DNA of 53,803 bases, counting the filler, from Malassezia furfur (lineage: Eukaryota): assembly GCA_052055015.1 (NCBI GenBank). It is 2 parts of 2 records of this genome, joined end to end, with 100 filler letters (N's around TTAATTAATTAA, not from the genome) between each part and the next. Parts side by side here need not be neighbours in the genome. Positions count along the whole stretch, not along the records: positions 1 to 26,911 come from JBQJIT010000120.1; 1 more part is not named here. The stretch is one strand, 5' to 3'. This document shows positions 1 to 53,803 of the stretch, piece after piece. The notes beneath the pieces are model-generated. The model saw nothing but the letters and a program-made list of their open reading frames with translations, ran no database searches and was not told the DNA's origin. The first letter of the stretch is position 1, and every line of letters starts with the position of its first letter. A program made the position numbers and the translations under genes.

Positions 1-24
1 TAGGTCCGGCGAGGTAGGTCCCTT

Positions 25-1740
25 TTACGACGACTCGTAGGGCTCCTTTTTCATTCCATACAAGGCTTGGTCGGGAGACGATTGATCAGGCACAGCCGGC
101 GGCATGCTCGCATCTGTTCCGTGTGTTTCGTTCCACACAGCGCCTGATGGCGGCGGGAAGGACAGGTGCGACTGCGACGGCTGCTGCGGCGGCGGCGGCG
201 GGGCCGATGCTGCCGGTGTCTGTGCCGACGACCGTGAGAATGGCAGCGTCGGTTCGCTACTCCCTGACGCGATCGATGATTCGCGCCATTTTGCCTCATA
301 CAGCTGCCGCAACTCAAACTCGAGCATGTGGTTGCGGCGCATCTGCATATCGAGGAATTGCTGGAGTTGACGCACGTATTCGACGCTTTTTCGCAGGATG
401 ATCCCCTTATTGGGTTTTGCCTGCGCTGCAGCCAGTGCAGGGTTATCTGCGTCCACCGGCGATAGTGCGGATGCGAAACTCGTAAACGAGGGCATGTTCA
501 GGCATGAGTCCTTGGGAATGCCCCGGCTCTGGTTCAGCGCCGGGTCCTGAACCTGCCCCTCATTTCCAATAGTACGCCAGGATCCAAGACCAGTGCGGCT
601 GCGCGCCACCTTGGCTGCCGTCTCGGGCCCAAACGTCCACGATGCGCTGTTGCCGCCTTGCGTTGAGGTCCTGTCGCGTGAGCGATGAAGACGTACGTGA
701 TTGCGTCAAGTAACATGGTTTCGGGTAACAGAGTGGCCACTGGGTCAGTGCTCGGGATCATACGTACGCTCGGTCATTTGGCTGTTGATATTGTCTCGAC
801 GGCGACGCTCGACGGCATTGTGGGACTCGCGCCGTCTTCGACGCTTGTCCATAAGCTTTTTGGCTTCTGACTCATTGGTAGACATCAACGTTGATGGAAT
901 CGATTCAGTCTCGTCCACGTTGTCGTTATCCGATGGAATCGAATCGTCCACTTCCCGGGCGTAGTCCTCCGAATTCGAGCGCCCGGGACGGGCACGGATC
1001 TGCGGATGAACCCACGCGTGCGAGGTACTGGCCAGGGTATCCCCACTTGATCGACGTTGGTACGGCTTTCCATGATCACTCGGAGACGGATGAAAGCCTT
1101 CGCGCGACCGCATGTGCTGCACATTCCATGGCGTTAAGTAGTTGGGTGGGCCGGGCCCCACGGCGGGGTGTACGTCGGGGGGTACCATGGGTACCCCATG
1201 TTCCTCCCCGAACCGTTTGGAACGCGGATGCGCAAAAGTGGTCGAGGCGGCGGACATGCTTTGCACATTACCCTCTGCACTTGTGAATGAACGGCTAGGC
1301 GGCGGTTCGTTCGACCTATGCTGCGGCAAAGAGTAAGCAAGATCCCGCTCCATGGTTGGTCCTACGCGGTCGTACGCAAATGACGGCTGTGAGGCCGAGG
1401 CCGAGAGCCCGTGATGCACAGGGTGCATCGTTTCCATCGTTTCGTGGCGAGGTCCATGCCATACGTTGTGGGCCTCGGGGAACGGCCGTTGGAAAGGAAT
1501 GCCCTGAGAGAATTCTGGATCCTGGGCATGTACTTGCTGTGGCGGGGTAATATGTCTCCAAAGTTCATTATTCAGAAGGAGATCCATGTCGATGTAGCTG
1601 GTATTTCCGATGGGTATATTGGAGCCTGGGTTGTTGGGCGCTTGTCCCATGTCGGTGGCGCGTGCGGGTTCGAAGCCATGCGATTTTCGTTTTGGAGATT
1701 GTCTGTGACTTTCTTGGGCATTAGGATCCATAATGCCCAT
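25..1740 (-). CDS. bHLH(-ZIP) transcription factor, Rtg3/TFEB-like
   Basis: Basic region RRRRESHNAVERRRRDNIN and helix 2 KPNKGIILRKSVEYVRQLQ. The ORFs join in frame after removing GT-AG introns 740-767 (28 nt) and 671-696 (26 nt). Confidence 0.88.
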
Positions 1741-2083
1741 TCACTGCATTTGAGAAGGTACAATTGTCAAACAGAATTAAATCGGTAGGACAAGCGATTG
1801 TGTCGTTCGTTCTTGGGGGGGTACCTACCCCACAAGATGTCCGGTAACGACACCAAAAAAAACCATTTTCACAACTTGGCAAGTGTTTTAATTACCGAGA
1901 CGGTTACCGATTGGTGGAACGGGGCAAGTTTATTCGGCAAACGCCGCAATGGCGAACGTCATCTTATGCCGCAGTCGGGATCGGCCGTGAATTTACAAAG
2001 TGGAGAGCCTTTATCTCACATTAGACCTAGTAGGCTTCCTGACTAACTTCTTCAAGTCGCTGACCGGTCACGGGCCACTCGAC

Positions 2084-3626
2084 ATGGATCTCGACGCGCG
2101 GTGGGAGCTCAATTCGCGCGTTCTGCGGCGATTTGATCCCAAATTTGCGACAATTACGGCAGCCGCTTCATTCGCGGTTCTTTACAGCTACGACAAAGAA
2201 TGGGTATGTGCACATCACTGACCCAGACCAAAACGGGGACAGAAGGGCCTCTGTTCCTCTACCAACGGTAAGCGCGAAGCATCGGCTTACACCAGCTCCG
2301 AGGCACCGTATTATGGCCTCAAGATCCTCAATCGAAACGATCCCGAGAACTTTTCGATTGGCATCACCCCTGACGACGACATTGAGCTGAGCGACGAATT
2401 CATCATTTACCGCCCGAAACATGCAGGTACGACCCCGCACGCTCATGATCAGATGACGCGGACAGTGACGAGTCAGACATTTATGGGATCTGGGTCTTTG
2501 AGCCGTCCCAGCTCAAGCAATTGAGGGAAACCATCCAAAAGTGCGCACATGACACTGACCCAGATGTCAGCACGATCCCTATCCACCTCCGCCTGTGCCG
2601 GAGAGCGACAGCAAGATGCAGTCGGTCGACATGGACACGCTGTTTGGCTCAAATAAAGTACCAGAAGAAGCTGGCATAAAAGAGACACAGCCGGTGCATG
2701 CGTTCACTGAGTCGGAGCGCAACGGCGCATCGATTCTCAATGCCCTGTTCCGTGACGCTGCGCCATCTGAAGACTGGATGAAGGAAGCCGGGGCACCAAA
2801 AACCGAAAAGACGGAGACGGATTTGCCAACGTCGACACCCGCCGTCCCGGCGCCTGCCCCGAGTGAGATCAGTGACGCGGCATCCGCCTCGACCAAGCCA
2901 GAAACGCGCGCGCCGCGCAATGAGCCCATCAGCCTCGACACGCTGTTCGGCTCAGCGCAAGGGACTCCGCAAAAGCCCGTGGAAAAGGACACGGCCAAGG
3001 CTACGGCACAGCCGTCAGACAAGCGTGCGGAGACGCCAGAGTCCAAGATGCCGTCCATCGACCAGTCGAGCAAGGAGGATGGACCTTTGGATGTCGAGAA
3101 CGGCGCAACACCCAGCAAGGCCGGTGACGAATCAGCAGAGGAAAAGGAAGAGTTTATCGATGCGACCGAGACAGGTCCGCTGGAGGGTATCGAATCCCAA
3201 GACACGACGGACGTGGTCGAATCGACCAAAAATGTTGGGATGCACAAGGACGACGCGCAGCACTCAAGTGCGGCGGAGCACAGCGACCCGAAGGACGTGG
3301 CGGAGGCATCCACCACGAGCGCGATGGGAACAAGCCGTGCGACGATTCCTGCGTCGACGCAGTCCACTGAGTCTACCCCGACGGTGGGTCCGGAGAGCCA
3401 GGAGCGTGTGGCCCAACCACAGAATCTCTTGTCGCTGCTCGCTACAGGTAAAGCCCCCGAGCGCCTGGCCCAGCGGTCGAAGCACCTGAGTCGGATGGAG
3501 TTTGTGCAAACGATGGTCACTCTCCTCTATGTACGTTCATTGGAGAATACGGGGCTAACGGGTATACAGACCGATCCGGAATACGTGGATCAGCTTTATG
3601 AGACGTATCTCTCCCATCAAGGTTAG
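2084..3626 (+). CDS. DCP1: mRNA decapping enzyme subunit Dcp1 (EVH1 domain, low-complexity linker, C-terminal helical domain)
   Basis: Spliced N-terminus MDLDARWELNSRVLRRFDP..LYSYDKEWTKTGTEGPLFLYQR..YGLKILNR..IYGIWVF matches the Dcp1 EVH1 fold. Introns 2204-2226, 2268-2295, 2427-2452, 2541-2563 and 3531-3569 all restore frame. Confidence 0.88.
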
Positions 3627-4543
3627 GGACTGGCGCGTGAATCGTCATTGGGATCGGAGGCTGGCAGGGGATCGAGATGCAGATGCTGCTCGACACGCAA
3701 GAGACGCTCGCCGAGCACCATAAGTAGCGTCCGAACCTTGTCCATCTCACTCGGTGGCTCATCTGGGATCTTGGGACTGGTATCTCCGGACCATTCGTCG
3801 TGTCCAGGCCTGCCCACGAGCGTAGGACTGTGTTTTGGCACATTCGAATGGATCGAGTGGCCCGAAGCTGACGTTGTACCCAATTGATACCTGGTGTCAG
3901 CATGCTTAACGTACACAATGATCGCGTCGACGTGAAAAGCAAAAGCCTCACGAAGCTCCTCCAGCTCGGAGGGAGTCCCATGGTATTTTCGCCCGAGGTG
4001 GTGCATACACTGCTCGCAGCGGAGTACCGAGTACCGACTGCCCAGCGTAGGCCCAGGCTCGCTGCTCGTGATGGGCGGGTCAACGACCGCGACTTTGTCG
4101 GTCGCCTCTCTCAGGACAATCATAGACAGCTGGCGCTGCGCCGTGATCCATGAGAACGAGTCACTCACGATCGTGAAACAACGCGCGCATTGGAAGACCA
4201 GCGCAGGCGGCGAGGCCTCAGCGCTATGCGACCGCTTGAGAGGTGCCTGTGTAGCTTCCTGCTTCGGAACGTAGGATGCTGGTGTAGTCTCACTGAGCAC
4301 CGACGAGAACTCAGGGGATAAGTGACCTTCTGCTGGGGGAGCCGCGGTGCGGGGCGGCCGGCCGCGTTTGCGGGGGGGACCCCCCGTCGTGGTGCGCACG
4401 CGCCGCGGAGCTGTATAAGAAGGAGTATACTTACATGCCGTTGATACGCCTCGGCTCAGCCCGGACGCGGTCGGATACGACGACAAGGGCGGCCGTCCGC
4501 GCCTTGCGGGCGCACCTGCGCGTGGGACCGGCGCTTCGCTCAT
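3623..4543 (-). CDS. MIS18: Mis18 (Yippee/Mis18 zinc-binding domain) CENP-A deposition factor with N-terminal AT-hooks
   Basis: VFQCARCFTIVSDS..LRCEQCMHHLGRKY..YQLG has two CxxC motifs, followed by a C-terminal helix. In-frame 24-nt intron at 3891-3914; ATG at 4543. Confidence 0.82.
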   Translation of the reverse strand: MSEAPVPRAGAPARRGRPPLSSYPTASGLSRGVSTACKYTPSYTAPRRVRTTTGGPPRKRGRPPRTAAPPAEGHLSPEFSSVLSETTPASYVPKQEATQAPLKRSHSAEASPPALVFQCARCFTIVSDSFSWITAQRQLSMIVLREATDKVAVVDPPITSSEPGPTLGSRYSVLRCEQCMHHLGRKYHGTPSELEELREAFAFHVDAIIVYVKHADTRYQLGTTSASGHSIHSNVPKHSPTLVGRPGHDEWSGDTSPKIPDEPPSEMDKVRTLLMVLGERLLRVEQHLHLDPLPASDPNDDSRASP

Positions 4544-5488
4544 GGTAGCGGTGCTCTCCACATGAATTTCACGTGACTCGTGTAAGGAGACGCGAGAGAC
4601 GCGTCGGGACGTGCGCGTTGACGCGACGGGGTCGCCCAGAAAAAATTGCAAAATTCTTGATGCCGAGACATTGACGCAACCAGGGCTGAGTGGACCGAAT
4701 AACGAGGTCCGGCTGGCACGCTACACCATATCACGCTACAAGGATGACGTGAAATCCATGGGGTTGATCACGCGAGGCGATCGTGTGGACCGATGATCCT
4801 GATGGTCCGTTGGTGGAGAACGCTGCTGGCACAACGGGGATCCATGTGCGTCGCACATGTGCGTCGTTTTTGCTACCTAGCTACAGTCCGTGGCAGTGTA
4901 CATGAAACGGCACGCGTGGGTGGTAGGGAGTGGACAAACGCATGCTATGACATGATCCCCTGCGTCGCGCCCATTTACGCGCCAAGGGATGGGTCTACAG
5001 GGCACGGCACGTACGCCGCGAGGGGCTATGCGCGTCGCGTTGGCGAGCAGCTGATCAACTGGCTGTGAAAAGCCCAGCGCGCATATTTGGGTGGGCCACC
5101 GCACGCGCTGTGCACGGGAAATTTCACCTGCGGACCCAGCCCGCCCGGCGCATAGAAGTTGGCCACATTCGGCCGAGCTAGAGGGCGCCTTGGTTGGTCG
5201 CACGCACATTCGTGCGTCATACGGGCGCGGCCCGGCCAGTCGCTGCGAGGGGACGCTGCAGCGAGCTCGCGTAGTATCTAAGTGTTGTTCTGCGTGCCGC
5301 CTGCCGTGCTGACTCGCGGCAAGTGATCAGCAAGCCGCGTGAGGGCACCCGAGTGTAGATACACAACGGCGGGCTTGTTTCCCTCGCGACGGCATTGTTT
5401 CCGTTCGTCCCTCCCTCGGCCGTCCCTCGAGACTGCGTGTAGGTCCCTGAGGATAGGTCGTTCTGTCTGGGACATTCATACTAGGGCC

Positions 5489-7125
5489 ATGTCGTCCAAC
5501 TTGGTACGTCCGCCCACGCGCCGCTGACCACACAGCCTGTTCGCCGCGCGCCGGTACGCACGCGCAGCGCTGCGTCCAAAACAGACGAAAACGCGAATAC
5601 CTACCGTCCGCTCCGTACAGCTGGCGGCGCTGGCGCTGCCAAGGATGTGCTCGGGAAAAGCAAAGCGGCCTCGGCTAGCACAGAGAGTGCGCCGACGCGC
5701 CCTAGCGGTGCCGCCTCGGGCGTGCTCGGCATCCGGAAGCGGGCTGCCTTGGGCGACCTGACGAATGCGACGCGTGCGCGCACCGCCGCGCTGTCCAAGC
5801 CCGGCGAGAAGAGCGCCACGGACGAGAAGGACACCAAGCCGCCGCCGCGGACGCGCGCGACGGTCAGCTCGCTGCCAACGCGCGCGGGATCCACCCAGCT
5901 GCCATCGCGCAGCACCGCCGCACGTCGTGTGCTGCGTGCGAAGCATGAGGCGCCTGAGGCGATGATGGTCGATGAGGCGCCGCGCGATGAGAGCGACAAG
6001 GAGAATGTGCATACCCAGCAGCCCACGGAGCGTGTCGAGGCCATCGAGGTGCGCGAGACGAAGCGTGCCAAGGTCGCCGAGGCGGCACCCGTGCGTGCGA
6101 AAGACGAGGGGTGGGAGGATCTCGACAAGGACGACATCGACGACCCGTTGATGGTCGCCGAGTACGTCGAGGAGATCTTTGCATACATGCGGCAGATTGA
6201 GCTGCAGTGCATGCCAAACGGCGACTATATGAGCATGCAGCGGGACCTGAACTGGCACCTGCGCGGCGTACTCGCTGACTGGCTGATCGAGACACACTCC
6301 AAGTTCCGCCTACTCCCCGAGACGCTGTTTCTCGCGCTGAATGTGGTGGACCGCTTCCTCAGCCTGCGCACCATCTCGCTGTCCAAGCTGCAGCTCGTGG
6401 GCGTCACGTCGCTGTTCATCGCGGCGAAGTACGAAGAGGTATTGTGCCCCTCGATCCAAAACTTTCTGTACCTGGCGGACGGCGGTTATACCGACGAAGA
6501 GATTCTGCGTGCGGAGCGGTACATGCTCAAGGTGCTCAACTTTGACCTGAGCTACGCCTCGCCCATGAACTTTTTGCGCCGCATCTCCAAGGCGGACAAC
6601 TATGATATCCAGACCCGCACGGTCGCCAAGTACTTTATGGAGATTTCGCTGGTGGACCACCGGCTGATGGAGCACCCGCCCTCGTTGATCGCTGCCGCCG
6701 CCGTGTGGATGGCGCGCGAGGTGCTCGAGCGCGGCGAGTGGACGCCGACGCTCGTGCACTACTCGACCTATGCCGAGAACGAGCTGCTTGGCACGGCCGA
6801 GATCATGCTTGACTACTGCCTGCGCCCCCCGGCGCACGCCCACTTCCACAAGAAGTACAGCAGCAAGAAGTTTATGCGTGCGAGCGCGTACGTCTTGGAA
6901 TGGGCCAAGAACACCTTCCCGAACGCCGTTATCACTGAACAGGACATTGCCCTGGGCCGCTGGACCGACGAGGCCGGCGAGTCGCACTCCCTCGAGATGC
7001 TCCGTGTGGACCTTTACGCGAGGCACGGCCACCCACGCCCCTCGGTGCTCCCGCTCGGCTCGGCGCCCGAGTCGTCGCCAAACCCGCTGCGCGCAGAGAG
7101 CACCGAGGTGGAGGGTGCGTCATGA
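5489..7125 (+). CDS. G2/M B-type cyclin (Cdc13/Clb-like)
   Basis: D-box RAALGDLTN; cyclin box LRGVLADWLIE..PETLFLALNVVDRFLS..KLQLVG..KYEE. First exon MSSNL, then intron 5504-5535. Confidence 0.95.
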
Positions 7126-7188
7126 TGAGCCGCTGTAGACAGCGCTACGACATTCCATAACTGCCCGTACGTCGCGGTAATCCATTGT

Positions 7189-8304
7189 TTATTCCTCCTC
7201 TACTGGACCAAACACGGACGTCTTGAGCGTCTCGCGCAGCAGCTCGAGCCGCACATGTGCTGCCTGGTGGTCGCTGGGTGAGCCATGGAGACGTACGCCT
7301 CGGAGGAGAGCTTGGCGAGCGGCTGCTCCGCCGCGCGCCGCTCGAGCGCCGCTGCGAGTTGTTCGGCAGGCTCGGCGGTATGGGCACTGGCGGAGCTGCG
7401 GCCCGCCTGGGTATACGACGCCCCGCCGGGGATCATGCCGGCATTCGCGATCCGGGCCCGGGCTTGGGACAGCTGGGTGACGAGCTCGTTCGTGTGTTGG
7501 ATACTTAGCATGCGCTGCAGCAGGGACGGGCTTGAGCACAGCGTGTGCGCCCAGTACTCGTTCCACAGCAGCGCAAAGAGCGGGCGTTCCGCCGAGGTGG
7601 TGAACAGCTCCACGTCCAACGCATAGTAGCGATCGGCGTGCGCGCCATAGTCCTCGGCCTTGTGCGTAGGCAGTGCCGCATGCTGCGATGCACGCCCCTC
7701 GGTGCGGTAATCCGCAGGGAAGGTGCGGAATGCACCGATGTCGACTTTGCCCGTCGTCATCGTGTGGTGAGGGTCGATCTGCGTCAGTGCGCCGTCTACA
7801 TACCACCACTGCGACAAAAGGGTCCTGCTGCTGGTTGGTCTGTTGCGTCTCGACGTCAATGCCCGACAGCCAGCACCGGTAGCCTGGGTGCGAGTGGTAC
7901 CAGCCGACCGCCTGCTGTGGGCGATGCACGGCATGGTCCTGCTCGAGGTACTGGATCATGTACTCGTATGCCTCGTTCTGTGCATTCACGCGCGTCTCAG
8001 TACCATGCACGGGCAGTGCGAATGCGTCAAGGATGTAAAAGGTATGTGTTTCGGCACACACGGTGCCCTTCATGAGGCCCATCACCTCGTTCGCCCCGCC
8101 GAGGCGCGCGTGGAGGACCATCTTCATTAGGGCCACCACAGAGACGCGCACGCGCCGGAAGAAGTGTGGATCGGCGCGCCATGGTGCCTCGCGCAGTAGG
8201 CGCTGGTAGGCCTCCGCATCGAATTCGTAGATACGCCGTGTCTCGGCATCCAGGGCCACCACGTCGTTTTGGACCTCAAACGTGGTCCGCGCGGCCGCCT
8301 CCAT
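7189..8304 (-). CDS. CSN5: COP9 signalosome subunit 5 (JAMM deneddylase)
   Basis: EVMGLM..GTETRVNAQ..GWYHSHPGYRCWLSGIDV..DPFVAVVIDP..GKVDIGAFRT. Introns 7779-7803 and 7274-7296. Confidence 0.95.
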   Translation of the reverse strand: MEAAARTTFEVQNDVVALDAETRRIYEFDAEAYQRLLREAPWRADPHFFRRVRVSVVALMKMVLHARLGGANEVMGLMKGTVCAETHTFYILDAFALPVHGTETRVNAQNEAYEYMIQYLEQDHAVHRPQQAVGWYHSHPGYRCWLSGIDVETQQTNQQQDPFVAVVVCRRRTDADRPSPHDDDGQSRHRCIPHLPCGLPHRGACIAACGTAYAQGRGLWRARRSLLCVGRGAVHHLGGTPALCAAVERVLGAHAVLKPVPAAAHAKYPTHERARHPAVPSPGPDRECRHDPRRGVVYPGGPQLRQCPYRRACRTTRSGARAARGGAAARQALLRGVRLHGSPSDHQAAHVRLELLRETLKTSVFGPVEEE

Positions 8305-8350
8305 CGTGTTGGCACGTGGAGAAATGCGCGAATTCGCACCAAATCACACC
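8305..8350. promoter_or_regulatory. 46-bp bidirectional promoter CSN5/MSC7 with E-box
   Basis: Divergent ATGs at 8304 and 8351; CACGTG at 8313-8318. Confidence 0.55.
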
Positions 8351-10185
8351 ATGTCGTATGCAGTGGAGGGGTGTGTCGCGACGGTACTCGCGGTGCTGGC
8401 GGCGGCCTGGCTGCTCGGACCGTGGGGTGAGCTGGCGGTACCCACGATCGAGCCCGTGGACCCCGAGCAGGCGCGTCCAGGCTGGCAGGGCAAGCTGCGA
8501 CCCGACCCTGCGCCGCCCGTCGTCACCGATGGCCGCATCCTCTGCGTGGACCCGGCGACCGGGTTCGTGATCGACACACTTGAGGCCGACACCCCGCTCA
8601 CGATCCACGCCAAGATCACAGCCGCGGCTGAAGCGCAGAGTGCGCTGCGCACCGCGTCGTGGCCCAAGCGTCGCCAGTTTCTACGCGCGCTGCGCGCATG
8701 GGTCATGCGCGACATGGAGACGCTCGCACGCATCGCGTGCCGCGACACGGGCAAAACGGTACGCTGTGGATGGTATACTGATCTAGGCGATCGACGCGGC
8801 CTTTGGCGAACTGCTCACGACGTGTGCCAAGCTGAACTGGACGCTGTCGAATGGCGAGAAGGTGCTTAGGCCCGAGACGCGGAGCGGCAATCTGCTGCTT
8901 GCCCACAAGCGGTGCACGGTCGTGCACGAGCCGCTCGGTGTGGTCGCAGCGTGTGTCTCGTGGAACTATCCGGTGCACAACATGCTCGGCCCGATCATTG
9001 CGGCGGTGTTTGCGGGGAATGCCATCCTGGTCAAGTGCTCGGAACACGTCGCGTGGACGTCGCAGCAGGTCATTCTTGGCGTGCACCGGTGTCTCGCGAC
9101 ATGCGGCCTGCCCACCGAGCTCGTGCAGCTTGTTGTGTGTGCGCCAGAGCACGCTGAGTCGCTCACGCGCGACCCGCGCCTGGCGCACATCACGTTTATC
9201 GGCAGCGACCGCGTCGGCCGTGCCGTGGCGCTCGCTGCGGCGCCGCAGCTGACGGCGACGACGCTCGAGCTGGGCGGCAAGGACCCCGCGGTGATCCTGC
9301 CAGGCACCGACCTAGCGTTCTTTGCGTCCATGTTCCTCCGCGCGTGTTTCCAGGCGATGGGCCAGAACTGCATTGGGATCGAGCGGTTCATTGTGCCGCG
9401 TGACCAGACCGATGCGCTGGTGAACGTCGTGCGCGACCGGATCGCGGCACTGCGGTGCGGTAGCACGCTGGATGAGACGCGGTTCGGCACGCACCGCCCA
9501 GGCGCCGACGCGGTGGACTGTGGCGCGATGATCAGCGACGCGCGCTTTGCCGAGCTCGAAGCGCTCATCGACGACGCCGTGCAGCACGGTGCGCGCCTCG
9601 TGCTTGGCGGGCACCGCGTGCGCCACGGGCGGTGGCCGCTCGGTTACTACTTTGCGCCAACGCTGCTGACGCACGTCACCCCTACGATGAAAATTGCGCA
9701 GGAGGAGCTGTTTGCGCCCGTGTTCCTCGTGATGAGCTACGACACGGTGGACGAGGCGGTGGCCATCGCCAACGGCACCCCGTTCGGGCTCGGGTCCTCG
9801 GTGTTTGGCCCGAACCGTGCGACGTGCCACGAGGTGGCCGCGCGCCTGGAGTGTGGAATGGTGAACATCAATGACTTTGGTATCTCCTACCTGAACCAGG
9901 GCCTGCCGTTCGGCGGGTGCAAGGACAGCGGCTATGGCCGGTTTGCGGGCCCCGAGGGCCTGCTGGGCCTCACACGGCCCAAGGCGATGACCGAGGACTG
10001 GGCGTTTGGCATCGTCCAGACGTCCATCCCGCCCGTCGTTGACTATCCCGTGCGCGACACGGCCAAAAGCTGGACCTGTACGTCGCGCCTCTCACCCAGT
10101 CTTGCACGGCCTCGTGCGCCTGGCATTTGGCACGCCCATCGAGCGTGTCCGTGGTGTGCTCGGTGTGCTGCGTGCCAGTATGTAG
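8351..10185 (+). CDS. MSC7: Msc7-like aldehyde dehydrogenase with N-terminal hydrophobic anchor
   Basis: SWNYP, ITFIGS, LELGGKD, GQNCIG (catalytic Cys), EELFAP, LPFGG..SGYGRFAGPEGL. Introns 8759-8786 and 10078-10099. Confidence 0.85.
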
Positions 10186-10212
10186 GGTTTTGGTCTTTTC
10201 TCAGTGACTCGG

Positions 10213-12102
10213 CTACTTGGGCTCGGGCAGGGCATCCTTGCCGTTCCACGCCACGAGCTCCACAGCGTGCTGCTTGATCTTGTCCAGCGACCAGCGCCCG
10301 CCTGGCCCGCCGTTGGCGTACTTGAGGCGCAGCACATCGCCGACCTCGTCGCACGCGGTCAGGACATCGTCAATGTCCTGTTTCGTATGCGCGGCGCTCA
10401 CACAGAAGCGAACGCGCGACGAGATGAGCGGCGTCGCGGGGTATGCGACAATCACCACCACGATCGGCGGGCGGCGCGGCGGGATCTCCTCGCCGGCAGC
10501 CGCCTCGACCTCGATGTTGGCGTAGGTGAGCGACGCGCTGTTCCACTCCTTGTCCGCGACCTCCCACCGCTTGGACGGCGGCAGGGCCCATTCACGGCGG
10601 AGCATCAACTCCGAGAAGCTGTTCATCTTGCCCGGCTGGAAAATGAGCAGCGGCACGACGGGCGAGTCGCGGCTGCCCCACACAATGAAGCCGAGCTTGC
10701 GCAGCCCGTGATTGAGGTAGCGTGCGTTGAACGCCAGGCGCTCCAGACGGTGCCGGCCCTCGACACCGTTCGCAAAGTCTTCCGAGAGCGTCATCCACTT
10801 GGGCAGCAGCGCCATATCGGCCGGGTTGCGGCCGACCTGCATCATGGTCGCCAGCGTGGTCATGATCTGTACAATGACCGGCGGCGCCATCGTCTCGGCG
10901 TAAACATTCGAGTGGTTCGCCATGCGGATGCGGTCGATCAGCGCCTTGCGCCCACTGACGTAGCCGCCCACGGCGCCAAACGACTTGGTAAACGTGCCCA
11001 TGTGGATGTCGACCTGGCTGCGGTCGATGTTAAAGTACTCGCACACGCCGCCGCCCTGCGGGCCAAGCGCGCCGATCGAGTGCGCCTCGTCGACGTACAG
11101 GTAAAACTTGTAGCGCTTCTTGAGTTCCAGCACGCGCGGCAGATCAACAATCGTGCCCTCCATCGAGTACAGGCCCTCGATCAGCAGCACAATTTTTTTC
11201 CAGGGACGGTGCGTGCGCGGCTGTCCCTGGCTTATGGTCTCGCGCAGGACCTCTTCGAGATCGTCAATGCTGGCGTGCTTGAAGGTGCGAATGTTCGCAC
11301 CACTCAGACGCACACCCGCACGCAACGACGTGTGGTTCAGTTCGTCCGACAGAATCAGCGTGCCGGGGCCTGCAATTGCCGGAATGGTTGTCGAGTTGGT
11401 CGCATATCCCATGCTGATCAGCATCGCATCTTCTTGGTGCAGGAAGCGCGCAACCATCCGCTCGGCCTGCTGCTGGAGGTCGAGGTAGCCGGCACCAAGG
11501 CGCGTGCCGCCGCTCGTGATGCCATACAGGTTGAGTCCTTTCTCAACCATGTCGGCGCACTGGCCGTGTGACTGCGCAAAGCCTAGGTAGTTGTACGCGC
11601 TGATGTTCAGCGCACGGGTCTTGCCGCCGGTCAGGTGGAACGACCGGCAGTAGTCGGTGGTCTCGCGGTCAAGTGTCATCACTGTGCGACCACACACGCC
11701 CGTTACGGGGCGCTCGAAGCAGTTGTCGATACGCGTCTTGAGGCGACGCGTGTAGAAGCTGTCAAAGTCGGAATTGAGCGCCGCGTATCCGTCGCGCTCC
11801 AGCAGGTTTTTGAAGCTGCTCTTGTACAGGCGCTTTCCAACGTAGTCACGGACATGCCCAAAGAGGATAATGATGATATAGCACATGTACGTGGACAGCA
11901 CCGTCATGTAGCTCGGGCTGTCCTCCTCGGACACCTCCAACTGACTCTCATCGTACACGGACTTCCAGCGGTAATCAGGGTTCGAGCAGTAGCCGAATTC
12001 TGAATGCTGAAGCCCAGTATCTTTGCCGATGTCTCCATCGCCAACACCATCGTTCTTCGCGGCCTCGACGCGGGCGTGCGCCTCACCCTTCCCCGCCGCC
12101 AT
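10213..12102 (-). CDS. LCB2: Serine palmitoyltransferase catalytic subunit
   Basis: YNYLGF, SDELNH, EGLYSMEG, VDEAHSIG, MGTFTKSFG (PLP lysine), VAYPATP..SRVRFC; intronless ORF. Confidence 0.95.
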   Translation of the reverse strand: MAAGKGEAHARVEAAKNDGVGDGDIGKDTGLQHSEFGYCSNPDYRWKSVYDESQLEVSEEDSPSYMTVLSTYMCYIIIILFGHVRDYVGKRLYKSSFKNLLERDGYAALNSDFDSFYTRRLKTRIDNCFERPVTGVCGRTVMTLDRETTDYCRSFHLTGGKTRALNISAYNYLGFAQSHGQCADMVEKGLNLYGITSGGTRLGAGYLDLQQQAERMVARFLHQEDAMLISMGYATNSTTIPAIAGPGTLILSDELNHTSLRAGVRLSGANIRTFKHASIDDLEEVLRETISQGQPRTHRPWKKIVLLIEGLYSMEGTIVDLPRVLELKKRYKFYLYVDEAHSIGALGPQGGGVCEYFNIDRSQVDIHMGTFTKSFGAVGGYVSGRKALIDRIRMANHSNVYAETMAPPVIVQIMTTLATMMQVGRNPADMALLPKWMTLSEDFANGVEGRHRLERLAFNARYLNHGLRKLGFIVWGSRDSPVVPLLIFQPGKMNSFSELMLRREWALPPSKRWEVADKEWNSASLTYANIEVEAAAGEEIPPRRPPIVVVIVAYPATPLISSRVRFCVSAAHTKQDIDDVLTACDEVGDVLRLKYANGGPGGRWSLDKIKQHAVELVAWNGKDALPEPK

Positions 12103-12281
12103 GCCGGTGACTGGGAGACGTTCGGGTCACCCTCTTCGGCCGAACGGCGACAGGCGGACTTTACGCGCTGGGGTACCGGAAGTTGGGAAGAATGAGGCGG
12201 GCGTCGTAGGTACGGCACACCAAGACTCGTCAAGGGGCATACTACAACGAGGGTTCGCACCCTCTGCTACCTAGTAGCTTT

Positions 12282-13188
12282 TTAAGCCTTGAGACCACCC
12301 CGCGCGCCGCCCTTGGCCTGCTGACGGGAGATCTGAGAACCGGTCGACTGCAGCGAGGCCTTGTTGGCCTTGCGCTCAGCCTTGCGCTCCTTCTTGGCAG
12401 CCTTGCGCTGCGCGAGGTCCTCCTTGCGCTGCGTGGCACGCACCTCGGGCTTCTGGTTGCGGCGCGACTGGATGTCCTGGATGCTCGCACCCACAACACC
12501 ACGCTGGTGCTTCACGGTGCGGCGCGTGCGGCGCTTGGCAGCCTCCTCAGAGATACCCTTCTTGTGCATGCGGCGGTACAGCACAGTCCAGGCAATCTTA
12601 CGGGGGTTCTTGCGCTGGTGGAAGAGCGACTCCGACTTCGACGAGATGAAGCGGAACACCTGCGCAGTTAGTATCGATTGCACGAAAAGAAACAGGCTGC
12701 AATACGCCCAGGTACGCGCAGACACATAGAAAGGGGCATACAGGCATAGACGCGGCGGTTCAAGCATCGCATCTCTTCAAGACAGAAGAGGTATACGCGA
12801 AAGCTTGTTCTTCGTCTCACCTGATCCCATTGTGCTCGACGAACGGCACAAAAACACACTGTTTCCCGTGAGAAAGGGGGTAGAGACGTGTGAGGTATCG
12901 AGGGCAGAACCACGCACGCGAGTGTGAGGTGTACTCCCACTGTGATCCACGTCCCACGTCCTTTGCCCACGTCATCATACAGCGGCGCCCCTGTATGCCA
13001 CTTTACGTCTGTGTCTGCGCCTCATTGTACCATAGGCGTATGCCAAACCCGTGCTTCGTCAGTACACACCTTGCTGTCACCACGGACGAACAGCTTGCCG
13101 TGGCCCCTGACGGTTAGCGCCCTGTTGTGTCTTGTCGTACGTACGGGTAGATCTTCTTGTTGCTGAACGAGCAGATTTCGACCTTCAT
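12282..13188 (-). CDS. RPL24: 60S ribosomal protein L24 (eL24)
   Basis: Spliced [62 protein letters not shown]. Introns 13107-13144 (38 nt) and 12660-13069 (410 nt, TACTAAC branch). Probable 5'UTR intron 13189-13271 ending immediately before the ATG. Confidence 0.96.
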
Positions 13189-13477
13189 CTGTAGATACGT
13201 CGCGTGTACCACGCGGAGTGTCAGTATCCTGTTCGCCCGCGCCGGCGCACAAGGCGCCTCGCCATACGCACCTTGATCCAGACCTTGAGGACGGAGGTGC
13301 GGAGCGCTGAGCCGCAGACCTTCGCCCTTACCACGCAAAACTGCATTCCGCACGTGATTACATAGGTAGCGGTGGAGGCCACGCGGCGAGGCAAAAATAT
13401 TGCACATACGCCACCCACACACGCGGGGCCCGAGCGCGCGCGATCTCGGCTCGCGTAGGCTGTCAGCATTCTCCATC

Positions 13478-14724
13478 GTGTCGTTCTTCCAGACTCCTAG
13501 TGCAGGTGGATGGGGCGCCCGCACGGCGACATCCACCACCGGTGGCGCAGGTACTGCGCGCGTATCCGGCGAGCAAGATATTGAGGTCGTGCCCGGACCT
13601 ACGGACACGGTCTCCAGCTTGGCCTTCTCCCCCACGGCCGACGTTTTGGCGGTGGCGAGTTGGGATGGCTACGTGCGCATCTACCGCATCGACAAAACCA
13701 ATGCTCAGCCCGTGCAGCCCTATCAGCAATACCAGCACGAGGGGCCCGTGCTTGATGTGTGCTTCAACGCCGACGGCAGCAAAGTCATCTCCGGTGGTGC
13801 CGACAAAGTCGCACGGTGCTTTGACTTGAATACCAACCAGTGCGCAGTCGTTGCGCAGCACAATGACACAATACGCTGCGTGTGCTGGATCCACGCATTC
13901 GGGGGCGCGCTTGTCACGGGCAGTTGGGACAAAACGGTCAAGCTGTGGAAAATCGACCCGCAGCCGACGCTCATTACGTCGCTCGACGTGCCGGAGCGCG
14001 TGTATTGCATGGATACCATTGGTCTGATCATCATTGTCGCGACGGCGGAGCGCAAGATTGTCGCGTTCCAGTGCAACGAGGCGACCGGCACCGCAGCGCA
14101 GGTCGCGAGCATGGACAGCCCGCTCAAGTACCAGTCGCGTTCGATTGCTGCCCTCCCCGAGGGCGATGGCTTTGCGCTGGGTGGTACCGAGGGCCGCGTT
14201 GCTGTGCATTTCTTCCACGACCCGCCAGACCCTAAGGATGGGCGCGTGTATGTACCCTCCCACTGACCTCAGGAAAAAGTTTGCCTTCCGGTGCCACCGC
14301 CGCGCCAATGCAGATCACCCCGATGTGCCGCGGAACGAGACGCACTTGTTCCCCGTCAACGCGATCAAGTTCAACTCGCAGGGCACATTTGCCACGGGTG
14401 GTGGAGACGGCTCGATTAGCTTCTGGTGCAAGGCGAGCCGCACGCGTCTGAAGAGTATGTGTTATTAGCTGACCCAGTGTTTGAAACGAAAGGATCGTCG
14501 ATGGCACCCAAGGAGGTGTTCAAGACGAACCCCAACCGCCTGCCTATCACGGCGCTGGCCTTCAACGCGGACTCGAGCATTTTCGCCTACGCACGTACGT
14601 TACGTCTACTCACACAGTCGGTTACGATTGGCACAAGGGCTACCAGAATGCGACCAACGAGGCGCACGTATTCATACACCCCGTCAACCCGGAGGACATC
14701 AAGAAGCGTCCGCCGAAGACATAG
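13478..14724 (+). CDS. RAE1: Rae1/Gle2 WD40 mRNA export factor (putative GUG start)
   Basis: [50 protein letters not shown]. Introns 14248-14272, 14455-14477 and 14595-14617. The start codon position is inferred. Confidence 0.9.
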
Positions 14725-14761
14725 ACAGGTAGATCGGGATCGGGCCGTCGTTTTTCCTCGC

Positions 14762-16819
14762 ATGGCGGCCGTGCGTGGAGCATGCCGCGGCCTGGCGCAC
14801 GCGGTGCGCGTGGGCAGGCCGCCGCTGCCTACGGGTGTGCGCTTTGTGCACACGACGCTCGTTGTGCGTGCAAAGAAGCAAGAGATCCCATTCGACCTGT
14901 TCGAAACGCGGAGTTTCTCGATCATTGCGCACATCGACCATGGCAAGTCGACGCTGGCCGACCGTCTACTGGAGCGCACGAATACCATCCCGAGCGATGG
15001 CTCGAACAAGCAAGTCCTTGACAAGCTGAAAGTCGAGCGTGAGCGCGGCATTACCGTCAAGTCGCAGGCGGTGAGTATGCTGTACAAGGACCCCGAGCGG
15101 GAGAAGCAGCACTTGCCTCCGATCCTGCTGAACCTCATTGACACACCGGGGCATGTCGACGTATGTATTCCTATTCACTCACGCAGTTTGCCTACGAGGT
15201 GCGCCGAAGCCTTTCAGTGTGCCAGTCGGCGCTCCTGGTCGTGGATGCTACGCAGGGCATCCAGGCGCAGACCATCTCGGTGTACAAAATCGCGACGCAG
15301 TGTGGCCTCACGGTAATTCCGGTGCTGAACAAGGTCGACCTGCCCGCCTCGGATCCGGAGCGCTGCATTGCACAGCTCTCCGACATGCTGGGGATGGACA
15401 TGGATGACCCCAGGCACGCGCCGCTGCTGGTGAGTGCCAAGACCGGTGAGGGCGTCGATGCGGTGCTCCATGCGCTGGTCGAGCGCACTGCGCCGCTGCC
15501 CGGCGTGGATGGCAAGTCGCTGGCGCAGCGTGAGCCGCGAGGGTTCCGTGCACTGGTGTTTGACAGCTGGTACGATCGGTACAAAGGCGTGATTGCGCTG
15601 GTGAGCATTGCTGACGGCGCCGTGCGCAAGGGTGACACCGTCGTCTCCCATCACACAGGCAAGCGGTACGAGGTACTGGACCTCGGCGTGAACAACCCCG
15701 AGGCCGTCTCGACGCCCATCCTGCGCAAGGGCCAAGTCGGCTGGATGATCACCAATATGAAAGAGACAGAAGAAGCAAACATCGGCGATACCTTTTACCG
15801 CGCGGGCGAAAAAGTCGAGGCATTGCCTGGCTTCCGTCCTGCGCTGCCTACCGTATTTGCAGGCATCTTCCCGACGGACAAATCGGACTTTCTGAAGCTG
15901 GAAGACGCCATCCAGCGCCTGGCCATCAACGACCGATCCATTTCGATGCAGCGTGAGTCCATGACCGCGCTCGGTCAGGGTTATCGCCTCGGGTTTCTTG
16001 GCACGCTGCACCTCGATGTGTTTCGGCAGCGGCTCGAGGACGAGTATGGGCACGAGATTCTCGTCACGACGCCCACCGTGCCGTTCCGCATCACCTACCG
16101 TGATGGGACGCAGGTGCTGTGCTCGAACCCCGCCGACTTCCCGGACGAGTCGATCCGCAAGACGCACGTTGCGCTGATGGAGGAGCCGTTCGTGATCGGG
16201 TCGCTGGTGTGCCCTGAGGAGTACACAGGGGCGATGATGGAGCTCTGTGCAGAACACCGTGGCGAGCAAGTCGACGTAGAGTTCTCGTCGGGCGGCGGTT
16301 CGCAGGTGCACATGCAGTACAAGCTGCCGCTTGCCGAGGTGGTGACCGACGTACGTCTGAGTACTGACCCAGTTCTTTGACAAGCTCAAGTCGCGCAGCT
16401 CGGGCTTTGCCTCGTTCGATTACGAGGACGGCGACTATGAGGCGTCTGATCTGGTCAAGCTGCGCTTCCTGGTGGCGTCGGCACCCGTGGATGCACTGGA
16501 GCTCGTGCTGCACCGTTCCAAGGCGGCCTACTTTGGGAGGTTGTGGGTGCAGCGGCTCAAGACGGCCATCCCCCGGCAACAGTTTGAGATCAAGATCCAG
16601 GCGTGCGTTGGGAGCAAGGTGCTAGCAAGTGAGACGGTGCGGGCGTATCGCAAGGACGTCACCGCGGGTCTGTACGGCGGGCACTACGAGCGCAAGCTGA
16701 AACATCTCAACAAACAAAAGGAGGGCAAGAAGCGGCTCAAGGCCATGTCCTTGGGCCGCGTCCAGGTCCCCCAGCAAGCATTCCGTGAGATTTTGGACAC
16801 ACGCGCGAAGCGAGACTAG
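14762..16819 (+). CDS. GUF1: Mitochondrial translation factor GUF1 (LepA/EF4)
   Basis: [61 protein letters not shown]. Arg-rich presequence; introns 15161-15186 and 16351-16372. Confidence 0.95.
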
Positions 16820-16857
16820 ATTAGCGAAATGTCTATCCTTTGATCCATGCTAACTGT

Positions 16858-18960
16858 CTAGAACAGCGCAAACGCGGCCGTCACGGTGGTCAGCGCCGTG
16901 AGCGCGAGCGCGCGGGGCACACCCTCCGAAAGGACGGCGGCACCATTGCCGAAGAAACTGTCGATCGCGCTGTCGGAGCTCTTGTTGCTGCCCGTCACGG
17001 GCGGCTCCGCGAGCACCGAGCCGTTCGACGTAATAAATTCGGGCAAGCCGATCGGCGGCGTGTAGTTGCCGGGCTTGGTCATGTTGTACTCGCCGTTCCA
17101 GCAGTACTTCGTGTAGCACGTCTGGCACTTCTCCGGGAATGCCTTGTTGGTGCGCAGCAGGCCACGCTGCACAATCGCACAGGCCAGGCAGGTGTGCCAG
17201 TCGTCCATCTTGCCGCCCATCGTCGCGACGTCCACGCTGTTGTCCACAAAGCTCTGAGCATCGCTGTTGTCGTACTCGAGCTGGTAGGTGCTCTTGTTGG
17301 AGAAGTAGGAGTAGGGGTAGCTCGGCATGTACACCACGATCGGCGGCGTGTTGTTCACGTTGGTGCCCTGCGCCTGGCATCCAAAGAAGGTCGGGCGCGT
17401 GTTGAGACCCTGGTTGACCATCGTGTTCATGTCGGGCACGTTGGGGAACTTCTGGCTGCTGAACATGGACAGGTTCATGCGCTTCTGCGTCTCCATGAGA
17501 CTACTGCCGTTGGGCCAGTTGGAGGTGTCGCCCGAACCGTCCACGGCGAGGATCAAATCGAGGTTACGCGCCGGCTGGATGAGCGGCTCGAACGGAATGT
17601 TCTGGTTCGCCTCGCCACCGTCGACCAGGTCGACGTAGTCGGTCGAGAGGAAGTGGTTGTTGTTGCCGTTGCCGTTCGGCGAGTAGCCTTTGAACGGGTT
17701 CGGCACGGCCGCCACGTCGTTCTTCTCGTTCGTCAGGTCGGACAGGACCGACTTGATGATATCCGACGAGATCTTGGTCGAGTTCGAGTTGAGCAGCTCC
17801 AGGTAGGCTGCGTTGAACAGCGTGCTGCTCGAGCCAACCACAAAACCAAAGTTTTCAAAGCCCGCGACACACGTCTTGTCCTTCGACGCAACCTCGCCGT
17901 TGTTCAGGTCGCTGCCAACGTAGCCAGTGGGCACAAATGCCTCAAACTTGGGCTGCCACGAACCAAACTCGTAGGGGTTCCACTCAAAGTACGTCGCATT
18001 GGGGTTGATCATCACCTCGCTCGGCTGACGGCCAATCGCGAGCGCAATCGGGAAGGGGTATGCCGCATTCTGGAAGTTGGTGGCGTTCACAATGTCCGAG
18101 AAGGTCGTCGCCTGGCCCTCGTTGGGGAAGGTCGAGCGGTTCAGCAGGTGGTACGACAGCGCGCGGCCCCAGAAGTCGGTGATCGCCGTGGGGTAGCCGG
18201 CGTCCTTTTTGTCGTCCGTGTCGCGGAACAGATCAATGTACAGCTTCGTCTTGCCATCCTCAGGGAGCACAAGGTTCTCCTTGAGGTCCAGGTAGGCCAG
18301 CATGTCCTGCGCCGTGGCCCAGTTGTTGATCGCCATCGAGCCCGTGCACCACGAGCCACCCGACAGACCGGCAAAGTAGTCCGCGAGCTGCAGCAGACCA
18401 CCAACATCACGCTGGTTCGCCGTGTTGTTGCGGCCGTCAAAGCCCTGCGCAACACCCATGCCGTGCAGCATCGCACGGTAACCACCACCACTCACCGCAA
18501 AGCCCACGATGGGCTGGTGCTGCGACAGGAACTGCTCGACACCGCCATCAATGCCACCATTGCCATCCAGCTGCGCACGCGACAGCCAATCCTGCCAGCC
18601 CGAACGCGTCTGGTTGCGGTGACGGGTCAGGTAGTCCTGTTCCTGGGGGCCAAGCTCGTTGTTGAGCGCGTTGCGGATGTAGCCCTGGTAGTTGCTACCC
18701 TCGGGAAGGGCGGGGCAGGCAACGTTCGTCGGCGCGTACGAGCCCGACGGGTTCCAGCGACGCGTCAGCGCACTCTTCACGTCCTCCGCCCAGCGCGCTT
18801 CGAGGAGCGTTTCTTGCAGCGTGCGACGCTTGTTCTGCGGGAGCATAATGTCAAGCTCCTCCGGCGTCGGAACCATACGACCCTCATTGTCGTACTTAAA
18901 GGCCGTGACCTGGCACACGGCCAAGCACAGAGCCACGCTCACCCACACACCAAAGCGCAT
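16858..18960 (-). CDS. PLB: Secreted, probably GPI-anchored lysophospholipase / phospholipase B
   Basis: Signal peptide MRFGVWVSVALCLAVCQVTA, SGGGYRAML, GLSGGSW nucleophile motif, LVDGGE, hydrophobic C-terminal tail. Confidence 0.93.
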   Translation of the reverse strand: MRFGVWVSVALCLAVCQVTAFKYDNEGRMVPTPEELDIMLPQNKRRTLQETLLEARWAEDVKSALTRRWNPSGSYAPTNVACPALPEGSNYQGYIRNALNNELGPQEQDYLTRHRNQTRSGWQDWLSRAQLDGNGGIDGGVEQFLSQHQPIVGFAVSGGGYRAMLHGMGVAQGFDGRNNTANQRDVGGLLQLADYFAGLSGGSWCTGSMAINNWATAQDMLAYLDLKENLVLPEDGKTKLYIDLFRDTDDKKDAGYPTAITDFWGRALSYHLLNRSTFPNEGQATTFSDIVNATNFQNAAYPFPIALAIGRQPSEVMINPNATYFEWNPYEFGSWQPKFEAFVPTGYVGSDLNNGEVASKDKTCVAGFENFGFVVGSSSTLFNAAYLELLNSNSTKISSDIIKSVLSDLTNEKNDVAAVPNPFKGYSPNGNGNNNHFLSTDYVDLVDGGEANQNIPFEPLIQPARNLDLILAVDGSGDTSNWPNGSSLMETQKRMNLSMFSSQKFPNVPDMNTMVNQGLNTRPTFFGCQAQGTNVNNTPPIVVYMPSYPYSYFSNKSTYQLEYDNSDAQSFVDNSVDVATMGGKMDDWHTCLACAIVQRGLLRTNKAFPEKCQTCYTKYCWNGEYNMTKPGNYTPPIGLPEFITSNGSVLAEPPVTGSNKSSDSAIDSFFGNGAAVLSEGVPRALALTALTTVTAAFALF

Positions 18961-19000
18961 CGTCGCGTGAGAAAAAATTGTCGCGGGCCGTGATGAACCC

Positions 19001-20071
19001 CTATTTACCCGTCGAGGAATTATTCCCAGACGCGTGCCAAAGTCCAGTAAGGGTTGTGCGCTGTACGGCGCGTTTTTTGGTCGGCCGCGCCTCCACACCC
19101 AAATGTCGCGTGTCGTCGTGGTGCACAACGCGCAGCCGGGGGCGCCCTTGCGGCTGCTTGTGCAGTGCGAGCGTGAATACGCCCGTGTTGGAGCTCCGTA
19201 TATAGAAGGTATCGCGTAGCTCGGGTATCGCTGCTTGAAGGAACGTGTGGATCCACTGGCCGTGCGAGACCAACACGAGGTGCGGCGGGTCCAAAACGAC
19301 GGGGGACGCACGCGCCGTGCTGTTCGGTCTGCACGCTTCTGCTGGTTTCATGACAGACTTTTGTGTACCTGAGTCCTCTGAGGGTTTGGTGTCCGACGCT
19401 GCATGGTCGTCTGCGTCGGGTGTCGCTTCTCGCGACGCAACTGCCTCTTCTTGCGGCGTAGCCTCCCGGGACGCCCCAAAACCGACTTCTGCTGTTGGAT
19501 CGTGTTGTGAATGCGCGTTCTTTTCTAGATGCATGGCTTGCTCGGCGACTGCAACAAGCCACTGCAGCCATTTGTCGCCGGCGCGCGTCACCTTCTTGTG
19601 AAAAGATGTATGTGTGTCGGCGCGCCCGATCTCCTTCGCGGGGGGTTTAGTGTAGCCAGAAACAAGCTGACCCTTGCGTGTGCATTCCGCCGACCCAAAA
19701 TTGCGTTCTGAAAGCCCCGAATCGATTAAGAGTGCGGGATGTCTTTGCGCTGCGGGTGGCTCAGCGGGAGGCGACCGGAACGTGATGTCTCCCAGCTGCG
19801 TGTCATGCAAGCCACACCCACGCGCCACGGCTTGCCCTGTTTTATGTGCACGCCCAATGGGACTGGCCACGACAAGGTGGGGAGAAGGCAGCCCAAATGC
19901 GTTCGGCGCATTCTCTTGCGCCCTCCACGCCGCTTCGAGCGCTTCAAGCTGCTCATTCCCACGCAAAGACAAAGGTGCATCCGTCACGCCTTGCAGTACG
20001 CGCTCGACATTCGCGCGCGACTCGGCATGGCGGATCAACGTTAAATATGCCAGCGGCGCGCCGTCCGGCAT
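19001..20071 (-). CDS. Histidine phosphatase (phosphoglycerate mutase-like) family protein
   Basis: LIRHAESRAN, D-PLS..G..Q, SPIGRA, LSERNFG, LVSHG..I, SNTG motifs. Confidence 0.85.
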   Translation of the reverse strand: MPDGAPLAYLTLIRHAESRANVERVLQGVTDAPLSLRGNEQLEALEAAWRAQENAPNAFGLPSPHLVVASPIGRAHKTGQAVARGCGLHDTQLGDITFRSPPAEPPAAQRHPALLIDSGLSERNFGSAECTRKGQLVSGYTKPPAKEIGRADTHTSFHKKVTRAGDKWLQWLVAVAEQAMHLEKNAHSQHDPTAEVGFGASREATPQEEAVASREATPDADDHAASDTKPSEDSGTQKSVMKPAEACRPNSTARASPVVLDPPHLVLVSHGQWIHTFLQAAIPELRDTFYIRSSNTGVFTLALHKQPQGRPRLRVVHHDDTRHLGVEARPTKKRAVQRTTLTGLWHASGNNSSTGK

Positions 20072-20103
20072 GCGACGAATCGAAAGCTACCTCCACTAAT
20101 CTA

Positions 20104-21225
20104 CTATTCCAGATGTAGCTCGTTGAGCCGGTCGGGCAGCAGCGTGTCCTTATGCGCTTCGTAGAGTCTGAAGGGTCAGGCGCATAAGCAACGTACTTGA
20201 CCAATGCTTGGACGTAGCGCTCGTGCATAGCATCCACTTCCTCGTCGGTCGGCTCTTTCGTGTGAGTGACCTGAACCGGTTCGCCAATCACGACGTTGAT
20301 GGGCCGCTGGTACGGCATCCACCCGAACGACGCATGGAAAAGGCCACGGCCTTCAATGATTGGTATTGTGAAGCCCACCATCCGCTTAACATTTTGCTGC
20401 AGGCTGTACAACCAGCTCCCCTCGTGGTTGTCAGCTTGTTTGTAGATATCGTTCTCGCCGAACCCGATGGTTGGCACAAGGTCGGCACTGCGTCAGTGGT
20501 ACCACATACCCGCAGCGCATCGCAACCCGCACGAAGCCTTTGCGGTTCTTCAAGGTAAGGTCCATTTGGCCCGGCCGCGCGTTGAGACTCTCCTGTGCCC
20601 CACCGACGACAATGAGGATGGCACTGCCGGGGCCTTGGCTCAGCAGACTTTCACACGATTCGCGCGCCACAGACCCGAAGCCGAGCAGCATGAGGTATTC
20701 GCGATAGAGCGGCATGCTGAAGTTGGACGCCAGTGTCAGCACCCGCGGCACAATCCCAGGCAGCTTTTGACCGATGCCGCATGCCTCGGATCCAAACGAG
20801 ACCACGGCACCAAGCCCAATAATCCCGTGTGGATGGTATCCGAACAGGTACGGGCGGTCCGCCGGGAGTGGGACGGTGCGCTCAAGCGTGATCGGGAAAT
20901 AGTTCCGCATCAACCGCATGAGGAACAGCCGGCGGAACCACATGGACCGGCGTTTCCCAGTTTTAGGTGCATCATCAATCCAGAGCGACCAAATTAAGTA
21001 TGGGACGGTGATGCACCACAACGGAGGGATGGTGCTGGGTCAGCGACGCACGTACCAGAGCAAGCAGAAAACACACAAGCACAAAGACGGCATCAAAATC
21101 CAGTGGAACACGGCCAGCGACTGGAACAGACACTTGAACAATGGCCGCTGCTTGTCTGCATAGGTGATTGCATTGATTTTCTTCTCCCGCTCAAGCTTAT
21201 CCGCCTCCGGCTTGGTGGCCGACAT
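20104..21225 (-). CDS. DGA1: Diacylglycerol O-acyltransferase (DGAT2 family)
   Basis: YFP, FGYHPHG, VGGAQESL, RKGFVR, FGEND, RPINVVIGEP. Introns 21035-21055, 20488-20509 and 20168-20196. Confidence 0.92.
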
Positions 21226-21314
21226 GGTTGCGGACGCCTATGTCCGTGCGCCCCACGTGAAGCCACGTGCGACTCTGCCCAACAACAAACGACGCGTGGA
21301 GGCAACAGCTGACC
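21226..21314. promoter_or_regulatory. 89-bp bidirectional promoter DGA1/BRN1 with twin E-boxes
   Basis: CACGTG at 21254 and 21264 between divergent ATGs. Confidence 0.6.
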
Positions 21315-23607
21315 ATGCTGCCGTTTCGCGCGCCGAGCGGCCCTGCGGCAGGGCGCAAGGATCCTCGACGCGATGCCTCGCAGAGCATGCGCACAGCATC
21401 CGGGACGGGCCGTCGCATTGTCTCCCAGGGGCTCGCGCGATCACAGCCACGCACGGCGGATCTCGGTGCCAGCTCAGTGTCGGCCCTGCAGGTGGACAAC
21501 ACCAGTTTTGAAGAATGGATGAAGATGGCCACCGACAATGTACGCATCCACGCTCACACAGAAAATCAATGCGACCAACACATGGTCTTTTGCGCTCATC
21601 GATTACTTTCACGACATGTCGCTGCTGCGGTCCGAGTCGGGCGACGGCTCAATCAATTTCCAAAAGGCGTCTTGTACGCTGGACGGATGCGTCAAGGTGT
21701 GGACGAGCCGCGTGGATAGTGTGATGGCCGAGACGGGTCGTCTGCTCAGTGGTTTGCAAGATGAGAACGAAAATTTGGCGCAGGACGATGCGCCGTCTGC
21801 CGAGGCCGCCGGATCGGACGATGAGGCAGACGGTGACGAAGACGATGCGCCGCGTGCCGCGCGCAAAAACCGCCGCGCACGCGAGGCGACCCTGGCCAAG
21901 ACCTTTTCGCAGCTGCAGGTGAAGCGTTTCGACCTCGAGTTCTCGGTGGACCCGCTTTTCAAAAAGACGAGCGCCGACTTTGACGAGGGCGGCGCGGGGG
22001 GCCTGCTGATGAACCATCTGCACGTGGACGACACGATGAAGGTGGTGTTTGACTCGTCGGATGTGGCAGGGGCCAAAGACGAAGGGACAGCAGAGCCTGT
22101 GGAGGACGCCAGCGTTCCTGCGGGTGAGACGTCTGCCGACACCAACGCCGAGGCGGCAACCGAGGCCAGCGTCGCAACGAACGGCGCCGAGGACGACGTC
22201 TCAATGCATTCTGAGCCGGCCGAGGAAGCATCCACTGCTACGTTCCTGGTCGATGCAGTGCGGACGATGCTACTGGATGCGGCGGGCGTCGACTTGACGG
22301 GCATCCCCGCCGAGGAGCAACTCGATGCTGTGCTGCAATCGCGTGTGCTCTGTCCGTCGCTGGCGACGTTTGCATTTGCGTCCGGCAACGACGCCCAGCT
22401 TCCGCTGCTGCAGGACCTCGAGGAGGAGGGCATGGGCAACGATCTGCCTGATCTGGACATGGCGATGGATACAGACGACCAGATGGACCAGTCGCAGGAG
22501 CTCGACTTTTTCGACGGCCCCGATGCACTGGGCGGCCCCGGCGCGGGCGAAGACGACCGTGAGCTGGGCGTTGCGTTTGTGCACCCGTCGGACGAGCAGC
22601 CCACGGCACCAACGTCGCAGGGTGACCACGACATGCTGTTTGACTACTTTGACAACCGCATGAAAAAGAACTGGGCGGGCCCCGAGCACTGGAAGATGAG
22701 CCGCCTGAACCTGGCGTCTGCCGCTCAGCGCGAGCGCCGTGCCGAGAGCGCGGCGCCGAGCGAACCTGATCGCCTGCGACGGCGCAAGGAGGTCCAGACG
22801 ATCGATTTCCTGGCCACCGACCAGGACAAGCCCGTGCAGACGCTCTTTGCGCCGAGTGCGACGCCGGCCAGCATCTCGATGACGCGGGCCGCGCGCAGCG
22901 ACACGTCGACGCATCTGCTGCCCGATGACCAGCACTTCAACTCGAAGCGGTTGCTGCGCCTCTTTCTGAAGCCCAAAGCGACCATCCTGCTGCGCTCGCG
23001 GCCGCGGGCACCCAGCGTGCTGGGCGGCACCGACGACGACGATGCATGGGTTGCGTCCGGCGCGGACGGTGACGAAGGCTTTGTGCCCGATCTTTTCCAG
23101 GACGGGGGCGATCTGTATGACGATGTGCTGCCGGCCGCTGCCCTCGATGCGCCCGCGCCCGAGCTTGACGAGAGCGACGACGAGGGCCTGGCATTTGATA
23201 CACTGCGCCGCGTGCGCCCCGAGTACATTGAGCACGCCAAGCGTGCCAAGCAGGTCGACATCAAGCTGCTCAAGGACAACATCTGGGAGCATCTCCATCT
23301 CCCACCCGACGCACACGAGGCGACGTCGTTTGGGCGTGTGTTGGGCGAGCTCCCGGCCGTGTATCCCAAGCAGAAGCTGGAAGAGATCAGCACGTCGTTC
23401 TGCTTCATCTGTCTGTTGCACCTCGCAAACGAAGAGGGCCTGGCGATCGCAGCGCCGGGGCAGACCTCGGACGCGCGCGTCGTGCGTCCCGACGACGACG
23501 ACGACGCACTCGGCGCGCCTGCGGAGGACAGTGCCGCGGAGGACGCGGCGCACGTCGCGCGGCTCGACCAGCTGGAGGTGTGGCGTGACGCGGCGCTGGC
23601 CGCGTAG
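21315..23607 (+). CDS. BRN1: Condensin kleisin subunit (Brn1/Cnd2/CAP-H)
   Basis: FEEWMKMATDNKINATNTWSFALIDYF, NFQKASCTLDGCVKVWTSRVDSV, VDPLFKK..DFDEGG, NWAGPEHW, FCFICLLHLANE. Intron 21540-21561. Confidence 0.95.
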
Positions 23608-23631
23608 ATATACCCTACTCGTAGCGTCTAC

Positions 23632-26254
23632 CTACTTTCGGAACGAGAACGCGTTCTTGAACTTGCTCATGTCGCGCAGCTTGCTGCGCGGCGGCACCGC
23701 GGGCTGCGAGCCGGGCTGCCCGGGCGCCGCGCCGGGCGTCGGCTGTGGCGTCTCCACCTGCTCCGACTTGCGGCGCGGGTTGAGGGTTGCGCTGATTTTG
23801 CGCGCACCGGCGGCGGCGGCGGAGCTGGGCGCGGAGGGCGCGGCAGGTGCCTCGGGCTCGGGCTCCGTCTGGTAGCGCAGGTCGTAGCGCGCCTGAGCGG
23901 GGAGGTTTTGGGGATACGAAGGGGTCGGTGTCGACTTGGCGTTGCTGCTCTTTTTGCTGGTGGGCTCGGGCCGCTTCTTGCGTGCTTCGAGCTCCGCCTC
24001 GGCGGCGCGGCGCGCAGCGACATGCGGCCCGGGCGGCGGGGGTTGCCGTGATGTGCCCATGACGCGCATCGCGTCCATGAACGCGTTGGGCGTGAAGATG
24101 TTGGACGAGCCGATGTACACGTCGGTGTGGTTGCGCGCGCCGACCTCGTACGCAGTGCGCATCTCCGAGTAAGTCATGCCGCCCGCGACGTACACCAGCA
24201 CACGCTGGGCAGTCGGGTTGCTCGACTCTGCGGACACCGAGCCGCGCGGCGTGCGCAGGCCGCCGGCGGTCTGGATTGTCGCCACGGACTGCGACCGGCC
24301 CTTTTGGTGCCACGTGGGCTTAGCGCTCCGGAGGCTGGCGCCGCCGCCGCCGCTCGCGCCGCTCACGCTCGCACTGCGGCCCGACGAGCCATCGAAGCGA
24401 CCGACGCGCGCGAGCGGCGAGTCCTTGCCGCCCGTTGCGTAGATGGCCGAATTCAGCATCGAGGTGGCCACATCCGTGGCGCTGTTTCCAAAGCTTGAGA
24501 TGCTGCGCGGCGACAGCGACCCGGTGGCGAGCGACTCGCGCGGCGCATCGCGTACGTAGGGGAACATGCTTTGGTCGAGGCGACCGGTCGCATGGTCCTC
24601 GATCATGGTACGGATGAGCGGCTGGTAACGGCTCACGTCGTACGCTGATGAGCTGTTCCGCGGCTTGAGCTGCTTGCGGCGCTTGCGGAAGATGGCGTCG
24701 AGCGTCGAGCCCGACGACTCGCGCACAATGCGCGCGCCGAGATGCACGAGGTTGTTCACCGTGGTCATCTCGCCATTGCCGAGCCGCGCGTGCTGGAAGA
24801 GACGCCGTCGGTCCTCGTCGTGGACGCCGTCGCAGAACAGTATGTACAGCGCAATGATGCGCACTTTGTCGGCGTTGGAGATTTGGGGGTCGTCAAGCAA
24901 CGGCACCATCTCCTCGACGAGGCTGCGCGGCTTGCCGCCTTGCGCAGTTTCGCCGGTCGCACTGTTTTGTTCGACCATTGCCTGGTCCGCGAGCTTGCTT
25001 TTCTCGAAGCGATCCATGCACTGCTGCGCCAACGACAGGTGCAGCGACAGCTTCTCCTTGGTGGATTGCATGTGTGGCAGCGACGCCAGCATGTCGCGCA
25101 TGCCGTTGATCGACGTCTTGTCGGAGAACTGACTGGCTTCGCCCATGTGTGCGTTGAACTCGCGCGAGAGATAGGCGATCGCCTCTGCAATGTGTAAGTG
25201 CCGAATCGCCGTGTAGATGGTGTCTTCGTCGCTCAGTTCAGCGACGGTCTCTTCACGCGCGCCCTCGGCGTTCGTGTAGGAGTGCTTGTAGCGCACACCG
25301 TCTTCGATGGGGAGCAGGTCGTTGATCATCGCCTGGTACGTGAACTCGTGCAAAAAAGGCGCAGCGAGGTCCATCGAACGGTCCGTGATGAACAGCACCC
25401 CCTGTGGCCGGCCGGGCTCGCCAAGCATCTGCCCGCCCTTGGTGTATTCATCGAGCGCCGCCTGGACACGCAATGCAAGCTGTTTCGTAAAGTGCTCACC
25501 GATCTGGATACGGTCCTCAGGCACATTTGACTTCTTTGGCGCCGGAATCTGCGACGGGCCGTCGATCGACTCCTCCTGCGCCGCGACTGCCAGCGGCCCG
25601 AGCGGCGTCGGCGTTGCAGCCAGGTAGCGAATGATGGGGTTCTCATTCAGCGTGATGCACAGGTTGACGAGCGTCTGGGTTGCCAAGTCCAGCTCGTCCT
25701 GGAGCATGGCGAGCGCCTCGTCGCGGCTCGGTGCATAGGGCCCCTCCATCGGCTGGAAGAGGCCGTAGAGCGACGTGGGCTGCTTGAGCACGAACGCCTG
25801 CGACTCAATCGGCCACATGCTCAAGAACAGCTCCACAAGCTGCCTGATCCGGAGCGCCGCGGGCGACGTCGTGAGCTTCTCCACGAGCTCATCGGAGATG
25901 GCGTCCACAAAGAAGATGTGCGCCGCGGCGTACTGTGGCGGCGCGTCACCCGCGCCGCTCATCTCTTTGATGAGGCGGTCCACGTTCTGCGTCGTGGCAC
26001 ACAGAATGTACGCCGCCTCCATGTGTGGCTGTGGATCGCGGCGTTTCTCAATGTTCTCGACCTTGGTCACATTGTGTTCCAAGATGTCGAACATGCGCAT
26101 CACCGCCGACAGGTACTGCATCGTGTGCGAGTCCACGACCAAATTTTTCCATTTGGTCGTGGGCTGCACGGACTGTATGGCATGGAGATAGCCTGTGGTG
26201 AGCACGCATACACGTACGCTGCTTGACCAGCGTCTGCAGACTCTTCGCCGGCAT
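23632..26254 (-). CDS. SEC1: Sec1/Munc18 family SNARE regulator
   Basis: KWKNLVVD, DRSMDLAAPFLHEFTYQAM, LSLHLSLAQQCM, GGMTYSEMR. First exon MPAKSLQTLVKQ, then intron 26193-26217. Confidence 0.93.
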
Positions 26255-26342
26255 CCCCGAATGGTCCCTGCACGGGTGCGTGCGCCGGGGCCGCTCGTCG
26301 GGTCACGTGGTAAATTCACGTGCGCGTATCGTCCTCCCGACC
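26255..26342. promoter_or_regulatory. 88-bp bidirectional promoter SEC1/PAT1 with twin E-boxes
   Basis: CACGTG at 26304 and 26317 between divergent ATGs. Confidence 0.6.
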
Positions 26343-26911
26343 ATGTCCTTCTTTGGGTTCGATACGAGCCTCCCGAAGAAGGGCGGCGCGCCCGACGAAG
26401 AGTCGGCTCTCAATGCCAAGATTGAGCGTGCGCTCGCGGCGAGTGCACAGGAAGATGTCGAGGTGTACACGTGGGGGCAGGATACCTACGATGGACTTGG
26501 CGACCAACTCCAGGAAACCAACGACGATTTCAACGAAGACACGTTTGGTGCTCTTGCGCAAGAAGTAGGCAAGGACTTCGACTTTGGTCACGGATCTGCA
26601 CCTTCACAGGGCAAAACGGACCGGAATGCGTCGGCATTCGCGGCGTCGTTCGACGACTTTTGGAGTACGCCCGGGTTCGTCCCCGAGCCGACGCGCACGG
26701 CGGTACCCGAAAAGCAGACCAAGACGCTCGACGAGGTCGAGGCCGAGCTGCGAGCCCAGCGTGCACCCGTACCCGCGCCTGCGCCTGTGCCTGCGCCTGC
26801 GCCTGCACCGGCCGCGGCGCCCGCCGCCTCATCGCGGCCGCTGACGCTCGAAGAAGTCGAGGCCGAGCTGCGTGCGCAACGCCGCCCACAGCCGCCGGCG
26901 GCCGCCTCGCC
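26343..26911 (+). CDS. PAT1: Pat1 decapping activator, N-terminal part (truncated by assembly gap)
   Basis: MSFFGFDTSLP, YDGLGDQLQETNDDFNEDTFG, DFDFG and two TL(D/E)EVEAELRAQR motifs; the ORF runs into the N block. Confidence 0.8.
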
Positions 26912-27011
26912 NNNNNNNNNNNNNNNNNNNNNNNNNNNNNNNNNNNNNNNNNNNNTTAATTAATTAANNNNNNNNNNNNNNNNNNNNNNNNNNNNNNNNN
27001 NNNNNNNNNNN
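26912..27011. other. Artificial contig-joining spacer
   Basis: 44 N + TTAATTAATTAA (26956-26967, stops in all six frames) + 44 N, exactly 100 nt. Confidence 0.97.
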
Positions 27012-27036
27012 CCTCCCTCCACCCGCGTCGACACCC

Positions 27037-27771
27037 ATGAGCGCGTCCGGCGCGGACGACGGGGCGGACGCGAGTGCGGACGCGGGCGCGGGCGCCGTGC
27101 TCGACTTTTCCGCGTTAAATACTTCGATCGAGCAGTTCGCGCGCCGGTTCGAGCGGTACGTGCACGACACCGTCGCGGCGAGCGACGCGGAGCGCCTCGC
27201 GGCAGACACGCACCGTGTGGAGGCCCACGAGCAGCGCAAGGCGCTCGAGCGCGAGCGCGAGGCGACCAAGCACGCGCAGAAGCGGCTCTGGGAGACGGTC
27301 GCGGCGGAGCGCGATGCAGACGCCGCGCTGCGTGCGCGTGTCCAGAACCTGCACGCGCAGCGCACGTCGCTGGTGCAGCGCGCCGCGTCGCTCACCACCG
27401 AGGTCGCAGAGATCCGCGCGCAGATCGAGGCGCGGCGCGCACAGAAGCAGGACAAGATGCGCCGCCTGCGTGCGCAAGTCGCGCGGAACGCGCCCGAGCT
27501 CGTCGTGCTGCAGCAGTGCACGGGCCTCGCGATCGAGGCGACCGAGCGGCCGAGCACGCTGCGCCTCGTGTTCGACCAGCTGGCGCCGCACGCCGCGCCG
27601 TGCACGCTGGATCTCGACGTGGGCGGCGGCAAGTTTGCCGTGCCGCACCACGACCGGCGGCTGAGCGAGCCGACGGTGCGCGCGCTGGTGCGCACGCTGA
27701 ACGCGAGCGGCGATGTATATGCATTTCTCAAGGCGCTGCGGCGTGCGATGCAAGACGCCGTGCGCACATAG
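27037..27771 (+). CDS. SPC25: Kinetochore Ndc80-complex subunit Spc25
   Basis: Long coiled coil followed by TGLAIE..LRLVF..CTLDLDV..LNASGDVYAFLKALRRAM, an RWD-type C-terminal domain. The start may lie in the gap. Confidence 0.75.
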   Translation: MSASGADDGADASADAGAGAVLDFSALNTSIEQFARRFERYVHDTVAASDAERLAADTHRVEAHEQRKALEREREATKHAQKRLWETVAAERDADAALRARVQNLHAQRTSLVQRAASLTTEVAEIRAQIEARRAQKQDKMRRLRAQVARNAPELVVLQQCTGLAIEATERPSTLRLVFDQLAPHAAPCTLDLDVGGGKFAVPHHDRRLSEPTVRALVRTLNASGDVYAFLKALRRAMQDAVRT

Positions 27772-27786
27772 GCTGGGTACGGGTGG

Positions 27787-29961
27787 CTATGACGCGGCGG
27801 GCGCGGCGGTGGGCGCGTCGGCCTCCTCGGCGAGCGTGTCGGCCGAGTCGGACTGGAGCGCCAGGAGCGCGCTGGAGCGGTCGGCGGCCTCCTTCTCCTC
27901 GGAGCGCGCCTGGTCGTCGAGCCCGGCGGCGGCGCGGTGCGCGGCCTGCGTGTCGAAGCCGACGGCACACAGCGTGCGCAGGTAGACAAAGTACTTGCGC
28001 ACGCTCGCGACGACGTCCGAGCAGCGCTCCATGAGCATGAGCCCCTGGTAGAAGTAGAGGTAGCTCCACCACGACGCGGTGTAGTCGCGCACGAGGCGCA
28101 GCGACATGCCGTCGCTGCGCCAGCGCTCCTTGAGCTTCTTCTCGTCGTTGCGGTGCACCGCCAGCGCGCAGTAGCGCGCGGTGATGATGAACGGACGCGC
28201 GGGGCCGTGCGTGGTGTGCAGGTTGGCGTCGAGCGAGCGCGTCAGGTCGTTGATCTTGAGCACCATGAGCATGGCGCGCGGCACGCGGCGGAGCAGGTCG
28301 AGCACGTCGACAAACATGCCCTCCTTCTCCATGACCGTCTTGCGGATGTGCTCCTGCTCCGCCTCGGGGATCTTGGTGCCGCCGTCGAGGTCCAGGAGCG
28401 AGCTCATGCGCTGCTTGCCCTGCACGCCGTGGGGGTTCTTGTCGTCGCTGCCCTCGAGCCCGGAGCGCCCGGTGATGGCGCTCTCGAGGATCGGGTAGAG
28501 GTCGTCGCCGATGTTGCCCACGAGCTTGGCGTACTTGCGCCGCTCGCGCTGCACCTTGGGCGTCGCGCGCGACAGGAGCGACAGCCAGAAGCGCGCATAG
28601 TTCGACCGGAGCTCCTCGTCGATCTCAAAGTACAGGCCGTGGTCCAGCAGGACGATCTCAAAGTTCTCCTTCGAGCGCGAGTGCGGCTGCCGCGGGCGGA
28701 TGAGCAGGTTGCCGCCGTGCGGGTCCGCGTGGAAGAAGCCGTGGATGTAGAGCATCTGCGAGAAGATCTTCGACAGCTCCTGCGACACGCGGTTGCGGTC
28801 GATGCGGTGCGCGTCGAGGTACTGCAGGTTGTCCGGGCGGCGGCCCTCGACAAACTCCATCGCCAGCACGCGCCGGAACACCCACGGCACGCGCGGGAAC
28901 ACGACACAGGTGTGCTTGTACTGCGCAAAGTCCTCCTGGCACCGCCGCGAGTTGCCTGCCTCGTGCCGGAAGTCGAGCTCGAGCGGGAGGTTCTTGTTCA
29001 TCTCGTCCGCGAGCCACTCGAACGAAAAGTCGGGGAACACGCGCTTCACCCAGTGCACCAGGATGGTGACCATGCGCATGTCGACGTGCGAGAAGCGCTC
29101 CACGTTCGGGTGCAGCATCTTGACCGCCAGCACCTCGCCCGTCTCGCGGTCGCACGCGCGGTGCACCTGCGCGAGCGACGCGACGCCGATCGGCTTCTCG
29201 TCGATCCACGTGAACGCCTCGTCGAACGTCTTGCCCGTCTCTTCGCGGAAGAGCACCTCGAGCTCGGGCAGCGGCGTCGGCTCGTTCTGGTCCTGCAGCG
29301 GCTTGAGCGTCGACGTCCACTCGGGCGGGAGCAGGATCAGCGACGAGAGGTGCTGCCCGAGCTTGATGTACAGCCCGCCGTTCGTCTGCAGCGCGACAAG
29401 CACGCGCTGCGCGCACCGCAGATGGCACTGCCGCAGCTCTTCGTCCTCGTCCTGCTTCGAGGCGTACTTGGCGTTCAGCACGCGGCGGTAGTCCCACACA
29501 CACACCGCGACCGCCTTGATGATCACCGTCGAGCGCCCGACGGTCGTCAGCATGAACTGCGCCGTCTGCGACGCCTGCGACTCGCTCACGCCGCGCTTCA
29601 GGTCGGTGTACAGCGACTCCATCCCGGACCAGCTTAGCATGCTGGGCTCCGAGCGCGGTGCGCCGGCGTCGGCCGCGGGGCGCGCGTACCCGTAGAACAC
29701 GGCACCGCCGCACACCAGCACGACGCCGCTCCCGACAAGCGCCATGCGCCAGCCGCGGCGGAACGCGGCGTGCGCGTTCGCGGCGCGATGCGGGTGCGGC
29801 ACTGCCGGCTCGCTGAACAGAATCGTCTCGGGCGCGCGCGTCCCGGGCGGGAATTTGGGCGGCGGCGGCATCTCGGGCGTCTTGTGCGCCTCGCGCGCCG
29901 CGCGCGACGCGTAGGTGCGCACCTGCCGCACCGCGCCGAGGCCCGCACGGAGGGGAAGCAT
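27787..29961 (-). CDS. ABC1/UbiB atypical kinase (ADCK1/Mcp2-like), mitochondrial
   Basis: NGGLYIKLGQ, PIGVASLAQVHRA, VKMLHP, ELDF..E, FFHADPHGGN, LLDHG. Basic presequence plus a TM segment. Confidence 0.9.
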   Translation of the reverse strand: MLPLRAGLGAVRQVRTYASRAAREAHKTPEMPPPPKFPPGTRAPETILFSEPAVPHPHRAANAHAAFRRGWRMALVGSGVVLVCGGAVFYGYARPAADAGAPRSEPSMLSWSGMESLYTDLKRGVSESQASQTAQFMLTTVGRSTVIIKAVAVCVWDYRRVLNAKYASKQDEDEELRQCHLRCAQRVLVALQTNGGLYIKLGQHLSSLILLPPEWTSTLKPLQDQNEPTPLPELEVLFREETGKTFDEAFTWIDEKPIGVASLAQVHRACDRETGEVLAVKMLHPNVERFSHVDMRMVTILVHWVKRVFPDFSFEWLADEMNKNLPLELDFRHEAGNSRRCQEDFAQYKHTCVVFPRVPWVFRRVLAMEFVEGRRPDNLQYLDAHRIDRNRVSQELSKIFSQMLYIHGFFHADPHGGNLLIRPRQPHSRSKENFEIVLLDHGLYFEIDEELRSNYARFWLSLLSRATPKVQRERRKYAKLVGNIGDDLYPILESAITGRSGLEGSDDKNPHGVQGKQRMSSLLDLDGGTKIPEAEQEHIRKTVMEKEGMFVDVLDLLRRVPRAMLMVLKINDLTRSLDANLHTTHGPARPFIITARYCALAVHRNDEKKLKERWRSDGMSLRLVRDYTASWWSYLYFYQGLMLMERCSDVVASVRKYFVYLRTLCAVGFDTQAAHRAAAGLDDQARSEEKEAADRSSALLALQSDSADTLAEEADAPTAAPAAS

Positions 29962-30119
29962 GCCGGCACGTGGAGGTCGGTCCAAAGCCGGGAGCGGACG
30001 TGGAGCGGCATTACGTTACGTAAGGCACGCGGTGGAGGGCCAGTGCGGCTGCAACTTCCTGGGGGGTCTGCAGCGTGCGGCCTACTTATCGCCGACGACG
30101 TGTGTGCTGTACTGCGTTG

Positions 30120-31917
30120 ATGGAGCGCCGCCGGTCCTCACGCCATGCCGTTCCGGCCATCCCGTGGGCACTGGGCGGCAAGCACAACTCGACCGTCGCG
30201 CACGATGTGCCGCACACACACCCTCGCGAGCGGCGCGCGTCGTTCGGCGAGGCGCTCGGACGCGCGCCGACCGCGCTCTCGGACGCCCTCGAGCACTGGC
30301 AGGCGATGGATGCCGCACGTGGGCGCCTGTACGAGGCGCGTCTCGAGGCGACGTTTGACGACGACGAGAGCGAAGAGGCGGAGCTCGAGCGGCCTTTTAC
30401 CCCGCAGGAGCTCGAGCGCGCATCGACCGCGCGTTCGTCCCTGTTTTCACCCGGCAAGGGCGGCGAGGGGCCGCACCACGACCCATACCTCGTGACGTGG
30501 GAGTCGACGCACTCGGAGCACGAGAACCCCCGCACGTGGACGTATCGGCACAAGATGGGCGTGCTGGCGATGTACGCGGCTTTCTCCGGCATTGGGCCGT
30601 GGGCGAGCTCGATGGCGAGCCCTGCGGTGCGCATCATCCGGCAGGACCTGCACTTTACGACGACCAGCGAGTCGCAGCTGATCATTGCCATCTTTGTGCT
30701 CGCGCTCGTGTTTGGGCCGCTCTTCTCGGCGCCGATCAGCGAGACGATCGGGCGGCGCAAGATTGTGCTGTTCTGCAACCCGGTGTACGTGTGCGCGCTC
30801 ACGCAGGTTCATCGTGTTCAACATCGGGTCCACGGTGTGCAAGACGCACGCGCAGATGATCGTGCTACGCTTCTTCGCCGGCGTGTTTAGCGGCGCGATG
30901 ATCCCCATGGGCGGCGGCTGCATCTCGGACATGTTTGAGCCGCACCAGCGCGGGATGGCCATGTCGATGTACTCGGCGGTGCCCGTGCTGGGCCCGTGCA
31001 TCGGCCCGGTGGTCGCCGGCTGGATCCTGCAGGGCTGGGGCGAGGACCGCTGGCACTGGATCTTTTGGACGTGGACGATGGTCGCTGGCCTCGTGCAGAT
31101 TATCGGTTTCTTCCTCGTGCGCGAGACGTACGCGCCCGTGCTGCTGCGCCAAAAGGCCTCGAAGGTGCGCAAGGAGACGCAGGACTCGCGCTACCACTCG
31201 ATGTTTGAGAAAGTCGTCGAGACCTGGCAGGAGAAGGCGGAGCGGATCCTGCTGCGCCCCGTCATCTTCCTGACCACCGAGCTCGTGGTGCTGCTGCCAG
31301 CGATATACCAATCGATCATGTACGGCTGCTTCTACCTGCTGATTGCCTCGCTCCCGCGCGTGTTCGAGGGCATCTACGAGTACGACGTAGGCATCGCGTC
31401 GCTGCACAGCCTGGCGCTGGGCGTCGGGATGATTGTGTTTGGGCAGGTTGAGGGCTTCATGATCGACTTCGTCTACAAGAAGATGTGCCAGAAGCACGGC
31501 GACTCGCGGCCCGAGTACAAGCTGCCGATGCTCATGGTCACCGTCTTCCTCACGCCGTGTGCGCTGCTCATCTTTGGCTGGACGGCGTACTACCGCGAGC
31601 CGTGGATCGCGCCGGATATCGGCCTGTGCATGATGGGCACCGCGATCATCGCGACCATCCTGCAGGTGCAGATGTACATGGCGGACCTCATGGGCATCTA
31701 TGCGTCGTCGGCGATCAGCGCCAACCTCGCGGTGCGCTCCCTGTTCGGCTTTGCGTTCACGATGATTTCCGAGCCGCTCTTTGACCGGCTCGACGTGAAC
31801 TGGGGCGTGTCGCTCTTGGCGCTGATCGCGGCCGTGTTCGGTATCCCGTCGCCGTTCCTGCTGTACAAGTACGGACCCGCGCTCCGCCAGCGGAGCAAAT
31901 ACTGTGTAAAGGACTAG
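30120..31917 (+). CDS. MFS transporter, DHA1 drug:H+ antiporter family
   Basis: ENPRTW, APISETIGRR, LRFFAGVF, GPCIGPVVAG, W-WIFW, RETYAPVLL, RPEYKL. Intron 30785-30806. Confidence 0.92.
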
Positions 31918-31988
31918 GCACGTAGCCGCCTCTACCCCACCCTGCCCTCCACCCGGCCGCCGCGTAGCCGGCCCCTCCACGTCTCGCG

Positions 31989-32855
31989 ATGGCCTACCCC
32001 ACGGCGTACCCCGCATTTGCCCAGGCCGAGTTCTTCGCGGTGCAGTGGCTCGCGCCCAACGTGCTGGGCGTCGCATTCAACCGCGCGCCCGTCAACGCCT
32101 TCCACGTCGCGATGTGGACCGAGATGCACCGCATCTTTGCGCACATCAAGCTCGACGGCGACGTGCGCGCCGTCGTGCTGTACGGCCACGGCAAGTGCTT
32201 CACCGCGGGCCTCGACCGTACGTGCACGACTGACCCAGTGAGCGACACCGTGCTGCAGGACATCCTGGCGCGCGACGACCCCGCGCGCGTCTCATTCGGC
32301 CTGCGCGAGCTCATCGACCGCTTCCAGCAGGCCATCACCTCGATCGAGGTGTGTGAGCGCCCGGTGATTGGCGTCGCACACAGCCACGCGATCGGTCTCG
32401 CGATCGACATCCTGAGCGCGGTCGACATTCGCTACGCCTCCACTGATGCGCGCTTTGCGATCCGCGAGGCGGCCATCGGCATCGCCGCCGACATCGGCAC
32501 GCTGCAGCGTTTCCCCAAGATCGTCGGGAACGATTCACTGACGCGCGAGCTCGTGTACACTGCGCGCTTCTTTGACACCGACGAGGCGCTGCGCATCGGG
32601 TTTGTGAACCGCGTGCTGCCGACGCGCGACGAGGCGTTCCGTGCGGCGGTCGCAACCGCCGAGGCGATCGCCGCACACTCGCCCGTCGCCGTGTGCGGCG
32701 CCAAGCAGGCGCTCGTGTTCTCGCGCGACCACTCCGTGCCCGAGGGGCTGCAGTTCATGCAGTACCTCAACGCGGCGCTCCTGCAGACCGACGACTTCGG
32801 CACCGCGGCCATGGCCGCCATGGCCAAGACGAAGCCGACGTTTGCCAAGCTGTAG
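31989..32855 (+). CDS. Peroxisomal crotonase-fold delta3,5-delta2,4-dienoyl-CoA isomerase (Ech1-like)
   Basis: FTAGLDL after removing intron 32218-32238, IGLAIDI..VDIR, ADIGTLQRFPKIVG, C-terminal PTS1 AKL. Confidence 0.88.
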   Translation: MAYPTAYPAFAQAEFFAVQWLAPNVLGVAFNRAPVNAFHVAMWTEMHRIFAHIKLDGDVRAVVLYGHGKCFTAGLDRTCTTDPVSDTVLQDILARDDPARVSFGLRELIDRFQQAITSIEVCERPVIGVAHSHAIGLAIDILSAVDIRYASTDARFAIREAAIGIAADIGTLQRFPKIVGNDSLTRELVYTARFFDTDEALRIGFVNRVLPTRDEAFRAAVATAEAIAAHSPVAVCGAKQALVFSRDHSVPEGLQFMQYLNAALLQTDDFGTAAMAAMAKTKPTFAKL

Positions 32856-32859
32856 TACA

Positions 32860-35800
32860 CTATGGGGCCTGCGGCGCATCGAGGAGGTGCAGCTTCCAGC
32901 GCTCCGCCGCGACCTCGGGACGCGTCGCCGCGGGGATGCGCGTCGCGTGCCGCGACGCGTAGAGCGCCGCGAGCGCCTGCGCGGCGCTCGCCTCGCCCGG
33001 CGCGTGCGCAAGCTGCGCGACGGCCGCGACGAGCTCGTGCTCCGCCTGCTGCTTGCGCTCGGCATGCGCCGTCGCGCGCGCGCCGAGCGAGTCGGCTGCG
33101 GCGTGTGCGTGTGCCTCGAGCGCCAGGACGCGCGCCTGCAGCGTGCGCGCTGCGTGGCGGTGCGCCGTACTGAGCGTGAGCAGCGTCGGGAGCAGCGCGC
33201 CGACGGAGCGCTGCAGCGCACCGAGGCGCGTCGTGAGCAGCTTCTGCACCGAGTCGAGCAGGTAGCTCTCCTCGTAGATGCTGCCCTTTTTGCCCGTGAG
33301 CTTCTTCTTCTGCTCCTTCTTCTGCTTCGCCTTGCTGCGCGACGTGGCGCGCGTGCCGAGCGAGAGCGTCGACATGCTCTCGGCGACGCTCGGCGCGGCC
33401 GTGTACCGCGTGAACTGCGTCAGCTGCGACAGCGTGTCGCTCTGCATGTCGATGTGCTCGAGGCCCGGCGCGTCGTCGGGGTAGTACTGCGCCGGCGCCT
33501 CGTCGCGCTTCGCGTCGAGCTCTGCGAGGCGCCGCGTCTGCTGCGCGAGCTGCGCGTCGATCGCGTCCGCCTCCTCGAGCGCCGCGGCGTGCGCCTCGAG
33601 CGCGGCGGGCGCGACGTGCGTCTCGATGAGGTCCGAGCGCCCATGCAGCGCGCTCTGCCGCACCGCCTCGGGCAGCGCGTGCGCGGAGCAGAGCAGCGCG
33701 ACGCCCTGCTCGACGTCGCCGAGGTGGTCCAGGCACACGCGCGCCGCGCTCTCGTACTGCTCGCACGCGCTCAGCTGCTCGACGAGCGCCTGCGCCAGCG
33801 CACGCAGCTCGGCGGGCGGCAGGCGCTGCTGGCACGCGGTGCCGAGCGCCTCCTCCCAGCGGTCCGCCTCGCGGAACGCGTCGACCGCCTTGCGCGGCTC
33901 GTGCGCAAGCAGGTACGCGGACGCCGCCTCGCCGACGCGCTGGTGCGCCGCGAGGTACTCGGCGAAGCGCGCGTACACCTGGCGCTGGCGCGCGGCGTCG
34001 TGCGCGTACGCGTCGAGCGCCTCGCGGTACAGCTTGTGCTCGACCATGTACGCGAGCGCCTCGTCCGTGCGGCCGTCGACGCGCACGAGCGAGTGCAGCG
34101 CCTTGGTGTGCCGCCCGAGGTGGTCGTCGACGCAGAAGCGCTGGTACGCCTCGGGCGTCTTGGCGCGCAGCTCGCGCAGGAACGCTACGTACTCGCGCGG
34201 GTCCTTTTGCGAGTGCTGTGCAAGGAGCAGCGCGAGCGAGAAGTCGTACATGCCGAGCGCCACGCGGAAGAGCTGCTCGGCGTTCGCGAGGAAAATGATG
34301 TACTTGCACGCCTCGTCCGCGAGCTCAGGGTCTGTCGCCTGGTAGCGCAGCAGCACACGCAGGCCGCCCTCGTAGTCCGGCGGCGTCTTGCGCACGTGCG
34401 CGGTGAGGATCGTCGTCAGGTAGCGCCGCTCGTCAACGCGCAGCGCGTCGAGGAACGCGTCGCACACGCGGTTCACCTTGCCATGCACGTCCCACGCCTC
34501 GCGCGGCGTCACCAGCATCGGCCGGTACAGCGACTGCGTCACGTCCTCGTCACTGCGTTAGCCATGTACGTACCGCATCGACGACAGAAGCAGGTTCAGG
34601 TGGTCCACCTGGTCGACCTGCGCGAGCAGCGTCGGGACGTCCGCCAGGAACGCGCGCGGCGCGTGGTCGTGCAGCAGGTTGAGGTCCACGCGGTGCGCGC
34701 GGCTGATGCGCAGCGCGTCGCCGTACGTGCGCCGGTCGAGCAGGTCGCGCACCACGTCGAGCACCATCGGCCGGGGGCAGATCGTCTCGAGGTTGCCGCG
34801 CGGCATCTGCAGCACGAGCGACATGGCGCTCGGCACCGCCGCCACAATCGTGCTCCCACGCTCCACGCGGCGCCCGAGCTCGAGCGTCTCGGCGTCGCCG
34901 GCGAGCGCCGCGAGCGGCAGAAAGCGCGCCTCGTGCGTCCACGTCGTCCAGACCACGAGGCGGTGCGTCACCGCAAACGACGTCGCGTCCTTCGCGAGCG
35001 TGCGCCCAGGCAGCATCAGGCGGCCATCGGACGTGAGGCCCAGCACCACCTCGCGCCCGCCGTGCGCAAACACATCGAGGTGGGCGCAAAACGCCGGCAG
35101 CGCCACCGCTTCGGCGCCGACGGCCACGCGCCCGTCGGGGTGCGCCACGACAAACGCCTTGGACGGGCGCGCGGTCTGCACGACTCGCACGCCGCGCGGC
35201 ACACGCTCTGTGCGCCCGTCGAGATGCACCGCGTCCGCGCACACGAACGCAACGTCGTACGCGTCGCCGCCGCGCACCGCCAGCGCCACTTGGAGCGCGT
35301 CCGGCGGCGCACGCAGCGTCGCGACGCGCTCCGTCGTCCACGGGCCGCGCTGGCCGAGCGCGCCGTACGCGAGGCGCCACACATGCACGGCGCCCGCGTA
35401 CAGCACCGCGAGGTAGTCGCACGTCGCCGCGCCGTCGGCCACCGTGTCCCACGCGAGGTGCACGGGCGTCGCGGGCGTGTCGTTCGGCGCGTCGAACGCG
35501 GGTGCATCCACGACGCACTGCGCACACATCGGCGGCGGCACATTCTGCCGGCGGAAGGGCGTGAGCAGCAGCGCGCTGCCGTCGACCACCGCAACGCACG
35601 CCGCGTCGTGCGGCGGTGCGCCGTGCGACACATGCGTCGCGACCGTATATACGCGGCGCTCGACGCCGCCGGCGCGCACCGTGTAGAGCCACAGAGGCTC
35701 CTCGGGGTGCCAGCGCACGCCCACGAGGTCTGCGTGCACCAGCTCCTGCTTGAGGTACCAGTGGTAGTTGCGCGTCGTCCACAGCTGCACGACATGCGTG

Positions 35801-36897
35801 CGTGCATTGCGCATGAGGTGCACGGCCAGCACGCTCCCGTCCGCGTTCCACGCGAGCGACTGGACGGTGTGCGGCGTGCGCCATTCGGGCAGCGTGCCGA
35901 CGTCGCCACGCGGCGCGGCGCCGTGCTCCTCGCGCAGTGAAAACTCGCCGTGCCGCAGCCCGTTGCGCTCAAAGAACACCACGTCGTGCCGCCCCTCGCG
36001 CCCCGGCGCCCACTCGCGGCCGTCGGGCGCACGGCCCGCGCGCTGCGTCGTGGTGATCAAGTTGCCGACGGGGCGCACCGCAAGGCACTGCGACACGCCG
36101 CGCACCGTAGGGTCGGACGTCGCACTCAGAGTGCCGGCGCGCGTGTAGGTGCGCAGCACACGGTGCGCGCCGCTCGCGTTGTGCTCGACGGCCGACACCA
36201 CAAAGTAGGCGCCGTCCGCACGCCAGCCGACGCGCGGCAGCAGGTCGTCGTCGACAACGAGGGGACCGCGGGGGTCGCTTGGGGGCGCCTGCGCGGCGGC
36301 GGCGGCCGCCTGCTTGCCCTCGGATCCGTGGAACTGCGTCGCCTTGGAGCCCCAGCCGACGTTCACTGGCGCGTCCTCGCCAAACTCGTCGGTCGCCAGC
36401 GGCGCCTCGTGCAGGATGTCAAAGTCGCGCGTCATGAGCAGGAGCTGGGCAGGCGCCGTGGGCCCTGGAGCAGTAACGAGCACCAGCACGTCCTCGTCCG
36501 GGCTCCACTGCGCCGCCAGCACGCCCTGCTCCACGGACCCGACGATCTCGGCGCGCGGTGCGTCGAGCGGCACAAGCACGATATCGCCGCCGGCCGTGAT
36601 GACACAGAGCGCGGGCGCATTGCCGGCAGCCTCTCCGCCGTCTGAAAGCAGCTGGAAGAGCACAAGCTCGTGTGCGACGCCGAGCGTCGGCGGCGCAGCG
36701 ACGACGGCCAACGAGGCGAGTTCTTCGTGTGTGGTGTGCGTAAGCCGCGCGAGCGTCAGGCGCACGAGCGACGTGTCTGCGCTGCGGAGTGCCCGCGCCG
36801 CGTACACTGCATCGCGCGCCTCGGTATCTGGGGCGACGGCGTGCCAGCCCTCGCTGTGCGCGAACGCATCGACCGCGAGCGTGGTCAAATTGCGCAT
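32860..36897 (-). CDS. ELP1: Elongator complex subunit 1 (Iki3/IKAP)
   Basis: MRNL, WSPDE, VGWGSKATQFHGSEGK, FFERNGLRHGEF, NYHWYLKQ, LQMPRGNLETI, SQKDPREY, GKKGSIYEE. Intron 34553-34573. Confidence 0.96.
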
Positions 36898-37069
36898 GCA
36901 GGTGGAGGCTTCGTGAGGGGAAAAAAATGCGAAGCAGCGGTGGAGTAGCCGGGGGTAGCAGTGGGGACAAGGGACAGGGAATGGGAAACACACTGAGGGT
37001 GCACACGAGCGCGGCGTGTGCCTATATACCGTACATAGTGTGTCGCAAGCTGCCCGTGGTCGGCGGCTT

Positions 37070-37164
37070 GGCCCGCTGCGTGCGGTTTGGCCCGCTGCGT
37101 GCGGCTCGGCCCGCTGCGTGCGGCTCGGCCCGCTGCGTGAGGCTCGTCCCGCTGTGTCCGGCAT
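37070..37164. repeat. 19-bp GC-rich minisatellite, about 5 copies (GGCCCGCTGCGTGCGGCTC), intergenic
   Basis: Direct head-to-tail units at 37070, 37089, 37108, 37127 and 37146, with a degenerate copy from 37051. Confidence 0.9.
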
Positions 37165-37237
37165 GGGCCCTCCGTGCGCCCGTGCCGGCGTGTCCGGCCG
37201 CGCCACTGCATCACGTTTCCAAGTTTTGTGCTACGTA

Positions 37238-40200
37238 CTAATCCGCACGAAGGCTCTCAAAGTTGACGCGCGCCTGCTCGAGCGCCTTCTTCTCGGCGAG
37301 CAGGTCGTCGATGCGGTTTTGTGTGCTCGTGCGCACGTCCTCGGGCGTCTTGGACCACTCGGGCTTCTGCGTGAGCGCCTGCGTGCGCGAGAGCTGCGTC
37401 TCGGTGAGCGTGAGCTTCTTGGCGAGCTTGCTCAGCTCCTGGTCGACGTCGACGAGGCCACGCACAAGCACATGCACCTGGATCGTCGACGAGACCGACG
37501 CGACGACACAGCCCGACGGCACGTCGCTCGGCGCCTGCACGACGCTCACCTCGTCGCAGCCCTTGATGAGCGTGTGCATCACGGAGCGCTGCGTGTCGAG
37601 CATGGCGCGCGTCGCCTCCACATTCGTCTCGACAAACACGCGGATCTTGGAGGTGAGGCCGTAGTCGGCGGCGAGGCCGCGCGCGGCGCGCACCGAGGCA
37701 AACACCTCGTCGAACTGCGCGGCGGCCTCCGGGAAGCTGTGCTGCTCGCTCCACGCCGGCAGCTGCGTGAGGGCGATCGTCTCGCTCGTCTCGCCCGGGC
37801 GCTGCGGCAGGCGGTGCCACAGCTCCTCGGTGACGTACGGCATGAAGGGGTGCAGCAGCTTGAGCCCCGCGTCGAGGCACGCGTACAGCGTGTGCTGCGC
37901 CGAGGTGCGCGCCGCGGGGTCGGCGCCCGCGTCGGTGATCGGCTTGATCGCCTCGATGTACACGTCGCACAGGTCGTACAGCCAGAAGTTGTACACGGCG
38001 GCGGTGGCCGACATGAACACGCGGTGCTGCATGTCGTGGTCGAGCTGCTTGGCGGTCTCGTTGAGGCGGTGCCAGATCCACTTCTCCACGAGGCTCTGCG
38101 GGACGAAGCTGGCCTCCTGCTCGGCGCTGAGCGGCGCAAACCCGTCCTGGAGCTTGAGCAGCGCAAAGCGCGTCGCGTTCCAGAGCTTGTTGCAGAACTT
38201 GCGGTAGCCCTCGACGCGCATGATGTCGAGGTTGATGTCGCGCCCGGCGGCGGTGTAGGCGCACAGCGTGAAGCGCAGCGCGTCGGTGCCGCACTGCGGG
38301 ATGCCCTTGGGGTAGTCCTTCTTCTGCCCCGCGGCCGCCTTGGCGACCTCGCGCTCGTCCAGGTTGCCCTCGCGCAGGCGCTGCTGCAGGCCGTCGAGCG
38401 AGATGCCCTCGATGACGTCGATCGGGTCGATCACGTTGCCGAGACTCTTGCTCATCTTGCGCCCGTGCGCGTCACGCACCATCGCGTGGCAGAACACCTC
38501 CTTGAACGGCAGCTGCCCGGTGAGGTACACACCGAGCATGATCATGCGCGCCACCCAGAAGAAGAGGATGTCCCAGCCGGTCTCGAGCAGCGAGTTGGGG
38601 TAGTAGTACTGCATCTCCTTGGTCTTCTCCGGCCAGCCGAGGATCGAGAAGGGCCACAGGCCCGACGAGTACCACGTGTCGAGCACGTCCTCGTCCTGCT
38701 CCAGCACAAACGCACGGCCGCCCGCGAGCTTCGCGCCGCGCTCCTCGGCCTGCTCGCGCGTCCGGCCCACGACCCACCACTGGCCGTCGGCGCGGTCCTG
38801 GTCGGCGCCCTCGATGTTCACAAAGTACGCCGGGACACGGTGGCCCCACCACAGCTGGCGCGACACACACCAGTCCTGGATGTTGTCCATCCACCTAAAG
38901 AACTCGCGCTTGCTCTGCGGCGGCTCGATCGGCATGTCGGCGTCGCGCACGGCCTTCACCGCGGCCTCCGCGAGCGGCTGGCAGTTGACCCACCACTGCG
39001 GCTTCATCACCGGCTCGATGATGTCGCCCGAGCGCGAGCACACGGGCACGGTCATCGGGTTGTCCTTCGTCTCGACGTACAGCCCCTTCTCCTTGAGCGC
39101 GTCGACGACCGCGCGGCGCGCGCTGAAGCGCTTCATGCCGGCGTACGGCCCGGCGTTGTCGTTGAGCGTGCCGTCGTCGTTGAGGATGTTGATGAACGCG
39201 AGGTCGTGGCGCTTGCCGACCTCGTAGTCGTTCGGGTCGTGCGCGGGCGTGATCTTGACCGCACCCGTGCCGAACGCCATGTCCACCGCGATCGCGTCCG
39301 TCACCACGGGGATCTGGCGGTCGACGAACGGATGCTGGAGCAGCTTGCCGTGCAGGTGCTTGTACCGCTCGTCGTCGGGGTGCACGGCGACGGCCGTGTC
39401 GCCGAGGATCGTCTCGGGACGCGTCGTGGCCACCACGAGGCGCTCGTCGCTGCCCACGACGGGGTACGCAAACGAGGTGATCACACCAAACTCGATGCGC
39501 TCGTTCGCAGGGTAGCCGGGCACGTTGAGCAGCGTGCGCCCGTTGAGCTGCTTCTGCTCCACCTCGAGGTTCGACAGCGTGGTGTTGAGCTGCACACACC
39601 AGTTCACCAGGCGGTTCGCGCGGTACAGGATGCCGTCCTCGTGCATGCGGCAGAAGTTCTCCGTGACCGCCGCCGTGCGCTGGGGGTCCATGGTGAACAC
39701 CTCGCGCGAGAAGTCGAACGACGCACCCAGGCGGCGCATCTGGCTCCCGATGCGCTCCTTGTACTCGTCCTTCCACGCAAACACCTTCTCGAGGAACGCC
39801 TCGCGCCCGTAGTCGTAGCGCGACTTGCCCTCGAGCTTCGCTAACCGCTTCTCCACGACACTCTGCGTCGAGATGCCCGCGTGGTCAAAGCCGGGGTTGT
39901 ACAGCACGCGGTAGCCCTTCATGCGGTAGAAGCGCACGAGCGCGTCCTGGATCGAGATGGTCAGCGCGTGCCCAATGTGCAAAGCACCCGTGACGTTCGG
40001 CGGCGGCAGCGGCACCACAAACGTACGCTCGGGGTCGTACGGGTCCGCGTCGCTCGGCTCCTTCGGCGCAAAGAAGCCCTGCTTCTCCCACCACGCATAC
40101 CACGACGACTCGACGTGCAGGGGGTTGTAGCCGGACTCCATCGGCTGCGACAGGTCCTTCTTCTCGCCAGGCACCGTGGGGTCCTCCCACTTGGGCTCCT

Positions 40201-40501
40201 CCTTGACCTCCTTCTTGGCCTTCTCCTTCTTGGGCGCCGCGGGCGCCGCGGCCTTCTCGGCCTTCAGCGCATTCTTCGCGGCCGCCTTGGCCTGCTTCTC
40301 GGCGAGCTTCGCGGCCTTCTTCTGGGCCGACTTGGACGGGCCTTCGCTCTCGCCCGCAGGCGGCGCGGCAGGCGGCGGCGGGTTCTGGGGGTCACTCATC
40401 GACAGCTTCGCAATTCCAGCAAGGCTCGGCACAGTCACTCGGGGTCGTACGGTACGTGGCGCAGCAGAAATCCAAAGTCGCGCTCGAACCCACGCCTTCA
40501 T
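37238..40501 (-). CDS. VAS1: Valyl-tRNA synthetase (cytosolic plus probable mitochondrial isoform)
   Basis: PPPNVTGALHIGH, DWCVSRQLWWGH, KMSKS. A second in-frame ATG (MSDPQ, about 40399) follows an Arg-rich, acid-free leader. Confidence 0.97.
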   Translation of the reverse strand: MKAWVRARLWISAAPRTVRPRVTVPSLAGIAKLSMSDPQNPPPPAAPPAGESEGPSKSAQKKAAKLAEKQAKAAAKNALKAEKAAAPAAPKKEKAKKEVKEEPKWEDPTVPGEKKDLSQPMESGYNPLHVESSWYAWWEKQGFFAPKEPSDADPYDPERTFVVPLPPPNVTGALHIGHALTISIQDALVRFYRMKGYRVLYNPGFDHAGISTQSVVEKRLAKLEGKSRYDYGREAFLEKVFAWKDEYKERIGSQMRRLGASFDFSREVFTMDPQRTAAVTENFCRMHEDGILYRANRLVNWCVQLNTTLSNLEVEQKQLNGRTLLNVPGYPANERIEFGVITSFAYPVVGSDERLVVATTRPETILGDTAVAVHPDDERYKHLHGKLLQHPFVDRQIPVVTDAIAVDMAFGTGAVKITPAHDPNDYEVGKRHDLAFINILNDDGTLNDNAGPYAGMKRFSARRAVVDALKEKGLYVETKDNPMTVPVCSRSGDIIEPVMKPQWWVNCQPLAEAAVKAVRDADMPIEPPQSKREFFRWMDNIQDWCVSRQLWWGHRVPAYFVNIEGADQDRADGQWWVVGRTREQAEERGAKLAGGRAFVLEQDEDVLDTWYSSGLWPFSILGWPEKTKEMQYYYPNSLLETGWDILFFWVARMIMLGVYLTGQLPFKEVFCHAMVRDAHGRKMSKSLGNVIDPIDVIEGISLDGLQQRLREGNLDEREVAKAAAGQKKDYPKGIPQCGTDALRFTLCAYTAAGRDINLDIMRVEGYRKFCNKLWNATRFALLKLQDGFAPLSAEQEASFVPQSLVEKWIWHRLNETAKQLDHDMQHRVFMSATAAVYNFWLYDLCDVYIEAIKPITDAGADPAARTSAQHTLYACLDAGLKLLHPFMPYVTEELWHRLPQRPGETSETIALTQLPAWSEQHSFPEAAAQFDEVFASVRAARGLAADYGLTSKIRVFVETNVEATRAMLDTQRSVMHTLIKGCDEVSVVQAPSDVPSGCVVASVSSTIQVHVLVRGLVDVDQELSKLAKKLTLTETQLSRTQALTQKPEWSKTPEDVRTSTQNRIDDLLAEKKALEQARVNFESLRAD

Positions 40502-40656
40502 CCACTAGCCACGTCGTGACTCAAAGAAACCGCCGCGTGCCGCAGCACGCACGTCACGTGCCGCGGTGGGGCCACGCCGCGCGCGCGCCGCACCGCGCCT
40601 GCCGAGCGCACCTGTACCAACTATCCTACCCATCGCCCACGCACCGCGTGGGCCGC

Positions 40657-41446
40657 CTACTTCCGCGACGCCTTCTTCGCCGACGCAGCAGGCTTCTTGG
40701 CCTTGCTCGCGGCCTTCTTCGCGGTCGTCGTAGTCTTCTTCGTAGTCGCCGCCTTGGCAGGCGCCTTCTTGACCCGCTTCGTCGCTGGCGACGCCTTCGC
40801 TGCCGCCGTCTTCTTCGCCGCAGGCTTCGCCTTTGCCGCAGGCTTTGCAGCCGCCGCCTTCTTCGCGGCCGGCTTCGCCTTGGTCGTCGTGGTCTTCTTC
40901 GCGGCCGGGGTCTTCTTCGCGGCCGTAGTCTTCTTCGCAGCAGGCTTCGCCTTGCTCACGGTCTTCGTCGCAGCCGTCTTCTTGGCCGCGGGCCGCGCGC
41001 TCGCGGCCTTCTTGGCCGCAGGCTTCGCCTTGGTCGTCGTGGCGGCAGTCTTCTTCGCAGCCGTGGTCGCGGGCTTCTTGGCGACCACCTTCACGGCGGC
41101 CGGCTTGCCCTTCGCCAGCAGGCGCACCTTGCCGCTCATGCCCTTGGGCAGCGAAAAGATGCCCTTGGCCTCGCCACGCGCGATCGCCTGGTTCAGGTGC
41201 GTGGTGAAGGACGCAAGGGGGATGCGGCCCGTATCGGGGTGCTTTGCGAGGATGTACTTCTTGATCGTCGGGCGGCCGAGACCCAGACGCGCCTCGAGAC
41301 CGTATGCAATGATCGCCTCCTTAATCATGTCCTATCGCGTCAGCGGAGGGGAGGCGTGCACCTACCTCGTATGTCAGACTCGTCTTCTTGGCAGAGGCCG
41401 TCGCCTTCTTGGCGACGCCCTTGGCACTCGTTGCAGCAGGGGCCAT
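40657..41446 (-). CDS. Linker histone H1
   Basis: TYEDMIKEAI..GLGRPTIKKYI..KGMSGKVRL globular domain and K/A/P-rich tail. Intron 41332-41365. Confidence 0.92.
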
Positions 41447-42010
41447 CGTTCAAGGGATGCGGGGTGGTGTGCAAGTGAAAAGCAAGAGGGAGCAATGCAC
41501 CAAAGGCAATCCGTCCAATGCGGTGTTTTGGACCGGCGTGACGCGCACAGGGGGAGCGGCGTTGTCCCCAACGCGCAATTTACGTGAGTCGCAGATTTCG
41601 CCCCGCACCTGCCCAAACCGAATCTGGTGATCGGGCGTGGATCAGACGCGCGCGCGCACACGACGCCGCGCGCGCGCATTTCGCGCCGAGCCGCACACGC
41701 CCGCCAGGCGTGCGTTGCAGTGCACCACCGGCTCGTACCGTGCCGTGCACCGCGCCTGTCGCGCTTGTGCCGCCGCACGGCGCGCCATGCACCTCCACGC
41801 CGCGGCGCGCTCCGCGCTCCACCATGCCTGTGCGACGCGTCGTGAGCCCGATCGGGTGGAGGGTTAATGTATCGGGGATGATATGGGGTGCGATCGGGGT
41901 TGATGCTACGTACGTGCGCCGCCGTATCACATGGGCCGCGATGTCCGCGGTGGCGTGCGCGGTGGCGCGCGCGGCGCTCGGCGTGCACGTAGGGTTGGCG
42001 CAGCGCGCAC

Positions 42011-43648
42011 TTAAGGCGCACGCGCCGCAAGCGCGAGCGAGTGCTGCCCGGCCGTCGCCACGCTGACGACCGACCACGCGCCCGGCTCGCCGGGCATCGG
42101 CACGGCCGTCGGCGTGGCCTTGCTCTGGTCCTCGCCCCACGACGCGGCCGGCTGGCCCATCGCATCGTCCGACGTAGTTCCCCACGAGTAGAGTGTGCCG
42201 TCCGCGGCAAGCGCAAACGTGAAGCGCATGCCGGCCGCAACGCCGACAATGTTCGTCTGTCCCTCGCGCGTCGCCGCCTTGGGCGCATACTCCGGCGCCG
42301 GCGGGAACGGCACGCGCTCCGGCGTGCGCAGCGGCGCGGCGCCCGCCGCCGCCGCAGGGTGCGACGGCGGCAGACCCAGCTTGCCCTCGTCGCCGTCGCC
42401 GCAGATGTACACCTCGCCGTTGCTCAGCAAAAACACCGAGTGGAACTCGCCGCCGGTGATCTGCACGACGTGCGCGCCGCCGAGCTGCGCAGGCTCGAGC
42501 GCCTTGATGCGCGTCGGGCGCGTGATCTTGTCCTTGGCGCTGCCCGTGCCCGTCTGGCCGCGGGTGTTGAGGCCCCACGCAAAGACGCGGCCGTCGGCGT
42601 CCACGGCAAAGCTCGTGTTGAGCCCGCACCCGACGTGCACGATGCGCTTCAGCTCGGGGATCGTCGCGGGCGTCAGCAGCATGTCCGCAGGCGGGTCGCG
42701 CTTCGTGAACTGCGCACGGATGCGGTACATGTTGGCAAAGCGGCCGAGCTGCGACGTGCTGTTCAGGCCCCACGAGTACACGCGGCCGTCGAGCGTGAGC
42801 GCCAGGACGTGGTTCTCGCCGCAGACCACCTGTGCGAAGCGCTCCTCCTCCAGGGCATCGAGCGCCACGGGCGACCACTGCTCCTTCGGCGCACCGTCCG
42901 CGTCGGTGTCGGCAAAGCACACCTTGCCCTCGCCGTCCTTGAAGTGGCCCCATGCGACGAGGGCGCCGCTCGCATCGAGCGCAACGCTGCACCCGTCCGA
43001 GGCTGCGACGCGCGTCGCTCGGAAGCGGCGGACGTGGCCGTCGGTGCCGGCGCGCGCGCTGCGGCCGTCCGGCGCAAGGCCGTCCACGGGGCGCAGCACG
43101 TAGTAGTCGTCCTCCTCGCTCTCCTCCGCGTCACTGGGGTGCGTGCGGCCGAGCGTGCCGTGGTCGTCGCTGCCGCACGTCAGCAGACGGCCGTGGGCGT
43201 CGATGACGATCGAGTGCATCCCGCCGGCGGCAATCACCTCGATGCCGCCCGGGCCCAGCTCGCCGGCATCCGTCTTTTGCGAGACGTCCTTGTTGCCGAA
43301 CGGCTTGGGCTTCGCGAGCTTGTTCAGGTTGTCATCGTCGGGGCCGCCGAGCGACAGCTGACCGGCCTCGCCCGTGCCCCACACAAAGAGCTTGCGGGCG
43401 AGCACGTCGCCAGACTCGGGCGCCGTGGCGTGCTGCGTCTGCAGCAGCGTGCCCATCGTGCGCGAGCCCGCACGGCCGGCGTCGACGTCGGCGACGTGCA
43501 GCGGCGGCACGGGCGCAGGCGCCACGTTGAGCGTCGCAGGCTCGGTGTGTGCGGTGCGCGAGCGCTTCGCGGCGCTCGGCTCGGTGGTGGGCGCGGCTCG
43601 CTTGCGCGTGGGCGCAGCAGGCGCGCTCGCACGGCGTTTGGGCGGCAT
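42011..43648 (-). CDS. RCC1-family Ran GEF (Pim1/Srm1-like)
   Basis: Repeats VWGTGEAGQL, AAGGMH, CGENHVLAL..VYSWG..QLGR, FAWGLNTRGQTG, GGEFHS, AGQHS; N-terminal MPPKRR. Confidence 0.88.
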   Translation of the reverse strand: MPPKRRASAPAAPTRKRAAPTTEPSAAKRSRTAHTEPATLNVAPAPVPPLHVADVDAGRAGSRTMGTLLQTQHATAPESGDVLARKLFVWGTGEAGQLSLGGPDDDNLNKLAKPKPFGNKDVSQKTDAGELGPGGIEVIAAGGMHSIVIDAHGRLLTCGSDDHGTLGRTHPSDAEESEEDDYYVLRPVDGLAPDGRSARAGTDGHVRRFRATRVAASDGCSVALDASGALVAWGHFKDGEGKVCFADTDADGAPKEQWSPVALDALEEERFAQVVCGENHVLALTLDGRVYSWGLNSTSQLGRFANMYRIRAQFTKRDPPADMLLTPATIPELKRIVHVGCGLNTSFAVDADGRVFAWGLNTRGQTGTGSAKDKITRPTRIKALEPAQLGGAHVVQITGGEFHSVFLLSNGEVYICGDGDEGKLGLPPSHPAAAAGAAPLRTPERVPFPPAPEYAPKAATREGQTNIVGVAAGMRFTFALAADGTLYSWGTTSDDAMGQPAASWGEDQSKATPTAVPMPGEPGAWSVVSVATAGQHSLALAARAP

Positions 43649-43705
43649 GGCGGTCGGACGAATCGGGCCACGTGGCACGGGTTCTGGAACGCGTGGCGCT
43701 ATGGT

Positions 43706-44294
43706 CTACTTGATCTCGAGCAGCTTCACGTCAAAGATCAGCGTCGAGTTGGCGGGGATGCCGGGCAGCTTGGTGCGGCCGTAGGCCAGCGCCGGCGGGC
43801 ACACGAGGCGGCGCTCGCCGCCGACCTGCATGCCTTTCACGCCTTGGTCCCAACCTGACGTAAGCGCCGACGACCTACCCTTGATGACCTCGCCCTTGCC
43901 GAGGCGGAAGGAGAACGGCTTCCCCTTGGTGTTCGAGTCAAAGATGGAGCCGTTCATCAGCTTGCCGACGTAGCGCATGCTCACGCGCTGGCCAGGCTTC
44001 GCCGTAGGGCCGGTACCGATCTTCTTATCTTCAATCGTCAAACCAGAAGGGAGCACAGTCTATTCGAGCAACCCGTTAGCCATCAAATAGCGGGCCAGAA
44101 GAGCGCGCACCTTCTCGTCCTCCTTCTTCGACGGCGCGGCAGCGGCCGCCGCCTCCGCCTTCAGCTTCTTGTTCAGACGCTTGCGCTGGCCACGGCTCAG
44201 CTTCGGCTCGTCGGCCTCGAGCACGTCCGCCGAACGCTTCTTGGGGGGGAGGACCACGACCTCGTCCTCGTCTTCCTCGTCGTCCTCGTCGTCC

Positions 44295-44326
<32 letters not shown>

Positions 44327-45143
44327 GTCCTCATCGTCCTCGTCGTCCTCATCGTCCTCGTCGATCTCCACATCGTCGATCTCGACGTCGTCCTCGTCGT
44401 CCTCGTCATCGTCGTCCGAGTCCTCCTCGTCCTCATCGTCCTCATCGTCGTCCTCCTCGTTGTTCGAGCGGTCGGCGATCGCGAGGCGGTTGCCCGACTC
44501 CTCGTCGTCCGAGTCCTCGTCGTCCTCGTCGTCGTAGAGGCCCTCGTAGTCCTCAGGGTCGAGGTTGTTCAGCGACGTGGGCAGCAGGTAGTTGCCGATG
44601 ATGTCCACGGGCTGGTCGCCGGTCACCGAAAGACCGACCTCCTCCTCCTCGCTGATCTGGAGGTTGAGCGTCACCTGCTCGACCTGCGGGTTAGTACGCG
44701 ACGCATGCGGCACAACATACCTTCTCGGGAATGAGCGAGCACACGACGTACGAGTCCTCCTCGGTGAAGATGGGCTCGTCGTCCTCGTCGTCCGAGTCGA
44801 TCTCGTCCGAGTCGATCTCTTCGTCGTCCTCGTCGTCCTCGTCGTCCTCGTCATCGTCCTCGTCGTCCTCGTCGTCCTCATCGTCCTCGTCGGCCTGCTC
44901 GAGGATCTCCGCGATCTCGTCCTCGTTCAGCTCGCGGTCCTCGTCGTCCGAGTCCTCGTCGTCCGAGTCGAACGCCGGGTTGCCGGCGTAGTGCACACGG
45001 AGCACCGTGCGCTTTTTCCCGCTGAGCTCCTCGGGGTTCGAGTAGCTCACATTCGTGATCTGAATGTCGCGGATGGTGTCCAGGTGGTAGATCTCACCCG
45101 GGTTGAGCCGCAAGGTAAAGAATTCAACAGGTGCCGAGCTCAT
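43706..45143 (-). CDS. Nucleolar FKBP-type PPIase with nucleoplasmin-like and acidic domains (Fpr3/Fpr4-like)
   Basis: N-terminal NPL segments, long D/E tracts and C-terminal FKBP ([34 protein letters not shown]). Introns 44684-44720, 44060-44110 and 43855-43878. Confidence 0.92.
44260..44970. repeat. Coding (TCG/TCC)n low-complexity repeats encoding poly-D/E tracts
   Basis: Runs of TCGTCC at about 44260-44535 and 44776-44970 inside the FKBP gene. Confidence 0.9.
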
Positions 45144-45255
45144 TATGGTGAGGGCAGTAGTGGAACCAACGCCACGAAGATGCACCCACTGAAAAGGAAA
45201 TTTTTTTCGCAGATGCTTACGTAGACTGTGCATGAACGTGCTCAAACCACCTCCA

Positions 45256-46920
45256 CTAGGATCGCCTCTTGCGCTTTACAGAAAGTACTCGAACCGGCGC
45301 ATCGGCGCGCGCGTCCGAGGGGCCGTGCGCGTCCGCGTGGCGCTTGCCGAGCGCAACGACCTCCGCAGGGACCGCGCCGAGGTCCACCGTGGCCCACGGC
45401 CGCCGCTCCGCATCCGATGCATCAGACTCGGATGCCTTGCGTCGCGTCGCACGGTCCAACGCCGCGAAATAGTTCGCCGTGAGTCGCACCGCCTCGGCTG
45501 CGTCGCCCCAGCGGCACGCGTCCTGTAGCATGTACTTAAGCACGAGTTCCTCGAGCATCGACTGCGGCAACGAGCCAGGCTGCGGCGCCGGCGCCGCGCG
45601 GTGCGGTGCAGCAGACTCGCGCGCCGCAGCCACGTCGGCGGCCGGTGCCTCGTCGGCGACCGGTGCCTCGTCGGCAGCCGGTGCCACGTCGGCGGCCGGT
45701 GCCGCGCGTGCGTCCGCGTCGGCCGCGTCGGCATCGCGCACCGTCTCTGGCTCCTTCGCCTCGTTGCGCCCACTCACGCTCACGACAAACACACCGACGG
45801 CGTTGCCCGACGAGCATTCCTGTCGGAACCCCATACTCTCCCAAAAGCGGTCGACGTCCAGCCGATCGAGTGCCTGGCGCTCGAGCATCGCGTCGCGGTG
45901 CGCGGACGAGATGCCGGCGACATGGTCGCCGGCCACGCGCTTCCCAGGCTCATGGGCACTGCTGCACAGCTCGTTGATGAACCGGCCTTTGGGGTCGTCG
46001 GGAAAGACGGGGATCAGCGTCGCAAGCGACACACGACGCTGCGCCTCGTTGGCGTGCACACTGCGCTGCTCCTCGCCGCGGGGATGCAGCGGCAGCGCCG
46101 GGCGCACCGCCTCGCCGGCGCCCGCAGGACTGTACGGATGGCCATACACCCACCCCGCCGCATGCACCGCGGCGTCGCGCCCCGTTGCTGCGCTCGGTGC
46201 GTCTGTGGGCACGAGCGGCACGAGCGGGTGCGAGTCGAGGCGCGCATACCCTGGAATGAGGTAATACGCGTGGACCTGATCGGTGGGGTGCGCGGCGCGG
46301 AGCTGCTTAATCGCCTCGCTGAGGCACGCGCGCCACCACCGGATCAGCGCCGCGTCCGACAGCGCGCGCTTGCGCGGGTTGTCCGGCGACGAGGGGAACA
46401 GGTAGGCGGCCTGTGCGCGCGCAAGAACATGGACCGACACGTGCGTGATATGGGGCATAGACCGCCAGTGCGTGCGCGACGCAAAGTACGCGACGGTCGC
46501 GGCGGTGAGCGCCGTCGCGATGCTCGGCGCGTCGCGGTACGTCTCGGGGAGGTGCGCGCGCTCCGGCACGACGCGGGGGCCGTAGCCGGTCGAGTCGAGT
46601 TTCGCAACATAGAACAGGCCGGCGCCGCACGCAGGCAGTGTGTACACGTAGCACTCGATCGCATACATCATGCGCTCCTCGCCGCCCGTAGGCGTCCACG
46701 TCGCGGTGACCACGACATGCTCCTTGTACACGGCAAGCGCGTCCGAAGCGCGCGACGCGTGCCCATCCGTGGGGTGGATGTGCGCAAGCGGGTACAGCGA
46801 CCGCACGGGGTACGGGCGGCTGAACGACGTCTGCACGCGCACGCGTCCTGCCTCCTGCAGCGGAAAGGTGCGCTGCAGCGCGGCGGTGCACGCGCCCAGC
46901 AGCGAGTCGGACGGTGCCAT
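45256..46920 (-). CDS. RTT109: H3K56 histone acetyltransferase Rtt109
   Basis: YAIECYVY, YVAKLDSTG, ARAQAAYLFPSS..KRALSD..LIRWW, IPVFPDDPKGRF, FWESMGFRQECSSG. Confidence 0.93.
   Translation of the reverse strand: MAPSDSLLGACTAALQRTFPLQEAGRVRVQTSFSRPYPVRSLYPLAHIHPTDGHASRASDALAVYKEHVVVTATWTPTGGEERMMYAIECYVYTLPACGAGLFYVAKLDSTGYGPRVVPERAHLPETYRDAPSIATALTAATVAYFASRTHWRSMPHITHVSVHVLARAQAAYLFPSSPDNPRKRALSDAALIRWWRACLSEAIKQLRAAHPTDQVHAYYLIPGYARLDSHPLVPLVPTDAPSAATGRDAAVHAAGWVYGHPYSPAGAGEAVRPALPLHPRGEEQRSVHANEAQRRVSLATLIPVFPDDPKGRFINELCSSAHEPGKRVAGDHVAGISSAHRDAMLERQALDRLDVDRFWESMGFRQECSSGNAVGVFVVSVSGRNEAKEPETVRDADAADADARAAPAADVAPAADEAPVADEAPAADVAAARESAAPHRAAPAPQPGSLPQSMLEELVLKYMLQDACRWGDAAEAVRLTANYFAALDRATRRKASESDASDAERRPWATVDLGAVPAEVVALGKRHADAHGPSDARADAPVRVLSVKRKRRS
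45629..45700 (-). repeat. 18-bp coding tandem repeat x4 (APAAD[V/E]) in RTT109
   Basis: GCC(A/T)CGTCGGC..CCGGT units at 45629, 45647, 45665 and 45683. Confidence 0.85.
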
Positions 46921-46957
46921 GCGGAAGAAATGCGCGTGCGCCTCCACACCGTGGTGG

Positions 46958-48820
46958 ATGCGGCGTCTCGCGCGGGGGACCGCGGCCGGCCTGCGTGCGG
47001 CCGCCCGCTACCCGACCTGGGCCAACGTCGTGTACGCGCTCGCAGTGGGCGCGATACATGCGGGCGCCACGCGTGTAGACCTCGTCGTGCTCTTCGACGC
47101 ATGGACCGTCGTGTGCAAGGACAACGGCCGCGGTGCCGACGTGCTTCGGACCGCGTGCGACAGCGACTGGGCGTACGTGGGCCTACTCGACGTGGACGTC
47201 GCGCTGCGCACCGGGCACTATACGCAGCTGCAGCGCGACGACCATGTCCTCTATGCCGGCCCGGCGCCGGCACAGCGCGCGCGCCGGCGGGGAAACAGTG
47301 TTGCGCTGCACGACCTCTTTCGCACGCTGCCCGTGCGCCGGCGCATCCTGCATGCCGCGCGGCGCACCGAGCTGCGCCATACGCAGGAATGCATCCGTGC
47401 GCTAGCGCTCACGTTTCCGCACATCCACTTCACCCTGGCCACGCGCACGGCGCGGCTCGTGCGGGCGCCGCACGCCGCGTCGCTCCTTGAGCGTGTGCGC
47501 CGCGTGTGGGGCGCCGCGCCAATGTCGGAGACACGCACCGTGCATACCGTAGAGCGCATCGGGGCCTGGCGCGTCGAGCTCGACGGCGTGATCGGCGCGC
47601 TAGGCCCCACGACGGCGCATCAGCACGTGTCGCTCAACGGCGTGCCGGTACCACGCACGCCCGGGCTCGCGAGCGTGTATGCGCTGCGCGAGGCACGGCA
47701 CTCGGACACCCTGCCGTGGCAGAGCAGCGCCGCGTACGACCGGTTTGGCGCGGGCGACCGCTCGCTGCATGCGCACATTGCCGCGCTGCTCGACACCCGG
47801 CGGGGCGAGCTGCACCGCGCATTTGTGCTAAATGTGACGGCGGTGCGGGTAGCCGGTAGGCAGGCCGGGAGGCTTCCGCGCGACTGGTACGCGCTGTTCG
47901 CCATGCTCCTGGCGCCGCACACGCCGCGGCGTGCCCCGACGGCAGCTGTGGCCCGTGCGCAAACCAGCCGCTTCTTTGCGCCCAGCGCGCGCATGCCGCG
48001 ACCCGTATCGATGCACCGCACACCCGCCGAGGTACAGACCCTGGCACCCGTTCCCCCTACCGCGCTTGCGCATGCGCGCTTTGTCGCGCAGGTGGACGCC
48101 AAGTACCTCGTGTGTGTAAGTGCGCCGCACGGCCTGCTGCTCATCGACCAGCACGCAGCCGACGAGCGCGTGCGCCTTGAGGCGCAGGTGACGCAGCACG
48201 TCACGGCATGCCTCGAGGCGCACGCCCACGGCACGACGGCGCATATGCGCACCTGTCGGCCTGTGCGCATCGAACGCGATGCGCTGCGCCTCTCGGACGC
48301 CCACCTCCGCCTGGTCCGGTTCTGGGGATTTCGAGTGCATGGTGCGCAAGCATGGACCGTGGATGCGGTGCCTGCGCTGCTCGACCGCCTTGCGCGTGAT
48401 CCGGAGCTGCTGCGCCGCGCGCTGGCGGCGTTTGCCGAGCAGGCCGTTGAGCCCATCGAGGCATGGCTCGCGACGCTCGCGACCGCGTCGCGCACCGGCG
48501 CAATTGCGGCGCTGCGGCACTGGCCAAGCCTCGTGAAGCACCTTGTCGTGACGCAGGCGTGCCACCAAGCCATCCGTACGTGACCGACTCACACAGGATT
48601 CCAGCAGCGCCTGACGGACGAGCAAGGCGCGCGGCTCGTTGCGCAGCTCGCCGAGACCGCCTTCCCACTGCAGTGTGCCCACGGGCGTCCTTCGGTGGTC
48701 GCGGTGCATGCGACGCTGGGCCGCGCGACGCACGCCATCGACTGGGCGTGGCTCGCCTCCGATGCTACCCCGCATCCCGAAGCCGCCGCCCTGGCGCCCC
48801 CGCACGATCACGTGCCGTAA
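46958..48820 (+). CDS. MLH3: MutL homolog Mlh3 with degenerate ATPase domain
   Basis: DNGRG, DLFRTLPVRR, AQVDAKY, IDQHAADERVRLE, ACHQAIRF and FPLQCAHGRPS after removing intron 48576-48596. Confidence 0.88.
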
Positions 48821-48856
48821 AATTTGTGGTCGCGCCGCGGCCTGTTTTCCGGCGGC

Positions 48857-49466
48857 ATGGACCTGACGAACCTGCGGGAGAGTCTGGACCACACGGCGAA
48901 CCAGCCGGGCGACTCGCTGCGCCATGCATACGACGAGAAGCTAAACAGCGAATTCCGAGGTACGTGGCTCTACTGACGCAGTCGCGGCGCTGCAGCTCAC
49001 CAACTTGTACAAGAGAGGACTGGAAAATACCCACGACGCACTCCAGTCCGGCTATGCGCTCGCCCTGCGCGACATGCTCGACTACGTCCGGGGCCGTGGC
49101 GCCAACAGCAGCGGTGCGGACCTCGAGCGCTACCTGAATGCGCGCCTTGAGACGCTGCAGCATGACGCAAACGACGTCGCGAACGAAGCGCGCGCGACGC
49201 CGACGCCCAAAATGCGCCGCGCGACACGCACGGCATCGCACCCTGCGGCGCTGCAGACGCCGACGCGTTCGAGCCGCTCGGAGCGGCTCGGGACCAAGGT
49301 GTATGCGGACGAGCCCAAGACGCCGGCGCCCGAGAGTGCGGCGCCCGACGAGGCGCCGGCGTCGGATGCGACGCCGGACAGTGCGGCGGGCGTGCGGCCG
49401 CGCAAGCGGATACGCCCTGTGCCGCGGCGCCGTGCCGATGCCGGTGTAGACGCCCACATAGAATGA
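48857..49466 (+). CDS. Small conserved protein, HAPSTR1/C16orf72-like N-terminal helical domain
   Basis: Spliced (intron 48960-48981) FRVAALQLTNLYK..GYALALRDMLDY resembles the F..AA..(V/L)T.LYK..GY..AL.D motif; basic C-terminus. Confidence 0.55.
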
Positions 49467-49648
49467 CACGATACCCGCCCTGCGACCCCCCTGCGCCCTG
49501 CGCGCGCGGCGGCCCCTGCCCCAGCCGCGCCCTGGGGTCGCGCATGAGCACGTGGCCAGCGGGACCTGTGGAGGCTGGGGCCGTGCTTCGCGTGCGAACG
49601 TGCGAGCCGCGCCTGCTTCTCCCTGTACCGCGTCGGGGGCTAGGCGCG

Positions 49649-52600
49649 ATGCAGTATGTGGGCAAACTTGTGTCCTCTGTATACAACACCATCACGCCCA
49701 ACATCAATCCGTCTACACTGAATGGCGCGATTGATGTCATTGTGGTGGAGCGCGAGGTAGAAGTCGAGAAGAAGGTGACGCAGGAGGATGGGACGGAGCG
49801 CGTCGAGAAGCACAAGACGACCGAGCTCGCCGCGTCGCCGTTCCATGTGCGCTTCGGGAAGCTGAGTGTGCTGCGTCCCGACGAGCGCAAGGTGACGCTG
49901 CACCTGAACGGGTCGCCGGAGCCGCTGCCGTTCGCGATGAAGGTCGGCGAGAACGGCGAGGCGTTCTTTGTGATGAAGATTGACGACGCGGCCGAGGGCG
50001 TGCCGCAGGCGCTCGTCACGAGCCCGATCGTCGGCCCCGCGTCCGAGTCGAGCTCGCCCAAGAACCCCGAGCTGGAGCCGCTGGATCTGGGCGTGTCGGA
50101 GACGTCGCAGGCGACGTCGGCGGCGGCGTCGCGGCCGGCGTCTGCGCCCGCGTCTGCGCCCGCGTCCGAGAACGGCGAGTGCGACACCAGTTCCGACTCC
50201 TTCCCCGCGCCGTTCGGCTCGGGCACGCAGGATGTGCCGGCGCTCGAGCTCGAGAATGTGCCGTCCGGCGGCGACGAGGAGCTGCACGCGAGCAAGCAGG
50301 GTACGTTTTGCACGCTGACGCAGTGGTGATGGACTTGCTCGACATGGACGGCTACAAGGTCACCGAGCACAAGCAGCAGCACGCGCTCGCGCAGGGCCAG
50401 CGCTTCGCGAACGAGATGCCCCTCGCGAAGCGGCACGGCGGCAACGGCAGCCTCGGGTACGGCGAGCGGCTCGACCGGCACCGCCCGCGGTGGAAGCGGC
50501 AGCTCATGGCGCAGGTCGCGCACCCGCTATCGAGCGCGGACCTGACGACCGACGTGCCGCTGCGCCCGGGCCACTCGCGGCGCGCGAGCGATACGTCGCT
50601 GCACGTCACGAGCGACGGCGCCGCCAGCGAGCCGGCGGGCGAGCGCCCGTCGCTGCCGGTGTCGGTGAGCGACTCGGAGCTGGTGCCGAACGCGCGGTAC
50701 ATGTACGAGACGCCGCGCGGCGGCAACGGGCGCCTGGGCGGCGACGGCCTGCGCGACGACGAGGGCGCCGGGATGAACTCGCTGCCGGCCGACGGCGACC
50801 AGCTGATGGGCAAGCTGGCGTGTGCCGAGAGCGACCCGTACGTGTTCCAGCTTCAGATGGACTCCAACACGCTGTACACCTTTGAGCTGAGCCTGTGCCA
50901 CCTGCCCGAGTTTGACGAGGCAGACGCGGCGCAGCGCCGCTACCTCTTTGACGAGGCGCGCGTCTCGTTCCAGCGGTTCCTCGAGGACAAGTCGATCGTC
51001 GACGACGCGCGCCTGTGCATCCGGCACGACGACACCTACCACACGTGGGTGTCGAACGTCGACATGTTTACGTCGCTCGCCGCCTACCGCTCCGCGCTGC
51101 TGCACGCCGACGAGGCGAAGAAGGACGAGGCGCCCGCCTCGAAAAGCTCCGTGTGGGCGCGCCTGTGGGGCAGCAGCAGCAGCAGCGACGCACCCGCGCG
51201 CAAAGGCGCGCGCAAGCCGCAGCCGGGCGCGACCGATGCCGGGAAAGACACGCCGGCCGTGGAGCCGCTGCGCAAGGCGATGAGCGACCTCGCGATGACG
51301 GCGTCGGCGATGATGCCCGAGGCGTCCGCCGCATCCGAAGCGTCCGAGGCGTCCGAGGCGCCCGCCGCGTCCGCCGCCGCGTCCGATGTGCCCGGTACCG
51401 CGTCCGAGGCGCTCGGGACGCCGCCCGCCGACGCGCCCGGCGACGCGCCGCCGCCCGCCACGGAGACGTACGTCAAGACGCTGCGCTTGACGTCGGACCA
51501 GCTGAAGCAGCTCAACCTGCGCAAGGGCGCGAACAACCTGACCTTCTCGGTCACGTCGTCGTACTCGGGCGTCGCGACGTGCCGCGCGCGCGTCTTTTTG
51601 TGGGACCGGCTGCACCCCGTCGTGGTGTCGGACATCGACGGGACGATCACCAAGTCGGACGCGCTCGGCCACGTCTTTACGCTGATGGGCCGCGACTGGA
51701 CGCACCTCGGCGTCGCCAAGCTGTACCACGACATTGCCAAGAACGGATACCGCATCCTCTACCTCACGTCGCGCGCGATCGGCCAGGCAGAGATCACGCG
51801 CGACTACCTCACCAACATCAACCAGAACGACTACCACCTCCCGGACGGCCCCGTGATTATGAGCCCCGACCGGCTGATGGCGAGTCTGCACCGCGAGGTG
51901 ATCCTGCGCAAGCCCGAGGTGTTCAAGATGGCGTGCCTGCGCGACATTGCGCGCCTGTTCGGCGACGACCCCAACAAGCCCAACGAGACGCACACGCCCT
52001 TCTACGCCGGCTTCGGCAACCGCATCACCGACGCACTCAGCTACCGCAGCGTCAACATCCCCTCGAGCCGCATCTTTACCATCGACGCAGAGGGCGAGGT
52101 GAAGATGGAGCTGCTCGAGCTCGCGGGGTACAAGTCGTCCTACCCCAACATGACCGACCTCGTCGACCAGATGTTCCCCCCCACCCGTGTCACGCACCCC
52201 CGCGACGCCGAGGCCGCTGCATACACCGACTTCAACTTCTGGCGCACGAGCCCCGCCGAGGTCGAGCTGCCGCCCGACGAGGAGCTCGTGCCGGTCGTCG
52301 TGCAGCCCAAGTCGCCGTCGATCCGTGCGCTCCGCAGCCCACGCAGCGCGTCGCGCCAGAGCAGCATGTCGCTCCGCTCGCCGCCGACGCAGGCCGCCGA
52401 CGCGGAGCGGCCCGGGCGCTTCTCGCGCTTTGGGCTGCCGAGCCTCGGCCTGAGCCGCCGCAAGGACAAGGACAAGGACAAGGACAAGGAGAAAGACAAG
52501 GGCAAGGGTAAGGGCGACAAGGACAAGGGCGACAAGGACAAGAACACCGACAAGGACGCCCGGCAGACGCCGAGCCCCGAGTTTGGCCCGCGCTCGCTCG

Positions 52601-53017
52601 AGAGCGACCACGGGCTGCTGCCCGCCAGCGTGCTGGCCTCGTCCCCGAGCGCACGCAGCGTCGGCGGCAACAGTGTGGTGTTTGACGAGCCCAAGTCGCT
52701 CGGCAGCGACGACGGCCGCGACGAGAAGCGCAACGACAAGGACGAAGACGAGGCGGCCGACGACGACGACGACGACGACGATGCCGACGACGACGACGAC
52801 GACGCCAACGAGGACAACGACGACTGGCGCCTGTCGCCCGCGGCGCCGGCGTGGCGACCGCGCCAGCTCGCCGAGCCTCGCGCTGTTCCCCAGCCTGTAC
52901 GACCGCACGGAGCGGCGCAAAACCCTCACGGAGGAGCCGGCCGCGCCCCAGACGCCCGACGCCGAAGACGACCCGCTGTTGGCCGCGGGCGATATCCAGT
53001 TCGAATGGCGTGGCTAA
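49649..53017 (+). CDS. PAH1: Lipin / phosphatidate phosphatase (Pah1/Ned1)
   Basis: N-LIP (INPSTLNGAIDVIVV, SPFHVRFGK, MKVGENGEAFF) and HAD motif SDIDGTITKSD. Intron 50301-50323. The 3' end is ambiguous (53017 via a +1 shift, 53040 as written). Confidence 0.93.
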
Positions 53018-53020
53018 ACT

Positions 53021-53803
53021 CTATCTGTACATGCGTATAGCCCCCCGATCCGGGCCATTATAGACCAACCCCGTGCGATGCGGCGACACGACGCGCCGCG
53101 TCGCACTCGGCGCCGGCCAAAACTCGTCGTCGCGCGCGCGTGTGTGTTTCGGCGGGAGACTGTGGGGCCGGTGGCTCGCGTGCACCACCTCTTGGCCCGC
53201 GGCGCGCGCCGTCGCACGCAGCTGGTACGACGCGGACGCCGCGGCGTCCTCGGCGTCGTCGTCGTCGTCGTCGCTGTCGCCCATCTCCCACGAAGCCCAC
53301 ACGCGGCCCTCGTGCGGGCGCTCCGGCCGGCGCCCGAGATGCGGCAGCGGCACGACGCTGTATCCCACCGCGTCGGGGCGCCGCGGCAGTGTATGAAACG
53401 ACTGCGACGCACGCACCGCCGCATCCGCCGACGACGCACGCGACGCCGCCGCCGAGCCGGGGTGCGAGCGGCCGCGGTCGAGGTCCAGCACACGCAGGCG
53501 GCCGCGCTCGCGCGCGGGCGACGCATGCTGCTTGTCGTGCTTGCGCTCGCGATGCACATGCGCGAGCGCCTCGTTGCCGAGCGCAATGACCTCGGACTCG
53601 TACCGCCGCTGGATCTCGTCGGCGGTGACGGCGTGCGGCCGGCGCGAGGTGGGCCGCGCCGTCGCCTGCGTGGGCGTCGGCGCCGTGATGTAGATGTCGG
53701 GCATCGAGAACGCGGCGGTCGGTGCGCCGTGCGCCGGGACCGAGGCCGAGGCGGGCTCGGCCGCCCCCGAGGGCGCCACCGGCCGCGTCCCTGCGGCAGT
53801 GGA
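53021..53803 (-). CDS. Uncharacterised protein, 3' part (frame open to window edge)
   Basis: Open frame with GC-ending codon bias and a PDIYIT motif; no recognisable domain. Confidence 0.55.
   Translation of the reverse strand, partial: STAAGTRPVAPSGAAEPASASVPAHGAPTAAFSMPDIYITAPTPTQATARPTSRRPHAVTADEIQRRYESEVIALGNEALAHVHRERKHDKQHASPARERGRLRVLDLDRGRSHPGSAAASRASSADAAVRASQSFHTLPRRPDAVGYSVVPLPHLGRRPERPHEGRVWASWEMGDSDDDDDDAEDAAASASYQLRATARAAGQEVVHASHRPHSLPPKHTRARDDEFWPAPSATRRVVSPHRTGLVYNGPDRGAIRMYR

What the first reader, a model, noticed from the sequence alone, without database searches (positions are those of the whole stretch)
671..50323. Pervasive ultra-short spliceosomal introns (21-29 nt) with the branch point close to the acceptor
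Seen: hand-splicing gives 36 introns, 28 of them 21-29 nt. Four are 21 nt (DGA1 21035-21055, ECH1 32218-32238, ELP1 34553-34573, MLH3 48576-48596). The typical form is GTA(C/T)GT, a short spacer, then CT(G/C/A)AC and a CAG within about 4-8 nt (often CTGACCCAG), with no polypyrimidine tract. Each removal restores a conserved protein motif or the reading frame. Known: Malassezia introns are short, but 21 nt approaches the smallest introns of ciliates and nucleomorphs. Inference: the branch A is only about 15 nt from the donor, too close for ordinary simultaneous U1 and U2 binding, implying a modified spliceosome.
Basis: partly seen in the sequence, partly recalled or inferred. Interest (0 to 1): 0.72.

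Follow-up and report, generated by a model that had tools for sequence, protein, structure and literature searches.

The report
Malassezia micro-introns with 21-base floor
The genes of this skin yeast are cut by introns of mostly 21-29 bases, with a sharp lower limit at 21, although the splicing parts found look nearly ordinary; short Malassezia introns were known as an average, but this limit makes a culturable yeast a possible model for how a spliceosome removes such tiny introns.

Summary
All four 21-nt introns are at the stated places, and I recover 28 introns of 21-29 nt in the window. ELP1 is 99% identical to Malassezia furfur, and the assembly holds two diverged copies of many regions. 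In 575 kb sampled, lengths peak at 22 nt and stop at 21. The limit is geometric: branch A at position 16 or later, usually with a 5-nt tail. Between the two copies the splice signals are kept, the spacers diverge, and codon phase fits removal in 57 of 63 clear frame-shifting cases. No RNA reads were available, so splicing and branch sites are inferred. The 'modified spliceosome' is only partly supported. U2, U5, U6, U1-70K, U1C, Luc7, SF1, both U2AF subunits, SF3b1 and Slu7 are present and look canonical. One change was seen: U2AF65 has lost 3 of 4 RNP1 aromatic residues. U1 RNA was not found, which is inconclusive. Short Malassezia introns are in print (mean 30 bp, RNA-seq backed), and shorter ones exist in protists. 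I found the floor, its geometry and the U2AF65 change in no paper searched.

The parts
671..696 (-). 26-nt intron, HLH gene
   Evidence: signals and frame; HLH on upstream ORF
740..767 (-). 28-nt intron, HLH gene
   Evidence: stop if retained
2204..2226 (+). 23-nt intron, DCP1
2427..2452 (+). 26-nt intron, DCP1
2541..2563 (+). 23-nt intron, DCP1 (GTGCGC donor)
3531..3569 (+). 39-nt intron, DCP1 (3n, stop-free, weaker)
3891..3914 (-). 24-nt intron, Mis18/Yippee gene (3n)
4411..4434 (-). 24-nt intron, Mis18/Yippee gene (weaker: signals and frame only)
5504..5535 (+). 32-nt intron, cyclin
7274..7296 (-). 23-nt intron, JAB/MPN gene
7779..7803 (-). 25-nt intron, JAB/MPN gene
   Evidence: removal gives VVIDPHHT
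8759..8786 (+). 28-nt intron, aldehyde dehydrogenase
   Evidence: Pfam positions 8-87 and 85-460 on the two exons
10078..10099 (+). 22-nt intron, aldehyde dehydrogenase
12660..13069 (-). 410-nt intron, RPL24: long introns persist
   Evidence: read from sequence; Pfam L24e 26-66 on downstream exon
13107..13144 (-). 38-nt intron, RPL24
14248..14272 (+). 25-nt intron, WD40 gene
14455..14477 (+). 23-nt intron, WD40 gene
14595..14617 (+). 23-nt intron, WD40 gene
15161..15186 (+). 26-nt intron, LepA-type GTPase
   Evidence: Pfam 3-81 and 81-185 on the two exons
16351..16372 (+). 22-nt intron, LepA-type GTPase
20168..20196 (-). 29-nt intron, DGA1 intron 3
   Evidence: same position in L138 (25 nt), L154 (39), L215 (44), L139 (47)
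20488..20509 (-). 22-nt intron, DGA1 intron 2
   Evidence: same position in L138 (24 nt) and L209 (54 nt)
21035..21055 (-). 21-nt intron, DGA1 intron 1
   Evidence: stop if retained; same position in L138 (26 nt) and L139 (56 nt)
21540..21561 (+). 22-nt intron, Cnd2 condensin subunit
26193..26217 (-). 25-nt intron, Sec1 family gene
30785..30806 (+). 22-nt intron, MFS transporter
   Evidence: Pfam 10-72 and 83-345 in different frames
32218..32238 (+). 21-nt intron, ECH1 (3n, stop-free)
   Evidence: removal restores AGLDL
34553..34573 (-). 21-nt intron, ELP1
   Evidence: stop if retained; Pfam A-sol_ELP1 1-67 and 67-203 on the two exons; spliced form scores better in 102 of 120 homologues
41332..41365 (-). 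34-nt intron, gene not named by Pfam
43855..43878 (-). 24-nt intron, nucleoplasmin-like-domain gene (3n, stop-free)
44684..44720 (-). 37-nt intron, nucleoplasmin-like-domain gene
   Evidence: Pfam 1-64 and 59-93 on the two exons
48576..48596 (+).
   Evidence: stop if retained; MutL_C
48960..48981 (+). 22-nt intron, small downstream gene
   Evidence: stop if retained
50301..50323 (+). 23-nt intron, lipin

Best explanation
These are ordinary major-class (U2-type) spliceosomal introns, at least partly ancestral, that deletions have shrunk to a working floor. Shown from sequence: a 21-nt intron is a 6-nt donor (GTRYGT), about 5 free bases, R-CTNAY with the presumed branch A at position 16, one base and YAG. 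The floor is set by donor-to-branch distance (16 or more) plus a 5-nt tail, not by total length alone. Inferred: the 3' end is read as one fused element. SF1 binds the branch motif and U2AF35 the adjacent YAG, while U2AF65 mainly links the two, since no pyrimidine tract fits and its RNA-stacking residues have decayed. Inferred, less sure: U1 and U2 cannot sit as in the human A/B complex, so they act in sequence or in a compressed form. U2 pairs over only about 5 bases and U6 over +4 to +6, and a 16-nt lariat loop is the smallest this spliceosome accepts. My odds: real spliced introns 0.95; floor set by splicing geometry 0.8; fused 3' reading with scaffold-type U2AF65 0.55; sequential or compressed assembly 0.5.
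For: Length wall: strict calls at 19, 20, 21, 22 nt number 0, 0, 22, 40 in 575 kb. A further 267 kb gives none at 16-20, 15 at 21 and 24 at 22; one 15-mer is a nested donor. With a relaxed caller, pairs under 21 nt: 0 of 11 pass the phase test (7 fail, 4 unclear); pairs of 21-29 nt: 90 pass, 8 fail, 67 unclear. Branch position among 181 passing copies: 38 at 16, none at 11-15, 2 at 10. Spacer identity between copies is 63% (322 of 510) against 85-90% overall; 28 of 94 pairs differ in length, 25 of them by non-multiples of 3. DGA1 introns share positions with 24-56 nt introns in relatives. U2AF65 keeps 1 of 4 RNP1 aromatics, the same in both copies, where 115 of 140 ungapped homologues keep all four. 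In M. sympodialis 99% of 5350 introns (mean 30 bp) have RNA-seq support (PMC5389616, Table 2).
Against: No reads or lariats for this organism: the branch A is inferred from a motif that the callers required, so motif frequencies are partly circular. The phase test cannot judge 3n introns, and 17 of 29 passing 21-nt copies carry no in-frame stop. 6 of 63 clear non-3n pairs fail the test. 15 of 140 U2AF65 homologues also keep only 1 or 2 aromatics, so the erosion is not unique. Position +4 is mostly C, which matches neither U6 ACAGAGA nor a canonical U1, and stays unexplained. U1 RNA was not found. In the ELP1 test 12 of 120 homologues favoured the retained form and 6 tied.
Confidence: 0.75

Rival explanations
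1. No adaptation at all: any fungal spliceosome could splice a 16-nt loop given strong signals, and the U2AF65 change is neutral decay after the pyrimidine tract became unnecessary.
For: Nearly every part looked up is canonical. Stentor and myxozoans splice shorter or equal introns with conserved snRNAs and, in myxozoans, U2AF (PMC9505925; PMC13644364). Most fungi lack a pyrimidine tract.
Against: Human assembly is abolished at 35 nt donor-to-branch (PMC6692369). Named relatives such as Melanopsichium and Ceraceosorus keep the U2AF65 aromatics.
Confidence: 0.3
2. A deeply rewired early spliceosome: U1 snRNA has diverged beyond recognition or has a changed 5' end fitting GUACGU, so the donor is handed to U6 by an unusual route.
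For: RF00003 gave no match and six pattern searches gave no U1 (Rfam scans of candidates). GTACGT is the donor in 101 of 181 copies. The U2 and U5 Sm sites end in UUUUUCG.
Against: U1-70K with an intact RRM, U1C and Luc7 are present. The assembly has 1856 contigs; U2, SF1, SF3b1 and Luc7 each came back in one copy only; only 41 of 173 first-look candidates were scored, and 100 of 152 hits listed.
Confidence: 0.12
3. The segments are mostly retained or are assembly artefacts.
For: No transcript evidence here. Short microsporidian introns are spliced at under 20% (PMC6349667, passage).
Against: Most lengths are not multiples of 3, and the introns interrupt core genes, among them U1-70K (4 introns, both copies). 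Frame, signals and positions are conserved across copies and relatives.
Confidence: 0.03
4. Recent introner-type insertions rather than shrunken old introns.
For: The introns look alike and are numerous.
Against: Likeness is confined to the signals; spacers carry no consensus. All three DGA1 introns match positions of longer introns in other contigs. Only this one gene was tested.
Confidence: 0.05

Closest known systems
Malassezia sympodialis and M. restricta introns (PMC5389616; PMC9241646; PMC6473144; PMC7426719)
   Same: Same genus. Mean 30 bp with 99% RNA-seq support; median 30 bp; annotation run with minimum intron 15-20; 'very short introns'.
   Different: In the passages I saw these are table values with no branch geometry, floor or spliceosome inventory; 'branch' occurs 0 times in PMC5389616 text and supplement. 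Its Figure S8 size curve is not visible to me and may show the lower limit. Median here is 24 nt among 224 passing copies up to 70 nt.
Stentor coeruleus 15-16 nt introns (PMC9505925) and mikrocytid 16-17 nt introns (PMC10245619)
   Same: GT-AG, 5-nt tail after the branch A in Stentor, sharp lower limit.
   Different: Those are shorter (Stentor branch at 10-11) and almost fixed in length; mikrocytids have a strongly reduced spliceosome. Here lengths run from 21 to at least 410 nt, introns are GC-rich with strong motifs, and the U1 proteins are kept.
Paramecium (~25 nt, PMC5014332), myxobolid and dicyemid (22-27 nt, PMC13644364), Trichomonas type B (23-25 nt, PMC12316389), microsporidian (~25 nt, PMC6349667) introns
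   Same: Same size class; Trichomonas also fuses branch site and acceptor.
   Different: Myxozoan signals are weak and U2AF is described as conserved; Trichomonas has 24 such introns. The 2026 myxozoan paper lists ciliates, microsporidia and dicyemids as exceptions and does not mention Malassezia. I saw no clear lack of 3n introns here (75 of 208 copies).
Yarrowia lipolytica, Giardia and Trichomonas fixed branch-to-AG spacing (PMC2483917)
   Same: No pyrimidine tract, branch anchored next to the acceptor.
   Different: Those are intron-poor, and Yarrowia introns are long; here the donor side is compressed too, across thousands of introns by extrapolation.

Membership tests
Major (U2-type) spliceosomal intron | GT...AG ends with a U2-type donor | tested here: met
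Major (U2-type) spliceosomal intron | Branch motif able to pair with U2 GUAGUA | tested here: met
   RCTNAY conserved between copies; U2 motif canonical
Major (U2-type) spliceosomal intron | U2, U5, U6 snRNAs in the genome | tested here: met
Major (U2-type) spliceosomal intron | U1 snRNA in the genome | tested here: inconclusive
   not found; U1 proteins present
Major (U2-type) spliceosomal intron | U4 snRNA in the genome | not tested
   no search made
Major (U2-type) spliceosomal intron | Removal needed for the reading frame | tested here: met
   57 of 63 clear non-3n pairs; stops and Pfam joins
Major (U2-type) spliceosomal intron | Excision from mRNA as a lariat | not testable with these tools
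Reduced spliceosome (microsporidian, mikrocytid, Cyanidioschyzon type) | Loss of U1 proteins and many peripheral factors | tested here: not met
   U1-70K, U1C, Luc7, SF1, U2AF35, U2AF65, Slu7, SNRNP27K found; RED_N gave no match, uninformative; SF3a, other SF3b subunits, NTC and helicases not searched
Minor (U12-type) intron | RTATCCTT donor and CCTTAAC branch (motifs recalled) | tested here: not met
   donor and branch tallies; the callers were built for U2-type donors
Introner-like elements | Sequence-similar copies at new positions | tested here: not met
   no spacer consensus; 3 of 3 DGA1 positions shared with relatives; one gene only

The most novel reading that the evidence does not exclude
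Malassezia has rewired early spliceosome assembly for a 16-nt donor-to-branch loop. U2AF65 no longer reads RNA, branch site and acceptor are read as one unit, and U1 snRNA has diverged or co-evolved with the GUACGU donor so that U1 and U2 never occupy the intron together. This would be the first such pathway in a culturable yeast with an otherwise full set of splicing factors.
Probability: 0.2. Interest if true: 0.8.

Novelty: new member of a known kind. Interest (0 to 1): 0.5.

Why it matters
How a spliceosome removes introns under 25 nt is open, since human structures need about 50 nt between donor and branch. The known cases are ciliates, obligate parasites and relic nuclei, most of them hard to work with. 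Malassezia grows in culture and has genetic tools (subject of PMC7426719; I saw the listing and one passage), and by extrapolation it holds some 4,000-5,000 such introns per haploid genome. A sharp 16+5 floor gives a direct reporter test and a cryo-EM target. There is also a practical point: the public M. furfur ELP1 protein lacks four residues at this junction, so gene models made with a higher minimum intron size mis-splice these genes.

Tried and rejected
U1 snRNA: one Rfam family search and six patterns, none positive. The best-looking candidate (C361/C440) is the antisense of a last coding exon and scored nothing in Rfam. Introns under 21 nt: the 15-, 17- and 18-nt strict calls are second donors nested in 21-24 nt introns; the 17- and 18-nt ones fail the phase test. 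A U6 change matching +4 C: U6 is canonical. Loss of METTL16 or SNRNP27K as cause of the +4 pyrimidine (link recalled from memory): both present, SNRNP27K with RQYMNR. Loss of Slu7: present. RED_N: no match, but nothing rang in the prokaryote controls either. Second copy of the window: two DNA searches returned neither the window nor a second copy, so the copy test rests on other contigs. Candidate 13054-13091 dropped; 10385-10405 and 34693-34713 are antisense look-alikes inside open frames and were not counted. Rfam finds nothing in the window at gathering scores. Literature searches that found no paper on Malassezia intron geometry or spliceosome; the library lacks most subscription journals.
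Full report
Check of the observation. The four 21-nt segments are at the stated coordinates. Pfam matches join across several of them: ELP1 positions 1-67 and 67-203, aldehyde dehydrogenase 8-87 and 85-460, the GTPase 3-81 and 81-185 (65 chosen ORFs scanned). Retaining the DGA1, ELP1 or MLH3 21-mer gives an in-frame stop. ECH1 is stop-free, but removal restores the AGLDL motif seen as A/SGIDL in solved chains. For ELP1 the spliced form scores better in 102 of 120 homologues, the retained form in 12, and 6 tie; 64 align without a gap across the junction. ELP1 is 99% identical to a protein named Malassezia furfur. That public record lacks four residues at the junction.

Genome-wide pattern. G000 has 13.7 Mb in 1856 contigs, and many regions occur twice at 85-90% identity. 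A donor-branch-acceptor pattern with a 6-nt tail matched 497 times against 3 for the reversed pattern. It allowed 19 nt, yet none of the 100 listed hits is under 22 (counted from the listed coordinates). I fetched 575 kb from six pairs of two-copy contigs, a sample biased to large contigs. Strict calls number 0, 0, 22, 40, 30, 17, 24 and 14 at 19-26 nt, with about 0.4 expected per length from random DNA. Another 267 kb of loci gave the same wall.

An internal test without RNA. Differences between the two copies fall mostly on third codon positions, so they show the frame on each side of a candidate. With the strict caller (motif needed in one copy only), 44 of 49 clear non-3n cases fit removal, 3 fit retention, 2 fit neither and 18 were unclear. 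With a relaxed caller, 57 of 63 clear pairs fit removal and 40 were unclear; none of 11 pairs under 21 nt passed. Splice signals are almost invariant, while spacers are 63% identical and tolerate 1-base indels. The test cannot judge 21- or 24-nt introns, and 17 of 29 passing 21-nt copies have no stop. For these the support is signal conservation and cases where a 21-mer pairs with a 22- or 24-mer. Counting passing and unclear pairs, 157 in 258,658 aligned columns extrapolates to about 4,000-5,000 per haploid genome, near the 5350 introns of M. sympodialis.

Geometry. Among 181 passing copies of 21-29 nt the presumed branch A lies at 16-24, apart from one doubtful pair at 10, and the tail is 5 nt in 128. 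Short loops are not offset by longer tails to any extent, so the floor is 16+5. Only one base separates CTNAY from YAG in most cases, so no pyrimidine tract fits. The base 4 before the branch A is a purine in 75%, and the one before it has no preference, which leaves a U2 pairing of about 5 bases. Long introns still occur (410 nt in RPL24).

Origin. All three DGA1 introns (21, 22, 29 nt) sit at the same codon and phase as introns of 24-56 nt in unnamed metagenome contigs, among them intron-rich ones (L209, L215). I examined 27 of the 80 loci fetched, and several lack these introns. This favours shrinkage of old introns, on one gene.

Spliceosome. U2 keeps GUAGUA, U6 keeps ACAGAGA, U5 keeps loop 1. 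Present: U1-70K with an intact RRM, itself split by four 23-28 nt introns in both copies; U1C; Luc7, SF1 with KH-QUA2 and the SF3b1 HEAT region to its C-terminus; U2AF35 in two copies; Slu7; SNRNP27K and a METTL16-family gene, each with a 21-nt intron candidate. The N-termini of U2AF65 and SF3b1 run off their contigs. U2AF65 reads ESRAVLEF where human reads KNFAFLEF, and RGIAFCEF for KGYAFCEY; the second copy shows the same losses. Of 150 homologues, 10 were gapped, 115 keep all four aromatic positions, 10 keep three, 11 keep two and 4 keep one, as here. The two closest hits (unnamed, 75% and 52% identical) keep two, while named smut-fungus relatives keep them. That these residues stack on the pyrimidine tract is recalled RRM knowledge. 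U1 snRNA was not found. The assembly is fragmented, several genes came back in one copy only, and the search is prefiltered, so absence is not shown.

Mechanism. The best reading is canonical U2-type splicing at a geometric floor, with the 3' end read as a fused branch-acceptor element and U2AF65 acting mainly as a link between SF1 and U2AF35. In the human B complex a 17-nt U6 helix, a 14-nt U2 helix and about 21 nt of linker need about 52 nt (PMC6692369). Sixteen bases cannot take that path, so assembly must be sequential or compressed. That step is inference, and it does not require lost subunits.

What is known. Seen as passages: PMC5389616 (also supplement text; figures not visible), PMC6473144, PMC9241646, PMC7426719, PMC8476143, PMC12316389, PMC2396436, PMC6692369, PMC5014332, PMC2483917, PMC10245619, PMC6349667. 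Read in part: PMC13644364 (part 1 of 3 plus passages) and PMC9505925 (parts 1-2 of 6). Short Malassezia introns are in print as averages, and introns as short or shorter occur in Stentor, mikrocytids, myxozoans, Paramecium, Trichomonas and microsporidia. Ten searches found no paper on the Malassezia floor, branch geometry or U2AF65; one search for Malassezia with Stentor and intron returned only a taxonomy review. Figure S8 of PMC5389616, which I could not see, may show the lower limit. Four look-ups of the scan's earlier notes gave nothing relevant.

Verdict. A real feature and a new member of a known kind. Interest 0.5: the shortness is partly known and a rewired spliceosome is unproven, but the sharp floor in a workable yeast makes an open question testable.

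Noticed in passing
L001:1501-1693 (-); L092:1501-1617 (+): The Sm sites of U2 and U5 both end in UUUUUCG rather than the Rfam consensus UUUUUG(G); possibly a lineage-specific Sm site.
   Followed up: partly
window 12660-13069 (-): A 410-nt RPL24 intron in a genome of tiny introns; it holds an ATGATGA box-C-like word and may host a snoRNA. Rfam found nothing at gathering scores.
   Followed up: partly
P0002 against window 34553-34573: The public M. furfur ELP1 protein lacks four residues before this intron and is also shorter than close orthologues (1297 against 1309-1371 aa), a sign of gene-model errors at tiny introns.
   Followed up: partly
genome sample L012-L071: Donor position +4 is C in 67% and T in 22% of 181 copies although U6, SNRNP27K and a METTL16-family gene look canonical. 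Unexplained.
   Followed up: partly
genome sample L012-L071: A faint second length mode near 35-37 nt.
   Followed up: no
L138-L159: DGA1 intron sizes differ widely among close relatives (24-26 nt in L138, 41-56 in L139, 37-56 in L154, none evident in L142), so shrinkage varies by lineage.
   Followed up: partly
window 46652-48580 (+): The MutL_C gene showed no N-terminal ATPase domain in the ORF scanned; the 5' part of the gene model was not worked out.
   Followed up: no
L125:180-345 (-): Weak match to the H/ACA snoRNA S_pombe_snR3 (35 bits, E 0.003, below gathering).
   Followed up: no
window 26912-27011: Two 44-base N runs mark a scaffold gap; only bases 1-26911 map to contig C120.
   Followed up: no

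What the first reader, a model, noticed from the sequence alone, without database searches (positions are those of the whole stretch)
13440..13600. RAE1 has no usable AUG and appears to initiate at GUG
Seen: there is no ATG on the + strand between the RPL24 5' region (about 13270) and 13509. The first in-frame ATG is at about 14009, well inside the WD40 propeller, and the ATG at 13510 is out of frame and stops quickly. CCATC-GTG-TCG-TTC-TTC at 13478 has A at -3, resembles local start contexts (ACC-ATG-TCG, GCC-ATG-TCG) and would give an MSFF N-terminus. No credible intron rescues an upstream AUG. Inference: exclusive non-AUG initiation of a core mRNA export factor, possibly dosage-tuned by the downstream out-of-frame AUG; a base-call error or strain mutation is the alternative.
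Basis: partly seen in the sequence, partly recalled or inferred. Interest (0 to 1): 0.7.

Follow-up and report, generated by a model that had tools for sequence, protein, structure and literature searches.

The report
RAE1 gene starts at GUG
The mRNA export factor gene RAE1/GLE2 of this Malassezia yeast has no usable AUG and carries GTG where other fungi and humans have the start ATG, and related Malassezia species carry GTG or CTG there too, so it looks like an old, conserved non-AUG start and not a sequencing error.

Summary
The + strand has no ATG from 13041 to 13509. An in-frame TAG lies at 13367. The first in-frame ATG (14009) is codon 178, inside the WD40 propeller, and the ATG at 13510 is out of frame.

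The window is Malassezia furfur-like. The gene is a complete four-exon, 391-codon RAE1/GLE2. Its residue 2 aligns with residue 2 of human RAE1 and with the MSFF N-terminus of other basidiomycetes.

DNA of three other Malassezia lineages has GTG (restricta-like, globosa-like) or CTG (sympodialis-like) at exactly this codon. All have A at -3 and no in-frame ATG after the upstream stop, which lies only 15 and 21 nt upstream in two of them. Sequence conservation begins at this codon. Protein models of nine more lineages read V or L there, and none is shown to have ATG. Of 20 named public Malassezia models, 19 avoid the position with truncated or idiosyncratic N-termini.

This refutes a base-call error or strain mutation and supports long-conserved near-cognate initiation. 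Two things are not supported: tuning by the out-of-frame AUG (not conserved) and a downstream hairpin. Initiation itself was not observed, because reads were not available.

It is a new member of a known kind, of moderate interest.

The parts
13478..13480 (+). GTG at the ancestral initiator position of RAE1/GLE2; proposed start codon
   Evidence: It aligns with M1 of basidiomycete orthologues. Residue 2 aligns with residue 2 of human RAE1 3mmy_A. The same codon is GTG, CTG, GTG in L002, L001/L003, L004.
13472..13483 (+). Start context tccatcGTGtcg (A at -3, C at -1, T at +4)
   Evidence: A at -3 in 4 of 4 lineages (W, L001, L002, L004). TCG follows in all four.
13367..13369 (+). Nearest upstream in-frame stop (TAG); no in-frame ATG between it and 13478
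13460..13462 (+). In-frame CTG at -18 with A at -3; possible extra start giving a 6-residue extension, not conserved in the other loci
13478..14247 (+). RAE1 exon 1 (codons 1-256 and two bases of codon 257)
14248..14272 (+). Intron 1, 25 nt (gtatgt...ctgac...cag)
14273..14454 (+). RAE1 exon 2
14455..14477 (+). Intron 2, 23 nt
14478..14594 (+). RAE1 exon 3
14595..14617 (+). Intron 3, 23 nt
14618..14724 (+). RAE1 exon 4 with stop TAG 14722-14724; the model gives 391 residues
   Evidence: colinear over residues 1-391 with P0002 (331 identical) and P0194 (370 identical).
13510..13584 (+). Out-of-frame (+2) ATG and its 24-codon ORF; first AUG met by ribosomes that scan past the GTG; T at -3
   Evidence: Not conserved in position in L001, L002, L004.
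13580..13582 (+). Codon 35 ATT (DIEV), a second in-frame near-cognate with G at -3 and G at +4; Met in M. yamatoensis, psittaci, japonica and equina models
14009..14011 (+). First in-frame ATG (codon 178), used as start by the truncated public M. furfur models
13186..13188 (-). ATG of the divergent RPL24 gene
13189..13271 (-). RPL24 5'UTR intron (donor GTGCGT at 13271, acceptor directly before the ATG). It places RPL24 exon 1 above 13271 and leaves at most about 140-200 nt for the RAE1 promoter and leader.
   Evidence: donor motif, branch-like ctgac, acceptor cag. The splice is inferred from sequence, not from RNA.
13336..13413 (.). Shared promoter region with a CACGTGA motif (about 13353) and an A/T-rich TATTGCACATA block (about 13396-13408) that recur in L001 and L002
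   Evidence: Seen by eye. The A/T-rich block is partly aligned. Function is inferred only.

Best explanation
This is the RAE1/GLE2 mRNA export factor gene of a Malassezia furfur-like yeast. Its full-length protein can be made only by initiation at a near-cognate codon. The most likely site is the GUG at 13478-13480, which sits exactly where the family's initiator AUG lies in other basidiomycetes and in humans.

Inferred mechanism: a short leader without any AUG lets scanning 43S complexes reach the GUG. The A at -3 helps Met-tRNAi pair with it. A minority of ribosomes start there and make a Met-Ser-Phe-Phe N-terminus. The rest scan on to out-of-frame AUGs and make short, useless peptides.

The non-AUG state is old. 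It is shared by every Malassezia lineage that could be read, as GUG or CUG, so the gene has been running on a weak start for a long time. That probably keeps RAE1 output low or ties it to start-codon stringency.

Shown here: absence of an AUG, conservation of the near-cognate codon and its -3 A, and coding constraint from that codon onward. Inferred: that initiation happens there, its efficiency, and its purpose.
For: (1) No in-frame ATG lies between TAG 13367 and codon 178, and there is no + strand ATG at all from 13041 to 13509.

(2) The region from 13478 on is RAE1. Pfam WD40 repeats start at residue 37. The best hits are Malassezia GLE2. Human RAE1 3mmy_A aligns residues 2-254 to 2-253, E 7.9e-51. 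The four-exon model is colinear with orthologues over 391 residues.

(3) Orthologous DNA has cccaagCTGtcg in L001/L003, ccgatcGTGtcg in L002 and cctatcGTGtcg in L004. None has an in-frame ATG after the upstream stop, which lies at -207, -15 and -21. Their first in-frame ATGs lie at +363, +300 and +537, inside the propeller.

(4) The nucleotide alignment becomes conserved exactly at the codon (NTGTCGTTCTTYCAGAC), while upstream sequence hardly aligns.

(5) Codons 41-185 have pN 0.05-0.11 against pS 0.57-0.87. So the stretch before the first in-frame ATG is coding, and the lineages are diverged to synonymous saturation.

(6) Proteins that read through the position show V in 5 and L in 8 Malassezia lineages. 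ATG is shown in 0. The two kinds of model that print M there correspond to CTG (P0002 against P0131 and L001) and GTG (P0003 against P0127 and L002).

(7) P0180 is a spliced, hence mRNA-derived, M. globosa-like ORF seen on 27 contigs. Its N-terminus is colinear with genomic L004 from -18, directly after the TGA at -21, so no intron brings in an upstream AUG there.

(8) Other basidiomycetes have M at this column: P0015, P0016, P0018, P0019, P0029 and P0036 start MSFF, and P0017 and P0020 start MAFF.

(9) The Malassezia sequences form one clade (94/96 support), and all 7 lineages in the tree have V or L.
Against: No transcript ends, ribosome footprints or N-terminal peptides were seen. Reads were not available for this window and no whole genome is held.

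In the window an in-frame CTG at -18 also has A at -3 and could start as well or instead. Codon 35 is another in-frame near-cognate in a G...G context.

T at -2 is found in 0 of 15 crude local ATG contexts.

No stable or conserved hairpin follows the codon: z = -0.34, covariation term -0.75 kcal/mol.

L001 has out-of-frame ATGs at -128 and -77 that would be inhibitory if they lie in the leader.

For seven of the eight L lineages the codon itself was not seen, and only CTG or TTG would be near-cognate.

Some species have open frames upstream, with annotated or possible upstream starts (P0005, P0192, P0210/P0218/P0219). So exclusive non-AUG use is not shown for every species. Those extensions are not conserved with one another.
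Confidence: 0.78

Rival explanations
1. Initiation is non-AUG, but the main site in M. furfur is a different in-frame near-cognate. One candidate is CUG 13460 (-18), giving a six-residue extension. The other is AUU 13580 (codon 35), giving a protein without the N-terminal tail.
For: CTG 13460 has A at -3, and CUG is usually the best near-cognate (general knowledge, recalled). Codon 35 has G at -3 and G at +4 and is Met in the M. yamatoensis, psittaci, japonica and equina models. Solved RAE1 chains that begin near residue 31 (7byf_A, 4owr_A) align from query residue 33-34, so a tail-less propeller can fold.
Against: Neither site is conserved as a near-cognate in register across the four DNA loci in the way position 1 is. 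-18 is CTG only in the window. The tail SFFQT..GWG.R is conserved in all lineages, with pN below pS in codons 2-40, so it is translated. The stops at -15 and -21 in L002 and L004 leave almost no room upstream.
Confidence: 0.12
2. A hidden upstream exon, or trans-splicing, supplies an AUG that is spliced onto the conserved frame.
For: Public pipelines built such models, for example M. yamatoensis P0194 from the equivalent of ATG 13040 and M. sympodialis P0131. Malassezia introns are tiny and easy to miss.
Against: No + strand ATG exists for 438 nt upstream, and the region above 13189 is occupied by RPL24 on the other strand. There is no AG directly before the GTG in the window, and the nearest AGs in the four loci lie in different frames. 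The upstream exons in the public models differ in every species. Spliced P0180 is colinear with the genome up to the in-frame stop. The manually curated M. sympodialis model dropped the upstream exon (P0002 against P0131).
Confidence: 0.04
3. The GTG is a sequencing error or a private mutation, or the gene is decaying and only the truncated product from ATG 14009 is made.
For: Three public M. furfur models start at codon 178 (P0112, P0121, P0195).
Against: The same non-AUG codon is present in three other lineages at DNA level. Codons 41-185 are under strong purifying selection. A product starting at codon 178 would lack the WD40 repeats found at residues 37-177. The frame is intact over 391 codons.
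Confidence: 0.02

Closest known systems
RAE1/Gle2 WD40 mRNA export factor (human RAE1, PDB 3MMY; S. cerevisiae GLE2; S. pombe rae1)
   Same: Same protein family and same N-terminal register. Residues 2-254 align to residues 2-253 of human RAE1, E 7.9e-51. There are WD40 repeats and named GLE2 orthologues.
   Different: The other basidiomycete models read here begin with M, and human RAE1 has residue 2 aligned with residue 2 here. Here, and in all Malassezia lineages read, the codon at that position is GTG or CTG.
Cellular genes translated only from a non-AUG codon, such as vertebrate eIF4G2/DAP5/NAT1 (GUG); named from memory, no call
   Same: A conserved near-cognate in a good context is the only way to make the full protein, and no in-frame AUG is available.
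   Different: Different gene, kingdom and presumably purpose. Here the codon switches between GUG and CUG among species. Initiation has not been shown experimentally.
Fungal near-cognate starts that add an isoform: yeast ALA1 and GRS1, Cryptococcus LeuRS (ACG) and ArgRS (AUU), fungal 6-phosphogluconate dehydrogenase, N. crassa cpc-1
   Same: Near-cognate initiation by scanning ribosomes in fungi, dependent on context and conserved between species. Sources: PMC7049704 passages; PMC5487733 passages; PMC3245939, PMC3306390 and PMC7214817 from search listings only.
   Different: In those cases the non-AUG start adds an N-terminal extension or targeting signal on top of a normal AUG-initiated product. 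Here there is no AUG-initiated full-length product at all.

Membership tests
RAE1/Gle2 mRNA export factor | Seven-bladed WD40 propeller detectable by sequence | tested here: met
   Pfam WD40 PF00400 E 7.9e-24 with 3 stretches in exon 1, and ANAPC4_WD40 above its cutoff. Exon 1 aligns to RAE1 structures 3mmy_A and 7vpg_A.
RAE1/Gle2 mRNA export factor | Orthology: best hits are named GLE2/RAE1, colinear over the full length | tested here: met
   Top hits are Malassezia 'RNA export factor gle2' at 79-89% identity. The 391-residue model aligns end to end with P0002 and P0015. It groups with the Malassezia clade.
RAE1/Gle2 mRNA export factor | Binding of the GLEBS motif of Nup98/Nup116 | not tested
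   No complex prediction or residue check was made.
Non-AUG (near-cognate) initiated cellular gene | Conserved coding sequence extends upstream of the first in-frame AUG, with no in-frame AUG after the upstream stop | tested here: met
   177 constrained codons precede the first in-frame ATG. All four DNA loci lack an in-frame ATG after the stop.
Non-AUG (near-cognate) initiated cellular gene | A near-cognate codon conserved in register between species | tested here: met
   GTG, CTG, GTG, GTG in W, L001/L003, L002, L004. V or L in 13 of 13 lineages whose models read through the position.
Non-AUG (near-cognate) initiated cellular gene | Favourable context (purine at -3) | tested here: met
   A at -3 in 4 of 4 loci. 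+4 is T, not G. -2 T is unusual locally.
Non-AUG (near-cognate) initiated cellular gene | Leader free of AUGs so that scanning ribosomes reach the codon | tested here: inconclusive
   The window has none for 438 nt. L002 has none within 170 nt. L001 has ATGs at -128 and -77, and L004 at -138. Transcription start sites are unknown.
Non-AUG (near-cognate) initiated cellular gene | Direct evidence of initiation (footprints, N-terminal peptide, reporter) | not testable with these tools
The held supplement of PMC5389616 does not mention GLE2.

The most novel reading that the evidence does not exclude
The weak start is not a tolerated accident but is kept by selection. Across the whole genus Malassezia the RAE1/GLE2 start codon has moved between GUG and CUG but never back to AUG, although one base change would do it and synonymous sites are saturated. 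On this reading, the output of a core mRNA export factor is deliberately throttled, or coupled to the cell's start-codon stringency (eIF1/eIF5 balance, stress). It would be the first genus-wide, exclusively non-AUG-initiated housekeeping gene described in fungi.
Probability: 0.3. Interest if true: 0.7.

Novelty: new member of a known kind. Interest (0 to 1): 0.55.

Why it matters
Cellular genes that depend entirely on a non-AUG start are few. The fungal cases in the papers read here add an isoform to an AUG-initiated product.

A conserved, exclusive GUG/CUG start on an mRNA export factor would give a natural reporter for start-codon stringency in basidiomycete yeasts. It also raises the question of why RAE1 dosage should be limited.

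Practically, it explains why public annotations of this gene are wrong in nearly every Malassezia genome. Of 20 named models, 19 are truncated, fused or given invented N-termini. Annotation pipelines need a rule for such cases.

Tried and rejected
- **Raw reads and RNA evidence.** No whole genome is held.
- **Downstream hairpin that could pause scanning.** The window folds no better than shuffles (z -0.34, 69 of 200 shuffles as good). The four-species consensus has a covariation term of only -0.75 kcal/mol. Rejected as a conserved feature.
- **Upstream exon with an AUG.** Rejected for the reasons given under rivals.
- **Split-codon rescue.** An exon ending in AT with the G after the intron would need ATGT or ATGC in the genome, and no ATG exists there. 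A...TG would need an AG|TG acceptor upstream of 13478, and none is present (read).
- **Frameshift from ATG 13510.** Rejected, because that ATG is not conserved and it would skip the conserved SFFQT tail.
- **Local Kozak consensus.** Built from the first ATG of 15 Pfam-supported ORFs, with starts unverified.
- **Earlier findings of the scan.** Three look-ups, all empty.
- **Literature.** Searches were Malassezia + non-AUG (6 papers, none on this by title or abstract), Gle2 + non-AUG (2), Malassezia + near-cognate (1) and Rae1 + non-AUG + mRNA export (4 hits, 3 listed). None reports this, judged from listings only.
- **The M. sympodialis annotation paper PMC5389616.** Its main text has no occurrence of non-canonical, CTG, initiation or alternative start, and its one held supplement has no GLE2.
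- **N-terminal-only protein search.** It added one new cluster.

Full report
**What is in the window**

The stretch 13370-14266 is one open frame on the + strand. From 13478 it encodes a WD40 protein. Pfam WD40 scores E 7.9e-24, with repeats from residue 37. The best database hits are Malassezia 'RNA export factor gle2' proteins at 79-89% identity. A 175-residue Malassezia furfur model (P0112) is 100% identical over its overlap, so the window is M. furfur or a very close relative.

With three introns of 25, 23 and 23 nt, the gene gives 391 residues and stops at TAG 14722-14724. It is colinear from residue 1 to the end with orthologues: 331 of 391 residues are identical to M. sympodialis P0002 and 370 of 391 to M. 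yamatoensis P0194. Such tiny introns fit the mean intron size of 30 bp reported for the curated M. sympodialis annotation (PMC5389616, Table 2 passage).

- On the + strand there is no ATG between 13040 and 13510.
- The in-frame stop upstream is TAG 13367.
- The first in-frame ATG is 14009, which is codon 178.
- The ATG at 13510 is in frame +2 and opens a 24-codon ORF ending at TGA 13582-13584.
- The codon at 13478 is GTG in the context tccatcGTGtcg.

The ATG-free gap of 470 nt is the fifth longest of 686 on this strand. By itself that is only mildly unusual.

RPL24 lies divergently. Its ATG is at 13186-13188 on the minus strand and is preceded by what looks like a 5'UTR intron (13189-13271; donor GTGCGT, acceptor directly before the ATG). 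RAE1's promoter and leader therefore have to fit into roughly 13340-13477.

**The GTG sits at the family's initiator position**

In the protein alignment the residue encoded at 13478 falls in the column of the initiator Met of Thecaphora and Moesziomyces. The N-termini of P0016, P0018, P0019, P0029 and P0036 begin MSFF, and those of P0017 and P0020 begin MAFF. Against human RAE1 (3mmy_A), residue 2 aligns with residue 2. The alignment tool prints M for the window's first codon because of its own start-codon convention. That is not evidence.

**Orthologous DNA**

One metagenome scan returned four loci. By identity to named proteins they are M. sympodialis-like (L001 and L003, identical here), M. 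restricta-like (L002) and M. globosa-like (L004). The table gives what each locus shows.

| Locus | Start context | In-frame stop upstream | First in-frame ATG downstream |
|---|---|---|---|
| L001/L003 | cccaagCTGtcg | -207 | +363 |
| L002 | ccgatcGTGtcg | -15 | +300 |
| L004 | cctatcGTGtcg | -21 | +537 |

A is at -3 in all four lineages. None has an in-frame ATG between the upstream stop and this codon. The first in-frame ATGs all fall inside the propeller.

Position 1 is the only place where a near-cognate is kept in register in all four. The CTG at -9 of L002 and L004 has C at -3, and it is absent from the window and from L001.

The nucleotide alignment is close to unalignable upstream and becomes conserved exactly at the codon (NTGTCGTTCTTYCAGAC).

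**Coding constraint and age**

Between the four lineages, codons 41-185 show pN 0.05-0.11 against pS 0.57-0.87. Codons 2-40 show pN 0.05-0.29 against pS 0.36-0.82. So the part upstream of the first in-frame ATG is translated and constrained, the N-terminal tail included. The lineages are diverged to saturation at silent sites, so the non-AUG codon is old.

**Census at protein level**

I read every Malassezia-like model or ORF that runs through the position.

- **V, five lineages:** the window; M. yamatoensis P0194; unnamed P0157/P0163; P0127 (= L002); P0012/P0164/P0180 (= L004).
- **L, eight lineages:** M. sympodialis P0131 (= L001); M. vespertilionis P0005; M. sp. CBS 17886 P0192; unnamed P0001, P0007 and P0013; P0022/P0236/P0238; P0210/P0218/P0219.

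These lineages are not independent, and some are close relatives. For seven of the eight L lineages the codon itself was not seen.

Two groups print M at the position.

- P0002, the curated M. sympodialis model. The older model of the same strain reads L there (P0131), and L001 has CTG. My reading, from recall and not from a call, is that a complete CDS beginning with CTG is translated as M under the standard table. The paper describes manual curation with RNA-seq and peptide tracks but does not mention non-AUG starts (PMC5389616, passages).
- P0003/P0021/P0141/P0226. These are metagenome-style ORF calls identical or nearly identical to L002, which has GTG. JGI's copy (P0127) prints V.

There are 20 named Malassezia models from 17 species. 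They are P0112, P0121, P0195, P0122, P0133, P0006, P0132, P0179, P0134, P0128, P0130, P0004, P0196, P0193, P0194, P0005, P0220, P0192, P0131 and P0002. Only P0002 begins M-SFF.

- Five start at the internal Met of codon 178 (M. furfur three times, M. obtusa, M. pachydermatis).
- Two start at MEVTPG (codon 35).
- M. brasiliensis uses the out-of-frame ATG equivalent to 13510 plus an invented intron.
- M. yamatoensis uses the equivalent of ATG 13040 inside RPL24.
- M. obtusa is fused to the downstream GUF1.

This disorder is what one expects if no pipeline can find an AUG.

**Transcript-level hint**

P0180 is a 399-residue M. globosa-like ORF with all three introns of L004 removed, so it comes from RNA. 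It is recorded on 27 contigs, the longest 1456 nt. Its first residues (MRQLPIV) are colinear with L004 from the GTG at -18, directly after the TGA at -21. So in that species the mature mRNA carries the genomic sequence, in-frame stop included, right up to the start. No upstream coding exon is spliced on.

**Phylogeny**

In a maximum-likelihood tree of 18 sequences, the seven Malassezia sequences form a clade (94/96 support) and all seven carry V or L. The other Ustilaginomycotina carry M, except one of two Violaceomyces palustris paralogues (P0014), which reads L after an annotated extension. M. sympodialis (CTG) groups with M. globosa and M. restricta (GTG). So the first base changed at least twice within the genus without returning to A.

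**How it most likely works**

This part is inferred from the scanning model of initiation. Published work reports that fungi use near-cognate codons and that context matters (PMC7049704 passages; PMC5487733 passages).

- A short AUG-free leader delivers scanning ribosomes to the GUG.
- The A at -3 favours recognition by Met-tRNAi.
- A fraction of ribosomes initiate and produce Met-Ser-Phe-Phe...
- The rest continue to the first AUG, which is out of frame in all four loci: +32, +226, +130 and +130, opening ORFs of 24, 28, 61 and 61 codons.

A conserved A/T-rich block about 65-85 nt upstream (13396-13408 in the window) could be a TATA-like element. It would put the transcription start some 45-55 nt before the GTG and downstream of L001's upstream ATGs. 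This is speculation.

**Weak points**

- Nobody has seen the ribosome start here. Reads could not be obtained.
- In M. furfur the CTG at -18 (A at -3) and the ATT of codon 35 (G at -3, G at +4) are further in-frame candidates.
- Codon 35 is Met in four species' models.
- No conserved downstream structure was found.
- The local context comparison is crude.
- In some species an upstream in-frame AUG may exist: P0005 and P0192 carry annotated extensions, and P0210, P0218 and P0219 have long open frames. These extensions share no conservation.

**Comparison with what is known**

As a protein this is an ordinary RAE1/Gle2. As a translation unit it belongs with the small set of cellular genes made only from a near-cognate codon; eIF4G2/DAP5 with GUG is the textbook case, which I recall and did not check here. 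The fungal cases in the papers I read add isoforms to AUG-initiated proteins: aminoacyl-tRNA synthetases, cpc-1 and 6-phosphogluconate dehydrogenase.

Four searches found no paper linking RAE1/GLE2 or Malassezia to non-AUG initiation (judged from listings). One public record (P0002) appears to encode the CTG start silently.

**Verdict**

The main interpretation is supported by comparative evidence, and the error or mutation alternative is refuted. This is a new member of a known kind. The genus-wide conservation and the GUG/CUG switching make it more interesting than a single odd gene model.

Noticed in passing
window 14248-14272, 14455-14477, 14595-14617: RAE1 has three introns of only 25, 23 and 23 nt (GTATGT/GTACGT ... 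CTGAC/CTCAC ... CAG). The M. restricta-like orthologue L002 has none. The M. globosa-like L004 has three, of 53-73 nt.
   Followed up: partly
window 13189-13271 (minus strand): RPL24 seems to have a 5'UTR intron whose acceptor abuts the ATG. Donor-like GTACGT/GTATGT and the leader motif CCTCCGTCYTCAAGG recur at the same place in L001 and L002 (seen by eye).
   Followed up: partly
window 14722-14764: The GUF1 start ATG (14762) lies only 37 nt after the RAE1 stop codon. The public M. obtusa model P0122 fuses a truncated GLE2 to GUF1 (751 aa).
   Followed up: partly
window 13580-13584: The stop (TGA 13582-13584) of the out-of-frame 24-codon ORF overlaps codon 35 (ATT 13580-13582) of RAE1. Codon 35 is ATG in the M. 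yamatoensis, psittaci, japonica and equina models. A possible termination-reinitiation arrangement was not tested.
   Followed up: no
window about 13336-13362; L001 about 2340-2368; L002 about 2278-2306: A conserved AAAACTNCANTTCNNCACGTGA block (E-box-like CACGTG) lies in the RPL24-RAE1 intergenic region of three species. It is probably a shared promoter element.
   Followed up: no
window 26912-26955 and 26968-27011: Two runs of 44 N each (88 N in all), lying at the end of the PAT1-like ORF and just before the Spc25-like ORF.
   Followed up: no
P0014 and P0018 (Violaceomyces palustris): Two GLE2 paralogues in one species. One starts MSFF. The other reads ...PN-L-SFF after an annotated extension, so a Leu codon stands at the initiator position outside Malassezia as well.
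   Followed up: partly
window 13481-13494 and L001, L002, L004 2504-2517: The first five codons after the start (TCG TTC TTY CAG ACN) are almost identical at silent sites in four lineages whose silent sites are otherwise saturated. This could reflect codon bias or a nucleotide-level constraint near the start.
   Followed up: no
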